Positions 1 to 51,780 of a stretch of 51,780 nt of DNA are shown in pieces (position 1 is the stretch's first letter; each line of letters begins with the position of its first letter). A program made the position numbers and the translations under genes. The notes below the pieces were generated by a model, which saw nothing but the letters and a program-made list of their open reading frames with translations, was not told the origin of the DNA and ran no database searches. Where the stretch lies: the sequence record DRR723986_8715; one strand, written 5' to 3'.

Positions 1-1
1 G

Positions 2-2437
2 GCAGAAGCAGACAAACTAGGTTGGTTTATAAATACAGTTACAGAACCTGTACTAGCCAAAGAAAAACAGGTAGTAAAAAATGAAAAGCGACAGCGAGTT
101 GACAATCAACCGTATGGTCATAATTCTTTTATTATTAATAAAAATCTGTATCCAGAAGGACACCCTTATAGTTGGGAGGTGATTGGTTCATTAGAAGATT
201 TGCAAAATGCAACCTTAGAGGACGTTAAAGAATTTTATAGAAGATGGTATGTACCAAATAACGTCACCTTAACAATTGCCGGAGATATTGATGTAGAGCA
301 AACCAAAACTTGGATAAAGAAATACTTTGATGAAATTCCTCGTGGAGAGAATATACCAGTAATGGAAAAACAACCCGTAAACTTAAAATCATCAAAAAGG
401 TTGTACTACGAAGATAATTTTGCACGTCTACCAAGGTTAAGTATGGCTTGGCCAGGAGTACCTCAATACCACGAAGATTCTTATGCTTTAAATGTACTTT
501 TAGATTATCTATGTAACGGAAAAAAAGCACCATTGAATAAAGTATTAATAGACGATTTAAAACTTACGGACAACGTCTCTTTTTATCAATATAGCTCAGA
601 GGTTGCAGGGCAATTAATGCTAGGTATTACTGCGTTTAATGAAACTGATTTAAATTCAGTAATGGCAGGTATCAAAAATGGTTTCAAGGATTTTGAAAAT
701 AATGGAATTTCTGGTGATAATTTAAATAGAATTAAAGCTGGACAGGAAACTCAATTTTACGAAGGCTTATCTAGTGTTTTAGGTAAAGGTTTTCAACTAG
801 CACAATATGAAATTTTTGCTGGTGATCCTGGATTTATCAACCAAGATGTAAAGAATATATTAGCCGTAACATCAGGTGATGTTATGAGAGTTTATAACAA
901 ATACTTAAAAGACAAAAATTTTGTAGCCACAAGTTTTGTCCCTAAAGGTCAAGTCAATCTAGTTCTTGAAAATTCGCAATTGGCTAATGTAGTTGAGGAA
1001 AAAATTATTGAAGGTGCAGAAGAATCATTTGATCCAAGTATTGTAGCTACTTACAAAAAGACTCCTAGCAGTTTCGGCCGAAGCATAGAGCCGCCTTATG
1101 GAGATAACCCTGAACTAAATATTCCAGAAGTATGGAAGCACAGTATGGATTCTGGCATCAATGTTTTTGGAATTGAAAATGACGAAGTGCCTTTAGTGCA
1201 ATTTCAAATGCAAATTAATGGAGGGCTTCTTTTAGAGAATAAAGATAAAGTAGGTGTTTCTAATTTGCTCGCTAACCTTATGACAAAAGGTACCAAAACT
1301 AAAACTACGGAACAACTTCAAAATGCCATTGAGAGTTTGGGTGCCAGTATTAGTGCTTACGCAACAGATGATAATATTACTATATCTGGGACTACATTGT
1401 CAAAACACTTTGACGCTACTATGGCTTTGGTTTCTGAAATATTATTAGAACCAAGATGGGACAATAATGAATTTGAATTATTAAAACAAAGTACAATTAG
1501 CGGTATTCAAAGACGTAAGGCCAACCCAAATAGTATAGCCTCAAATGAATTTGCAAAACTGCTGTACGGAGATAAAAATATCTTAGCTTATAGTAATAGT
1601 GGCACAGAAGATTCTGTAGAGAACATAACCATCTTAGATTTACAGAATTATTACAAGAACAACTTATCACCTCAACTTACTAATGTGCATGTTGTAGGTA
1701 ATATTGCCAAGGCAAAGGTAATAGACGCCTTAAGTACACTTAATACTAACTGGGCATCTAAGGATATAACTTTACCAGAGTTGCCTTTACCACTATTTCC
1801 TGAAACTTCAAAAGTCTACTTCTATGATGTTCCTGGTGCAAAGCAGTCTGTAATTCGTTTTGGTTACCCTGCATTAAAAGCAACAGATGAAGATTATTAT
1901 ACTGCTTCCGTAATGAATTACCGCTTAGGTGGTGGTGGATTTGCATCGCAATTAACACAAGAACTAAGAGAAGGCAAGGGATATACTTATGGTATAAGAT
2001 CTAGATTTTCTGGTACAGAAAACAAAGGAGATTTTACCATAAGTAGTGGCATCCGTACTAATGTAACCTATGAAGCAACAAGCTTAGTTAAAGAGATTTT
2101 GGAAAATTATGGTAAAAACTATTCTGAAAACGATCTAGAAGTAACTAAAGGATATACTATAAAGAGTACCGCACGAGCATTTGAGACGCTAGGATCAAAA
2201 TTAAATATGCTTACAAATATTAGTAATTATGGTTTTGTAGATGACTATGCTAAACAACGCGAAACTATTGTAAATAACTTAACAATAGAGGACGTTAAAG
2301 CCTTAATTGAAAAGTACATTAAACCAAATCAAATGATTTATTTAATTATTGGAGATGCAGCAACACAGTTAGATAAATTAGAAGCATTAGGCTTTGGTAA
2401 GCCGGTTTTATTAAATGATAAAAACCCAAATCAATAG
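2..2437 (+). CDS. M16 family zinc peptidase (pitrilysin/insulinase-like), 5'-truncated by window edge
   Basis: The frame is open from base 2 (AEADKLGWFINTVT...EKQVVKNEKRQRVDNQPYG...HPYSWEVIGS). It has M16 inactive-domain patterns and the C-terminal LREGKGYTY motif. The HXXEH motif presumably lies upstream of the window. Confidence 0.9.
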   Translation, partial: AEADKLGWFINTVTEPVLAKEKQVVKNEKRQRVDNQPYGHNSFIINKNLYPEGHPYSWEVIGSLEDLQNATLEDVKEFYRRWYVPNNVTLTIAGDIDVEQTKTWIKKYFDEIPRGENIPVMEKQPVNLKSSKRLYYEDNFARLPRLSMAWPGVPQYHEDSYALNVLLDYLCNGKKAPLNKVLIDDLKLTDNVSFYQYSSEVAGQLMLGITAFNETDLNSVMAGIKNGFKDFENNGISGDNLNRIKAGQETQFYEGLSSVLGKGFQLAQYEIFAGDPGFINQDVKNILAVTSGDVMRVYNKYLKDKNFVATSFVPKGQVNLVLENSQLANVVEEKIIEGAEESFDPSIVATYKKTPSSFGRSIEPPYGDNPELNIPEVWKHSMDSGINVFGIENDEVPLVQFQMQINGGLLLENKDKVGVSNLLANLMTKGTKTKTTEQLQNAIESLGASISAYATDDNITISGTTLSKHFDATMALVSEILLEPRWDNNEFELLKQSTISGIQRRKANPNSIASNEFAKLLYGDKNILAYSNSGTEDSVENITILDLQNYYKNNLSPQLTNVHVVGNIAKAKVIDALSTLNTNWASKDITLPELPLPLFPETSKVYFYDVPGAKQSVIRFGYPALKATDEDYYTASVMNYRLGGGGFASQLTQELREGKGYTYGIRSRFSGTENKGDFTISSGIRTNVTYEATSLVKEILENYGKNYSENDLEVTKGYTIKSTARAFETLGSKLNMLTNISNYGFVDDYAKQRETIVNNLTIEDVKALIEKYIKPNQMIYLIIGDAATQLDKLEALGFGKPVLLNDKNPNQ

Positions 2438-2440
2438 ATT

Positions 2441-2794
2441 ATGCTTAAAGAAGTTCATCCTAAATTACCAATGCGAAATAAAGTCATTACTAAAGACTTC
2501 TACAACCATAAATTAGGATTTATAGAAGTTGGTGATATTTATCCTCACTACTTAATGGTAAAAAAGGATAATATAGAAATTCATTTTTTTGAATTTAAAG
2601 ACCTAAATCCTTCAGAGAATTATGGACAAATCTATATAAGGGTAAAACAGATTGACAAATTATATCAATCGTATTTAGATAGAAATATTTCCATTCATCC
2701 AAATGGCCCATTAGAAACGAAACCTTGGGGACAAAAAGAGTTTTCAATATTAGATCCGGATAATAACCTATTAACTTTTGGCGAAAAGGAATAA
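2441..2794 (+). CDS. VOC/glyoxalase-bleomycin resistance family protein
   Basis: 117 aa with FY..KLGF near the N-terminus and the C-terminal KPWGQKEFSILDPDNNLLTF motif. Confidence 0.85.
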   Translation: MLKEVHPKLPMRNKVITKDFYNHKLGFIEVGDIYPHYLMVKKDNIEIHFFEFKDLNPSENYGQIYIRVKQIDKLYQSYLDRNISIHPNGPLETKPWGQKEFSILDPDNNLLTFGEKE

Positions 2795-2841
2795 AAATCA
2801 TTGTTTTTAGTATATTTAAGTACAACTAAAATCAATACATT

Positions 2842-3216
2842 ATGAAACTAGGAGCATTTTCAGTTAGTCTTGCTGTAAAAGATATTAAGGCCTCTAAATC
2901 GTTCTATGAAGCTTTAGGATTTTCAGTCTTCGCTGGTGACCTTGATAAAAACTATCTTATTATGAAAAATGAATCTACCTTAATTGGTTTGTTTCAAGGT
3001 ATGTTTGAAAATAATATTCTCACCTTTAATCCTGGCTGGGATCAAGATGCAAATACGCTAGAATCATATAATGATGTTCGTGAAATTCAAAAACATCTCA
3101 AATCAAAAGACGTGACCTTTGCAAGTGAAGTAGAATCAGACTCAGAGTCTGGTCCAGCTAGTTTTGTTGTACTAGATCCTGATGGTAATGCTATACTAAT
3201 CGACCAACATATTTGA
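2842..3216 (+). CDS. VOC family protein (lactoylglutathione lyase-like)
   Basis: SLAVKDIKASKSFYEALGF ... DPDGNAILIDQH. Confidence 0.85.
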   Translation: MKLGAFSVSLAVKDIKASKSFYEALGFSVFAGDLDKNYLIMKNESTLIGLFQGMFENNILTFNPGWDQDANTLESYNDVREIQKHLKSKDVTFASEVESDSESGPASFVVLDPDGNAILIDQHI

Positions 3217-3218
3217 TA

Positions 3219-3545
3219 ATGACTTGGGAGGACGCATTAAAAACTTATGATGCTATTGAAGAGTCATGCAAAGGCTTTGATCGTAAAGGTAAAAACATGA
3301 TATACACCTCTTCAAACGGTTATATGTTTACTTTATTAAATAAAGCAGCTTAAATAGGTATTCGTTTACCAAAAGCGGAAACCGCTGCATTTATGGTGAA
3401 GTTTGATACAGGACCTTACTATTCTTACGGTGCAAAGATGAAAGATTATGTTTTAGTTCCAGAATCACTTTGGACAGATAAAAAACTTATGGTAAACTTT
3501 TTTGAACAAAGCTTTGCTTACGTCAATAGCCTTCCACCTAAATAA
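3219..3545 (+). pseudogene. Disrupted TfoX-N-like hypothetical protein (108 codons, in-frame TAA at 3351-3353)
   Basis: Reads MTWEDALKTYDAIEESCKGFDRKGKNMIYTSSNGYMFTLLNKAA*IGIRLPKAETAAFMVKFDTGPYYSYGAKMKDYVLVPESLWTDKKLMVNFFEQSFAYVNSLPPK*. It fills the gap between two + strand genes exactly and is missing from the ORF track. Confidence 0.8.
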
Positions 3546-3557
3546 TACCTTAAAATT

Positions 3558-4100
3558 ATGAGTGACGCATTACAAACAATGATTAATAATATGCCAGAAA
3601 AAACTGGTAAGTCTTTAGAGGAATGGAAAAAAATACTAAAAGCAAAAGCTTTTGCTAAACATTCTGAAGGTGTTAAATTTTTAAAATCAGAACATGGTGT
3701 TACGCACGGTTTTGCCAATACTATCGTAACCCTTTCTAAAGAAGAAAATAATTCTGAGGACGATTTAGTAGCTAATCAATATAAAGGCAAAGAAAGCCTC
3801 TTCCCTATTTATAACAAGCTTTTACCAATTCTTAAAGGATTGGGTAATGATGTGACTATAACGCCAAAAAAGACGAGCGTCAGTATTATAAGAAAACGTC
3901 AGTTTGTATTAATAAAACCAGCTACCAAAACCAGAATTGATCTAGGACTTAAACTACCAGAAAAACCAACTACAGATAGGCTTGGTAACTCAGGCCCTTT
4001 CGGCACGATGTGCACACATAGAGTACAACTTACATCATTAGATGAAGTGGACGAAGAATTAATTGGATGGATAAAAGAAGCCTACGATAAATCTATATAG
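3558..4100 (+). CDS. DUF4287/DUF5655 domain protein
   Basis: N-terminal EKTGKSLEEW...LKSEHGVTHGFANTI and C-terminal DEVDEELIGWIKEAY. Confidence 0.75.
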   Translation: MSDALQTMINNMPEKTGKSLEEWKKILKAKAFAKHSEGVKFLKSEHGVTHGFANTIVTLSKEENNSEDDLVANQYKGKESLFPIYNKLLPILKGLGNDVTITPKKTSVSIIRKRQFVLIKPATKTRIDLGLKLPEKPTTDRLGNSGPFGTMCTHRVQLTSLDEVDEELIGWIKEAYDKSI

Positions 4101-4142
4101 ACAATCCTTGTCAATTACCTTTAAAATAGTACTAATAGGTGT

Positions 4143-4150
4143 TATCTTTG
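4143..4150 (+). promoter_or_regulatory. Bacteroidota housekeeping -7 element (TAnnTTTG)
   Basis: TATCTTTG 26 nt upstream of the 4177 ATG. Confidence 0.6.
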
Positions 4151-4176
4151 CATTAAAGCGATCTTAATAATTTATA

Positions 4177-4866
4177 ATGCCACAAACTACTGTTATTTCA
4201 TTTTTTCAATATACTGGATTGAGAAATAAGTGGAATGCTTTTGTTAGAATGGGAAGACCTCCTTTGCTAAAAACCTCTGCTGAAGGTCTTACTTTTTGGA
4301 AAGCCCTGGGAAGTGGCAGTGGTAATGGATTTTCTATCTGGCCCGATTTCTCAACCTTTGGATTATTGACTGTTTTTAATTCTGAAGATGAAGCAACAAA
4401 CTTTATAAATTCAGAGGTCATTGCTAAATACACAAAAAACGCTACAAAACATAGCCATGTGTTAATGCATTCTATAAAAGCCCATGGAAAGTGGAGTCAA
4501 CAAGAACCATTTATCGCCTCTATAAAATATGATGAGTCTAAACCATTAGCCGTAATTACCAGAGCTACTATTAAACCCAAGTTGGCGCATAAATTTTGGA
4601 AATACGTTCCTTCAGTTTCCAAATCAATGGATAATCATAAAGGCTTAGTCTATTCAAAAGGAATTGGTGAATGGCCAATTTTAATGCAAGCTACATTTTC
4701 CTTATGGGAAAAAGGAGACGATATGATGGCCTATGCCTATAAAAACAAGAAACATGCAGAAATGGTTAAAAAAACAAGAGAACTGGGTTGGTATTCTGAA
4801 GAATTATTTTCGCGATTTCATCCTTTTGAAATTCGAGGAGAATTGATAAGCTATAAAATTAACTGA
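4177..4866 (+). CDS. crtA: CrtA-like carotenoid monooxygenase/hydroxylase (spheroidene monooxygenase family, DUF3291-like)
   Basis: Motifs WKALGSGSGNGFSIWPDF, GIGEWPILMQATFSLW and GWYSEELFSRF. Confidence 0.7.
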   Translation: MPQTTVISFFQYTGLRNKWNAFVRMGRPPLLKTSAEGLTFWKALGSGSGNGFSIWPDFSTFGLLTVFNSEDEATNFINSEVIAKYTKNATKHSHVLMHSIKAHGKWSQQEPFIASIKYDESKPLAVITRATIKPKLAHKFWKYVPSVSKSMDNHKGLVYSKGIGEWPILMQATFSLWEKGDDMMAYAYKNKKHAEMVKKTRELGWYSEELFSRFHPFEIRGELISYKIN

Positions 4867-4926
4867 TTATTGCTATTATAATACTGTCTTAAAAAGTATA
4901 CAACTAAAAATAACATAGATAGTTAA

Positions 4927-4952
4927 TAAAACTATTTTTAGATGATTTCGTC
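4927..4952 (+). promoter_or_regulatory. Putative ECF sigma promoter TAAAAC-N16-CGTC
   Basis: Same spacing and -10 element as the motifs at 31127, 33695, 41621 and 41679. Confidence 0.45.
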
Positions 4953-5067
4953 TTTCAGGGTTCATGTTTGTAAGGTCTTTAACATACAGACACATAAGAG
5001 TTGATAAAGTCACGTGTGGTAACTGTCATCTATCTAAATAAGAGGTAATAACATCCTTTATGTTAAT

Positions 5068-5086
5068 GTTTGACATTAGTTTGACA
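5068..5086 (+). promoter_or_regulatory. GTTTGACA direct repeat with 11-bp period (winged-helix regulator-type box)
   Basis: GTTTGACA at 5068 and 5079, upstream of a TATATTTG -7 box at 5130-5137. Confidence 0.45.
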
Positions 5087-5155
5087 CTTTTTTCACACTT
5101 CATTTGATAGGATAAGTGAGTTACGCCACTATATTTGGTAAAAACAGTTAATAAT

Positions 5156-5959
5156 ATGAAAAACTACAATTACATTTTCAGTATCCTTACAACCTTCGTT
5201 GGGCTATTCATTTTAGGTTGTGCGTATGACAATAATCGTACAGAAAACGTATCCAATAATGAAACGCTAGTAGCACAAACTCAAAATGTAGAAGGGCCAA
5301 AAGTAACTCGAGATATAGACCTCTATTATTGAGTTGACGCTCGATTTGCACCAGTCAATAAGGAAAAAGTACATAAGGCAACATCTATTTATGACTTTCT
5401 TAATGATGGCGAAAAAGAGCAAATAGAGCAAATTAAATCAGTAGATGTAATTATTGTAAAAGACAATCAGCTATCTCATATTTATGCAACAGGAACATCT
5501 GATGTACTCGCCGAAGAGCAACAAAGCATCCTGAAATCAACAGATTGTTTTAGTCATTTTACCGTAAGAACAGAATTTATTGGAAAGAATGAAAAAACTG
5601 GCGAATTAGAAGATCGTTTTTTCGGCCCACACATTACTGTAGTTCCACATAAACAGGCTAGTTATGTAGATGGTAATGACGCATTGATTGAATATCTCAG
5701 AATGAATAGTCAAGAGAGCATGAGCGTTATTGAAGGAGATAAAATTGGCGCAATAAAGCTGAGTTTTACAGTTACAAAGGATGGAAATGTATCTAATGTT
5801 ATGCACGATGCTATGACAACTGGTTATCCGACAATTGATAATAAGTTTATTGAGCTATTAAAAAATATACCGGGTAAATGGATACCTGCTGAAAATAAAG
5901 ATGGAGAGAAATTAGACCAGGAATTGGTATTTACTTTTGTACCAAGAGACGGTTGTTAA
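5156..5959 (+). pseudogene. Lipoprotein with C-terminal TonB-C-like domain, disrupted by in-frame TGA at 5330-5332
   Basis: ORFs 5135-5332 and 5684-5959 are in the same frame with one stop between them (...IDLYY*VDARFAPV...). It has a lipobox-like ILGC and a C-terminal ASYVDGNDALIEYL...LSFTVTKDGNVSNV...WIPAENKDGEKL. Confidence 0.8.
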
Positions 5960-5960
5960 T

Positions 5961-7265
5961 TTAATTAATAACCTCAGCATACAAATCAAAATCCTCAGCT
6001 TCAATAACTTTTACTTTTGTAAACTCACCCGTTTTTAAATATGTTTTAGTTGCATCGATTAAAACTTCGTTATCTACATCTGGTGAATCAAATTCTGTTC
6101 GACCAACAAAATAATTACCTTCTTTTCTGTCTATAACCACTTTAAACTCCTGCCCTATTTTAGCTTGGTTAAGTTCCCATGAAATTTGAGATTGAATTTC
6201 CATAATCTCATTAGCACGTTGCATCTTAACATCTTCAGGTACATCGTCTTCAAGATTATAGGCATGTGTATTTTCTTCATGAGAATAGGTAAAACATCCT
6301 AAGCGCTCAAAACGCGTTTCCTTAACCCATTCTTTTAAAGTCTGAAAATCTTCTTCAGTTTCACCAGGATAACCAACTATTAGTGTAGTTCTAATGGTCA
6401 TTTCAGGTACTTTTGCCCTAAATTCATTCAATAACTTTGTGGTCTTTTCTTTTGTTGTGCCACGTCGCATACTCTTCAAAATGGAATCAGAAATATGCTG
6501 CAGTGGAATATCTAAATAGTTACAAATTTTAGGTTCGCGTTTCATTACATCTAATACATCCATAGGAAATCCTGTCGGAAATGCATAATGTAATCTTATC
6601 CATTCAATACCGTCAACTTTGACTAAATGTTCGAGTAATTCGGCAAGATTTCTCTTTTTGTATAAATCTAATCCGTAGTAGGTTAAATCTTGTGCAATAA
6701 GAATAAGTTCTTTAACACCATTGGCAGCTAATTTTTCAGCTTCGGTGACCAAATCTTCAATAGGCGTACTTTTGTGTTTTCCACGCATTAATGGTATTGC
6801 ACAAAAACTACAAGGTCTATCACAGCCTTCGGCTATTTTAAGGTAGGCGTAATTTTTTGGTGTAGTAGTTAAACGCTCACCGATTAACTCATGTTTATAA
6901 TCTGCACCTAGCGCTTTTAAAAGACTTGGCAATTCAGTTGTACCAAAATACTGATCTACATTTGGTATTTCTTCTTGTAAATCTGGTTTGTAACGTTCAC
7001 TTAAACAACCTGTAACAAACACCTTATCAACTTCACCAGCCTCTTTCTTTTGCATAAATTCCAGAATGGTATTAACACTCTCTTCTTTAGCATTATTTAT
7101 AAAACCACACGTATTTATCACAACGACATTACCATCTTGCTCATGTACTACATCCTTTCCACTTGCCTTAAGTTGTCCCATTAGCACCTCACTATCATAA
7201 ACATTCTTGCTACAGCCAAGTGTTACAACGTTAATTCTGTTTTTCTTAATGGTTTTTGTTCTCAT
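5961..7265 (-). CDS. rimO: Ribosomal protein S12 methylthiotransferase RimO
   Basis: LGCSKNVYDSE, NTCGFI, radical-SAM CDRPCSFC and a C-terminal TRAM domain. Start set at MRTKT, with a TATCTTTG promoter at 7287-7294. Confidence 0.95.
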   Translation of the reverse strand: MRTKTIKKNRINVVTLGCSKNVYDSEVLMGQLKASGKDVVHEQDGNVVVINTCGFINNAKEESVNTILEFMQKKEAGEVDKVFVTGCLSERYKPDLQEEIPNVDQYFGTTELPSLLKALGADYKHELIGERLTTTPKNYAYLKIAEGCDRPCSFCAIPLMRGKHKSTPIEDLVTEAEKLAANGVKELILIAQDLTYYGLDLYKKRNLAELLEHLVKVDGIEWIRLHYAFPTGFPMDVLDVMKREPKICNYLDIPLQHISDSILKSMRRGTTKEKTTKLLNEFRAKVPEMTIRTTLIVGYPGETEEDFQTLKEWVKETRFERLGCFTYSHEENTHAYNLEDDVPEDVKMQRANEIMEIQSQISWELNQAKIGQEFKVVIDRKEGNYFVGRTEFDSPDVDNEVLIDATKTYLKTGEFTKVKVIEAEDFDLYAEVIN

Positions 7266-7348
7266 ACTATTGCACAAATCAGTGCGCAAAGATACAATGT
7301 AAATTAAACCTTTAGTATATTTATAGGTCTTAAATAAGAAAGTTAATA

Positions 7349-8428
7349 ATGAAACTACTCCGATCTATCCTATTACTTATTTGTACCACTATTATTATAT
7401 CATGTTCTTCAGATACCAATAATGGACCAGATGAAAACCCATCCAATGAGGATATATACTTTCCGCCTTTAACAACTGATGTTTGGGAAAGTAAATCTTT
7501 AAATGAATTAAGCTGGGATGAGACACAACTTCAGCCTCTTTTAGACTATCTAGAAGATAAAAACAGTAAGAGTTTTATGATATTACATGATGGTAAAATT
7601 GTTGTTGAAGCCTATTTTGACGGACACACAAATACAACACCATGGTATTGGGCAAGTGCAGGTAAAACATTAACTACTGCAATTACTGGAATCGCTGAAG
7701 AAGAAGGTTTATTAAATATCAACGATAAAGTGTCTGACTACATTGGCGTTGGTTGGACCAGTGCACCTAGTGATAAAGAAGATTTAATTACTTGTAAAAA
7801 TCTATTATCTATGAATTCCGGATTGGATGATAGTATCGGCGACAATGTTTCACCAAACCATCTGCAGTATTTAGCTGATTCCGGTGATCGCTGGGCCTAC
7901 CATAATGTTTATGTAAAACTTCAGGATGTTGTTGCTTCGGCTAGCAATCAAACTTGGTCTAGTTATTTTAATACAAAACTAAGAGATAAAATAGGTATGA
8001 CAGGTGCCTGGATACAAAATGGTGACTTCAGTGTATATTGGAGTGCCACTCGCAGTATGGCTAGATTTGGATTATTGGCATACGCTAATGGAAAATGGGA
8101 AAATGAGCAAATAATTCCGTCTGATTACTTAAATGATGCAACCAACACTTCTCAAAATTTAAATGAGGCCTATGGTTACATGTGGTGGTTAAATGGAAAA
8201 ACATCGTTTAGGTTACCACAGTCTCAGATTGAGTTTAATTGTGAACTAATCCCAGATGCACCTAGCGATATGTACTCTGCCCTAGGAAAGAATGACCAAA
8301 AGATTTATGTTTCACCAAGCAAAAAATTAGTCGTTATTAGAATGGGTAATAGTGCAGACACTGAAAACTTTGCCTTGTCTGATTTTGATAACCAGCTTTG
8401 GTTACGAATAAACGCGCTGATAGACTAA
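7349..8428 (+). CDS. Serine hydrolase, beta-lactamase family, lipoprotein
   Basis: Lipobox IISC, SxxK motif (ASAGKT), YGYMWWLN and ALGKNDQKIYVSPSKKLVVIRMG. Confidence 0.85.
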   Translation: MKLLRSILLLICTTIIISCSSDTNNGPDENPSNEDIYFPPLTTDVWESKSLNELSWDETQLQPLLDYLEDKNSKSFMILHDGKIVVEAYFDGHTNTTPWYWASAGKTLTTAITGIAEEEGLLNINDKVSDYIGVGWTSAPSDKEDLITCKNLLSMNSGLDDSIGDNVSPNHLQYLADSGDRWAYHNVYVKLQDVVASASNQTWSSYFNTKLRDKIGMTGAWIQNGDFSVYWSATRSMARFGLLAYANGKWENEQIIPSDYLNDATNTSQNLNEAYGYMWWLNGKTSFRLPQSQIEFNCELIPDAPSDMYSALGKNDQKIYVSPSKKLVVIRMGNSADTENFALSDFDNQLWLRINALID

Positions 8429-10101
8429 TTATAATTTTTTGGTGCAACACGTGCTTTTGAAGCTTGCTCATATACGTAAGCCCATTCTAATAATTGCTTT
8501 TCCTGTAGTCGTTTAGCAATAAACGTTAATCCTTTTGGCACACCTTTATCCGTATAACCCATAGGCACCGTAATTGCAGGGTATTCCGCAACTGCAGCAA
8601 AGCCAGCGTGATAATTATTAATTGACAGAAAGCCATCTAAATTATTGGCTTGCATTGGCTTATTAAAGTACAGTAAACCATTTGTTTTTAGAGTATCTTT
8701 TATACGCTCTAAAAATTCCGCGTCACCAGTATCTTCAGCTATGCCTTTAAATAAATTTTGCCCATAAGGCATTGTATTCATAGAGTCTTTGCGATTAAAT
8801 ACCATAACATCTGAAACCGTTCTTAGAGAAATATCTCTACTTGCATAAGTATCCATGTAAGCTGGTAAGTCGTTCTTCATGTCAATATTTAGCAGTCGCA
8901 GAAAATTTGGAAGGCCAAGTTTTTCCTCCTCTATTTCAACAATTACTGCACCTTGTTGTTTCAATACTTTAAGAGCATTACTATATAACGAATCTTCTAG
9001 CAGGCGTTTAGGAGCACCAAATCGTTTGCCTTTAAGAGCGTCATTTTCATGCTTATCAAAATAACCATAAAACGTATTTTGGTTGATTGACTTTGAATCT
9101 GATTGATCATAACCACATATGGCGCTAAGAACTATACCAGTATCTCTCACTGATCTGGTGATTGGTCCTGCTGTATCTAAAGTTGAAGAAATTGGTACAA
9201 TACCACTGCGACTTACCAATCCGATAGTAGGTTTTAAACCCACTGTAGAATTCTGGCTGGCAGGTGATAAAATGGAACCTGATGTTTCGCTACCTATTGC
9301 AGCTGCACAAAAATTAGCAGCAACTGCAACTCCACTACCTGAGCTAGAACCACCTGTGTCAATAATTCGTCTTCCATATGGGTTTAAAGTTTGTCCACCA
9401 ACAGCTGAATAACCACTTGGACATTCGCCACAAAAGAAATAAGCCCATTCACTAAGATTGGCTTTACCTAAAATTAAAGCATCGTTTGATTTCAATTGCT
9501 TTACTATGTAAGCATCATTGGTAAAATTATCTTTTAATGCGACAGCTCCAGCAGTTGTTGGCATACCAGAGGCGTTAATGTTATCTTTCAGTAAAATAGG
9601 CATTCCGTAAATTGGATGCTTACTCAATCCTCTCTCTATAAAATCGCGATCTTTTATTTTGGCCTCTTTAATAACATTTGGATTTATTGAAATCACTGAA
9701 TTCAATGCTAATGGATTTTCTCTATCAAACTTTCTTATGCGATATAAATAAAACTTCACTAACTCTTCGTAAGTAAATTTATTTGCAGTTCTACGAACTT
9801 GTAATTCTGTGATATCACGTTCTAAGATGTGTGATTTTAAGCGGTTATAATCCTCTTCATTAAAGTCTGCCATCTGAGGGTTAATTTCATCCCAGATTTC
9901 TGCTTTAGTCAGATTCTCAGAATCTAATACTTCAAATTCTCGAAAATCTTTGGTGGAAATCGCCTCTAAATCATTTTCAGATTTGTCCTTCTGAGTCTCT
10001 ACGGTTTCAGACTTAGATATTGGCTCTCTGGCTTCTCCCGCTTCAGAATTTTTGCAAGAGCTTATAATTAATAAAACAAATAAGAATATGAAGTTACGCA
10101 T
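8425..10101 (-). CDS. Amidase signature family lipoprotein
   Basis: GMPILLKDNI, GGSSSGS and GSETSGSI amidase signature; lipobox ISSC. Confidence 0.9.
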   Translation of the reverse strand: MRNFIFLFVLLIISSCKNSEAGEAREPISKSETVETQKDKSENDLEAISTKDFREFEVLDSENLTKAEIWDEINPQMADFNEEDYNRLKSHILERDITELQVRRTANKFTYEELVKFYLYRIRKFDRENPLALNSVISINPNVIKEAKIKDRDFIERGLSKHPIYGMPILLKDNINASGMPTTAGAVALKDNFTNDAYIVKQLKSNDALILGKANLSEWAYFFCGECPSGYSAVGGQTLNPYGRRIIDTGGSSSGSGVAVAANFCAAAIGSETSGSILSPASQNSTVGLKPTIGLVSRSGIVPISSTLDTAGPITRSVRDTGIVLSAICGYDQSDSKSINQNTFYGYFDKHENDALKGKRFGAPKRLLEDSLYSNALKVLKQQGAVIVEIEEEKLGLPNFLRLLNIDMKNDLPAYMDTYASRDISLRTVSDVMVFNRKDSMNTMPYGQNLFKGIAEDTGDAEFLERIKDTLKTNGLLYFNKPMQANNLDGFLSINNYHAGFAAVAEYPAITVPMGYTDKGVPKGLTFIAKRLQEKQLLEWAYVYEQASKARVAPKNYN

Positions 10102-10139
10102 GATTGGTATTTTTTTTATAAAAATACAAAATGCTTCAC

Positions 10140-10775
10140 TTAATCTAAATGTCTAAAAATGGAATTATCGTAGTCTTTATTCTTGTCTAAGAATATCGTT
10201 TTTAACCGTTCAATATTTTCAGTTTGATGTACTTTATTTAGTAAATGAATTAACACAAATTCCTGATCAGGAAAGCGATGCCTATACACATAACTGTCAC
10301 TTTCAATTTGTCGCTTTGCCATTTCTATATTGGCTTCAACAGAATTTAATCTTTTCAAGAAATGAATTATATCTTCTAGATTTTTATCAAAATACTTTTG
10401 CAGACTTTTTCTAAAAAAATTCTCATTCCAGAGTGAAATATTAATCTTTCTATCAAAATAGCTTTTAGACTCAAATAAGTGTGGATTATAGGAATAGAAT
10501 CTTAATGCCTTATATCTAGTAATAAATGGAATAAACTTAAAATTAATTCCAATCCAAAAACTACCATTAAGACCTCTATATGAAAATTGAATAATAGGCT
10601 TTATTCCTTGCTCATTATAGTCGCCTTGCCATATATACTTTTTAGAACTATTATCTAAACCATAATCCAATAACTTCGGCGAAATTACCTCATTCAAAAT
10701 AGTCTCAATGGTCTTTGCATCAGGTACATTTAAGTTAGAATTGTGTTCAATATTTAATAGTGAATAAATGTTCAT
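10140..10775 (-). CDS. Hypothetical protein (very AT-rich)
   Basis: 211-aa ORF packed tightly in the - strand gene string; no family recognised with confidence. Confidence 0.6.
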   Translation of the reverse strand: MNIYSLLNIEHNSNLNVPDAKTIETILNEVISPKLLDYGLDNSSKKYIWQGDYNEQGIKPIIQFSYRGLNGSFWIGINFKFIPFITRYKALRFYSYNPHLFESKSYFDRKINISLWNENFFRKSLQKYFDKNLEDIIHFLKRLNSVEANIEMAKRQIESDSYVYRHRFPDQEFVLIHLLNKVHQTENIERLKTIFLDKNKDYDNSIFRHLD

Positions 10776-10782
10776 ATTTTAT

Positions 10783-11121
10783 TCAAGAACTATATGGATT
10801 TATATACATAAGGAATTCAAATATTAAACTTTGAAAAATAAAAAATGATAAAGCCAAAATAAATAAGGCATAAACAACTCTATAATCGTGCCTATTTAGT
10901 TTGAATGTTTTCAAACAAGCAATAATGATTATCGTAAAAAAAGGCACAATAATGAACGAAGGAAAAGCTGCAAAATAAGGTAAATACTTAGGGATTAATG
11001 GATTGCTTGATTCAAAGAAAATACCTGATAGAATTCCAAAATATTTTATAAAAATAAAAGCCGAATACAATAAGGTAACTATTGTAACCGGCTTTAAAAC
11101 TTTGTTCTCTTTAAAATTCAT
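10783..11121 (-). CDS. Hypothetical membrane protein (about 3 TM helices)
   Basis: 112-aa hydrophobic ORF starting 1 nt after the ftsY stop. Confidence 0.6.
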   Translation of the reverse strand: MNFKENKVLKPVTIVTLLYSAFIFIKYFGILSGIFFESSNPLIPKYLPYFAAFPSFIIVPFFTIIIIACLKTFKLNRHDYRVVYALFILALSFFIFQSLIFEFLMYINPYSS

Positions 11122-11122
11122 C

Positions 11123-12097
11123 CTATTTGAAAAAGGAATCTACAAACTCATATTTATTAAAAACTTGTAAATCTTCAATGCCTTCTCCTACTCCAATATA
11201 CTTTACTGGAATTTGAAATTGATCACTAATACCAATAACTACTCCGCCTTTTGCTGTTCCGTCTAACTTAGTTACAGCAAGTGAAGTAACTTCGGTTGCT
11301 GCCGTAAACTGTTTAGCTTGTTCAAAAGCATTCTGACCTGTTGATCCGTCTAGCACCAATAATACATCGTGTGGTGCATCTCCAATAACTTTTTGCATAA
11401 CACGCTTAACTTTTGTAAGCTCGTTCATTAAGTTTACTTTATTGTGTAAACGACCAGCAGTATCAATAATTATTACATCTGCATCTTGATTAACACCAGA
11501 CTGTAACGCATCAAAAGCCACAGAAGCAGGATCTGAGCCCATCTCTTGCTTTATCATCGGAACATCTACTCTATCCGCCCAAACTTGTAATTGGTCTATT
11601 GCGGCTGCTCTAAACGTATCAGCAGCTCCCAGTACAACTTTAAGACCTTTTTTATTAAACTGATACGCCAATTTACCAATAGTTGTAGTTTTACCAACAC
11701 CATTAACACCAACCACCATAAGTACATATGGTGTTTTTTTACCATTTTCCTGTAGTGGCAATTCAGGCATAGTGTAATCTGTATCTTCACCAGAATTAGT
11801 TTCAGATAACAAACCAGCTATTTCTTCTCTTAAAATTTGATTTAACTCAGATGTACCTAGGTATTTGTCTTTTGCAACACGCTCCTCAATGCGCTCAATA
11901 ACTTTAAGGGTTGTATTAACACCAACATCACTCGTTACTAAAACTTCTTCAAGATTATCTAAAACATCATCATCTACTTTAGATTTTCCGGCAACAGCTT
12001 TATTTAATTTGTTAAAAAAAGACGATTTAGATTTTTCTAAACCTTTGTCAAGGGTTTCCTTTTTTTCAGAAGAAAATATTTTTTTAAAAAAACTCAT
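11123..12097 (-). CDS. ftsY: Signal recognition particle receptor FtsY
   Basis: GVNGVGKTTT, DTFRAAA, DTAGR and TKLDGTAKGG. Confidence 0.97.
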   Translation of the reverse strand: MSFFKKIFSSEKKETLDKGLEKSKSSFFNKLNKAVAGKSKVDDDVLDNLEEVLVTSDVGVNTTLKVIERIEERVAKDKYLGTSELNQILREEIAGLLSETNSGEDTDYTMPELPLQENGKKTPYVLMVVGVNGVGKTTTIGKLAYQFNKKGLKVVLGAADTFRAAAIDQLQVWADRVDVPMIKQEMGSDPASVAFDALQSGVNQDADVIIIDTAGRLHNKVNLMNELTKVKRVMQKVIGDAPHDVLLVLDGSTGQNAFEQAKQFTAATEVTSLAVTKLDGTAKGGVVIGISDQFQIPVKYIGVGEGIEDLQVFNKYEFVDSFFK

Positions 12098-12176
12098 TTA
12101 TTATTAATTCTATTTGCTTGGCTAGGTGCAAGAACCTTGCCTAATCGGTTAGCTGCTAAGTTGTCAGGTTAGCATT

Positions 12177-12184
12177 CAAATATA
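12177..12184 (-). promoter_or_regulatory. -7 promoter element for ftsY
   Basis: TATATTTG on the - strand, just downstream of the upstream operon terminator. Confidence 0.6.
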
Positions 12185-12189
12185 GCCAT

Positions 12190-12220
12190 AAAAAAACTGC
12201 TTTCAAATGAAAGCAGTTTT
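12190..12220 (-). terminator. Intrinsic terminator of rpmB-rpmG-DUF4295
   Basis: AAAACTGCTTTCA / TGAAAGCAGTTTT inverted repeat with a U tract on the - strand. Confidence 0.8.
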
Positions 12221-12243
12221 GTAATTCTACATATTTATGTAGC

Positions 12244-12396
12244 TTATTTTTTATTTAAAAAGTCATTGACAAATTCTGGTGCCATTACTGATTCTAAGAA
12301 CATGTAAGCTCCAGTTTTTGGTGATTTCACCATTTTAATAGCTTTTGTCAAACGCTTTGATCCTGTCTGTAAAGACGCTACTGATTTCTTTGCCAT
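12244..12396 (-). CDS. DUF4295 family small protein (50 aa)
   Basis: MAKKSVASLQTGSKRLTKAIKMVKSPKTGAYMFLESVMAPEFVNDFLNKK, in the usual Bacteroidota position between rpmG and ftsY; below the ORF-track cutoff. Confidence 0.9.
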   Translation of the reverse strand: MAKKSVASLQTGSKRLTKAIKMVKSPKTGAYMFLESVMAPEFVNDFLNKK

Positions 12397-12402
12397 AACT
12401 TA

Positions 12403-12585
12403 TTATTTTATCTCTTTATGTACTGTCATACGCTTAAGAATAGGATTAAATTTTTTAATCTCCATTCTATCTGGCGTGTTCTTTTTGTTCTTTGTTGTAA
12501 TATATCTAGATGTTCCTGGTTTACCAGAAGCTTTGTGCTCAGTGCACTCTAAGATAACTTGTATTCTATTTCCTTTTTTTGCCAT
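12403..12585 (-). CDS. rpmG: 50S ribosomal protein L33
   Basis: [16 protein letters not shown]...[22 protein letters not shown]...HKEIK. Confidence 0.97.
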
Positions 12586-12610
12586 TGTAAATTGACTTTA
12601 GCGTATGCTA

Positions 12611-12847
12611 TTATTTGTAAAATCCTTTTGCTCTAGCTTCTTTTAACATTGCTGAGATACCAATTTTATTGATAGTCTTTAATGCAGATGTAGAAACTTT
12701 TAATGTTACCCACTTATCTTCTTCAGGAATGAAAAAACGCTTTTTCACCAAGTTTGCATTAAACTTGCGCTTTGTTTTATTCATGGCGTGAGACACGTTG
12801 TTTCCAACCATTGCTTTTTTCCCAGTAAGTTCACAAACTCTTGACAT
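12611..12847 (-). CDS. rpmB: 50S ribosomal protein L28
   Basis: MSRVCELTGK...GNNVSHAMNKTKRKF; TAAATTTG promoter at 12887-12894. Confidence 0.97.
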   Translation of the reverse strand: MSRVCELTGKKAMVGNNVSHAMNKTKRKFNANLVKKRFFIPEEDKWVTLKVSTSALKTINKIGISAMLKEARAKGFYK

Positions 12848-12926
12848 TGTATTCTTTCTTTAGGTATGTTAATTTTTAACAGGGTGCAAATTTAAGAAAA
12901 CTTTACGTTTCAACAAACATAAAGTT

Positions 12927-14174
12927 CTACTTTTTTGAAATTTCTTTTTGAAGCATTTCAAAGGCTTTATTTGTAGCCTTCATAATTACTTTCTCACGGT
13001 GATTACTGAAATTAAAAACTTCAGAGTACACTCGGTCTTTTGTCGCAATAGCAATCCATACCGTTCCAACTTCGGCATCAGAATCTCCTTTTGTTGGGCC
13101 GGCATTACCAGTGGTGCTCAATCCATAATCTGCATTAAACAGCGCTCTTACATTAGTTGCCATTGCCTCAGCCACTTCTTGGCTCACTACTGATCGTTTT
13201 GATATTTCCTTTTCAGAGACCTTTAAAATATTCACTTTAGATTCTGTTGCATAAGTAACAATACTACCTTTAAAATATTTTGAAGCTCCTGCATTTGCAG
13301 TAAATGATTGGGCAATTTTACCTCCAGTACAACTTTCTGCAATGGCTAAAGTTTTGCCTATTTCAGTTAACCTCTTACCAATTATGGTTTCAATTGAACT
13401 ATCTTCTTCAAACCCAACAAAAATATCTTCTACAAATGGCAATAATCGTTGTACTTGTTTTTCCACCTCTACCTCTACCATAGCCTTATCATAAGCTTTG
13501 GCCGACAATCTTAACCTGACTCTACCTAAACTCGGTAAATATGCTAGTTTAATAAAATCTGGTAATTGCTCTTCAAATTCCTCAATTCTGCCAGCAATAG
13601 CGCTTTCGCCTAATCCGTAGGTTAATAATGTTTTATGCTTTATATAAGGAAACTTAAATTTATCTCTTAAATGAGGTATTACTTCATCTTTTATTAATGC
13701 CTTCATTTCATAAGGTACACCTGGTAACGAAACAAACACCTTGCTTTCTTTCTCCATCCACATTCCAGGTGCAGTACCATACTTATTCATTAATACCTTA
13801 GACTTAGATGGCACTAGAGCTTGATGACGGTTAATTTCTGAAATAGGTGTTTTAATATATTTTGAAAACAAATGCTCTACATTAGCAAGTACATCTTTAT
13901 TTTCTATTAACTCATCGTTAAAATATTCGCATAAGGTCAGTTTAGTGATGTCGTCCTTTGTAGGACCTAAGCCACCTGTAATAATGATAATATCGGCATT
14001 GCCTTCTGCTTCTTCAAGAGCCTTTAATATATGCTCCTTATCATCTTGTACTGAAGTGATTTGGTAAATGGATATACCAATTTTATTAAATTCTTTTGCT
14101 AGAAATGCAGAGTTTGTATCTATAATCTGACCGATAAGGATTTCATCTCCAATTGTTATTATTTCTGCTGTCAA
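12927..14174 (-). CDS. cinA: CinA family NMN deamidase-related protein
   Basis: IGDEILIGQIIDTN, TGGLGPTKDD, LPGVPYEM and AESCTGG; TTG start; TACCTTTG promoter at 14201-14208. Confidence 0.92.
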   Translation of the reverse strand: MTAEIITIGDEILIGQIIDTNSAFLAKEFNKIGISIYQITSVQDDKEHILKALEEAEGNADIIIITGGLGPTKDDITKLTLCEYFNDELIENKDVLANVEHLFSKYIKTPISEINRHQALVPSKSKVLMNKYGTAPGMWMEKESKVFVSLPGVPYEMKALIKDEVIPHLRDKFKFPYIKHKTLLTYGLGESAIAGRIEEFEEQLPDFIKLAYLPSLGRVRLRLSAKAYDKAMVEVEVEKQVQRLLPFVEDIFVGFEEDSSIETIIGKRLTEIGKTLAIAESCTGGKIAQSFTANAGASKYFKGSIVTYATESKVNILKVSEKEISKRSVVSQEVAEAMATNVRALFNADYGLSTTGNAGPTKGDSDAEVGTVWIAIATKDRVYSEVFNFSNHREKVIMKATNKAFEMLQKEISKK

Positions 14175-14269
14175 AAAGTTGAAATTTTAAATGATAATCG
14201 CAAAGGTAATGCTATTAAGAAGTTAATTCATTAATTTTAAACAACCTTTAATAAAATTCTCAACGCATC

Positions 14270-15301
14270 ATGATTAATAAAAACATCCTTACAACACTGC
14301 TCTTTTGTATAATATCTTCTTCTTTATTTTATCAATGTGAAGAAAAAAAGGAAACGAAAACCAAAGAGACGATAGAAGTTAAGAACAACTTAAAACCAGA
14401 TTTTACGCTTACCAAAGATCAAACACATAACAAATTCAGTAACACTATTCAGCCTATACTTACAGTTGAATCTGGTGCTATAATTGAAGCTTATACTGAA
14501 GATGCCAGTGATGAACAGTTTAATTTAAATTCTACGGTTAAAGATTTAGAGAATCTTGATTTTGAACCTATCCATCCCTTAACAGGTCCTGTTTTTGTAG
14601 ATGGAGCTCAACCAGGTGATGTCTTAAAAGTAACATTACATGAAATTGAGTTAGGAGATTGGGGCTGGAACGCCATCTATCCTGGGTTTAGTTTCGTCGC
14701 AGACTCTATTAAAGGTGAGTATTTAAGAATTTACGATTTAAAAAATGATAAAGCTAAAGTCAGTTTTAATGACTCCATTACCTTAAAACTTAATCCATTT
14801 CCAGGAGTCATGGGAGTTGCTCCAGCTACAGAAGAATTATTAAGTACCATACCACCAAGAGCAAATGGTGGAAACATGGATGACCCTAATATGACGGTAG
14901 GTACGTCAATTTATTTCCCTGTATTTGTTGAAGGAGGTCTATTCTCTATTGGTGACGGACATGCAGTACAAGGCTTAGGTGAAGTTTGTGGTACTGCCAT
15001 TGAAGTTCCGTTGAGGGTTGTTTACGAAATTGAGTTGATAAAAAATAAATCCATAAAAGAACCTCAATACGAAACCAAAGATTACTATGCGACTACTGGA
15101 TATGGTACTTCGATAGATATTGCTGCAAAAAAAGCAACGCTTTACATGATAGATTATTTAATCACAGAGCACAAGCTCAGTGAAAATGAGGCCTATGCCT
15201 TATGTTCATTAGCCGGCGATCTTAAAATAGCTGAAACTGTAGATTTACCACATATGTTAGTTACCATGCATATGTCTAAAGAAGTATTAGGAATAAAATA
15301 A
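14270..15301 (+). CDS. Acetamidase/formamidase family protein, probable lipoprotein
   Basis: HPLTGPVFVDGAQPGD, GGNMD and GDGHAVQGLGEVCGTAIE; N-terminal signal ending in FYQC. Confidence 0.88.
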   Translation: MINKNILTTLLFCIISSSLFYQCEEKKETKTKETIEVKNNLKPDFTLTKDQTHNKFSNTIQPILTVESGAIIEAYTEDASDEQFNLNSTVKDLENLDFEPIHPLTGPVFVDGAQPGDVLKVTLHEIELGDWGWNAIYPGFSFVADSIKGEYLRIYDLKNDKAKVSFNDSITLKLNPFPGVMGVAPATEELLSTIPPRANGGNMDDPNMTVGTSIYFPVFVEGGLFSIGDGHAVQGLGEVCGTAIEVPLRVVYEIELIKNKSIKEPQYETKDYYATTGYGTSIDIAAKKATLYMIDYLITEHKLSENEAYALCSLAGDLKIAETVDLPHMLVTMHMSKEVLGIK

Positions 15302-15643
15302 CTATAAATTAAAATCAGACTTGATCTCTGCAGTTGCATTCTCAACCGCAGTTAATACTTTTTGAAGTTCAGCATTGACATTTTTATCTGATTGCTCAAA
15401 TTTGCCCCAATCTTGAACAGTGATTAATTCGTCAAAAACACCCAACTCAAAAAGCTCAATGGTTGGTTTCATTTTGTGAGCAGCTTGGTATGTCTCATAA
15501 AAATCACCTTCTGGCACAGCTTTTCTAAGTCGGTCTGCATCTTCTGGTACTTCCTCTATAAATGCTGCTGCTAATGCCATAACGAAATCTTCATCGTTAT
15601 CTGCCATTTCTCTAACTCGGTCTAATTTGTAATGTTCTGCCAT
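15302..15643 (-). CDS. Stand-alone Hpt (histidine phosphotransfer) domain protein
   Basis: AAHKMKPTI phospho-His motif in a 113-aa helical protein. Confidence 0.85.
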   Translation of the reverse strand: MAEHYKLDRVREMADNDEDFVMALAAAFIEEVPEDADRLRKAVPEGDFYETYQAAHKMKPTIELFELGVFDELITVQDWGKFEQSDKNVNAELQKVLTAVENATAEIKSDFNL

Positions 15644-16255
15644 TTATTTAATTTTAATTGAAAACATTTCTTGGTCTTCAATATATCCTTTTAATTTATC
15701 GTTTGCAAAAACCTTACCAACTCCGGCAGGTGTTCCTGTAAATATAATATCTCCTATTTTTAAAGTAAAATATTTTGACACATATTCTATAAGTTCGTCA
15801 ATCTTCCATAACATTAACTCTGTATTGCCAGATTGAACTATTTCATCATTTTTCTCTAATCTAAAATTGATGTCATTAATATTTTCAAATTGGGTTTTTG
15901 GCAACCACTTCCCTAGCACTGCTGCACCATCGAACGCTTTAGCCTTTTCCCATGGTAACCCTTTTGCTTTAAGTTGTGCTTGTAAATCGCGAGCTGTAAA
16001 GTCTATTCCAAGACCAATTTCATCGTAATATTTTTGAGCAAACTTCTTATCAATATACTTCCCAACTTTCTTTATTTTCACTAAGACCTCTACCTCATGG
16101 TGCACTTCATCAGAAAATTCAGGAATAAAAAAAGGCATTTTCTTAAGTAAGATAGATGTATCTGGTTTTAAAAAAACCACAGGATCTGTCGGTTTTTCGT
16201 TTTCTAATTCCTTTATGTGGTCTGTGTAGTTGCGACCTATACAGATGAGTTTCAT
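15644..16255 (-). CDS. Fumarylacetoacetate hydrolase family protein
   Basis: CIGRNYTDH, HHEVEV, DFTARDLQ and GDIIFTGTPAGVG. Confidence 0.92.
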   Translation of the reverse strand: MKLICIGRNYTDHIKELENEKPTDPVVFLKPDTSILLKKMPFFIPEFSDEVHHEVEVLVKIKKVGKYIDKKFAQKYYDEIGLGIDFTARDLQAQLKAKGLPWEKAKAFDGAAVLGKWLPKTQFENINDINFRLEKNDEIVQSGNTELMLWKIDELIEYVSKYFTLKIGDIIFTGTPAGVGKVFANDKLKGYIEDQEMFSIKIK

Positions 16256-17031
16256 TAATCTAATTTATTATTAAACTGTCTTAACTTAATAGCTGTTAAC
16301 ACCTTTTTAGTATATAATGGGAAATCGGCATTAAGTAACCAACCAAAATAACCTGGTTCTTGTTCCATAACATCAACCACACGCTTTCCTTTATGCTTAC
16401 CAAAAGAAAAGCACTCTTCTCCTTCTTTATTAAAAATTAAAAACCCAGCAAAATCTGCAAATTTTCTGCGCGAACTAAACTCCGCCAAGAACTTGGTGTC
16501 ATTCTCTAATTCCTCGTATCTGGTTAATTGTGCTTTCAAAACTTCGTAGGTTGCTTTGGTATCAGCTTCGGCACTATGAGCATCATCTAAATTTTTATCG
16601 CAGTAGAATTTATAGGCTGCACTTAAGGTGCGTTGTTCCATTTTATGAAAAATCGTCTGAACATCGACTGATTGTCTGTTTTTCATATCAAAATCAATGT
16701 CAGAACGTAACATTTCCTCAGCTAATAATGGAATATCGAAGCGGTTAGAATTAAATCCACCTAAATCAGAATCCTTAATTAAATTATTTACTTCTTTAGA
16801 AATCTCTTTAAAAGTTGGTGCATCTGCAACATCAGCATCAGAAATTCCATGAACTTTAGTTACCTCTGGTGGAATTGGTATCGTTGGATTTACCCGTTTT
16901 GTATAAGTCTCTTCTTTACCGTCTGGATAAACTTTGAGCACTGAAATTTCTACTATTCTATCTTTTGAAATATTGATTCCTGTCGTTTCTAAATCGAAAA
17001 AGCAGATAGGTTTATTAAGGTTTAGTTGCAT
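16255..17031 (-). CDS. DEDDh 3'-5' exonuclease (DNA polymerase III epsilon-like)
   Basis: FDLETTG, FNSNRFD, HSAEAD and C-terminal FGKHKG; TACCTTTG promoter at 17049-17056. Confidence 0.9.
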   Translation of the reverse strand: MQLNLNKPICFFDLETTGINISKDRIVEISVLKVYPDGKEETYTKRVNPTIPIPPEVTKVHGISDADVADAPTFKEISKEVNNLIKDSDLGGFNSNRFDIPLLAEEMLRSDIDFDMKNRQSVDVQTIFHKMEQRTLSAAYKFYCDKNLDDAHSAEADTKATYEVLKAQLTRYEELENDTKFLAEFSSRRKFADFAGFLIFNKEGEECFSFGKHKGKRVVDVMEQEPGYFGWLLNADFPLYTKKVLTAIKLRQFNNKLD

Positions 17032-17153
17032 CTATATTAACTTTTGCACAAAGGTAGGGAGATTTAGGAGAATGGCTAAATCATTTTACAATTTGAGATT
17101 ACAAATATTTAACCGAAATTCGTTATCCTAAAGTTTTAAACTCAACTATTACA

Positions 17154-18233
17154 ATGGCAGTAAATACTGATACAGCAATAGAATTTTCTTACGGTGCTAA
17201 AATGAAAAATAGATTTATGCTGGCACCTCTTACCAATCAACAAAGTCATGAAGATGGTAGTTTGTCTAATGATGAGTTTTATTGGTTAACCAGGAGAGCC
17301 AAAGGAGGTTTTGGATTAGTAATGACTTGTGCCTCACATGTGCAAGACGTTGGTAAAGGATTCGCAGGTCAGTTAGGCATATTTTCCGATAATCTAATCG
17401 ATGGTCATAAAAGGTTAACATCAAAGATAAAACAGCATGGTAGTTTAGCCGTTATTCAGTTACATCATGCTGGTATGCGTTCACCTTTTGAGGTTATTAA
17501 ACAAAAAGCGGTTTGCCCATCAGATAGTGAAAAACATAATGCCAGAGCTTTAACACTAGAAGAAGTATATCAATTAAGAGATGATTTTATTGCTGCTGCT
17601 GTAAGAGCTCAAAAATGTGGCTATGATGGTGTTGAAGTTCATGGTGCACATGGCTATATCCTTACTCAATTTTTGAGTGCTAAAATTAACCAGAGACAAG
17701 ACCAATATGGTGGTTCACTGCAAAATAGAGCGCGATTGATATTCGAAATTATTGATGGTATTAGAACCCAATGTGGTGAAAACTTTTTATTAGGAATACG
17801 ACTTTCACCTGAACGTTTTGGCATGCAACTGTCTGAGATAAAAACTTTGAGTCAGCAACTTATAGATGATGGCAAAATTGACTTTCTAGACCTTTCCCTT
17901 TGGGATTGTTTTAAAACACCAGAGGAATTTCCTGAGAGTAAAATGAATCTTTTAGAACATGTTCTTCAATTAGATTTTAAAAAGGTTAAACTTACTGTCG
18001 CCGGAAATATTAGAACTGGTGAAGATGTACAAAAAGTTTTAAATGTTGGTGTTGATTTTGTTACCATCGGTCGATCTGGAATCTTGCATCACGATTTTCC
18101 TAAAAAAGTGATAGAAAATCCTGATTTTGAACCTATTGATAATCCTGTATCTGTAACACATTTGAAATCCGAAGGTCTTAGTGAGACTTTTATCAACTAT
18201 ATGCGTCGTTGGGAAGGCTTTGTTGAAGAATAA
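17154..18233 (+). CDS. NADH:flavin oxidoreductase (Old Yellow Enzyme family)
   Basis: KNRFMLAPLT, IQLHHAG and GYDGVEVHGAHGYILTQFLS...NQRQDQYGGS. Confidence 0.92.
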   Translation: MAVNTDTAIEFSYGAKMKNRFMLAPLTNQQSHEDGSLSNDEFYWLTRRAKGGFGLVMTCASHVQDVGKGFAGQLGIFSDNLIDGHKRLTSKIKQHGSLAVIQLHHAGMRSPFEVIKQKAVCPSDSEKHNARALTLEEVYQLRDDFIAAAVRAQKCGYDGVEVHGAHGYILTQFLSAKINQRQDQYGGSLQNRARLIFEIIDGIRTQCGENFLLGIRLSPERFGMQLSEIKTLSQQLIDDGKIDFLDLSLWDCFKTPEEFPESKMNLLEHVLQLDFKKVKLTVAGNIRTGEDVQKVLNVGVDFVTIGRSGILHHDFPKKVIENPDFEPIDNPVSVTHLKSEGLSETFINYMRRWEGFVEE

Positions 18234-18276
18234 AAAAAGCAAAGTTTTACAACTGTGCTTTCTATTTATGATAATT

Positions 18277-18294
18277 TTCCTGCCTTCGCAGGAA
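18277..18294. repeat. REP-like palindrome TTCCTGC-CTTC-GCAGGAA
   Basis: Perfect 7-bp inverted repeat between convergent genes; resembles the ATTCC...GGAAT short palindromic repeats (dRS3-like) seen in flavobacteria. Confidence 0.55.
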
Positions 18295-18298
18295 TTTG

Positions 18299-19639
18299 TT
18301 ATATCTCTCTATCAGAATCCCAAGCCTCTAAGTAATCTTTTACGGCTTTTACGAATTTTCCTCCGAGCGCACCATTAACAACACGATGATCGTAAGAGTG
18401 CGACATAAACATTTTATATCGTATACCAATAAAATCCCCTTGTGGAGTTTCAATAACTGCAGGCACTTTTCTAATCGCACCTATAGCTAAAATACCAACT
18501 TGTGGCTGGTTAATAATTGGTGTACCCATAATACTGCCAAATGTTCCAACATTAGTAACTGTATAGGTTCCGTCTTGTATATCATCTGGACTCAATTGAC
18601 CTAAACGAGCTCTATTGGCTAAATCATTCACCTTTTTGGCCATTCCTAAAAGGTTCAATTGATCAGCATCTTTAATAACTGGCACAATTAAATTACCATC
18701 TGGCAATGCTGCAGCCATACCTAAATTGATATGCTTCTTTTTTATAATACTGTCGCCCTGCACCGAAATATTCATCATCGGATAATCACGCAACGCTTTG
18801 GCTACGGCTTCCATGAAAATTGGTGTAAAGGTTAGGTTCTCACCCTCACGCTTTTTAAAATCGTTTTTATGCTTGTTTCTCCAATTCCAAATGTCCGTTA
18901 CATCAGCTTCAATAAATGATTGTACATGTGCAGACGTCTGCACAGAATCTACCATATGCTTAGAAATGAGTTTCCCCATTCTTGTCATTTCAATAATCTC
19001 ATCATCACCAGAAGCTACTATAGGAGTTTCAACTGGCTTTTCCTGAGTTTTAGCAGGAGCAGGCGCTTCTACTTTTGGTTGTTCAGCTACTGGTTGTGGA
19101 GTTGGATCTGCTTTTGGTGCAGCACCACGAGAATCTAAATAAGCTTTTATATCATTTTTAGTAACACGACCATCCTTACCTGTTCCAGGTACTGTGTCTA
19201 ATTCAGCTTGAGATATTCCTTCTTTTTTAGCTATGTTTTTGACTAGTGGTGAGTAGAATCGTTCACCTGAAGAAATTACTGGTTCTACAGCAGCTTGTGC
19301 AACTGTAACAGCCTTTGCAACTTCAGCTACAGCTCTTGGAGCTTCTTGTTTAACCTCTGGTTCAGCAGCTGGTGCTTTAACCTCAACTGTACCACCACCC
19401 TCTGTTTCTATGACGGCAATGGTCTGACCAACCTGCACAACATCATCAATTTCAAACAGTTTTTCAAGTAATACACCATCTACCTCGCTAGGTACTTCAC
19501 TATCTACTTTATCTGTTGCAATTTCTAAAACTGCCTCATCTGCTTCTATTGTATCACCAACGTCTTTAAGCCAAGAAGTAATTGTTGCTTCTGCAACACT
19601 CTCACCCATTTTAGGTAACTTAAGTTCAAACTTTGTCAT
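18299..19639 (-). CDS. 2-oxoacid dehydrogenase E2 dihydrolipoamide acyltransferase (probably branched-chain type)
   Basis: Lipoyl domain (ATDKVDSEVPS), subunit-binding domain (GTGKDGRVTKND) and catalytic DHRVVNG. Confidence 0.92.
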   Translation of the reverse strand: MTKFELKLPKMGESVAEATITSWLKDVGDTIEADEAVLEIATDKVDSEVPSEVDGVLLEKLFEIDDVVQVGQTIAVIETEGGGTVEVKAPAAEPEVKQEAPRAVAEVAKAVTVAQAAVEPVISSGERFYSPLVKNIAKKEGISQAELDTVPGTGKDGRVTKNDIKAYLDSRGAAPKADPTPQPVAEQPKVEAPAPAKTQEKPVETPIVASGDDEIIEMTRMGKLISKHMVDSVQTSAHVQSFIEADVTDIWNWRNKHKNDFKKREGENLTFTPIFMEAVAKALRDYPMMNISVQGDSIIKKKHINLGMAAALPDGNLIVPVIKDADQLNLLGMAKKVNDLANRARLGQLSPDDIQDGTYTVTNVGTFGSIMGTPIINQPQVGILAIGAIRKVPAVIETPQGDFIGIRYKMFMSHSYDHRVVNGALGGKFVKAVKDYLEAWDSDREI

Positions 19640-19729
19640 ATCTATAATTTGAAGGTCTTTATTAGCTAATTGAATGCAAAATTAATAAAAAATCCTCTAT
19701 TTTATTGATTTTAATTCAATTAAAACTAT

Positions 19730-20827
19730 TTAAAAGTTTATTACCTCACCGCGTTGTAAGGCACTATCGCTTCCAAGTATAAAAGTACTATTTTTTGATA
19801 AAATTCTATATGTATTTTCATTGGAAGTATTATCACGACTCATATATTCGATGATAGTCTCATAACTAAGATAATTGGCATCTAAAACAAAAAGTGTATT
19901 TTGGTTATCTTGATCTATTAATATTGAATAAGATACTGGCTGCCCTAGTTGGCCTACTAAATTTTCAAATTTTCTATTAGAAACAATAATAGCTTTTGTT
20001 GTTTTTTTATGCGCTTCTGAGGTAGTATTTGGCCATTTTGATGCTAAGAACACTCCGACTTTAACCAGTGCACCTAAAATTGCATTGCTTTTAAAATGCT
20101 TTTGATAAAAGATATTCATAGCTCCATAAAACCGGTCTGCATATAATTTATCTTTTAATGTGCTCTCTCCTTTAAAATGAATAACTGAAGTTTTACCAAA
20201 ATAATAATTAGCATAACCTGCTTTTAAAACTTTATAGGACAAATCAATGTCTTCGCCATACATAAAATAGTCTTCATCAAAACCACCTACCTCGCGGTAA
20301 ACACTTTGTTTTACAAACATAAAAGCACCTACCAAAACATCCGTTTTACCAATATCTTTTGGTGATAGTTTGGTGTTATAATAGTTTTGAGTTAATCCAA
20401 ATATTTTCTGTAAAGCCACTTTGGGTGTTGACACACAACGCTTACTTTCCGGAAGAAAATTACCTGTACCATCAATTAGTTGACAGCCAATTATTCCTAG
20501 ATTTTGAGTTTGATTAGCAAACTCTAAAAGTTTAGTAAAGGTATCTTCTGCTACAACGGTATCAGGATTGAGTATACACAGATAATCACCATTAGCCTGC
20601 TCTACACCGATATTGTTGCCTTTTGAAAATCCAAAATTGTCTTCATTCTCTATTAACTCAACATTTGGAAATAGTTGCTTTACCATTTCACAACTATTGT
20701 CTGTTGAATTATTATCTACTACAATAATCTCAGCATCAATTTCTTTTACCGCCTCAATAACGCTACTAATACAAAGTTGTAAAAAGTGGCTTACGTTATA
20801 ATTGAGAATGACAACCGATAATTGCAA
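19730..20827 (-). CDS. Glycosyltransferase family 2
   Basis: SVVILNYN, VVDNNSTD, LNPDT and GGFDEDYFMYGEDIDL. Confidence 0.9.
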   Translation of the reverse strand: MQLSVVILNYNVSHFLQLCISSVIEAVKEIDAEIIVVDNNSTDNSCEMVKQLFPNVELIENEDNFGFSKGNNIGVEQANGDYLCILNPDTVVAEDTFTKLLEFANQTQNLGIIGCQLIDGTGNFLPESKRCVSTPKVALQKIFGLTQNYYNTKLSPKDIGKTDVLVGAFMFVKQSVYREVGGFDEDYFMYGEDIDLSYKVLKAGYANYYFGKTSVIHFKGESTLKDKLYADRFYGAMNIFYQKHFKSNAILGALVKVGVFLASKWPNTTSEAHKKTTKAIIVSNRKFENLVGQLGQPVSYSILIDQDNQNTLFVLDANYLSYETIIEYMSRDNTSNENTYRILSKNSTFILGSDSALQRGEVINF

Positions 20828-20833
20828 GGTTTG

Positions 20834-21451
20834 TTATGATTTTAATGATGCTTCAAATGGTATTCTATCAATAATACTGCGTCCTAATGTGATTTCGTCT
20901 GTATATTCTAATTCGTTACCTGCAGCAACTCCACGAGCAATTGTAGATGTTGCAACGTCGTAATCTTGAATCTGTCTGAAGATATAAAAGTTTGTTGTAT
21001 CACCTTCCATAGTTGGACTCATAGCAAAAATAAGTTCTTTTACCTGGCCAGTTTTTACTTTTTGAACCAAAGAATTTATATTTAAATCTTGTGGCCCAAT
21101 ACCATCCATAGGAGATATTTTACCACCTAAAACGTGGTATAATCCTTTGAAAGAACTCGTATTTTCAATTGCCATAACATCTCTAATATCTTCAACAACA
21201 CAGATTAATTCCTTATTTCGGTTTGGGTTGGCACAAATTTCACAAAAGACCTGATCACTAATATTATGGCAAGAACTACAAAAATTAATTTCAGCTCTGA
21301 CCTTAGACAAGGCGTTTGATAATTGATATGTTTGATTTTCTGGTTGCCTTAATAAATGTAATACTAATCGTAAGGCTGTGCGTTTACCAATTCCTGGTAA
21401 TTGCGCCATTTCATTGACTGCATTTTCTAAGAGTTTAGACGAAAATTCCAT
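20834..21451 (-). CDS. recR: Recombination mediator RecR
   Basis: [12 protein letters not shown] HhH, C4 zinc finger and TOPRIM domain; start set at MEFSSKLL. Confidence 0.96.
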
Positions 21452-21479
21452 AATTGCGAAGTTACAGATTTTAGAAATA

Positions 21480-21518
21480 AAAAAGCCCAATTATAACTAT
21501 TTTACAATTGGGCTTCTT
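21480..21518 (-). terminator. Intrinsic terminator downstream of the T9SS-secreted gene
   Basis: AAGCCCAATT...AATTGGGCTT inverted repeat followed by a U run on the - strand. Confidence 0.65.
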
Positions 21519-21533
21519 TCTATGTTTTTAGTA

Positions 21534-24521
21534 TTATTTTAAAATCAGTTTTTTGGTAATTTCTCCGTTTGCACTATTTAGTTTCACAAAATACATTCCT
21601 GAACCAAACGCTGATACGTTTATATTTAATCCATTCATTAGATTAACGCTTTTGCTGTAATACATTAGTTTCCCTAAGGTATTGTAGATTCTTACGCTCA
21701 CATCTTCAGGTTTATTCCATTTCATATTTACCTCACTTGATGCAGGGTTTGGATATAACTCTAAATCATTAAACTCAAAATCCGTAACACTCAAGCTTTC
21801 ATCATATACGTTAGATCTCCAAAGTCCTCTTCCATAAGTAGCTGCATAGATTCTATCATCTGCAGTATTTATTTCGAGTTCATTTATTCTTACGTTTGGT
21901 AAACCGTTATTAAAAGGTAACCACGTATCTCCAACAACATTGTCAGTGTAGTATACTCCATAATTCATCCCAACGTAGAGACCGTCCTTACCATTATTCT
22001 GCCATGCTAATGCCTGGGAAGAGAAATTAGGTAAATCCCAACGATTAGATGTCCATGATTGACCACCATCTACACTTACATATACTTTTTGGTTATCTGT
22101 TGTTGCAATAGCAATCTTATCTGGCTTTGTAGGATGAACGGCTATTTCATTAATTCTTCCACCATTTAAATTAAGCGTAGATTGTGTCCATAGTAATCCA
22201 CCAGTTGTAGAATACCAGAAATCACCATTAATAGCAAGGTACATAATATTGTTATTAGATGGTGCCACTTTAAAATAATCAATGTTAGACCCAAAATTCT
22301 GTGAAGCAGCAGTCCAGCTAGTTCCACCATTGGTAGATTTAAAAACCTGATTGTATGCTACATAAACTGTATTAGGCGCAATAGGATCTTGCTCAAAAGG
22401 CACTATCCAGTTCCAGTTACCACTGCCTGCAGGATTTGACAAACCAAATCTACTTGCGCCACCATTTGTTGATTTATTCAGACTACCAAATTGTACCGTA
22501 CCATATAATATTTGAGAATTATTCTTATCAACAAAACCTTCCATTCCATCAGCACCTAACCAATCTGTCCAGTTGCCATCGCTTCCTAAAACAGAGGTTC
22601 CATTATCTTGTGATCCACCAGTTACAATTACAGGATCTGTTTGGCTAACACCAATTCTGTAGAATTGTCTAATTCCCATGCCAGCTGTTAAGTCTGTATA
22701 ATAATTTGTATTAACGTTGGTAGGATTATCAGCTCTAAAAATTCCGCCATCTGTACCAACATAGAGTTTAGCATTAGTACCAGTACCAACAAACTCCATA
22801 ATATCTACATCTGCGTGACAATAGCCAATGTTTTGACCTGCGGCACTACCTGGTGTCCATTGGGACGTAATACCAAAAGTTAATCCACCATTGGTTGATC
22901 TCCAAGTATTAACTCCTGCAATATGTACGTCGTTTACGTTATTAGGATGCACAGTAATATCCATATCTCTAGGCGCCTGACCACTACTGTCTAAACCATT
23001 AGAATCGTAACCAAAATAATTTGTGTTTCCGTGATTTATTTTTGTAAAATTAGCTCCACTATCTGTAGACTTATGGAATCCACCAAAAAGACTTCCGGCA
23101 GCTTCTAACACATATACTACAGAAGGATCATCCGCAGAAACACCTATCATTTTTGGTCCAGATGCAAACTCATTTGGAGCAGACTCAAATCCATCTGAAA
23201 ATACCACTCCTAAATTATTAGCTTCGACCGAAACATCATCAATTGTAACTCCTCTTCCATAATTTGCTGTGCCTTCAAAAGCGATATAATAATCTCCAGA
23301 AACATTAGGTAGACTCAGTGTAACATCTGTCCATATAGTAGCTTCAGAAGTGAAATTTGCTAATTCAATCCAATTTCCACCAGCAGAGTTTTTATATAAA
23401 ACTCTAACTTCGTCTTGATCACCTACCCAATTCACTTGTGTATATGAAAATTTTAACTCTGGATTAATTGCACCTGTTAAATTCATCGCAGGAGAAATTA
23501 ATCGTGTTACTGGTGATGAGAAATTACCAATATAAAAGAATGCCATGGCATTACCAGTTTTCGGTACAACTGTAGAATTTTCATTTGAACCAGAAGTAGT
23601 CCAATTAGTAGTACCTGACACAAATTCTTGCGACCATGCGCCTAAACCATCACTTGTATTAAACGTATTTCCGCCATCAGTTGAAATAAAGAACTGTTCA
23701 CCTGAAGCATAAATAGTATTTGGATCTCCTGGTTTAAACTCTACGTCATATCCTGTTGTAGCACTTCCATTTATTAAAGACCAATTTGCACCACCATCTG
23801 TAGACTTATACAACCCTCCACCTTGAGCACTACAATACATTTTTGATGTGTCTGTTGGGTGAATTAAAATTTTATTTACAGTTCCTCCACCAGATAAGTC
23901 GCCATGTAAAGTCCACGTTGCTCCACTATCTGAGGATTTAAAAATTGAACCTCCTGTAGAACCCCAATAATATGTTTGACTATTTAATGGATCAATGGCT
24001 AAGGCATACACATCAATGTTAGCAAGATTATCTGTTAAAACAGACCAAGTAGAACCACCATCTAAACTTTTCCATACTCCACCAGTATTAGCACCAGCAA
24101 TAATATGATTTAAATTATTTTGATCTACAGCAAAGGATGTAATACGGCCTACTCCTGGATTCCAACCTGCTGTTGCATTCCAATAAGTTGGTCCCATATC
24201 CTCCCATGTACCAACAACTGTTCTAGCGGCAAGACCTTCATCATTGATTCTAGCATTATAGTTTTGTAATTCGTTGTAATAAAACTCAGGAGATTTTAAT
24301 TTCCCGGTTTCATCCATAGCACGTTCTGCAAAATATTGCCATCTTCTAAATGGTTTATATCCAGTTCCTCGTCCTCTACCAACAGTATCAAAATGTCTTT
24401 CAGCTATTTCTACAATATATTCAACGGTATGAGTTCCTTCAGCTATCAGATCATGATAGTTTTGAGAATAGGTGAAAGAAGCAAACATTAAAAATGCAGA
24501 CAAAAGGGCAATCTTTTTCAT
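21534..24521 (-). CDS. T9SS-secreted BNR/Asp-box (VPS10-like) beta-propeller protein with an inserted beta-sandwich domain
   Basis: Signal peptide, about 10 SxDGGxTW-like Asp boxes and a type A CTD (LYPNPAS...IYNTLGK...GMYFVKL...KKLILK). Confidence 0.88.
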   Translation of the reverse strand: MKKIALLSAFLMFASFTYSQNYHDLIAEGTHTVEYIVEIAERHFDTVGRGRGTGYKPFRRWQYFAERAMDETGKLKSPEFYYNELQNYNARINDEGLAARTVVGTWEDMGPTYWNATAGWNPGVGRITSFAVDQNNLNHIIAGANTGGVWKSLDGGSTWSVLTDNLANIDVYALAIDPLNSQTYYWGSTGGSIFKSSDSGATWTLHGDLSGGGTVNKILIHPTDTSKMYCSAQGGGLYKSTDGGANWSLINGSATTGYDVEFKPGDPNTIYASGEQFFISTDGGNTFNTSDGLGAWSQEFVSGTTNWTTSGSNENSTVVPKTGNAMAFFYIGNFSSPVTRLISPAMNLTGAINPELKFSYTQVNWVGDQDEVRVLYKNSAGGNWIELANFTSEATIWTDVTLSLPNVSGDYYIAFEGTANYGRGVTIDDVSVEANNLGVVFSDGFESAPNEFASGPKMIGVSADDPSVVYVLEAAGSLFGGFHKSTDSGANFTKINHGNTNYFGYDSNGLDSSGQAPRDMDITVHPNNVNDVHIAGVNTWRSTNGGLTFGITSQWTPGSAAGQNIGYCHADVDIMEFVGTGTNAKLYVGTDGGIFRADNPTNVNTNYYTDLTAGMGIRQFYRIGVSQTDPVIVTGGSQDNGTSVLGSDGNWTDWLGADGMEGFVDKNNSQILYGTVQFGSLNKSTNGGASRFGLSNPAGSGNWNWIVPFEQDPIAPNTVYVAYNQVFKSTNGGTSWTAASQNFGSNIDYFKVAPSNNNIMYLAINGDFWYSTTGGLLWTQSTLNLNGGRINEIAVHPTKPDKIAIATTDNQKVYVSVDGGQSWTSNRWDLPNFSSQALAWQNNGKDGLYVGMNYGVYYTDNVVGDTWLPFNNGLPNVRINELEINTADDRIYAATYGRGLWRSNVYDESLSVTDFEFNDLELYPNPASSEVNMKWNKPEDVSVRIYNTLGKLMYYSKSVNLMNGLNINVSAFGSGMYFVKLNSANGEITKKLILK

Positions 24522-24599
24522 AAATAAGTTTTTTTTAAGTAGCTTTTTTTTCCAAAAGTACTATTTTTCATAAAATTTTCTAAACATAGGCATCTATTT

Positions 24600-26045
24600 A
24601 TGACACCAACATCTATTCTAATTTTAATAGTTTGCTACTTTTCGATACTAGTTGTTATCTCATATTTTACAGGAAAAGAAGATTCAAACGCTGCTTTTTT
24701 TAAAGCTAACAAATCAGCACCATGGTACCTTGTAGCTTTCGGAATGATTGGCGCCTCACTCTCTGGTGTTACCTTTATTTCTGTTCCTGGTGCCGTAGAG
24801 ACTAAGCAATTTGGTTACATGCAGGTAGTTTTTGGCTATTTTTTTGGATACCTAATAATTGCATACGTACTTCTACCCTTGTATTATAGATTAAACCTAA
24901 CCTCCATATATACCTATTTAAGAGACCGTTTTGGTAATGTGAGTTATAAAACGGGTTCTGTAGCATTTTTAATCTCTAGAACTGTTGGTGCGTCTTTTAG
25001 ATTGTTTTTAGTTGCAAAAGTATTGCAGTTGTTAGTGTTTGATCTTTATGATATTCCTTTTACCATAACTGTAATAATTACTATTGCACTAATATGGTTA
25101 TATACGTTTAAAGGAGGTATTAAAACCATCATTTTTACAGACACCTTACAAACTCTATTTATGCTGATATCTGTAGTTGTAACAATACTATTTTTAGCCT
25201 CGGCTTTAGGCTTGGATAGCGTATCGGATATTATCACAAATGCAAAAGAAAGCAAATTAAGTAAGGTCTTCTTTTTTGGTGACACTAACGATGCTCAATA
25301 TTTCTGGAAAAGTTTTTTATCTGGAATATTCATTACTATTACCATGACAGGTTTAGACCAAGATATGATGCAAAAAAACTTAACCTGTAAAAATTTAAAG
25401 GATGCTCAAAAAAATATGGTGACATTTAGTGTCATTTTAATTTTTGTAAACATTCTCTTTTTGGTACTTGGATTAATGTTAACCCAATATGCCGAAGCGC
25501 ATAATATAACTGCGACTAAAGACGATTTATTTCCAACTATTGCTATGCTACCAGAAATTGGGATAGTAATATCATCATTCTTTTTACTTGGATTAATAGC
25601 AGCCGCCTACTCAAGCGCAGATTCTGCATTAACCTCTTTGACTACCTCATTTTGCATAGATATTATAGGTATTGAAAACAAGCCAGAACAAGAACGCAAG
25701 CGCATTAGAAAGCAGATACATGTCGCTTTTAGTATTGTTTTAGTTATTGTAATTGTATTGTTTGATCTTATTTTTAAAGATGTTTCTGTAATCTGGGAAC
25801 TTTTCAAAGCCGCAGGTTACACCTATGGTCCATTATTGGGATTATTCGCTTTTGGTTTACTTACTAAATCTCAAATTAGAGACAGGTATGTATGGATTAT
25901 CGCAATTATCGCACCTATATTATCTTATATATTAAATCTATATTCTAAAGACCTTTTTGGTGGATATGAAATCGGATTTGAAATTCTAATTATAAATGGT
26001 TTAATCACTTTCTTAGGGTTACTTTTTATAAGGAAAAAGCAATAA
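24600..26045 (+). CDS. Sodium:solute symporter family transporter
   Basis: Multi-TM protein with GMIGASLSGVTFISVPG, GLDQDMMQK and AAAYSSADSAL. Confidence 0.92.
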   Translation: MTPTSILILIVCYFSILVVISYFTGKEDSNAAFFKANKSAPWYLVAFGMIGASLSGVTFISVPGAVETKQFGYMQVVFGYFFGYLIIAYVLLPLYYRLNLTSIYTYLRDRFGNVSYKTGSVAFLISRTVGASFRLFLVAKVLQLLVFDLYDIPFTITVIITIALIWLYTFKGGIKTIIFTDTLQTLFMLISVVVTILFLASALGLDSVSDIITNAKESKLSKVFFFGDTNDAQYFWKSFLSGIFITITMTGLDQDMMQKNLTCKNLKDAQKNMVTFSVILIFVNILFLVLGLMLTQYAEAHNITATKDDLFPTIAMLPEIGIVISSFFLLGLIAAAYSSADSALTSLTTSFCIDIIGIENKPEQERKRIRKQIHVAFSIVLVIVIVLFDLIFKDVSVIWELFKAAGYTYGPLLGLFAFGLLTKSQIRDRYVWIIAIIAPILSYILNLYSKDLFGGYEIGFEILIINGLITFLGLLFIRKKQ

Positions 26046-26142
26046 TTACGACTTTGAATTATAAGAGTCAAACTGAGTGTATTTAGGTAATCTAACTGCA
26101 AATATTTAGTATATTTGCTACACATCATTTATCATAATATTC

Positions 26143-29100
26143 ATGAAAAAATTAGGTCTATTATTAGCTGTATTAATTTTTAGTTTTGGATGTTCAGAAG
26201 ATCCCAAAATAACAAGTGATGAAAGTACTTATCTACTATCTAAAGTCTCTGAATCTGAATCAGGAATAGATTTTGTAAATCTTGTTTCTGAAGATCCACA
26301 ACATAGCATCATTAACTATATCTATTATTATAATGGTGGTGGAGTTGCGTCAGGCGACATTAATAATGATAATTTACCAGATTTATTTTTTGTTTCTAAT
26401 ATGGGAGAGAATAAATTATACCTTAATAAGGGTAATTTAAAGTTTGAAGATGTTTCTGAAAAAGCAAATATAAAAGGCAATGCGAGTTGGCAAACAGGAG
26501 CTACAATGATTGACATCAACAATGACGGTTTTCTAGATATTTATATTTGTGCTGTCTCTGGTCTATTAGACTTTGAAGGCCATAATGAATTATACATTAA
26601 TAATGGAGACGGTACGTTTACAGAACGTGCTAAAGAATTTGGATTAGATTTTACTGGCTACTCTACTCAAGCGTACTTTTTTGACTACGACAAAGATGAT
26701 GACTTAGACGTTTACATTGTAAACCACGCGGTACATACAACGCTTTCACATGGCAGAGCTGAGCTTCGTAATAAACGTGCTCCTTTGGTAGGTGATGTTT
26801 TATTAAATAACGACAACGGAAAATTTACTGACGTCAGTGAAACAGCAAATATTTTTGGAGGTGTCAATGGTTATGGCCTAAGTGCTACCGTTGCAGATTT
26901 TAATAATGATGGTTGGGATGATATCTATGTTTGTAATGATTTTCATGAAGATGACTATTATTACCTCAATAACCAGGATGGAACTTTTACTGAAAGCCTT
27001 GGTGACGCCTTTACGACGATTAGTCGATTCTCAATGGGTAGTGATGCCGCAGATATTAATGGTGATGGGTATCAGGATTTAATGACGTTAGATATGCTTC
27101 CTAAAGACGAACGCATCTTAAAAGAAACAGAAGGAGATGATGCTATGTTCAATATGCAAGTGCACTTAACAAATTTGGGATATAAGGATCAGTATTCTAG
27201 GAACATGCTTCAGATTAACAATTCTGGTGACTTTTTTCAGGAAACGGCATTGTATAATGAAGTGGCTGACACTGACTGGAGTTGGGCACCATTATTTGCA
27301 GATTATAATAATGACGGACATCAAGATTTATTTATTTCTAACGGAATATTAAGACGGCCTAATGGTTTAGATTTTAAAAAATATGTCTCTAGTGCTTTTA
27401 AAGGCAGAACCGAAAGCGAAGGGCTAGAATGGCTATTCAATTCAATCAGTGAAATGACTAGTGGAGCTGTAACTAATGAAATTTTTGAAGGGAATTCAAA
27501 AAAATTCAATTCTAGAACTGGCGAATGGATTGAAAACAAACCAAGCCATTCTAATGGTGCTATTTATATTGATTTAGATCTCGATGGTGATTTAGATATA
27601 GTAACAAACAATTTTAATGAAACGGCTAGCATTTACAAAAACACAACAGATAACAGTAAAAACTTCATTGCTTTAGATTTTGTATATAAAGGTGCAAACA
27701 AAGAAGGCATCGGAACCAAAGCTGTTGTATACAATGATGGAAATAAACAATTAAAGCAACTCTATAAATCCAGAGGGTTTTTATCTTCATTAGAAAGTAA
27801 GCTTCATTTTGGTTTGGGAAACTCAGAAACTGTTGATTCGATTAAAATTATTTGGCCAAATGATGAATATCAGGTTCTTCAAGGCATAGATATTAATCAA
27901 TCGCTAAAATTAGCGTATGCACCTACTGAACAATTCCACGACTATAAAAGATCATTAGATAATGTGAAATTTAAAAAGGAACAACTGATTAGTTACGCAA
28001 ACAAGGAGGATAACTACAATGATTTTGTAGAAGAAAAATTAATTCCTTATAAAATCTCTATGCAAGGACCAGCAATGGCAGTTGGCGATATAGACAATAA
28101 TGGATTTGATGATATCTATGTTGGTAATTCTTCAGGACAATCGGCAGCATTGTATATGAATTCTGGTTTAAAATTCACAGCATCTCGACAAACCAATTTT
28201 GAAGAAGATAAAGCCTATGAAGATAATGATGCCGTTTTCTTTGATGCCGATGGTGATGGCGACTTAGATTTATATGTAGCCTCAGGTATTACAGAATCAA
28301 AAGTTGAAATATTTCAAAATGATCGGTTATACCTTAATACAAATGGTAAATACGAAAAAACTGAAGGGAATATTCCTAATAATATAATGGTAACTGCTAC
28401 CGTAAGTGCCTATGATTATGATGGTGACGGCGATACAGATTTGTTTATTGGTAATTTGGCAAATCCTAAAAACTTTGGTAAAAACGTTATGTCTTACCTT
28501 CTAATTAATGATGGGACAGGTAAGTTTTCTATTAACACTAACTTTGAGCTATCTTCTAAAGTAACAGATTCAGATTGGAGAGATATAAATAGTGATGGTG
28601 TAAAAGATCTTTTAGTTGCTACTGAATGGGATGCTCCAAAGGTTTACATTAACACTAACGGAATTTTACAATTATTAGACTTACCAGAAAATATGAATGG
28701 TTTATGGCAATCAATTTCTACGTTTGACATAGACAATGATGGCGATGAAGATATACTTCTGGGAAATTGGGGACTTAACACTAAATTTAATTTAAATTTT
28801 GATGGTCCTCTCGTTATGTACCATTCAGATTTTGATGAAAATGGTGTCAACGAAACTCTAATTGCGTATAACAAGGATGGCAAGTATTATCCATTAAATT
28901 CTAAGGATGAATTAGCTGCTCAGATGAATGTGATCAATAAAATCTATTTAGATCATAAATCATACGCTGGTAAAACTATTGAAGAAGCAATTACCAAAGG
29001 GTCTTTAGACTTAGCAGAAAAATTTAAAGCTCATAAATTGGCTTCAGGATATTTAAAAAATGACAATGGTACATTTAAAGTGTTTATTGATTTTGAGGCC

Positions 29101-29391
29101 GCTTTTCAACTTGCACCTATAACTACATTCTCACCATTGATTTCGGGTAATGATAGTCAATTACTAATTGGAGGAAATTCTTATAAGGTCAACACTTATC
29201 ATGGCTCTTATACCGCACAAAAAGGACTTTTGGTTAATGATGCATCAAACTATACCTCTGTTGCAACTTTAGGTATGGATCCTTTTAATGGGCAGGTAAA
29301 GCAAATTGAAACCATTAAAATGAAGGATAAGCTTATTATATGTGTACTATCAAACAATGATGAGCTGAAAATATACTCACTTCAAGATTAA
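26143..29391 (+). CDS. VCBS/FG-GAP repeat, CRTAC1/ASPIC-UnbV family lipoprotein
   Basis: Lipobox SFGC, many DxDxDGxxD Ca-binding repeats and an ASPIC-like SRGFLSS...LHFGLG...IIWP segment; TATATTTG promoter at 26110-26117. Confidence 0.88.
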   Translation: MKKLGLLLAVLIFSFGCSEDPKITSDESTYLLSKVSESESGIDFVNLVSEDPQHSIINYIYYYNGGGVASGDINNDNLPDLFFVSNMGENKLYLNKGNLKFEDVSEKANIKGNASWQTGATMIDINNDGFLDIYICAVSGLLDFEGHNELYINNGDGTFTERAKEFGLDFTGYSTQAYFFDYDKDDDLDVYIVNHAVHTTLSHGRAELRNKRAPLVGDVLLNNDNGKFTDVSETANIFGGVNGYGLSATVADFNNDGWDDIYVCNDFHEDDYYYLNNQDGTFTESLGDAFTTISRFSMGSDAADINGDGYQDLMTLDMLPKDERILKETEGDDAMFNMQVHLTNLGYKDQYSRNMLQINNSGDFFQETALYNEVADTDWSWAPLFADYNNDGHQDLFISNGILRRPNGLDFKKYVSSAFKGRTESEGLEWLFNSISEMTSGAVTNEIFEGNSKKFNSRTGEWIENKPSHSNGAIYIDLDLDGDLDIVTNNFNETASIYKNTTDNSKNFIALDFVYKGANKEGIGTKAVVYNDGNKQLKQLYKSRGFLSSLESKLHFGLGNSETVDSIKIIWPNDEYQVLQGIDINQSLKLAYAPTEQFHDYKRSLDNVKFKKEQLISYANKEDNYNDFVEEKLIPYKISMQGPAMAVGDIDNNGFDDIYVGNSSGQSAALYMNSGLKFTASRQTNFEEDKAYEDNDAVFFDADGDGDLDLYVASGITESKVEIFQNDRLYLNTNGKYEKTEGNIPNNIMVTATVSAYDYDGDGDTDLFIGNLANPKNFGKNVMSYLLINDGTGKFSINTNFELSSKVTDSDWRDINSDGVKDLLVATEWDAPKVYINTNGILQLLDLPENMNGLWQSISTFDIDNDGDEDILLGNWGLNTKFNLNFDGPLVMYHSDFDENGVNETLIAYNKDGKYYPLNSKDELAAQMNVINKIYLDHKSYAGKTIEEAITKGSLDLAEKFKAHKLASGYLKNDNGTFKVFIDFEAAFQLAPITTFSPLISGNDSQLLIGGNSYKVNTYHGSYTAQKGLLVNDASNYTSVATLGMDPFNGQVKQIETIKMKDKLIICVLSNNDELKIYSLQD

Positions 29392-29394
29392 TTT

Positions 29395-30726
29395 ATGAAG
29401 CTAAAACAATTCATATTATTTATTTGTCTAGGAAGCATGTTATTGACATGTAAGGATGTAGTAAAACCTATTTCTATTGGTACAGATGACTATCATAACG
29501 CTGTAGATAAGCTAACTGAAGTTATGATACATGATATCTTTTCACCACCTGTAGCCAGTAGATTATATGTGTATCCTAATATAGCGTCATACGAAGTACT
29601 CAATCAAAATAGTGAAACCTATAACTCATTAACTAATCAGCTAAATGGTTTAAGTGTGTTACAATCGAGTACTAAAGACAATACTTCCAATTTAAAGTTA
29701 GCTTCTGTTATTGCGTATTTAGATGTGGCCAAGGAACTCGTCTTTTCTAAAGAACGTATTGAAACATATAGAGACAGTTTATACACAAATTGGAGAGCTA
29801 TTAATGCCGAAGAATTTTACAATGCTAAAACCTATGGTCTTGAAATCTCTGCACAGATCATTACCTGGATGAAGGCAGACAATTACGACAAAACACGTAA
29901 TATGCCAGATTACAATATTTATACTGATGACGAGTGGCGTTGGGAACCTACTCCACCTGCTTACATGAAAGGTATTGAGCCAAATTGGAATAAATTACGA
30001 CCTTTTGTTTTAGACTCTGCTGCTCAGTTTAAACCAATTCCACCACCAGAATTTTCATTAGAAGAAGGTACTCAGTTTCACAAGGAACTAATGGATGTCT
30101 TTAACTTAAATAATACAATTAGAGCAAAAGGAGATGACTCTGAAGAAATAGAAATTGCGAGATTTTGGGACTGTAACCCATTTGTTTCTGTTAATAAAGG
30201 ACACTTTATGTTTGCTGAAAAGAAGATTACGCCGGGTGCGCATTGGATTGGTATCTGTAAAATAGCCACAAAACAATCTAATTCAGATTTTGAAAAAACA
30301 GTTTTTGCCTACACTAAAACATCTATTGCTATTGCAGATGCATTTATAAGTTGTTGGGATGAAAAATACCGCAGTAATTTGGTAAGACCAGAAACACTTA
30401 TAAATAAACATATAGATTTAGAATGGGCTCCTATTCTTCAAACTCCACCTTTCCCAGAATATACCAGTGGACACTCTGTAGTTTCTGGAGCATCATCAGA
30501 AGTGTTAACCGAAATTTTTGGTGATAATTTTGCTTTTGACGACACCACAGAATTACCATACGGATTACCAATGCGAAGCTTTAAATCTTTTAGACTAGCA
30601 GCACAAGAAGCTGCAGTTAGTAGACTTTACGGCGGTATCCACTATAAAGCTGCCGTAGAAGTTGGTGTTGACCAAGGCGTCTTGGTGGGACAATTAGTAA
30701 ATTCTAAAATTTCGTTTTTAAAGTAA
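29395..30726 (+). CDS. Vanadium-dependent haloperoxidase (PAP2 superfamily), probable lipoprotein
   Basis: WDEKYRSNLVRP, PPFPEYTSGHS and SRLYGGIHY vanadate-binding motifs; signal ending in LLTC. Confidence 0.85.
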   Translation: MKLKQFILFICLGSMLLTCKDVVKPISIGTDDYHNAVDKLTEVMIHDIFSPPVASRLYVYPNIASYEVLNQNSETYNSLTNQLNGLSVLQSSTKDNTSNLKLASVIAYLDVAKELVFSKERIETYRDSLYTNWRAINAEEFYNAKTYGLEISAQIITWMKADNYDKTRNMPDYNIYTDDEWRWEPTPPAYMKGIEPNWNKLRPFVLDSAAQFKPIPPPEFSLEEGTQFHKELMDVFNLNNTIRAKGDDSEEIEIARFWDCNPFVSVNKGHFMFAEKKITPGAHWIGICKIATKQSNSDFEKTVFAYTKTSIAIADAFISCWDEKYRSNLVRPETLINKHIDLEWAPILQTPPFPEYTSGHSVVSGASSEVLTEIFGDNFAFDDTTELPYGLPMRSFKSFRLAAQEAAVSRLYGGIHYKAAVEVGVDQGVLVGQLVNSKISFLK

Positions 30727-30731
30727 GTTAG

Positions 30732-31094
30732 TTAGTACTGATTTGTAGCTAACAGAACTAAGGTACAAGCTACTTCAAATTCAATTTCATTTTCTCTTAA
30801 CAGTTCATATAATTCAGGATTTTCAGTACCTGGATTAAATATTACACGTTCTGGTTTTAAATCTAACAAATAATCATAATAGGCTTTTTGACGTTTAGGA
30901 TTTAAATACAGCGTAACAGTATCAATTTCAGAATATGATAAAAGCTCTGTATCAATTTCCACATCATTTACCTTACCATTTTTTAATCCAAATGCCTTAA
31001 CCTCATGATTATAACTACGTAATCTATTTATAGCAATGTTTGAATAACGTTGAGGGTTTAAAGACGCACCAAGAACTAATGTTTTTTTCTCCAT
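30732..31094 (-). CDS. CoA-binding protein (YccU-like)
   Basis: LVLGASLNPQRYS, VIFNPGTEN and ACTLV. Confidence 0.88.
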   Translation of the reverse strand: MEKKTLVLGASLNPQRYSNIAINRLRSYNHEVKAFGLKNGKVNDVEIDTELLSYSEIDTVTLYLNPKRQKAYYDYLLDLKPERVIFNPGTENPELYELLRENEIEFEVACTLVLLATNQY

Positions 31095-31095
31095 A

Positions 31096-31152
31096 TGTTA
31101 AAAAGTTGTTAAGCAATGTTAAATAGGGTAACATGATGTAAAAATAGTCGTC
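31096..31152 (+). promoter_or_regulatory. Three TGTTAA repeats followed by ECF-type promoter GGTAAC-N16-CGTC
   Basis: TGTTAA at 31096, 31107 and 31117; -35 at 31127-31132; -10 at 31149-31152; ATG at 31196. Confidence 0.6.
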
Positions 31153-31195
31153 TTAATTCTAAGAAACTATCAATCAATCAAAAAACAATCAAAAA

Positions 31196-33527
31196 ATGAA
31201 GCATTTCTTCTTAATGCTTTTAATGGTCTCATCAACCATTTTAAGCGCTCAACCCAATTCAAATTCAGAAATTAAATATGGTTCTGTTTCAGGCCGTATT
31301 ATGGATGCAGAACTCAATGAACCATTACCTTATGTTAATGTTATTATTATGGACATAAATGGTAAAATTATAACTGGAAGCATTACTAATCCTGATGGTA
31401 CCTTTAAAATTGAAAAAATTCCTGAAGGTAGCGTGAAAGTTGAAATAAAGTTTATTGGTTATGAAACTATTGAAAAGGAAATCATCATTGGCAAAAATGG
31501 ATATAAAATAAATGTCGGTGATATATTTCTTAAAGAAGATGTTGAAAATTTAGAAGAGGTAGTCGTTGTTGCAGAAACCTCTACCATTCAACAAAAAATT
31601 GACCGAAAGGTGATTAATGTAGGCAAAGACCTAACAACATCTGGGCCAACAGCCTCAGACATAATGAATAATATACCTTCAGTTAATGTAGATCAACAAA
31701 CAGGAAATATTGCCTTACGAGGTAATCAAAATGTACAGGTTATGGTAGACGGAAAATTATCTAATATACCAGCTGCACAATTATTAAAGCAATTACCTTC
31801 TACATCCATTAAACAAATTGAATTAATCACAAATCCGTCCGCCAAATATAATCCTGATGGTATGAGTGGTATCATCAATATTATACTCCATAAAAATGTG
31901 AATATAGGGTTTAATGGTAATGTAAATTTTGGACTTGGTTACCAACTTGTACCAAAAATTAATAGTTCTATTGATATGAACTACAGAAATGGCAAACTTA
32001 ATTTCTATGGAAGTTATGGTAATAATATTTCTGAAAATGCCAATTTTGGAATTTTAAAACAAACCGAATCCGACCTCACGCAATTATTTGATATAACTGA
32101 TGAAAGAAATTCTCATCTGTTCAAAGTAGGTGTAGATTATTACATAAATGATAAAAACACCTTTTCAATATTTACAAATCAAAATATATTTGATGGTGGT
32201 GCACTTGGTGAAACAGAATTAATTTTTAGTAACAATTCTAGTAATAATCAGTTACAATTATTTGATAACAATAATGAAAACAATAGCCAGCAGTATAATG
32301 TAAACTATAAGTTAGATTTTGATAAAGAAGGTCATAACATAGAGCTCGAAGCAGATCACAACATTTTTGATAATGACATTTTCACAGACAATAATTTTAG
32401 TGATGTTGGCAGTAGACCTGACTTTGATGAATTTACTAAGGTAGATAGAGCACGTACTGAAATAAATCTAGATTATATTAATCCGCTTACAGAATCATCA
32501 AAATTAGAAATTGGCTTACAAGCACGATTATTTGAAAATGAAATAGATTATTTCTCAGATGCACGTATACAAAATTCCTCAGGAGAGTTTATTCCATCTG
32601 CAACAAATTTTAATTATGAGCGAAATATTTATTCAGCATATACTAGTTACAATAAAAAATTAGAAAAATGGTCTTATCAGTTGGGCTTAAGAGCGGAATC
32701 TGTAAATGTAGAGGCACTAGCTTTAGATACTGACCTAACTAATAATTTAACTACAGAATTCCCCTTTGAAAATGATTATTTTCAGGTATATCCCTCCGTT
32801 TTTGTTACCTATCAAGCTACCGAGAAAAACTCATATCAGAAATTTAGAAAAAGGAAGCATCACTGCTGGTGTTTTCTATAGATTAATTGAAGACGAAATA
32901 AATCAAGGAGTCTTTGTAGATCGTTCTACTTTAGGCAGTGGTAGAGTAATATTAAAAGTAGATAATTTTGATAATACTTCGGCTTATGGACTTGAAGTTT
33001 CTGGTAACTACAGACCAACTAAATGGTGGAGTTTCAATGCTAGTTTTGACCTCTATGGACGAAAGCAAAGAGGGTTTGCAGAAGAGCTAGACCCATCAAT
33101 ACCCAATCCAACAGAAAATGATATCGAATTAAATAAGGTTGAAGTTGATAACCTCATCTATAATTTTAGAATATTCAACAATTTTAAAGTAACTAAGAAA
33201 TTATCTTTTTCAGCTTTTGCAATGTATCGTGGTAAAGATACGGGTCTTAACTTTGAAATGGATCCTATGTATTTTGTCAATTTAGGTATGAGATATAACT
33301 TCTTAGAAGTAAATAGAGCCACTTTTAGTCTAAACTTTATTAATGTTTTTGACACACAGGAAATAAATATCCTAAGTGAAAGGCCATTTAGACAAGAAGT
33401 AAACTTTGTGCCAGAGTTTAAGACAATTTTTGCTGGTTTATCTTATCGATTTGGCGGAGGTAAATACAGAGCAAAATCTAGAAAAAGGAGAGATAATGAT
33501 GAAAAATCTGGTGGTGGATTTTTATAA
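31196..33527 (+). pseudogene. TonB-dependent receptor / outer-membrane beta-barrel protein, split by a frameshifting internal deletion near 32838
   Basis: CarboxypepD_reg-like N-domain and plug (ELITNPSAKYNPDG). Frame 1 is barrel-like up to KNSYQ; frame 2 resumes at RNLEKGSITAGVFYR and ends LSYRFGGG... Confidence 0.82.
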
Positions 33528-33532
33528 TAAAC

Positions 33533-33558
33533 TGTCACAATTAATATCGTTAGCTGTC
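33533..33558 (+). promoter_or_regulatory. Putative ECF-type promoter TGTCAC-N16-TGTC
   Basis: One mismatch in each element relative to TGTAAC/CGTC, same spacing. Confidence 0.4.
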
Positions 33559-33565
33559 TTTAATA

Positions 33566-33665
33566 GTATAAGAAATATTTAATAGCCTACAGAAATAGTT
33601 GATGGTTAGTGTTAATGTTTGCCTATTAAATAAAGAAAACCCGAAACGCCTTGTTTCGGATTTTT
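33566..33665 (+). ncRNA. Candidate sRNA 1 (or structured 3' UTR)
   Basis: 10-bp stem TATTTAATAG (33576-85) / CTATTAAATA (33623-32) enclosing GTTGATGGTTAGTGTT; terminator CCGAAAC/GTTTCGG plus T5; 5' end approximate. Confidence 0.45.
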
Positions 33666-33720
33666 GTTAAAATTTAGCTAAATGTGTTAAAGTTTGAAAT
33701 AAAACAGAAACTATTACGTC
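33665..33720 (+). promoter_or_regulatory. TGTTAA repeats followed by ECF-type promoter TGAAAT-N16-CGTC
   Basis: TGTTAA at 33665 and 33685; -35 at 33695-33700; -10 at 33717-33720; same layout as 31096-31152. Confidence 0.55.
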
Positions 33721-33726
33721 TATAGA

Positions 33727-33839
33727 TGAGAGATAAGTTTTAAGTAATAATGGTTATAAAATTTAGGTTTTATAATTTAGTGTTAGTTAAAGTTGGTTAA
33801 TAGCTGAAAAAGCTCAGACAATCAGTCTGGGCTTTTTTT
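33727..33839 (+). ncRNA. Candidate sRNA 2
   Basis: Lies between the ECF promoter and terminator AGCTCAGAC/GTCTGGGCT plus T tract (the G-U pair works on the + strand). Internal hairpin TTATAAAA/TTTTATAA and motif TTAGTTAAAGTTGGTTAAT; no credible ORF. Confidence 0.5.
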
Positions 33840-33858
33840 ATTCTATTTAACTATTTTC

Positions 33859-34857
33859 CTACCAATTCATAATTACACTTCCCCAAGTAAATCCGCTACC
33901 AAAGGCAGCCAATACAACAGTATCTCCATCTTTTATTTTACCTTCTTCCCAAGCTTCAGTTAGTGCTATAATTATAGAACCTGCAGTAGTGTTACCATAC
34001 TTCATAATGTTATTAAATACTTGGTCATCTCTTAAAGCAAATTTTTTCTGAATGTATTGTGCAATTCTAAGATTCGCCTGGTGAGGGATAAACATATCAA
34101 TATCATCCTTTGATAAATTATTGGCTTTTAATCCTTCCATAATTACCTCACTAAAACGCACTACAGCATTTTTAAAAACAAAAGTACCATCCATGTAAGG
34201 AAAGTAAGAATCATCATTCTCTGTTTTAGCAATATCCTCTACCCAGTGTCTTATACTAGGAGCTTTTACAATAAGTTTATCTGCATACTTACCTTGACTA
34301 TGCAGGTGAGACGATAAAATACCAGAATCGCTATCCGATCTAGACAAAACGCAAGCACCTGCTCCATCTCCAAAAATCACAGAAACACCACGACCTCTCG
34401 TCGTTTTGTCTAATCCATTATTATGATATTCCGCACCAATAACCAATACATTTTTATACATCCCTGTTTTTATATATTGATCTGCGACAGAAATTGCATA
34501 GACAAACCCTGAGCATTGATTTCTAATATCAATAGCTCCAATTGTAGGCATATCTAGCATTTCTTGTACTTGTACACCACAACCAGGAAAATAATAATCT
34601 GGAGTCATTGTGGCAAAAACAATAAAATCTATATCATCCTTTGTTAAGCCAGCACGTTCAATAGCTATTTTCGCAGCTTTTGAACCCATCGATGCTGATG
34701 TGTCCTCACTATCTTTTTTTACCCAACGGCGTTCTTTTATCCCTGTACGTTCTTGTATCCATTCGTCATTGGTATCCATCATTTTAGATAGATCATCATT
34801 AGTTACAACCTGTTCAGGTAAATATTTGCCTAGTCCTGTAATTTTCGATTTATACAT
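33859..34857 (-). CDS. fabH: 3-oxoacyl-ACP synthase III
   Basis: Catalytic NQCSGF, PHQAN and YGNT motifs plus AFGSGFTWG; start set at MYKSK. Confidence 0.93.
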   Translation of the reverse strand: MYKSKITGLGKYLPEQVVTNDDLSKMMDTNDEWIQERTGIKERRWVKKDSEDTSASMGSKAAKIAIERAGLTKDDIDFIVFATMTPDYYFPGCGVQVQEMLDMPTIGAIDIRNQCSGFVYAISVADQYIKTGMYKNVLVIGAEYHNNGLDKTTRGRGVSVIFGDGAGACVLSRSDSDSGILSSHLHSQGKYADKLIVKAPSIRHWVEDIAKTENDDSYFPYMDGTFVFKNAVVRFSEVIMEGLKANNLSKDDIDMFIPHQANLRIAQYIQKKFALRDDQVFNNIMKYGNTTAGSIIIALTEAWEEGKIKDGDTVVLAAFGSGFTWGSVIMNW

Positions 34858-34932
34858 ATTAAAAGGGGAAAATTTATGAATAACAAAAATAATCAATTAA
34901 AAACGAACTGATTTTAATCAGATTTGTAATTA

Positions 34933-34946
34933 TTATGCACGCATAA
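34933..34946. promoter_or_regulatory. Palindromic operator TTATGC-AC-GCATAA between divergent fabH and htpG
   Basis: Perfect 6-bp inverted repeat in the divergent intergenic region. Confidence 0.45.
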
Positions 34947-34952
34947 CAAATG

Positions 34953-34992
34953 TGTCAGTTTGTCATATTTTAAGTATTGGTATTTTATTTGA
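34953..34992 (+). promoter_or_regulatory. TGTCA-N3-TGTCA box and sigma-54-like promoter TGGTAT-N5-TTGA upstream of htpG
   Basis: TGTCAGTTTGTCA at 34953-34965; -24/-12-like element at 34978-34992. Confidence 0.45.
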
Positions 34993-35037
34993 CTATAATG
35001 AATTGATAATAATAAATTATACTAAAAACTAAATATC

Positions 35038-36948
35038 ATGACAAAAGGAAGCATTAATGTATCGGTAGAAAATATCTTTCCGTTAATTAAAAAGTTCTTA
35101 TACAGTGATCACGAAATATTTTTACGTGAACTTATCAGTAATGCAACTGATGCTACTCTAAAATTAAAGCACCTTACAAGCATAGGTGAATCCAAGACAG
35201 AATATGGCAATCCACAAATTGAAATAAAAATAGATAAAGACAACAAGAAACTTCATGTCATTGACCAAGGACTTGGTATGACAGCTGAAGAGGTTGAAAA
35301 GTACATCAACGAAGTTGCTTTTTCAGGTGCTGAAGAATTCTTAAACAAATACGAAGATTCTGCCAAAGATTCTGGTATTATTGGTCATTTTGGTCTTGGT
35401 TTTTATTCAGCTTTTATGGTGGCCGATAAAGTAGAAATCATTACTAAATCACATACAGATGCTCCTGCAGCTCACTGGACGTGTGATGGTTCACCTGAGT
35501 TCACCTTAGAAGAATCGGATAAAAAAGATAGAGGAACAGAAATAATTTTACACATTTCTGAAGGCGAAGAAGAATTTTTAGAAGAATCTCGTATCCGTGA
35601 GCTTTTAACTAAGTACAATAAGTTTATGCCTGTTCCTATTAAATTCGGAACAAAAGAAATAAAGGATCCAGATTTTACACCAAAAACAACAACTGATGCA
35701 GACGGCAAGGAAATTACTGAGCCGCACAAGCAAATCACAGTTGATGACATTATAAATAACCCAAATCCTGCATGGACAAAACAACCTGCAGATTTAAAAG
35801 ATGAAGACTATAGTTCTTTCTACAGAGAATTGTATCCTATGCAATTTGAAGAGCCATTATTCAATATTCATCTTAATGTAGATTATCCTTTCAACTTAAC
35901 GGGAATATTATATTTCCCTAAGATGACCAATGATCTTAACATTCAGAAGGATAAAATTCAGTTATATCAAAATCAAGTTTTTGTAACAGATAATGTTGAA
36001 GGTATTGTACCAGAATTCTTAACCATGTTGCGTGGTGTCATTGATTCGCCAGATATACCATTAAATGTTTCACGTTCGTATTTACAAGCTGATGGGGCGG
36101 TGAAGAAAATTTCATCTTACATTACACGCAAGGTTGCAGATAAGTTAAAGTCACTTTTTAATAATAATCGTGAAGATTTTGAAAAGAAATGGGATGACAT
36201 TAAAATCGTAATTGAATACGGGATGTTATCTGAAGAAAAATTCTTTGAAAAGGCAGATGCTTTTGGGCTCTACCCAACAGTAGATGGTAAATATTACACG
36301 TTTGAAGAGTTAACCAATGCTATTAAAGCTAAGCAAACAGACAAAGACGACAAAATGGTTATTCTTTATGCATCTAATAAGGATAAACAACATAGTTACA
36401 TTCAAGCTGCAAAAGACAAGGATTATGAAGTACTTTTATTAGACTCTCCAATTGTGAGCCATCTAATGCAAAAGCTAGAAACAACTAAAGAGAATATTTC
36501 TTTTGCACGTGTAGACGCTGATCATATTGACAATTTAATTAAGAAAGATGATACAGCTATTTCAAAATTATCTGATGAAGAAAAGACCAAGTTAGATGAG
36601 TTACTAAAAGAAGTAGTGCCTTCTGAAAAATTCATGGTACAGCTAGAAACTATGCATAGTAGCGCGTCACCATTTATGATTACACAGCCAGAATTCATGC
36701 GTCGTATGAAAGAAATGCAACAAACTGGCGGAGGCGGTATGTTTGGCATGGGTAATATGCCAGAAATGTACAACTTGGTAGTAAATACAAATCATGACTT
36801 AGTGAATGAAATTCTAAATACCAAAACACGTAAAAAACAAGAACGTTTAATTAATCAGAGTTTAGACTTAGCACGTTTATCTCAAGGCCTTTTAAAAGGT
36901 GAAGAGTTAACAAACTTCATTAAGCGTAGCTATGATATGATAAAGTAA
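35038..36948 (+). CDS. htpG: Molecular chaperone HtpG (Hsp90)
   Basis: LYSDHEIFLRELISNATDA, DQGLGMT, IGHFGLGFYSAF and DIPLNVSRS. Confidence 0.97.
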   Translation: MTKGSINVSVENIFPLIKKFLYSDHEIFLRELISNATDATLKLKHLTSIGESKTEYGNPQIEIKIDKDNKKLHVIDQGLGMTAEEVEKYINEVAFSGAEEFLNKYEDSAKDSGIIGHFGLGFYSAFMVADKVEIITKSHTDAPAAHWTCDGSPEFTLEESDKKDRGTEIILHISEGEEEFLEESRIRELLTKYNKFMPVPIKFGTKEIKDPDFTPKTTTDADGKEITEPHKQITVDDIINNPNPAWTKQPADLKDEDYSSFYRELYPMQFEEPLFNIHLNVDYPFNLTGILYFPKMTNDLNIQKDKIQLYQNQVFVTDNVEGIVPEFLTMLRGVIDSPDIPLNVSRSYLQADGAVKKISSYITRKVADKLKSLFNNNREDFEKKWDDIKIVIEYGMLSEEKFFEKADAFGLYPTVDGKYYTFEELTNAIKAKQTDKDDKMVILYASNKDKQHSYIQAAKDKDYEVLLLDSPIVSHLMQKLETTKENISFARVDADHIDNLIKKDDTAISKLSDEEKTKLDELLKEVVPSEKFMVQLETMHSSASPFMITQPEFMRRMKEMQQTGGGGMFGMGNMPEMYNLVVNTNHDLVNEILNTKTRKKQERLINQSLDLARLSQGLLKGEELTNFIKRSYDMIK

Positions 36949-36973
36949 GAATTCATCTTAATGAATTATTGAG

Positions 36974-37005
36974 AAAACCACCTTAAATCATTAAGGTGGT
37001 TTTTT
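36974..37005 (+). terminator. Intrinsic terminator of htpG
   Basis: AAAACCACCTTAA-ATCA-TTAAGGTGGTTTT plus T tract. Confidence 0.85.
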
Positions 37006-37089
37006 GTTAAAGCACAAATCTCTTAACATATGTAAACGACTCATTTCAAATATTTTACGTCTATTGTATAGACGATTAAATAGGTTATT

Positions 37090-37674
37090 TTGCGCTCAGA
37101 TAATCCCAAAATAAAAGACATCTTCAAAGACCTTGTTTTCGATGAATACGAAATAGAAATTATCACGTCTGTTTTTCATAAAGTCGAAGCAGAAAAGAGC
37201 ACCATATTATTACATCCAGGAGATTATGTTAACGAGCATTATTATATTTTAGATGGTTGTTTAAGAGCTTTTCATATTGATGAACATGGCAAAGAACATA
37301 CCGTACAATTTGGTATTAAAGATTGGTGGATTAGTGATTATACCGCTTTTTTTACTGGTGAAAAATCTATAATGACTATTGAGGTAATTCAAGATGCCAT
37401 TATTTACCGCATTAACGAAAAAGACAAAGAATACCTATATGCTCAAATACCTAAAATTGAGCATTTTTTTAGGGTAAAACTTGAAAAAGCTTTTGCAGCA
37501 TTCCAATCTAGAATTTTACGAAATTTATCACAAAATGCTACTGAACGTTATCTTAATTTTATTAAAGCCTATCCTAATATTGAAAAAGTAGTAAAAAACT
37601 ATCATATAGCCTCTTATTTAGGAATTACCACTGTTACGCTTAGTAGAATTAGAAGTGAACTTGCACAATCTTAG
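37090..37674 (+). CDS. Crp/Fnr family transcriptional regulator (start codon uncertain)
   Basis: cNMP-binding domain (YYILDGCLRAF..DEHGKEHTVQF) and HTH (IASYLGITTVTLSRIR). Confidence 0.88.
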   Translation: MRSDNPKIKDIFKDLVFDEYEIEIITSVFHKVEAEKSTILLHPGDYVNEHYYILDGCLRAFHIDEHGKEHTVQFGIKDWWISDYTAFFTGEKSIMTIEVIQDAIIYRINEKDKEYLYAQIPKIEHFFRVKLEKAFAAFQSRILRNLSQNATERYLNFIKAYPNIEKVVKNYHIASYLGITTVTLSRIRSELAQS

Positions 37675-37679
37675 TTTTA

Positions 37680-37723
37680 TTAACATACATTAATTTTTAT
37701 CTGACCTTTTAAAAATATATTTA
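37680..37723 (+). promoter_or_regulatory. Crp/Fnr-type box TTAACATACATTAA with -7-like TATATTTA
   Basis: Near-palindrome right after the crp gene; a similar box TTAACATATGTAAA lies at 37023-37036. Confidence 0.45.
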
Positions 37724-37771
37724 CTTCAACTAACAAAACTAACTCAAATAGTTACCTAAGAATTAATGGTT

Positions 37772-37806
37772 AAAAAGCACAAGTAATTTTACTTGTGCTT
37801 TTTTTA
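37772..37806 (+). terminator. Intrinsic terminator
   Basis: AAAAAGCACAAGTAA-TT-TTACTTGTGCTTTTT. Confidence 0.8.
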
Positions 37807-37832
37807 TAACTTTAGATTCTAAAGACTTAATA

Positions 37833-39008
37833 ATGATAAAGACTAATTCGCGGCGCTCATTTATTAAAAAAAGTGCCTTAGTAAGTATAGCTATACCAAT
37901 TTTAGGTACCCACCTCTTAAGCTGTGATTCTGAGCCAAAAAAACAAGGCGTTAAGTCTTCTAAAAATGGAACAAAATTAAAAATTCTAATCCTAGGTGGT
38001 ACCAGTTTTTTAGGACCACATCAAATTTCTTATGCGCTTTCTCGTGGCCATTCAGTTACCACTTTTACCAGAGGTAAAACTATACCAAGAATACATACCC
38101 AATTATTTGATAAAGTTGAACAATTAATTGGTGATAGAGAAAATAACCTTAAGGCATTAGAAAACAGAAAATGGGATGTGGTTATTGATAACTCTGGGCA
38201 CAAAGTAGAATGGACTAGAGCTACTGCAAATCTGTTAAAAGATAATGTAGAACTGTATATGTACACATCATCTACGGGAGTTTATTACCCTTATTTATCA
38301 AATAGCATTACTACAGATACTGAAGTCGCTCTAAAAATGCCTGAGAATCCTACAGAAGAAGAAAAGTATGAAATGGAATATGGTGTAATGAAAGCGAATT
38401 CTGAACTAGAGGCTATCAATGAATTCGGTAAAAATAGAACCACAATAATACGCCCTACTTATATGTTGGGACCAGGTGATCGTACAGATAGATTTGCGCA
38501 TTGGCCAGTGCGATTATCTAAAGGTGGTGAGGTTATGATTCCTGGAAAAACTGATGATACTGTACAATATATAGATGTGAGAGATATGGCTGAATGGTTT
38601 ATAAGATTGGCGGAAAATAAAATCGCTGGTACTTTTAATGGTGTTGGGCCTAAGAAAACCCAAACTATGCAACAGTTTATTAAAAGTGCAGGAGCATCAT
38701 TTGATGCTAAACATAATTTTGTGATGATTGATGATTATGATTTTTTAAAGAAAAACAACATTTATTATTCGATACCATGGATTATGGCAGATAAAACTCA
38801 CGTAGGATCCGCAAAAATCTCAAATACTAAGTCTATAAAAGAAGGATTGACATATAGACCATTAAAGGATACAATTATTGACACCTTAAACTGGTGGAAT
38901 TCTGATGCTGTTACAGAAGAGAGAAAATCTAATTTCAATACAGCATTAGCAACAATGACTACCAATGAACAAAAAATAATAGAAGATTGGAAGACAAAAA
39001 GAGACTAA
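37833..39008 (+). CDS. NAD-dependent epimerase/dehydratase family protein with Tat (lipo)signal
   Basis: SRRSFIK twin-arginine, LLSC lipobox, ILGGTSFLG Rossmann motif and YGVMK (YxxxK). Confidence 0.85.
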   Translation: MIKTNSRRSFIKKSALVSIAIPILGTHLLSCDSEPKKQGVKSSKNGTKLKILILGGTSFLGPHQISYALSRGHSVTTFTRGKTIPRIHTQLFDKVEQLIGDRENNLKALENRKWDVVIDNSGHKVEWTRATANLLKDNVELYMYTSSTGVYYPYLSNSITTDTEVALKMPENPTEEEKYEMEYGVMKANSELEAINEFGKNRTTIIRPTYMLGPGDRTDRFAHWPVRLSKGGEVMIPGKTDDTVQYIDVRDMAEWFIRLAENKIAGTFNGVGPKKTQTMQQFIKSAGASFDAKHNFVMIDDYDFLKKNNIYYSIPWIMADKTHVGSAKISNTKSIKEGLTYRPLKDTIIDTLNWWNSDAVTEERKSNFNTALATMTTNEQKIIEDWKTKRD

Positions 39009-39937
39009 TAAAATCTCAACTACATCCTAGAAGTCAGCACAGAGAACGTTATATATTTGAAGACCTTATAAAAAGCTCACCAGAATTATCCAATTACGTG
39101 GCACCTAACAAATATGGTGATGATTCGGTAGATTTCTTTAACCCAAAGGCCGTATTGGCTTTAAATAAAGCACTTCTATTTCATCACTATGGTTTAGAAT
39201 ATTGGGATATTCCGAAGAATTATTTGTGTCCACCAATTCCTGGGCGTGCAGATTACATACATAATATCGCAGATCTTTTAGAAGAAACTGGGAATGAAAT
39301 TCCAAAGGGAAATAAAATTAAAGGACTTGATATTGGAGTTGGAGCAAGTTGCATTTATCCCATAATTGGAAATTATGAATATGGTTGGTCATTTAATGCT
39401 AGCGATATTAATGAAAATGCAATTGCTTCTGCCAAAGCCATACAAGAAAGAAACTCAAGGCTTTTGAATAATTTAGACATCCGACATCAAGGACAATCTA
39501 ATTCATTTTTTAAGGGTATAATAAAACCAGAAGAAAAAGTTGATTTCACCTTGTGCAACCCACCTTTTCATTCTTCAGGAGAAGAGGCACAAAAAGCTAG
39601 TCTCAGAAAGTTAAAAAACCTAAAAGGAAAGCAACCAAGCAAACAGGTTCTAAATTTTGGTGGCCAACAAAATGAGTTATGGACCAAAGGTGGTGAAGCA
39701 CGCTTTGTGAAAGACATGATTTATGAAAGTCGACATTTTAGACAGCAATGCTTATGGTTTACAAGTTTAATATCAAAAGAAACGACTTTAAAACCAACTT
39801 ATAAGATATTAGAGAAAGTAAAAGCAATTGACGTGAAAACCATTGAAATGGGTCAAGGCCAGAAAATAAGCCGATTTATAGCATGGACATTTTTAACAGT
39901 GCAAGAACAAAAAGCTTGGGTTAATGAGCGTTGGTAA
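38987..39937 (+). CDS. rlmF: 23S rRNA (adenine(1618)-N6)-methyltransferase
   Basis: LHPR, LCPPIPGRADYIH, DIGVGASCIYP, CNPPF and MGQGQK. Confidence 0.93.
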   Translation: MEDKKRLIKSQLHPRSQHRERYIFEDLIKSSPELSNYVAPNKYGDDSVDFFNPKAVLALNKALLFHHYGLEYWDIPKNYLCPPIPGRADYIHNIADLLEETGNEIPKGNKIKGLDIGVGASCIYPIIGNYEYGWSFNASDINENAIASAKAIQERNSRLLNNLDIRHQGQSNSFFKGIIKPEEKVDFTLCNPPFHSSGEEAQKASLRKLKNLKGKQPSKQVLNFGGQQNELWTKGGEARFVKDMIYESRHFRQQCLWFTSLISKETTLKPTYKILEKVKAIDVKTIEMGQGQKISRFIAWTFLTVQEQKAWVNERW

Positions 39938-39971
39938 ATTATTCTTATAACTTTGCCTCAAAATACAACTA

Positions 39972-41207
39972 ATGTCATTTAAAGACCTAAAACTTATAAA
40001 GCCACTTTTAAAAGCTATTGACGCATCTGGCTACAGCGAACCAACATTAGTACAACAAAGAGCTATTCCTTTAGTTTTAGATAAAAAAGATATTATCGTA
40101 TCTGCACAAACAGGCACTGGTAAAACAGCTGCCTTTGCCTTACCCATTTTACAAAATCTGTTTGACAAACAAGATGCACCTAAACGAGGAAAGAAAATTA
40201 GAGCACTTATTATTAGCCCAACTCGAGAGTTGGCTTCTCAGATTCAACAGAACTTTAAAACTTATGCGCAATTATCAAACCTAAGATCCTTTGTAGTTTT
40301 TGGCGGCACATCTATAGAACCTCAAATAGATGTTTTAAAAAAAGGAATCGATATTTTAGTGGCTACACCTGGTCGTTTACTAGACTTGCATAAACAAGAT
40401 TATATTAACCTAGACTATGTTGAAACATTGGTTTTGGATGAAGCCGATTTAATGTTGGCAATGGGTTTTATTGACGATGTAAAAAAGATCGAACGCCTTT
40501 GCCCACAAGAAAAACAGACGCTCTTATTCTCCGCCACAATACCTTATAAAATAGAACAGCTTGCCAACGGTATATTAAAAAACCCTGAACGTATTGATGT
40601 AACTCCTACCCACTCTATAGCCAAGGATGTAAGTCAAGTACTATATTATGTGCCTAAACGCAATAAAATTGAGTTGTGCCTACACCTATTGAGAAATACC
40701 ATTAAAGGAAACGTACTTATTTTTAGGCGTACCAAATTTGGCGTTAATAAGTTAGAAGAAACCTTACTTAAAAATGGATATAAGGTAGATAGTATTCATG
40801 GTGATAAAAACCAGAGTGACAGACAAACAGCGCTTAACAAATTTAAAAATGGCTACGTCAAAGTTTTAATTGCTACTGATGTTGCTGCACGTGGTATTGA
40901 TATTAACGAACTCGATAATGTTTTAAATTTTGATATGCCCAACCAGGCGGAAACCTATGTTCATAGAATTGGTAGAACAGGTAGAGCTGGCAATTTAGGT
41001 AAAGCTTATGCGATGTGTTCTGCTGACGAAAAAAGTTATATAAAAACCATTGAGCAGTTTATAAATGTTCAAATACCTATTGAGACTGAACATCCTTATC
41101 CTTTAGATCCTAAAGCAAAACCTATCGTTCATAAAAAGAAAGGTAGTAAGTATAAAAAAGGGCGTAAAAGTGTAGCTTCTAAGAAAAAGAAAAAGCGTTG
41201 GTATTAA
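39972..41207 (+). CDS. DEAD-box RNA helicase (RhlE-like)
   Basis: AQTGTGKT, PTRELA, DEAD, SAT and HRIGRTGRAG motifs with a basic tail; TAACTTTG promoter at 39948-39955. Confidence 0.93.
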   Translation: MSFKDLKLIKPLLKAIDASGYSEPTLVQQRAIPLVLDKKDIIVSAQTGTGKTAAFALPILQNLFDKQDAPKRGKKIRALIISPTRELASQIQQNFKTYAQLSNLRSFVVFGGTSIEPQIDVLKKGIDILVATPGRLLDLHKQDYINLDYVETLVLDEADLMLAMGFIDDVKKIERLCPQEKQTLLFSATIPYKIEQLANGILKNPERIDVTPTHSIAKDVSQVLYYVPKRNKIELCLHLLRNTIKGNVLIFRRTKFGVNKLEETLLKNGYKVDSIHGDKNQSDRQTALNKFKNGYVKVLIATDVAARGIDINELDNVLNFDMPNQAETYVHRIGRTGRAGNLGKAYAMCSADEKSYIKTIEQFINVQIPIETEHPYPLDPKAKPIVHKKKGSKYKKGRKSVASKKKKKRWY

Positions 41208-41216
41208 AGCATTTAT

Positions 41217-41609
41217 TTTATTAATACAATTTTTAATTAGTGTACTTTTTTCTTCACATATAATATTATCAAGTGCGTTATCTATAGAATCTAATTTATT
41301 AAAAGTAAACTCATCTATAGCTACATTATTTAAATGCTTTTTATTCTTTTTAATGTTATCCAAGCAAGTATTATAAGCAACTCTATATATCCAAGTAGAA
41401 AATTTAGAATCACCTTTAAACTTATCTAAAGACTTAAATACTTTAATAAATGTATCTTATGCAACCTCTTCCGCCTCTTCTTTATGCTTTAGCATTCTTA
41501 AGGCTAAAGTGTAAACCAAGTCCTTGTAGCGATCTACGAGTTTTGCATAAGCTCTAGTATCGCCATTATTAATAGCTTGTATTAATATGTGTTCTTCGTT
41601 GATGGTCAT
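41217..41609 (-). pseudogene. ECF sigma-70 factor pseudogene (nonsense codon plus loss of region 4)
   Basis: Reads MTINEEHILIQAINNGDTRAYAKLVDRYKDLVYTLALRMLKHKEEAEEVA*DTFIKVFKSLDKFKGDSKFSTWIYRVAYNTCLD...IKNCINK. TAA is at 41457-41459, and the frame then runs into the helicase 3' end. Confidence 0.9.
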
Positions 41610-41620
41610 TTTGTTATTAA

Positions 41621-41647
41621 GACGACAGCAAGTTTTAATTGGTTACA
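41621..41647 (-). promoter_or_regulatory. ECF promoter TGTAAC-N17-CGTC for the sigma gene
   Basis: -10 element ends 11 nt upstream of the sigma ATG, the usual autoregulatory position. Confidence 0.7.
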
Positions 41648-41678
41648 GAAATGATTAAAATAATTTTTTGCTAAAAAT

Positions 41679-41705
41679 TGTAACCTTAATCAAAATGGAA
41701 TCGTC
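41679..41705 (+). promoter_or_regulatory. ECF promoter TGTAAC-N17-CGTC for the DUF6249 gene
   Basis: Identical -35, -10 and spacing to the divergent promoter. Confidence 0.7.
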
Positions 41706-41751
41706 ATAGGTTATGAAACAAATAAAATTAATCAATTAAAAAACAAACATT

Positions 41752-42096
41752 ATGGATGAAGAAATTTTAATACCAATAAGCATGTTTGCCGCAATATTTG
41801 GCATCGTATACTTATACTTCTCAACAAGAAATAAAGAGCGATTAGCACTTATTAAAAAAGGTGCTGATGCCAGTATATTTAATATCGGAAAGCGATCTGG
41901 ATCGTCTTGGAAAGTTGTTGTTTTAGATATCTCTTTTCTTTTAATGGGTATTGGTCTAGGTATATTTATTGCTCATTTATTAGAAACTTACTCTGCTTTA
42001 GATGATGATGCCGTATATCCTGCAATGATATTCTTAATGGCTGGTTTAGGACTATACGTAGGCTATACTCAGACTAAAAAAGCATTAGACAGCTAA
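41752..42096 (+). CDS. DUF6249 family membrane protein
   Basis: FGIVYLYFSTRNKERLALIKKGADASIF plus TM helices; divergent from an ECF sigma gene. Confidence 0.75.
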   Translation: MDEEILIPISMFAAIFGIVYLYFSTRNKERLALIKKGADASIFNIGKRSGSSWKVVVLDISFLLMGIGLGIFIAHLLETYSALDDDAVYPAMIFLMAGLGLYVGYTQTKKALDS

Positions 42097-42125
42097 CACT
42101 TAAAGCTAATCAATCAAAAAATAAG

Positions 42126-42154
42126 AACGTCTCATGAAAATGAGACGTTTTTTT
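42126..42154 (+). terminator. Intrinsic terminator
   Basis: AACGTCTCAT-GAAA-ATGAGACGTT plus T tract. Confidence 0.85.
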
Positions 42155-42228
42155 ATGGCATAAATTATGTAGCTTTAGAGTGTCTTGCTGAATTAATTTC
42201 AGCATCTTTAATTTTGCAAATAGTTGAC

Positions 42229-43200
42229 ATGTACAAATACCTAATTCTATTTTTGTTTAGCCAGTTGAGCTTGGCACAAATTACTATTACAGATAGTATT
42301 ACAAAGTATCCTGTAAGCTATGCTACCATATCGTTTGGAAATGGTAATGGTCTTTTTGCTGATGATGAAGGTAAATTTGTGTTTACAAAAAAAATATATC
42401 CAGATATTGATTCTCTATTTATATCTGCTTTAGGTTTTAAGGATTTAAAAGTATCTACAGTAAATCTGCCAAATCAACTATTTATGAAGCCGCAGGCCGA
42501 TGAACTAGATGAAGTAATTATTGGCGTTAAATTAGATAGAAAGTTTAAAGAAGAAACTCTAAAACCATTCCTTGATGACGACTATTACAACTGTTGGTTA
42601 CCTACCATAGAATCGGAAATTGCCGTTTATTTCCCTAAAAACACTAATAAGGATCAAAAACTATCAGAAATAATTTTCCCTATTGCTCTAGAGTCTACAG
42701 ATTGGAAAAAACGAAAACGCACTAATAGTGAAAAGAAGAAGTTTTCTACTCTATTTAAAGTAAAATTCTATTCAAATAATAATGGTAGTCCTGGAAAGGT
42801 ATTAACTTATGAAACCATAGTCTTTAGAGCAACAGAAAAAGATGGTGATGCGTATACTTTAAATGTAGATCCCTATGATTTATATATACCTGAAAATGGT
42901 TTTTTTGTATCACTTCAGGTTATGGGTTATACCGATAAATCAGGAAAACTATTACCTAATAAAAAGTATAAGGAAATTAAATCTAAAACAGGCACAGTAA
43001 AAATCCCTACTAACTTTAGACCATTACTACCTTTTACCAACAAAATTGAATCTAAAAACACATTTATAAAGCGTGTATTTATTAGTGGTAATAATTGGGT
43101 GAAATTTGACAAAGGCAATGGGTTAAAATCGAGCTTATTAAAAAAAGACTTATTTAATTATAGTATTGGTATAACTTACAAAACCTACAAGAATGACTGA
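42229..43200 (+). CDS. Secreted protein with N-terminal carboxypeptidase-regulatory-like domain
   Basis: Signal peptide then ITDSITKYPVSYATI...ISALGF...LDEVII. Start moved to the ATG because the TTG overlaps a TAATTTTG promoter box. Confidence 0.7.
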   Translation: MYKYLILFLFSQLSLAQITITDSITKYPVSYATISFGNGNGLFADDEGKFVFTKKIYPDIDSLFISALGFKDLKVSTVNLPNQLFMKPQADELDEVIIGVKLDRKFKEETLKPFLDDDYYNCWLPTIESEIAVYFPKNTNKDQKLSEIIFPIALESTDWKKRKRTNSEKKKFSTLFKVKFYSNNNGSPGKVLTYETIVFRATEKDGDAYTLNVDPYDLYIPENGFFVSLQVMGYTDKSGKLLPNKKYKEIKSKTGTVKIPTNFRPLLPFTNKIESKNTFIKRVFISGNNWVKFDKGNGLKSSLLKKDLFNYSIGITYKTYKND

Positions 43201-43552
43201 ACCACTTGGTCTTTATATTATGGCCACAATCTACATTTTCGCAGGCCTTATGCATTTCATAAAACCAAAAATATATATGCGTGTTATGCCTAGCTATTTA
43301 CCAAATCATAAAGCCTTAGTTTATCTTAGTGGTATAGCTGAAATTGCATTAGGTATTGGTCTTTTTACACCTAGTTTAAAAGTTATTTCAATTTATGGCA
43401 TTTTAGCAATGCTGCTGGTATTTTTAGTTACAGTTCACTTTTATATGCTTACAAGCAAGAAAGCTGCTGCAGGAATACCAAAGTGGATATTAATACTTCG
43501 TATACCATTACAGTTTGGTTTAATGTATTGGGCTTGGATGTATTTGAAATAA
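43193..43552 (+). CDS. DoxX-like membrane protein
   Basis: YIFAGLMHFIKP...LVYLSGIAEIALG...RIPLQ. Confidence 0.8.
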   Translation: MTEPLGLYIMATIYIFAGLMHFIKPKIYMRVMPSYLPNHKALVYLSGIAEIALGIGLFTPSLKVISIYGILAMLLVFLVTVHFYMLTSKKAAAGIPKWILILRIPLQFGLMYWAWMYLK

Positions 43553-43565
43553 AAAGAAATATATC

Positions 43566-44744
43566 TTGAAAACTCAAACTGATAACAATACCAATGCCTG
43601 GATTTTACCAATAATTATTATTTCGCAGTTTTGTTGTACCTCCCTTTGGTTTGCAGGCAACTCAATAATAAATGATTTAATTTCTACATTTAACTTAAAT
43701 GTTCAATCCCTTGGCTATGTAAGTTCTTCCGTACAATTTGGTTTTATTATTGGCACATTAGTTTTTGCTTTTCTTACAATTAGTGACCGCTTTTCGTCTT
43801 CAAAAATATTTTTTATCTCAGCCGTTTTAGGAGCATTCTTTAATCTTGGAATACTATATCCATATAATTCTATTACTACACTATTGCTTTTTAGATTTTT
43901 TACTGGATTTTGTTTGGCAGGTATTTACCCAGTAGGTATGAAAATAGCAGCTGATTATTTTGAAAAAGGACTAGGCAAGTCATTGAGTTTTTTAGTCGGC
44001 GCACTAGTTCTAGGTACAGCACTACCCTACCTTATTAAAGCGTATCAATTTAGTTTTAATTGGGAAATTGTTATTTGGATAACTTCAATATTAGCGACAT
44101 TAGGTGGACTCTTAATTTTATTATTTGTTCCAGATGGACCTTACCAAAAACTCGCTCAAAGATTTGATGCTTCAAAAATTTTGAAAGTATTTAAAATGCC
44201 TACTTTTAGATCAGCAGCATTTGGATATTTCGGCCATATGTGGGAACTATATGCCTTTTGGACCTTTATTCCTATTATACTTCAATCATATACATCCAGC
44301 CACAATTCTCAATTCAATATTTATTTACTTTCTTTTATTATCATAGCCTCAGGGACAATATCTTGTGTTTTAGGTGGCTTCATCTCAAGCAAATATGGAG
44401 TTAAGAAAACAGCAAAAGTATCCTTAAGTATCTCTGGTTGTTGTTGTTTACTTTCCCCTCTGTTCTTTATGATAAACTCTACGACATTATTTATTATATT
44501 TTTAATTGTTTGGGGAATGGCAGTCATCTCAGATTCGCCATTGTTCTCTACACTAGTAGCTCAAAATAGCGATGAAGAGGCAAAAGGTACCGCTTTAACC
44601 ATAGTTAATTGTATTGGTTTTGGTATTACAATACTGAGCATCCAAATAATTAATTATTTGATATCTAACGTAGAATCTACTCAATATGTCTTTTTAATAC
44701 TTGCTATTGGTCCTCTTGCAGGATTAATGGCTTTAAGAAAATAA
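43566..44744 (+). CDS. MFS transporter
   Basis: About 12 TM helices; SLWFAGN, LAGIYPVGMK and GYFGHMWELYAFW. Confidence 0.88.
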   Translation: MKTQTDNNTNAWILPIIIISQFCCTSLWFAGNSIINDLISTFNLNVQSLGYVSSSVQFGFIIGTLVFAFLTISDRFSSSKIFFISAVLGAFFNLGILYPYNSITTLLLFRFFTGFCLAGIYPVGMKIAADYFEKGLGKSLSFLVGALVLGTALPYLIKAYQFSFNWEIVIWITSILATLGGLLILLFVPDGPYQKLAQRFDASKILKVFKMPTFRSAAFGYFGHMWELYAFWTFIPIILQSYTSSHNSQFNIYLLSFIIIASGTISCVLGGFISSKYGVKKTAKVSLSISGCCCLLSPLFFMINSTTLFIIFLIVWGMAVISDSPLFSTLVAQNSDEEAKGTALTIVNCIGFGITILSIQIINYLISNVESTQYVFLILAIGPLAGLMALRK

Positions 44745-44748
44745 TTAA

Positions 44749-45429
44749 TTACTCTACCTCAAAATCAAAATAAGTTTTAGGAAAAGGTTCCCAACGTAAA
44801 GTAAAATGCCACCATTCTTTTGGGTAATTTCTAAAATTATGCTTCAGCATAACAGTTTGTAGCAATTGCCTATTTTTCTTCTGATCATCTGTTATATCAT
44901 TGTAGCTTACCCAAGACTCTTCGCCAAAAAAATCATAAGGGCTACCCATATCTAACGGCTCACCTGTTTCTCCATTAGTAATTGTTAGATCTAAAGTACT
45001 GCCTCTACTATGGCCAGATCTTGAGGCAATGTATTCTTCTTTAAACAAATTCCTCTTCTCAACATTAGGATAAAATTGAGATTTATTAATAGTGTCGTTT
45101 AAATCTTTTGCCCATATTATAAAATGATTAACAGCGCGCTGTGGTCTGTAACCATCATACACTTTTAAACAAAGATTTTGTTTTTGTAACTCGTCTTGCA
45201 CCAATTTCAGCTTTTCTGTAGCTTCTTTTGTTAAAATCAATCGGTTGGCTTTGTAACCATCAATAGTATCACCAACAAAATTATTAGTACTATAATAACG
45301 TAATTCTACGTCTATATCAGCAATCACCGATTTTACATAAACAAAACCTTCTGGCAAATCTTTGGTTTGATTAAACCCAAAGGCTAATAAACTAAATAAT
45401 AGTAGGTATGTGAAAGTTTTATTATTCAT
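44749..45429 (-). CDS. D-alanyl-D-alanine dipeptidase (M15, VanX/DdpX-like)
   Basis: YDGYRPQ, SGHSRGSTLD and EWWHF. Confidence 0.92.
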   Translation of the reverse strand: MNNKTFTYLLLFSLLAFGFNQTKDLPEGFVYVKSVIADIDVELRYYSTNNFVGDTIDGYKANRLILTKEATEKLKLVQDELQKQNLCLKVYDGYRPQRAVNHFIIWAKDLNDTINKSQFYPNVEKRNLFKEEYIASRSGHSRGSTLDLTITNGETGEPLDMGSPYDFFGEESWVSYNDITDDQKKNRQLLQTVMLKHNFRNYPKEWWHFTLRWEPFPKTYFDFEVE

Positions 45430-45460
45430 CTCTAAGCACTAATTTAGACAAAAAATAGCT

Positions 45461-46066
45461 ATGGATTTGTTTTTTAAAGAGAAACAACATTTTGACTTAC
45501 CGAATGCCGAATTAGTTTACTACCCCAATTTTTTTAGTAATAAAGAAGCAAACAAATTCTATGATGTAATTGAGTCTAAAACCAATTGGCAACACGATGA
45601 TATAACAGTATTTGGCAAAACCTATAAGCAACCACGACTAACTGCTTTATATGGTGATACTAATAAACCTTATGGCTATTCAAATATAGTAATGCATCCA
45701 AGTCCATTTACCTCAACATTAAAGCATATAAAGACAAAAGTGGAACGAGTTTGTGAACATAAGTTTAATACATTGCTTATTAATTTATATAGAGATGGCA
45801 ATGATAGTAACGGTTGGCATGCAGATAATGAAAAAGAACTTGGTAAAAACCCAGTAATAGCTTCAGTTAGTTTTGGTGAAGCAAGACCATTTCATTTTAA
45901 ACATAGAACTATAAAAGAGCAACGACATAAATTAATATTAGAGCATGGGAGTTTACTATTAATGAAAGGCGAAATGCAGCACTTCTGGTTGCATCAAATT
46001 GCAAAAACTAAAAAGAAAATTTCACCAAGAATAAACCTTACTTTCAGGAAACTGGTAAGGTTATAA
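45461..46066 (+). CDS. AlkB-like 2OG-Fe(II) dioxygenase
   Basis: NLYRDGNDSNGWHADNE, WLHQIAK and RINLTFR. Confidence 0.9.
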   Translation: MDLFFKEKQHFDLPNAELVYYPNFFSNKEANKFYDVIESKTNWQHDDITVFGKTYKQPRLTALYGDTNKPYGYSNIVMHPSPFTSTLKHIKTKVERVCEHKFNTLLINLYRDGNDSNGWHADNEKELGKNPVIASVSFGEARPFHFKHRTIKEQRHKLILEHGSLLLMKGEMQHFWLHQIAKTKKKISPRINLTFRKLVRL

Positions 46067-46072
46067 AAACAA

Positions 46073-46101
46073 AAAACCGGGTTCCCTCAAACCCGGTTTT
46101 T
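46073..46101. terminator. Bidirectional intrinsic terminator after the alkB-like gene
   Basis: AAAAACCGGGTT...AACCCGGTTTTT. Confidence 0.8.
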
Positions 46102-46439
46102 CTAATTTGCTTTTTTTATTATGTTAGTAGATTTAGGGTCTCTAAGTCAACCTGACATAATGCAAATATTAATTAATTAATCCATTGAACTAAAAACTAA
46201 ATTTTAGGACACTTCAGATATATAATTCCATTTCAATTACATCGCTAAAAAACACTATTAATCGATGTAATACATATTTTTTTAACATATTAAGATAAAA
46301 ACATGCATTTCATCGATGAAATACACAGCGAATAAATAAGAATATTATGTATGGAACATACTAAAATGGAATAAAATTTGATTCAAATTATACGTTTACT
46401 AATGATATCATTTAATTTTACCACTATAAAATAGTGCTT

Positions 46440-47363
46440 ATGAAACGAATTTTTATTGCTCTAATACTTTTATTCTCTATTACAAGTTTTGCCCAAGAAG
46501 TTACTTTTACAGAAGAAGAAATATCCGTTTCTAAGTGGATAGATGGCACATTATTAAATCCAAATGATAGTGATAAACCTAATTTAGCAATAATTATTGC
46601 TGGCTCTGGACCTACGAATAGAAATGGTAATCAGAATTTTTTAAATAATAATTCTTTAAAAAAATTAGCTGAAAGTTTAACTAATAATGGTATTGCCACT
46701 TTCAGATACGACAAGCGTATAGTTAAACAAATACGACAAGGAAATGTAGATAAGAATATGATGTTTGACGATTTTGTTGATGACGGAAAAGATGTCATTA
46801 ACTACTTTAAAACATTAAATACTTATAATAGAATTTACGTTATTGGCCATAGTCAAGGCAGTTTGGTTGGTATGATTGCAGCAAGGGATTTAGCAGATGG
46901 ATTTATTTCTTTAGCTGGTGCAGGCAATAATATTGGTGATGTTATTGTAGAGCAGGTAACCAATATGGCACCTCAACTTGGTGAAGAAGCCCAGAGAATT
47001 GTCAATCAGTTAAAAAAGGGAAAAACTACAAAGGACTATCCAGCAGCTCTCGCATCTGTATTTAATACGGATGTTCAAGAATTTATGATTAATTGGATGC
47101 AGTACAATCCTACTGAAATAATTTCAGAGTTAAAAATGCCCATTTTACTTATTAATGGCACTAAAGATCTACAGGTCTCAGAAACTGAGGCAAAACTATT
47201 AAAAGAAGCTAATGAAAATGCTGAACTGGTTCTTGTTGAAAATATGAATCATGTACTCTTTGAAATAGAAGGTGATGATCTGGAAAATTCAAAATCTTAT
47301 AATGAATCCTTTAGGCCAATTTCTACTCAATTAATAAGTAGCATAACAGAATTTATTAAATAA
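46440..47363 (+). CDS. Secreted alpha/beta hydrolase
   Basis: Signal peptide, AGSGPTNRNG, GHSQG nucleophile elbow, GTKDLQV and MNHVL. Confidence 0.88.
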   Translation: MKRIFIALILLFSITSFAQEVTFTEEEISVSKWIDGTLLNPNDSDKPNLAIIIAGSGPTNRNGNQNFLNNNSLKKLAESLTNNGIATFRYDKRIVKQIRQGNVDKNMMFDDFVDDGKDVINYFKTLNTYNRIYVIGHSQGSLVGMIAARDLADGFISLAGAGNNIGDVIVEQVTNMAPQLGEEAQRIVNQLKKGKTTKDYPAALASVFNTDVQEFMINWMQYNPTEIISELKMPILLINGTKDLQVSETEAKLLKEANENAELVLVENMNHVLFEIEGDDLENSKSYNESFRPISTQLISSITEFIK

Positions 47364-47390
47364 CTGTTCTACAGAACAGATTGTTAAACT

Positions 47391-47499
47391 AAAAAAGCAT
47401 CTTCAATGAAGATGCTTTTTTACTAACTAACCAACCAAATGTAATGTTACGATTTTGTAGTGTGTTACTAGTCTGTAACTATCGTAATAACCATTACAC
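47391..47499 (-). ncRNA. Candidate sigma-54-dependent sRNA 3
   Basis: Nested hairpin (TGTAATG/CATTACA, TTACGAT/ATCGTAA, GTTAC/GTAAC), then TTGGTTGGTTAGTTAGT, then bidirectional terminator at 47391-47421. Confidence 0.6.
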
Positions 47500-47508
47500 T
47501 TTTAATAT

Positions 47509-47524
47509 AGCAAACGATGTGCCA
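47509..47524 (-). promoter_or_regulatory. Sigma-54 promoter TGGCAC-ATCGT-TTGCT
   Basis: Full match to the -24/-12 consensus TGGCAC-N5-TTGCW; the predicted +1 falls at the 5' end of the hairpin. Confidence 0.75.
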
Positions 47525-47587
47525 AACTTTCTAAAACTCTTTTTTTAATAAAAATGTAACATTTTTTAGGTTTTATGTACTCATATG

Positions 47588-47628
47588 TTATATCTTTATG
47601 ATATCATTTTAATATCATATTGATTTTA
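47588..47628 (+). promoter_or_regulatory. TGATATCA-like repeats with 11-bp period, probable Arc/RHH operator
   Basis: TTATATCT at 47588, TGATATCA at 47599, TAATATCA at 47610 and TGATTTTA at 47621, upstream of an operon ending in an Arc-family gene. Confidence 0.55.
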
Positions 47629-47658
47629 AATGATTATTAACCAATTAAATTTTAAAAG

Positions 47659-48519
47659 ATGAAAGAAGAAAAAATCATAATTCCTGCAAATGGCTACTTT
47701 ATGCTATTTATATTTTTAGTATTGCTTTTTGGAAGTATAGCTGCAATGATTGCGTTAGAAACTCCATGGCCAATTATTACAATTATCCTTGCCTTAGTAA
47801 TGGCATTTGGTTTTGTTATGGTTCAACCAAACGGATCACGCGTATTATTGTTATTCGGAAAATATGTAGGAACTGTAAAAAAGAATGGGTTTTATTGGGT
47901 GAATCCATTTTACACCAAAAAGAAAATATCTCTAAGGGCTAGCAACTTTGATAGTGAGCGACTAAAAGTAAATGACAAATTAGGTAATCCTGTAATGATA
48001 AGTACCATATTAGTATGGCGTGTACAAAATACCTACAAAGCAGCTTTTGATGTGGATAACTACGAAAATTTTGTTCGAGTACAAACAGATGCTGCTGTAC
48101 GTAAACTAGCAAGTATGTATCCTTATGACAATTTTGCTGATGAAGGACATGATGAAGACATCACACTAAGATCTAGTGTTAACGAAGTAAGTAATGCTTT
48201 AGAAAAAGAAATAGACGAGCGTTTATCTATTGCTGGTATTGAAGTTTTAGAAGCACGTATTGGATATCTAGCCTATGCGCAAGAAATTGCAAACGCTATG
48301 CTAAAGCGTCAGCAAGCCACGGCTATTGTTGCAGCAAGACATAAAATTGTAGAAGGAGCTGTAAGCATGGTAGAAATGGCTATTGACGAACTTAATAAAA
48401 AAGATGTTGTCGATTTAGATGAAGAACGCAAAGCGGCCATGGTGAGTAACCTCATGGTAGTATTATGCGGTGATAAAGATGCATCTCCTGTATTAAACAC
48501 AGGTACATTAAGTCATTAA
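47659..48519 (+). CDS. SPFH/band 7 domain membrane protein
   Basis: N-terminal TM helices, LFGKYVGT, KVNDKLGNP, LAYAQEIANAMLKRQQA and MVSNLMVVLC. Confidence 0.92.
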   Translation: MKEEKIIIPANGYFMLFIFLVLLFGSIAAMIALETPWPIITIILALVMAFGFVMVQPNGSRVLLLFGKYVGTVKKNGFYWVNPFYTKKKISLRASNFDSERLKVNDKLGNPVMISTILVWRVQNTYKAAFDVDNYENFVRVQTDAAVRKLASMYPYDNFADEGHDEDITLRSSVNEVSNALEKEIDERLSIAGIEVLEARIGYLAYAQEIANAMLKRQQATAIVAARHKIVEGAVSMVEMAIDELNKKDVVDLDEERKAAMVSNLMVVLCGDKDASPVLNTGTLSH

Positions 48520-48520
48520 T

Positions 48521-48703
48521 ATGAATAAAAATCAAGTATATAGTATCGCCCTTGGTTGCGCCTTTGGTAGTAGTTTTGGCACTACAATAGGTACAGTCAC
48601 AGGCAATGTAGCCATGAGCCTTGTCTATGGCACGTTGATAGGTACTATTATAGGAGTAATATTGGCATTAGTAGTTTTTAAAGACGATAAAAAAGAAGAC
48701 TAA
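48521..48703 (+). CDS. Small Gly-rich membrane protein
   Basis: 60 aa with GxxxG repeats, tightly spaced within the SPFH operon. Confidence 0.7.
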   Translation: MNKNQVYSIALGCAFGSSFGTTIGTVTGNVAMSLVYGTLIGTIIGVILALVVFKDDKKED

Positions 48704-48704
48704 T

Positions 48705-48863
48705 ATGAAAGAATATAAAGTTATACAACCCAAATTAGGTTTTAGAAATAGATTTCAAAATTTCGAAGACCTTTTAAATCAATATGCACGAGAGGGCTGG
48801 TCAGTAAAATTTATTGGCCAAGGTTGGAGTAGTTTAGTACTAGAACGTGATAAGAATAGATAA
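48705..48863 (+). CDS. DUF4177-like small protein (52 aa)
   Basis: MKEYKVIQPKLGFRNRFQNFEDLLNQYAREGWSVKFIGQGWSSLVLERDKNR; its stop overlaps the next ATG (TAATG); absent from the ORF track. Confidence 0.8.
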   Translation: MKEYKVIQPKLGFRNRFQNFEDLLNQYAREGWSVKFIGQGWSSLVLERDKNR

Positions 48864-49387
48864 TGAGAGTTTTTAAAGAAGAACAACGCTTTACACAAAC
48901 ATGGTTAATTGCCCTGGTAATTGTAAGTTTATTGGTCCCACTTGGTATCATATTAGGAACTTACATTAACAATCCAGATAATTACACAACCTTAGAGTTA
49001 ATGGCTATAATTGGCATTATTCTTCTTGCATCTGGTATTATATTTATTTTCAAACTTAGTACAAGAATTGACCAAGTTGGTATCCATTATAAATTTTTCC
49101 CATTTCATTTAAAGTTTAAAATTATTAATTGGCATGAAATAAAAAGTGCGCACGTTAGAAACTATGATGCTATCAGTGAATATGGTGGGTGGGGAATAAA
49201 AGGAGGCTCGCTTTGGAACAAATCTAAAGGAACAGCAATTAATGTTTCTGGTGATATTGGTATACAGTTAGAACTAGAAAATGGCAAAAAACTTTTAATC
49301 GGTACACAAAAAAAAGATGAAGCTGAGCAAGTTCTGAAAACATATTCACAACAAGGAGCACTTATAAAACAAAAATCTAATGTCTAA
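48863..49387 (+). CDS. Membrane protein with probable bacterial PH-like domain
   Basis: FKEEQRFTQ, 2 TM helices, EYGGWGIK and GKKLLIGTQK. Confidence 0.7.
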   Translation: MRVFKEEQRFTQTWLIALVIVSLLVPLGIILGTYINNPDNYTTLELMAIIGIILLASGIIFIFKLSTRIDQVGIHYKFFPFHLKFKIINWHEIKSAHVRNYDAISEYGGWGIKGGSLWNKSKGTAINVSGDIGIQLELENGKKLLIGTQKKDEAEQVLKTYSQQGALIKQKSNV

Positions 49388-49559
49388 GAAAAAAGCATTT
49401 GCACTAAGAATTAATGAAGACATGTTAAAAGCTATTGAAAAATGGGCTGCAGATGAATTTCGCAGCACCAATGGACAAATAGAATGGATGCTTATGCAAT
49501 ACCTTAAAGAAAAGAATAGACAACCAAAAAAGAAAGATAAATCTAATGAAGAAAAGTGA
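49380..49559 (+). CDS. Arc family ribbon-helix-helix DNA-binding protein (59 aa)
   Basis: MSKKKAFALRINEDMLKAIEKWAADEFRSTNGQIEWML...; absent from the ORF track; followed by a hairpin and T tract. Confidence 0.88.
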   Translation: MSKKKAFALRINEDMLKAIEKWAADEFRSTNGQIEWMLMQYLKEKNRQPKKKDKSNEEK

Positions 49560-49624
49560 TCAGAAATGGTCGCTTTTTTTAGTGCTTAATTTTTGTATTT
49601 TGCGCTTGCAAAACTAAATCAACT

Positions 49625-50935
49625 ATGGACACTTCACCAATATTTACTGATGATACTATTGTATTTGGACTTTTAATGCTCGCATTAGGGTTTGTATTTA
49701 TTACAGAATCAATTAAAACTGGATTCTGGAATAAGTTTTATAAAATAGTTCCTGGATTATTTATGGCATATATGCTTCCCGCAGTACTAACTACAACAGG
49801 TTTAATCGCTCCAGAATGGACGACCATTTCAGAAACTGGTGAAAAAATTGAACATAGTACAAGTCTCTATTATGTAACGAGTCGTTATTTATTACCTGCA
49901 GCTTTAGTTTTAATGACTTTAAGCATAGATTTAAAAGCCGTTTTTAACTTAGGATGGAAAGCCCTTGTGATGTTCTTTACAGGTACTATAGGCATAATTA
50001 TAGGAGGTCCGATAGCAATTTTATTAATTGCTACCGTGTCACCAGAAACTGTTGGTGGTGTTGGACCTGATGCAGTATGGAGAGGACTATCTACTTTAGC
50101 TGGTAGTTGGATTGGTGGTGGAGCAAACCAAACGGCAATGCTAGAAATTTATGGGTATAACCAAGCTAAATATGGCGGAATGGTCTTTGTTGATATCGTT
50201 GTTGCCAATATATGGATGGCAATTATATTAATAGGTATTGGTAAAAGAAACGGTATTAACAAATGGTTAAAAGCAGATACTGGAGCCATTGAAACACTTA
50301 AAGAAAAAGTGTCTTTATTTTCTGAAAAAGTAAAGCGAAATCCATCATTAACAGATCTTATGATAATTTGCACTATAGCTTTTGGTACTGTTAGTTTTGC
50401 TCATTTTGGTGCAGGTTATTTAGCACCTCTTTTTGACAATTTAGTATCTGGTATTGAGTCTCCAACTACAAGAAATATATTTACATTTTTAGGTTCTAAA
50501 TTCTTTTGGATGATAAGTATAGCAACAATCATCGCCATATTATTATCAAATACAAAAGCAAGAAATTATGAAGGCGCTGGTGCCAGTAAATTTGGTAGTG
50601 TTTTTATATACATTTTAGTAGCCACAATTGGTATGAAAATGGACCTAACCTTAATTTTTGAGAATATGGGCCTTATTGCTATTGGTGTTGTTTGGATGAC
50701 CATTCATGCTCTATTATTAATTGTCGTAGCAAAACTAATTAAAGCACCTTATTTCTTCTTGGCAGTAGGTAGTCAGGCTAATGTTGGCGGTGCAGCATCT
50801 GCACCAATTGTTGCTTCTGCATTTCATCCTTCATTGGCAACAGTTGGCGTGCTCTTAGCTGTATTTGGATATGCGGTAGGTACTATTGCCGCAATAGCAT
50901 GTACTATTTTAATGGAATTAGCTGCTGTTAGTTAG
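49625..50935 (+). CDS. DUF819 family membrane protein
   Basis: LAGSWIGGGANQ and VGSQANVGGAASAP; multi-TM. Confidence 0.88.
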   Translation: MDTSPIFTDDTIVFGLLMLALGFVFITESIKTGFWNKFYKIVPGLFMAYMLPAVLTTTGLIAPEWTTISETGEKIEHSTSLYYVTSRYLLPAALVLMTLSIDLKAVFNLGWKALVMFFTGTIGIIIGGPIAILLIATVSPETVGGVGPDAVWRGLSTLAGSWIGGGANQTAMLEIYGYNQAKYGGMVFVDIVVANIWMAIILIGIGKRNGINKWLKADTGAIETLKEKVSLFSEKVKRNPSLTDLMIICTIAFGTVSFAHFGAGYLAPLFDNLVSGIESPTTRNIFTFLGSKFFWMISIATIIAILLSNTKARNYEGAGASKFGSVFIYILVATIGMKMDLTLIFENMGLIAIGVVWMTIHALLLIVVAKLIKAPYFFLAVGSQANVGGAASAPIVASAFHPSLATVGVLLAVFGYAVGTIAAIACTILMELAAVS

Positions 50936-50987
50936 CTATTTTAAAACTAATATAAGATATTTGCATTCTTTATAATTTCAGTCAAAT

Positions 50988-51701
50988 ATGTCAAAAATCA
51001 ATACATTTTTCAGCGTCATAATTCTACTAATAGTTTTAGTGTCTTGTGGTAAGGAGAAAGAAGCTAACTTTACCTTAAAAGGTCAAATTAAAGGATTAAA
51101 AAAAGGTGTCGTTTATCTTCAAAAAGATGGCGATTCTACCGTGATTAATTTAGACTCAATGACCATTACTGGCCAATCAGAATTTATGTTAAAAACAAAT
51201 ATAGACGAACCAATTCTCCTATACTTAAAGCTGTTTAAAAACGATGGTGAAGAACACTTTATCCCTTTTTTTGCTGATAAAGGCATCACAGAAATTAAAA
51301 CTACTTTAAAGAACTTTAATTTTGATTCTGAAATTAGTGGATCTGAACAACAAAAACTACTCGACCAATTTGTAGATATAATGTCTCAATATAATAATCA
51401 AAATTTGGATTTAATGCAGGCGAGTTTTCTTGCGCAAAGAGACAAAGATAGTTTGGCCGTAGACTCTTTAATTAAAAGGTCTGAAAGTTTATTAAAACGT
51501 AAGTACGCATATACTATCAATTTTGCTTTAAATAATAATAATAGTGAAGTAGCACCTTATTTAGCGCTCTATGAAATACCAAGTGCAAATCCTATTTACA
51601 TAGACTCTGTATATAAAGGATTAACTGAAAACATAAAGCAATCTTACTATGGTAAAAAACTTGGAGAAGTAATTGCTAATAGAGAATCTGAATCGCAATA
51701 A
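50988..51701 (+). CDS. DUF4369 domain lipoprotein
   Basis: Lipobox LVSC, FTLKGQIKGLKKGVVYLQ and SEVAPYLAL...SYYGKKL. Confidence 0.75.
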   Translation: MSKINTFFSVIILLIVLVSCGKEKEANFTLKGQIKGLKKGVVYLQKDGDSTVINLDSMTITGQSEFMLKTNIDEPILLYLKLFKNDGEEHFIPFFADKGITEIKTTLKNFNFDSEISGSEQQKLLDQFVDIMSQYNNQNLDLMQASFLAQRDKDSLAVDSLIKRSESLLKRKYAYTINFALNNNNSEVAPYLALYEIPSANPIYIDSVYKGLTENIKQSYYGKKLGEVIANRESESQ

Positions 51702-51719
51702 AACACGTCCATATAAACT

Positions 51720-51750
51720 AAAAACCAATCTTAATTAGATTGGTTTTTTT
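51720..51750. terminator. Bidirectional terminator between the DUF4369 gene and the tRNA
   Basis: AAAAACCAATCT-TAATT-AGATTGGTTTTT. Confidence 0.8.
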
Positions 51751-51752
51751 AG

Positions 51753-51780
51753 AGCCGATAGAGGGACTCGAACCCACGAC
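51753..51780 (-). tRNA. 3' part of a tRNA gene, probably tRNA-Thr; anticodon lies outside the window
   Basis: The - strand reads GTCGTGGGTTCGAGTCCCTCTATCGGCT: T-loop TTCGAGT, acceptor 3' strand TATCGGC, discriminator U, no encoded CCA. Confidence 0.8.

Follow-up and report, generated by a model that had tools for sequence, protein, structure and literature searches.

Three conserved RNA loci in the window

Three intergenic units in the analyzed window, a 51,780-nt stretch of DNA from a Winogradskyella-like flavobacterium, are, as judged from comparative sequence data, independent small-RNA genes of three RNA families widespread in Flavobacteriaceae and retained by many marine flavobacteria. 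They are very probably real RNA genes, and their features suggest that they are most likely trans-acting stress sRNAs pairing with leaders devoid of Shine-Dalgarno sequences. Every unit combined a promoter-like motif and a hairpin with a G/U-rich segment that was nearly invariant, and an intrinsic terminator was present in each. This common layout had been described in a first-pass annotation of the same DNA; the three non-coding units were present at the positions it gave, structured and conserved, and all of its quoted motifs and coordinates were found to be correct on re-check.

Both intergenic regions showed 72–89% DNA identity across Winogradskyella species, and the flanking proteins were 56–93% identical. 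Covariance-model matches among 151 Flavobacteriaceae genomes numbered 68 for unit 3 (model R1), 39 for unit 2 (R2) and 81 for unit 1 (R3); the anticipated conservation in relatives was thus observed both in intergenic DNA and in model matches across the family. Unit 3 occurred as a single copy per genome in four of five Winogradskyella genomes. Model R1 gave no match in any of the five named outgroup genomes, including none in one named Flavobacterium genome, and R2 yielded only weak matches in the named outgroup genomes; the one in the named Flavobacterium genome combined a hybrid seed with a −7 box of sigma-A-like type. Only two sets of metatranscriptome contigs contained 5–7% of the sampled words, and among the pieces listed none lay over the sRNAs.

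The covariation check proposed earlier supported the stems of all three units. The proportion of paired cells was 90.5% for unit 3 (19 sequences; 25–49% with slid partners), 93.7% for unit 2 (41 sequences; 36–63%) and 98.2% for unit 1 (23 sequences; 37–52%), with 9, 18 and 16 double-change pairs, respectively, and with slid-partner controls spanning 25–63% over the three families. In all three families, the observed values were reached by none of 500 shuffles. Fold z-scores were −3.73, −5.36 and −4.06 for units 1, 2 and 3. Since the intergenic DNA is conserved like the flanking genes and the stems covary, the units lie far beyond chance.

The Rfam scan that had been suggested returned some scores below threshold but no family at gathering threshold: with Rfam 15, no match was obtained in the whole window at gathering thresholds, and only sub-threshold matches at E-value thresholds. 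Among related loci, the sole match was the unrelated Flavo-1 in L167. The Bacteroides sRNA BTnc231 (RF04180) was rejected as a relative of unit 3, which scored 25.5 bits (E 0.0029) against a threshold of 80.4 bits.

Unit 3 and its sigma-54-type promoter

Unit 3 is preceded by a sigma-54-type −24/−12 promoter, TGGCACATCGTTTGC (47510–47524, minus strand), which has the form TGGCAC-N5-TTGC and is the only TGGCAY-N5-TTGY match in the window. TTGGCA and TTG were invariant in 19/19 Winogradskyella sequences, and 24 of the 27 unit 3 matches from other genomes had a sigma-54 motif 47–81 nt ahead of the seed, against a background of just 26 matches of the regular expression in 177,272 nt. The −24 GG and −12 TTG(C) elements expected of a sigma-54-dependent sRNA were found at the right distance to the 5′ end. 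No enhancer site upstream of unit 3 was identified across the loci compared. A conserved TGATATC palindrome upstream of the unit was present at 8/8 loci with an adjacent SPFH gene and at 0/16 without one, and it therefore goes with the SPFH gene, not with the sRNA.

The RNA (47391–47499, minus strand) folds into three nested stems, with an internal loop carrying the conserved ACUACAAA, and its terminator (47391–47421) is shared with the plus-strand alpha/beta-hydrolase gene. The most conserved part is the seed UUGGUUGGUUAGUUAG (47423–47438, minus strand), which lies directly before the terminator, is unpaired in the folds, was identical in 19/19 Winogradskyella copies and was kept or nearly kept in other genomes; the overlapping stretch TTGGTTGGTTAGTTAGT occupies 47438–47422 of the same strand. 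In many relatives of unit 3, UGGUUA appears a second time, within the hairpin loop GAGUGGUUAC. A short ATG frame was closed after one or two codons in loci L041 and L053, marking the unit as non-coding.

Unit 2 and its ECF-type promoter

The ECF-type promoter of unit 2, TGAAAT-N16-CGTCTA (33695–33722, plus strand), had no matches in 100 shuffles and lies 3′ of GTTAAA repeats (33666–33691, plus strand). AATAAA and CGTCT were invariant in 9/9 sequences, and CGTCT with a TGnAAT −35 element was found in 18 of 20 unit 2 matches from other genomes; the −35 element and the CGT-containing −10 element of an ECF-sigma-dependent sRNA were thus present at fixed spacing.

The RNA itself (33729–33840, plus strand) begins with a conserved 5′ UAAGUUUUAAGUAAU, followed by a variable A/U hairpin (33752–33777) and the conserved segment AGUGUUAGUUAAAGUUGGUUAAUAGCUG (33780–33807), within which TTAGTTAAAGTTGGTTAAT is located at 33783–33801. 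Its terminator (33806–33838) doubles as that of the minus-strand gene fabH.

Unit 1 and the outer-membrane-protein gene

Upstream of unit 1 lies an outer-membrane beta-barrel (OMP) gene (31196–33527, plus strand; Pfam OMP_b-brl_3, CarboxypepD_reg and Plug), which is split in the window over two open reading frames (31196–32881 and 32766–33527) and forms a single frame with about 117 extra bases in locus L008. It shares its ECF-type promoter motif with the neighboring unit 2: its promoter, GTAAC-N16-CGTCT (31128–31153, plus strand), is conserved in L008 and L043 and is preceded by GTTAA repeats (31096–31126, plus strand), and these two promoters were the only matches to GNAAY-N16-CGTCT in the window, compared with 0.41 expected.

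Unit 1 (33566–33666, plus strand) comprises a hairpin (33576–33632) and a terminator (33635–33665). The hairpin loop AAAUAGUUGAUGGUUAGUGUUAAUG (33593–33617), which includes GTTGATGGTTAGT at 33598–33614, was invariant. The unit starts within a few dozen bases of the OMP stop codon in 14/16 loci, the OMP C-terminus being directly upstream, and by this arrangement unit 1 is a conserved 3′ UTR of the OMP gene; its location between stop codon and terminator is that of a 3′UTR-derived sRNA.

A possible weak ECF-like promoter, TGTCAC-N17-GTCTTT (33533–33561, plus strand), was recognized as a two-motif match. Both motifs and their spacing were kept around a variable spacer in the window, L008, L001 and L051, and were absent in L055, L038 and L043. 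In some other genomes, the unit 2 promoter is preceded at a distance of about 190 nt by a full GNAAY-N16-CGTCT, and there unit 1 has, as predicted from this motif, an ECF-type promoter of its own. The earlier assignment of alternative-sigma-type promoters held, as sigma-54-type for unit 3, as ECF-type for unit 2 and, more weakly, as possibly ECF-like for unit 1.

Shared G/U-rich words

The most conserved parts of the three units are related G/U-rich words, and GUUAGU is common to all of them. The seed UGGUUA(G/A)U originally postulated as common to the three held only in this looser form, as UGGUUA varies in the unit 2 family, where about one quarter of 41 aligned copies carried UUGAUUAAU (counted by eye). 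The invariant stretches measured 16–25 nt, longer than most seeds, a length that counts against a simple pairing seed.

In three Winogradskyella genomes, the word UGGUUGGUUA also occurred behind three protein genes, of which one is ClpB-like; it sat directly 5′ of their terminators, 4, 15 and 32 nt past the stop codons. In the scan for motifs before terminators, 4/26 UGGUUGGUUA sites in genome G001 directly preceded a terminator hairpin, all four being conserved in G003 and G004, compared with 0/31 sites for the reversed word (both judged by eye). Genome-wide counts of TGGTTGGTTA in three genomes were 26, 18 and 37 versus 32, 28 and 33 for the control, showing no enrichment.

Pairing with leaders

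The three seed–leader pairs proposed within the window were correct in sequence and position, but shuffled seeds did as well, and the pairings are no better than chance. In unit 2, TTGGTTAATA (33793–33802) is the exact reverse complement of TATTAACCAA (47635–47644, plus strand), the proposed target word in the SPFH leader, which is conserved in most Winogradskyella copies. In unit 1, ATAGTTGAT (33595–33603) is the reverse complement of ATCAACTAT (49618–49626), and AATCAATCAA is present in the leader of the OMP gene at 31196. These matches of 9–10 nt were equalled by 132, 37 and 122 of 300 shuffled seeds, the 37 being those that reached the 10 nt of the unit 2–SPFH match. The best duplex energies were matched by shuffled seeds in 54%, 73% and 13% of cases; for unit 2, the six best duplexes did not include the SPFH leader.

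Flavobacterial leaders are as a rule rich in A and C, and words complementary to the seeds were concentrated at −30 to −3 of 858 predicted starts. TAACCA, for instance, occurred 52 times at −30 to −3, 8 times further upstream and 3 times as its reverse complement. Reversed words of matched composition were equally enriched in leaders (ACCAAT 41, AATCAA 127), so that the complementarity follows from composition; the loci behind these leader statistics are syntenic and non-independent, and the start-codon calls are crude. The suggested match of the seeds to a generic leader motif stands for A/C-rich complementary words as a class, but their enrichment is no greater than that of reversed words. 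In five genomes, complements of the unit 3 seed 16-mer (≤2 mismatches) numbered 49 versus 46 for the control, and those of the unit 1 loop 18-mer (≤3 mismatches) 35 versus 37; long sites of this kind were not enriched.

Discussion

In enterobacteria, the sigma-E-dependent sRNAs MicA, RybB and MicL are the non-coding arm of the extracytoplasmic-stress regulon and repress OMP synthesis. They depend on Hfq and use 5′ seeds against Shine-Dalgarno regions, and MicL originates inside or just downstream of a protein gene. Unit 1 may likewise arise in such a position, but the sigma factors and promoter motifs differ from those of the present units; MicC-type Rfam scores in the window were 18–25 bits against a threshold of 90. 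Qrr, GlmY and CrcZ are sigma-54-dependent sRNAs with a −24/−12 promoter, as in unit 3. The seed copy in the clpB-like 3′ UTR would, if released from a sigma-54-dependent mRNA, parallel GlnZ, an sRNA derived from the glnA 3′ UTR (PMC9731577). Qrr, GlmY, CrcZ and GlnZ belong, however, to other phyla, with other seeds and targets and with Hfq-dependent or protein-sequestering mechanisms.

FopS and GibS of Bacteroides thetaiotaomicron come from the same phylum, in which Hfq is absent and Shine-Dalgarno sequences are not used; according to their description, they are several short sRNAs, one of them 3′UTR-derived, with a common single-stranded seed beside the terminator, they target initiation regions of SusC-like outer-membrane mRNAs, and they respond to membrane stress (PMC11697453). 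FopS seeds are nevertheless described as lying at the 5′ end behind sigma-A promoters (PMC11697453), whereas the present seeds precede the terminator or occupy a loop, under sigma-54- or ECF-type motifs. Membership in the FopS/GibS group was rejected: no Rfam match to FopS was obtained, the GibS score of 19.7 bits fell short of its threshold, 115, and seed position and promoters differ, the R1 seed of that family having been compared by position, not by sequence.

Within the same bacterial family, Rfp36 (motif SM4) and Rfp11 (motif SM6) of Flavobacterium psychrophilum are putative regulatory RNAs mapped downstream of a sigma-54 −24/−12 motif and an ECF-type CGT-box motif, respectively (PMC9723704). 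Rfp11 is described as strongly folded and as conserved in further species; Band 7 (SPFH) genes are part of the SM6 set, and the SM4 set takes in chaperones, HtpG and ClpB among them (PMC9723704). The comparison with the present units is based on promoter motif and description, and the available text of that report gives no function or seed for either RNA (PMC9723704).

That motif and layout arose by chance in AT-rich intergenic DNA beside ordinary gene terminators is highly improbable. TGGTTA[GA]T did occur in the window only 9 times versus about 6 expected from composition (hand arithmetic), which is not beyond chance, the genome-wide TGGTTGGTTA counts resemble those of the control, and two of the terminators double as those of neighboring genes. 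Such an origin is, however, already contradicted by the comparative sequence data, namely conservation within both the genus and the family, covariation, promoter motifs retained around variable spacers, and hundreds of model matches. Action in cis at RNA 3′ ends appears improbable as well: the G/U stretch and hairpin would influence how the upstream transcript (the OMP mRNA in the case of unit 1; for the paralogous words, the mRNA of the clpB-like gene and others) terminates, how stable its 3′ end is or how fast it decays, rather than act in trans. The position of unit 1 shortly after the OMP stop codon in 14/16 loci would fit, as would the UGGUUGGUUA copies 4–32 nt past three stop codons and directly before terminators, and the sharing of the unit 2 and 3 terminators with convergent genes. 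Yet units 2 and 3 have conserved promoters of their own and no co-oriented gene feeding them from upstream, and the unit 1 loop is 40 nt from the terminator, inside a separate covarying hairpin, with an ECF-type promoter of its own in some genomes.

It is unlikely, but less so, that the G/U-rich words (GUUAGU, UGGUUA, GUUGAU) are bound by an RNA-binding protein, e.g., a Bacteroidota protein of RRM-1 type, which the RNAs would titrate, or that G/U word and terminator form a chaperone-binding handle, with the real seeds elsewhere in the RNA bodies. The same short words occur in units 1 and 2, though arranged differently, the loop GAGUGGUUAC repeats UGGUUA in many unit 3 relatives, ACUACAAA is another conserved unpaired word in unit 3, the word is fixed directly before terminators, including those of three mRNAs, and the invariant stretches exceed typical seed length; in Bacteroides, moreover, RbpB binds both FopS and GibS (PMC11697453). 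Against such a site, conservation of the word does not take the form of a simple, evenly spaced repeat, the identity of the 16-nt unit 3 seed across genera suits many-target pairing equally well, and no RbpB binding motif is described in the available text (PMC11697453).

Base pairing of the G/U-rich seeds with leaders in trans, which we regard on sequence grounds as about evenly balanced between true and false, has a precedent in the FopS sRNAs, which block susC translation-initiation regions through a common seed (PMC11697453). A stress link for the three units is plausible by analogy, because chaperone and envelope-stress genes of F. psychrophilum, Skp among them, are driven by the sigma-54 motif, as is the sRNA Rfp36, and the ECF-type CGT-box motif drives Rfp11 (PMC9723704); in Flavobacteriia, chaperone and Clp-type protease genes are enriched for upstream sigma-54 promoters (PMC12316311). 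The RNAs would be made upon activation of a sigma-54 proteostasis/envelope regulon and of an ECF regulon, unit 1 and the word copies in mRNA tails being released as 3′UTR-derived sRNAs. Their seeds would pair in trans, G-U wobble included, with the G-poor, A/C-rich translation-initiation regions that would serve as ribosome landing sites in Bacteroidota lacking Shine-Dalgarno sequences, and initiation would be blocked on a set of mRNAs, probably those of envelope proteins. The three families may in this way constitute an envelope-stress target network, or they may act as protein sponges.

Conservation and Genomic Setting of the Three Units

The RlmF-like protein encoded at 38987-39937 was 70-81% identical to its counterparts in about 50 Winogradskyella genomes, and the window was therefore assigned to Winogradskyella or a close relative. 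Three putative small RNA genes were followed: unit 1 (33566-33666, +), unit 2 (33729-33840, +) and unit 3 (47391-47499, -). All motifs and coordinates quoted for them in the first-pass annotation were correct when re-read against the window sequence.

Units 1 and 2 lie between an outer-membrane beta-barrel gene (31196-33527, +; domains OMP_b-brl_3, CarboxypepD_reg and Plug) and the convergent fabH (33859-34896, -), while unit 3 occupies the gap that separates an alpha/beta-hydrolase gene (46434-47363) from a divergent SPFH/Band 7 gene (47659-48519). Units 2 and 3 end in bidirectional terminators, which they share with fabH and the hydrolase gene, respectively. The 331-nt gap containing units 1 and 2 showed 89% identity in the closest relative (L008), 87% in locus L001 and 74-76% in L051, L055, L038 and L043; in these four loci the barrel protein next to the gap was only 56-61% identical. 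The 295-nt gap with unit 3 retained 72-82% identity over approximately 270 nt in ten species and was partly kept in eight more. This intergenic conservation in other genomes places the units far from chance.

The barrel gene of the window is broken into two ORFs that overlap in different frames (31196-32881 and 32766-33527), while in L008 it occupies one frame with about 117 more bases, corresponding to roughly 40 residues absent from the window; the split reflects either disruption of the gene or a fault in the assembly. Behind the split gene, units 1 and 2 are intact. Units 2 and 3 were mostly found on one contig, 7-33 kb apart (G009, G085, G068, G099, G028, G098 and other genomes), compared to 13.6 kb in the window, which probably reflects the general synteny of the region.

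Unit 3 and Its Sigma-54-Type Promoter

In an alignment of 19 Winogradskyella copies of unit 3, TTGGCA(C/T)-N5-TTG(C/T/A) was invariant and had sigma-54 -24/-12 geometry. The corresponding promoter motif TGGCACATCGTTTGC (47510-47524, -) was the sole such match in 51.8 kb. The body is predicted to fold into three nested stems and is followed by the invariant segment UUGGUUGGUUAGUUAG and a terminator that is variable in sequence and retained in pairing. When only the RNA was aligned, 90.5% of the pair cells were standard, compared to 25-49% when the partners were slid, nine pairs had changed on both sides, and none of 500 shuffles reached the observed values. The ATG frame stops after 1-2 codons in L041 and L053, so a small peptide was ruled out and the RNA was considered non-coding.

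The covariance model of this family, R1, recovered the syntenic copy only, plus one truncated copy, in 19 loci, and a single copy in each of four out of five Winogradskyella genomes. Matches were present in 68 of 151 sampled Flavobacteriaceae genomes, some of them tandem. Three tandem copies resembling unit 3 were observed within approximately 480 nt at L095 (G094:C1:245206-245681) and two in genome G129, so the family can be multicopy. In other genomes the body differs, while seed and terminator stay; a common second body type carries GAGUGGUUAC in a hairpin loop. TGGCA[CT]-N5-TTG[CTA] was located 47-81 nt upstream of the seed in 24 of 27 such copies, with just 26 occurrences in the 177,272 nt searched.

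A second motif of sigma-54 -24/-12 geometry, with C-to-T changes, was found 45 nt upstream of htpG (TGGTATTTTATTTGA, 34978-34992, +). A near-identical 15-mer, spacer included, precedes htpG in 23 of 27 Winogradskyella loci (identical in 19), and the motif fits the sigma-54 control of htpG reported in F. psychrophilum. Between unit 3 and the SPFH gene lies a strongly conserved palindromic block, ATATCTTTATGATATCATTTTAATATCATATTGAT (47590-47624, +). It was present at all eight other-genome loci with an adjacent SPFH gene and at none of the 16 lacking one. Its role as an enhancer of unit 3 was therefore rejected, and since the block follows the SPFH gene and not the small RNA, it is probably the SPFH promoter or operator.

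Units 1 and 2 and the ECF-Type Promoters

Nine Winogradskyella unit 2 sequences shared TGAAAT-N16-CGTCTA with GTTAAA repeats upstream. AATAAA and CGTCT were invariant and the spacer variable, a signature that points to an ECF-type promoter. The RNA comprises a conserved 5' UAAGUUUUAAGUAAU, a covarying A/U hairpin, a conserved AGUGUUAGUU-AAGUUGGUUAAUAGCUG and a terminator. An exact-pattern scan of 401 Flavobacteriaceae genomes detected unit 2 in 16 genomes, compared to nine for the reversed control; upon inspection, 14 of the 16 had the full promoter-body-seed-terminator layout. The unit 2 model, R2, matched in 39 of 151 genomes. In 18 of 20 other-genome copies, a TGnAAT -35 element preceded CGTCT(A) by 16 nt, against a CGTCT background of 0.09 per 150 nt.

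Across 41 aligned copies, 93.7% of the cells were paired (36-63% when slid) and 18 pairs had changed on both sides, in an alignment that was model-guided and biased towards the structure of the model. The stems were not recovered by MAFFT and RNAalifold from unit 2 sequences of mixed genera. A long-range helix between the 5' motif and GUGUUAGUUAA, present in the window fold, was unsupported across the 41 sequences: 74.4% of its cells were paired, and 479 of 500 shuffles did equally well. A shorter subtype carries UUGAUUAAU in place of UUGGUUAAU, and therefore UGGUUA, which had been proposed as part of the common seed, varies within the unit 2 family. Invariant in this family are GUGUUAGUU and UUAAUAG.

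Unit 1 consists of a hairpin and a terminator downstream of it. The hairpin stem covaries, with TTAATAG/CTATTAA replaced, for example, by CTAATAG/CTATTAG or TCAATAG/CTATTGA, while the loop AUAGUUGAUGGUUAGUGUUA does not vary. In 23 sequences, 98.2% of the cells were paired, compared to 37-52% when slid, with 16 pairs changed on both sides. The unit 1 model, R3, matched in 81 of 151 genomes. The C-terminus of the same barrel protein was encoded just upstream in 14 of 16 other-genome loci, so that unit 1 is in the first place the barrel gene's 3' UTR. The window, L008, L001 and L051 share a 45-nt insert with TGTCAC-N17-G(T/A)CT(T/A)T, a putative degenerate ECF motif. A full GNAAY-N16-CGTCT was found at the unit 1 position, approximately 190 nt upstream of the unit 2 promoter, in several other genomes, and the tandem of units 1 and 2 is retained in many.

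The barrel gene itself is preceded by an ECF-type promoter motif, GTAAC-N16-CGTCT (31128-31153, +), with GTTAA repeats before it. Exactly two ECF motif matches, those of the barrel gene and unit 2, were present in the window, where 0.41 would be expected, suggesting that the barrel gene and units 1 and 2 form a single ECF-controlled cluster. Each of the two promoters has two or three GTTAA(A) repeats in front of it, spaced about 10 nt apart (31096-31126 and 33666-33691). These repeats are kept in relatives and may represent an activator binding site or an UP-like element.

Cross-genome comparison and covarying stems in all three families thus showed the units, put forward as candidates in the first-pass annotation, to be genuine conserved elements, including the covariation across Flavobacteriaceae that it had suggested examining. 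The alternative-sigma promoter motifs that it had described were likewise kept across relatives, as a predicted sigma-54-type promoter for unit 3 and an ECF-type promoter for unit 2.

Shared Words and mRNA 3' Tails

GUUAGU is present in the conserved segments of all three units. Units 1 and 2 have GUUGAU and GUGUUA in common, in differing order, and units 2 and 3 share UUGGUUA and GUUAGUUA. Taken simply as words, the quoted motifs do not stand out: in the window, TGGTTA[GA]T occurred nine times on both strands, compared to about six expected from base composition. A genome-wide scan for the motif before terminators had been suggested; in the three Winogradskyella relatives scanned (G001, G003 and G004), TGGTTGGTTA was in no overall excess, with 26, 18 and 37 occurrences compared to 32, 28 and 33 for the reversed word, respectively.

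At four of the 26 sites in G001, TGGTTGGTTA stands immediately ahead of a terminator hairpin. The same four sites are found in G003 and G004 as well, while no such hairpin was seen, as judged by eye, at 31 reversed-word sites of G001. One of the four is unit 3. The others lie past stop codons, by 4 nt for a protein with a Lys/Arg-rich tail, by 15 nt for a Ser/Arg-rich protein, and by 32 nt for a protein ending in a ClpB_D2-small domain. These conserved 3' UTR copies of UGGUUGGUUA before terminators (L172-L175, L180/L182 and L181/L183, from G001, G003, G004 and G005) may be 3'UTR-derived relatives of unit 3. A repeated element starting with TGGTTGGTTATAATGAAGCACAACGG occurred one to three times in each of G001, G003 and G004, partly on very short contigs.

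Complementarity to mRNA Leaders

The three seed-leader pairings proposed in the first-pass annotation are real but at chance level. When the three seeds were compared by RNAduplex with 43 predicted initiation regions in the window, 54%, 73% and 13% of shuffled seeds did as well as the best energies. Their longest perfect complements, of 9, 10 and 9 nt, were attained in 132, 37 and 122 out of 300 shuffles, respectively.

Leader statistics drew on 858 starts predicted in the window and in 55 Winogradskyella loci; the start calls are crude and, the loci being syntenic, non-independent. TAACCA was found 52 times at -30 to -3 compared to eight times further upstream, and AACCAA 68 times compared to 11, and their reverse complements were nearly absent. 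Reversed control words were equally piled up (ACCAAT 41 compared to 4, AATCAA 127 compared to 17). The suggested complementarity to a generic leader motif thus stands as far as enrichment is concerned and holds only as a composition effect. Long complementary sites in five genomes were in no excess either, numbering 49 and 35 compared to 46 and 37 for the reversed control. The single recurrent long-site match proved to be a paralogous seed on the opposite strand and was discarded as a target.

Outgroups and Transcription Data

Among five named outgroup genomes, R1 had no match, and the R3 match and all but one R2 match resembled terminators alone, which does not amount to evidence of absence. 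In Flavobacterium macrobrachii, a distant relative (L167:1501-1608) has a GGAGUGGUUUCC hairpin and a hybrid seed, UUGGUUGGUUAAUAGC, before its terminator; TATCTTTG ahead of it resembles a sigma-A -7 box. The same locus carries Flavo-1 RNA (RF01705) at L167:62-144, with 82.7 bits.

In two metatranscriptome contig sets, the pieces listed cover parts of fabH, htpG and the SPFH gene and none lies over units 1-3, the sets matching just 7% and 5% of the sampled words. A third matching sequencing set is probably DNA.

Discussion

The three families, each found in a quarter to half of the sampled Flavobacteriaceae genomes, are most likely stress-sigma-dependent small RNAs. A reading of the units as chance features is contradicted by the comparative data and is excluded. 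These bacteria lack Hfq and Shine-Dalgarno pairing. Base pairing with Shine-Dalgarno-less leaders is about an even prospect as the mechanism; through wobble, the G/U-rich seed would be able to pair with any of AACCAA, AAUCAA and AACUAA.

The main rival, in which the words serve to bind a protein or act as a chaperone handle, appears unlikely overall; it would account for the permuted word order, the fixed position of the words ahead of terminators and the long invariant stretches. A role solely in cis, at RNA 3' ends, is more doubtful still: it fits unit 1 and the mRNA tails, whereas units 2 and 3 have promoters of their own. Beyond small RNAs as such, a speculative and rather improbable extension is that two stress sigma regulons, a sigma-54 regulon for proteostasis and envelope and an ECF regulon also driving the outer-membrane-protein gene, emit small RNAs and mRNA 3' tails with a common G/U-rich "anti-leader" seed that acts as a broad translational throttle. 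If so, the seed, with G-U wobble, would read the A/C-rich, Shine-Dalgarno-less ribosome landing pad itself, as a phylum-specific broad control and not as regulation of a few specific mRNAs.

It is well known that stress sigma regulons can have a non-coding arm made up of small RNAs. The closest worked example is FopS/GibS of Bacteroides, where several small RNAs with one common seed, one of them 3'UTR-derived, block susC initiation regions (PMC11697453). A study on F. psychrophilum places the sigma-54 motif SM4 before groESL, lon, dnaK, grpE-dnaJ, htpG, skp, clpB and the putative small RNA Rfp36, and the ECF-type CGT-box motif SM6 before two Band 7 genes, type IX secretion genes and the putative small RNA Rfp11 (PMC9723704). 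For Flavobacteriia, a comparative study reports an enrichment of sigma-54 promoters ahead of genes for chaperones and Clp-type proteases; its available text does not mention small RNAs (PMC12316311).

No published description of the three families was found in literature searches, with the reservation that units 3 and 2 might be orthologues of Rfp36 and Rfp11, respectively. In the Rfam 15 search called for earlier, units 1-3 reached no family threshold, the best sub-threshold hit being BTnc231 (25.5 bits compared to 80.4). What appears to be new here is that flavobacteria use sigma-54 and ECF promoters for such RNAs, that the G/U-rich seed common to them sits in a loop or ahead of the terminator, and that the same seed is apparently reused on mRNA 3' tails. 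Because promoters, structures and seeds are clear, the families offer a direct way into three open questions. Two concern non-coding arms, that of the heat-shock-like sigma-54 regulon of flavobacteria and that of an ECF regulon; the third is the way in which small RNAs choose their targets where there is no Shine-Dalgarno sequence to mask.
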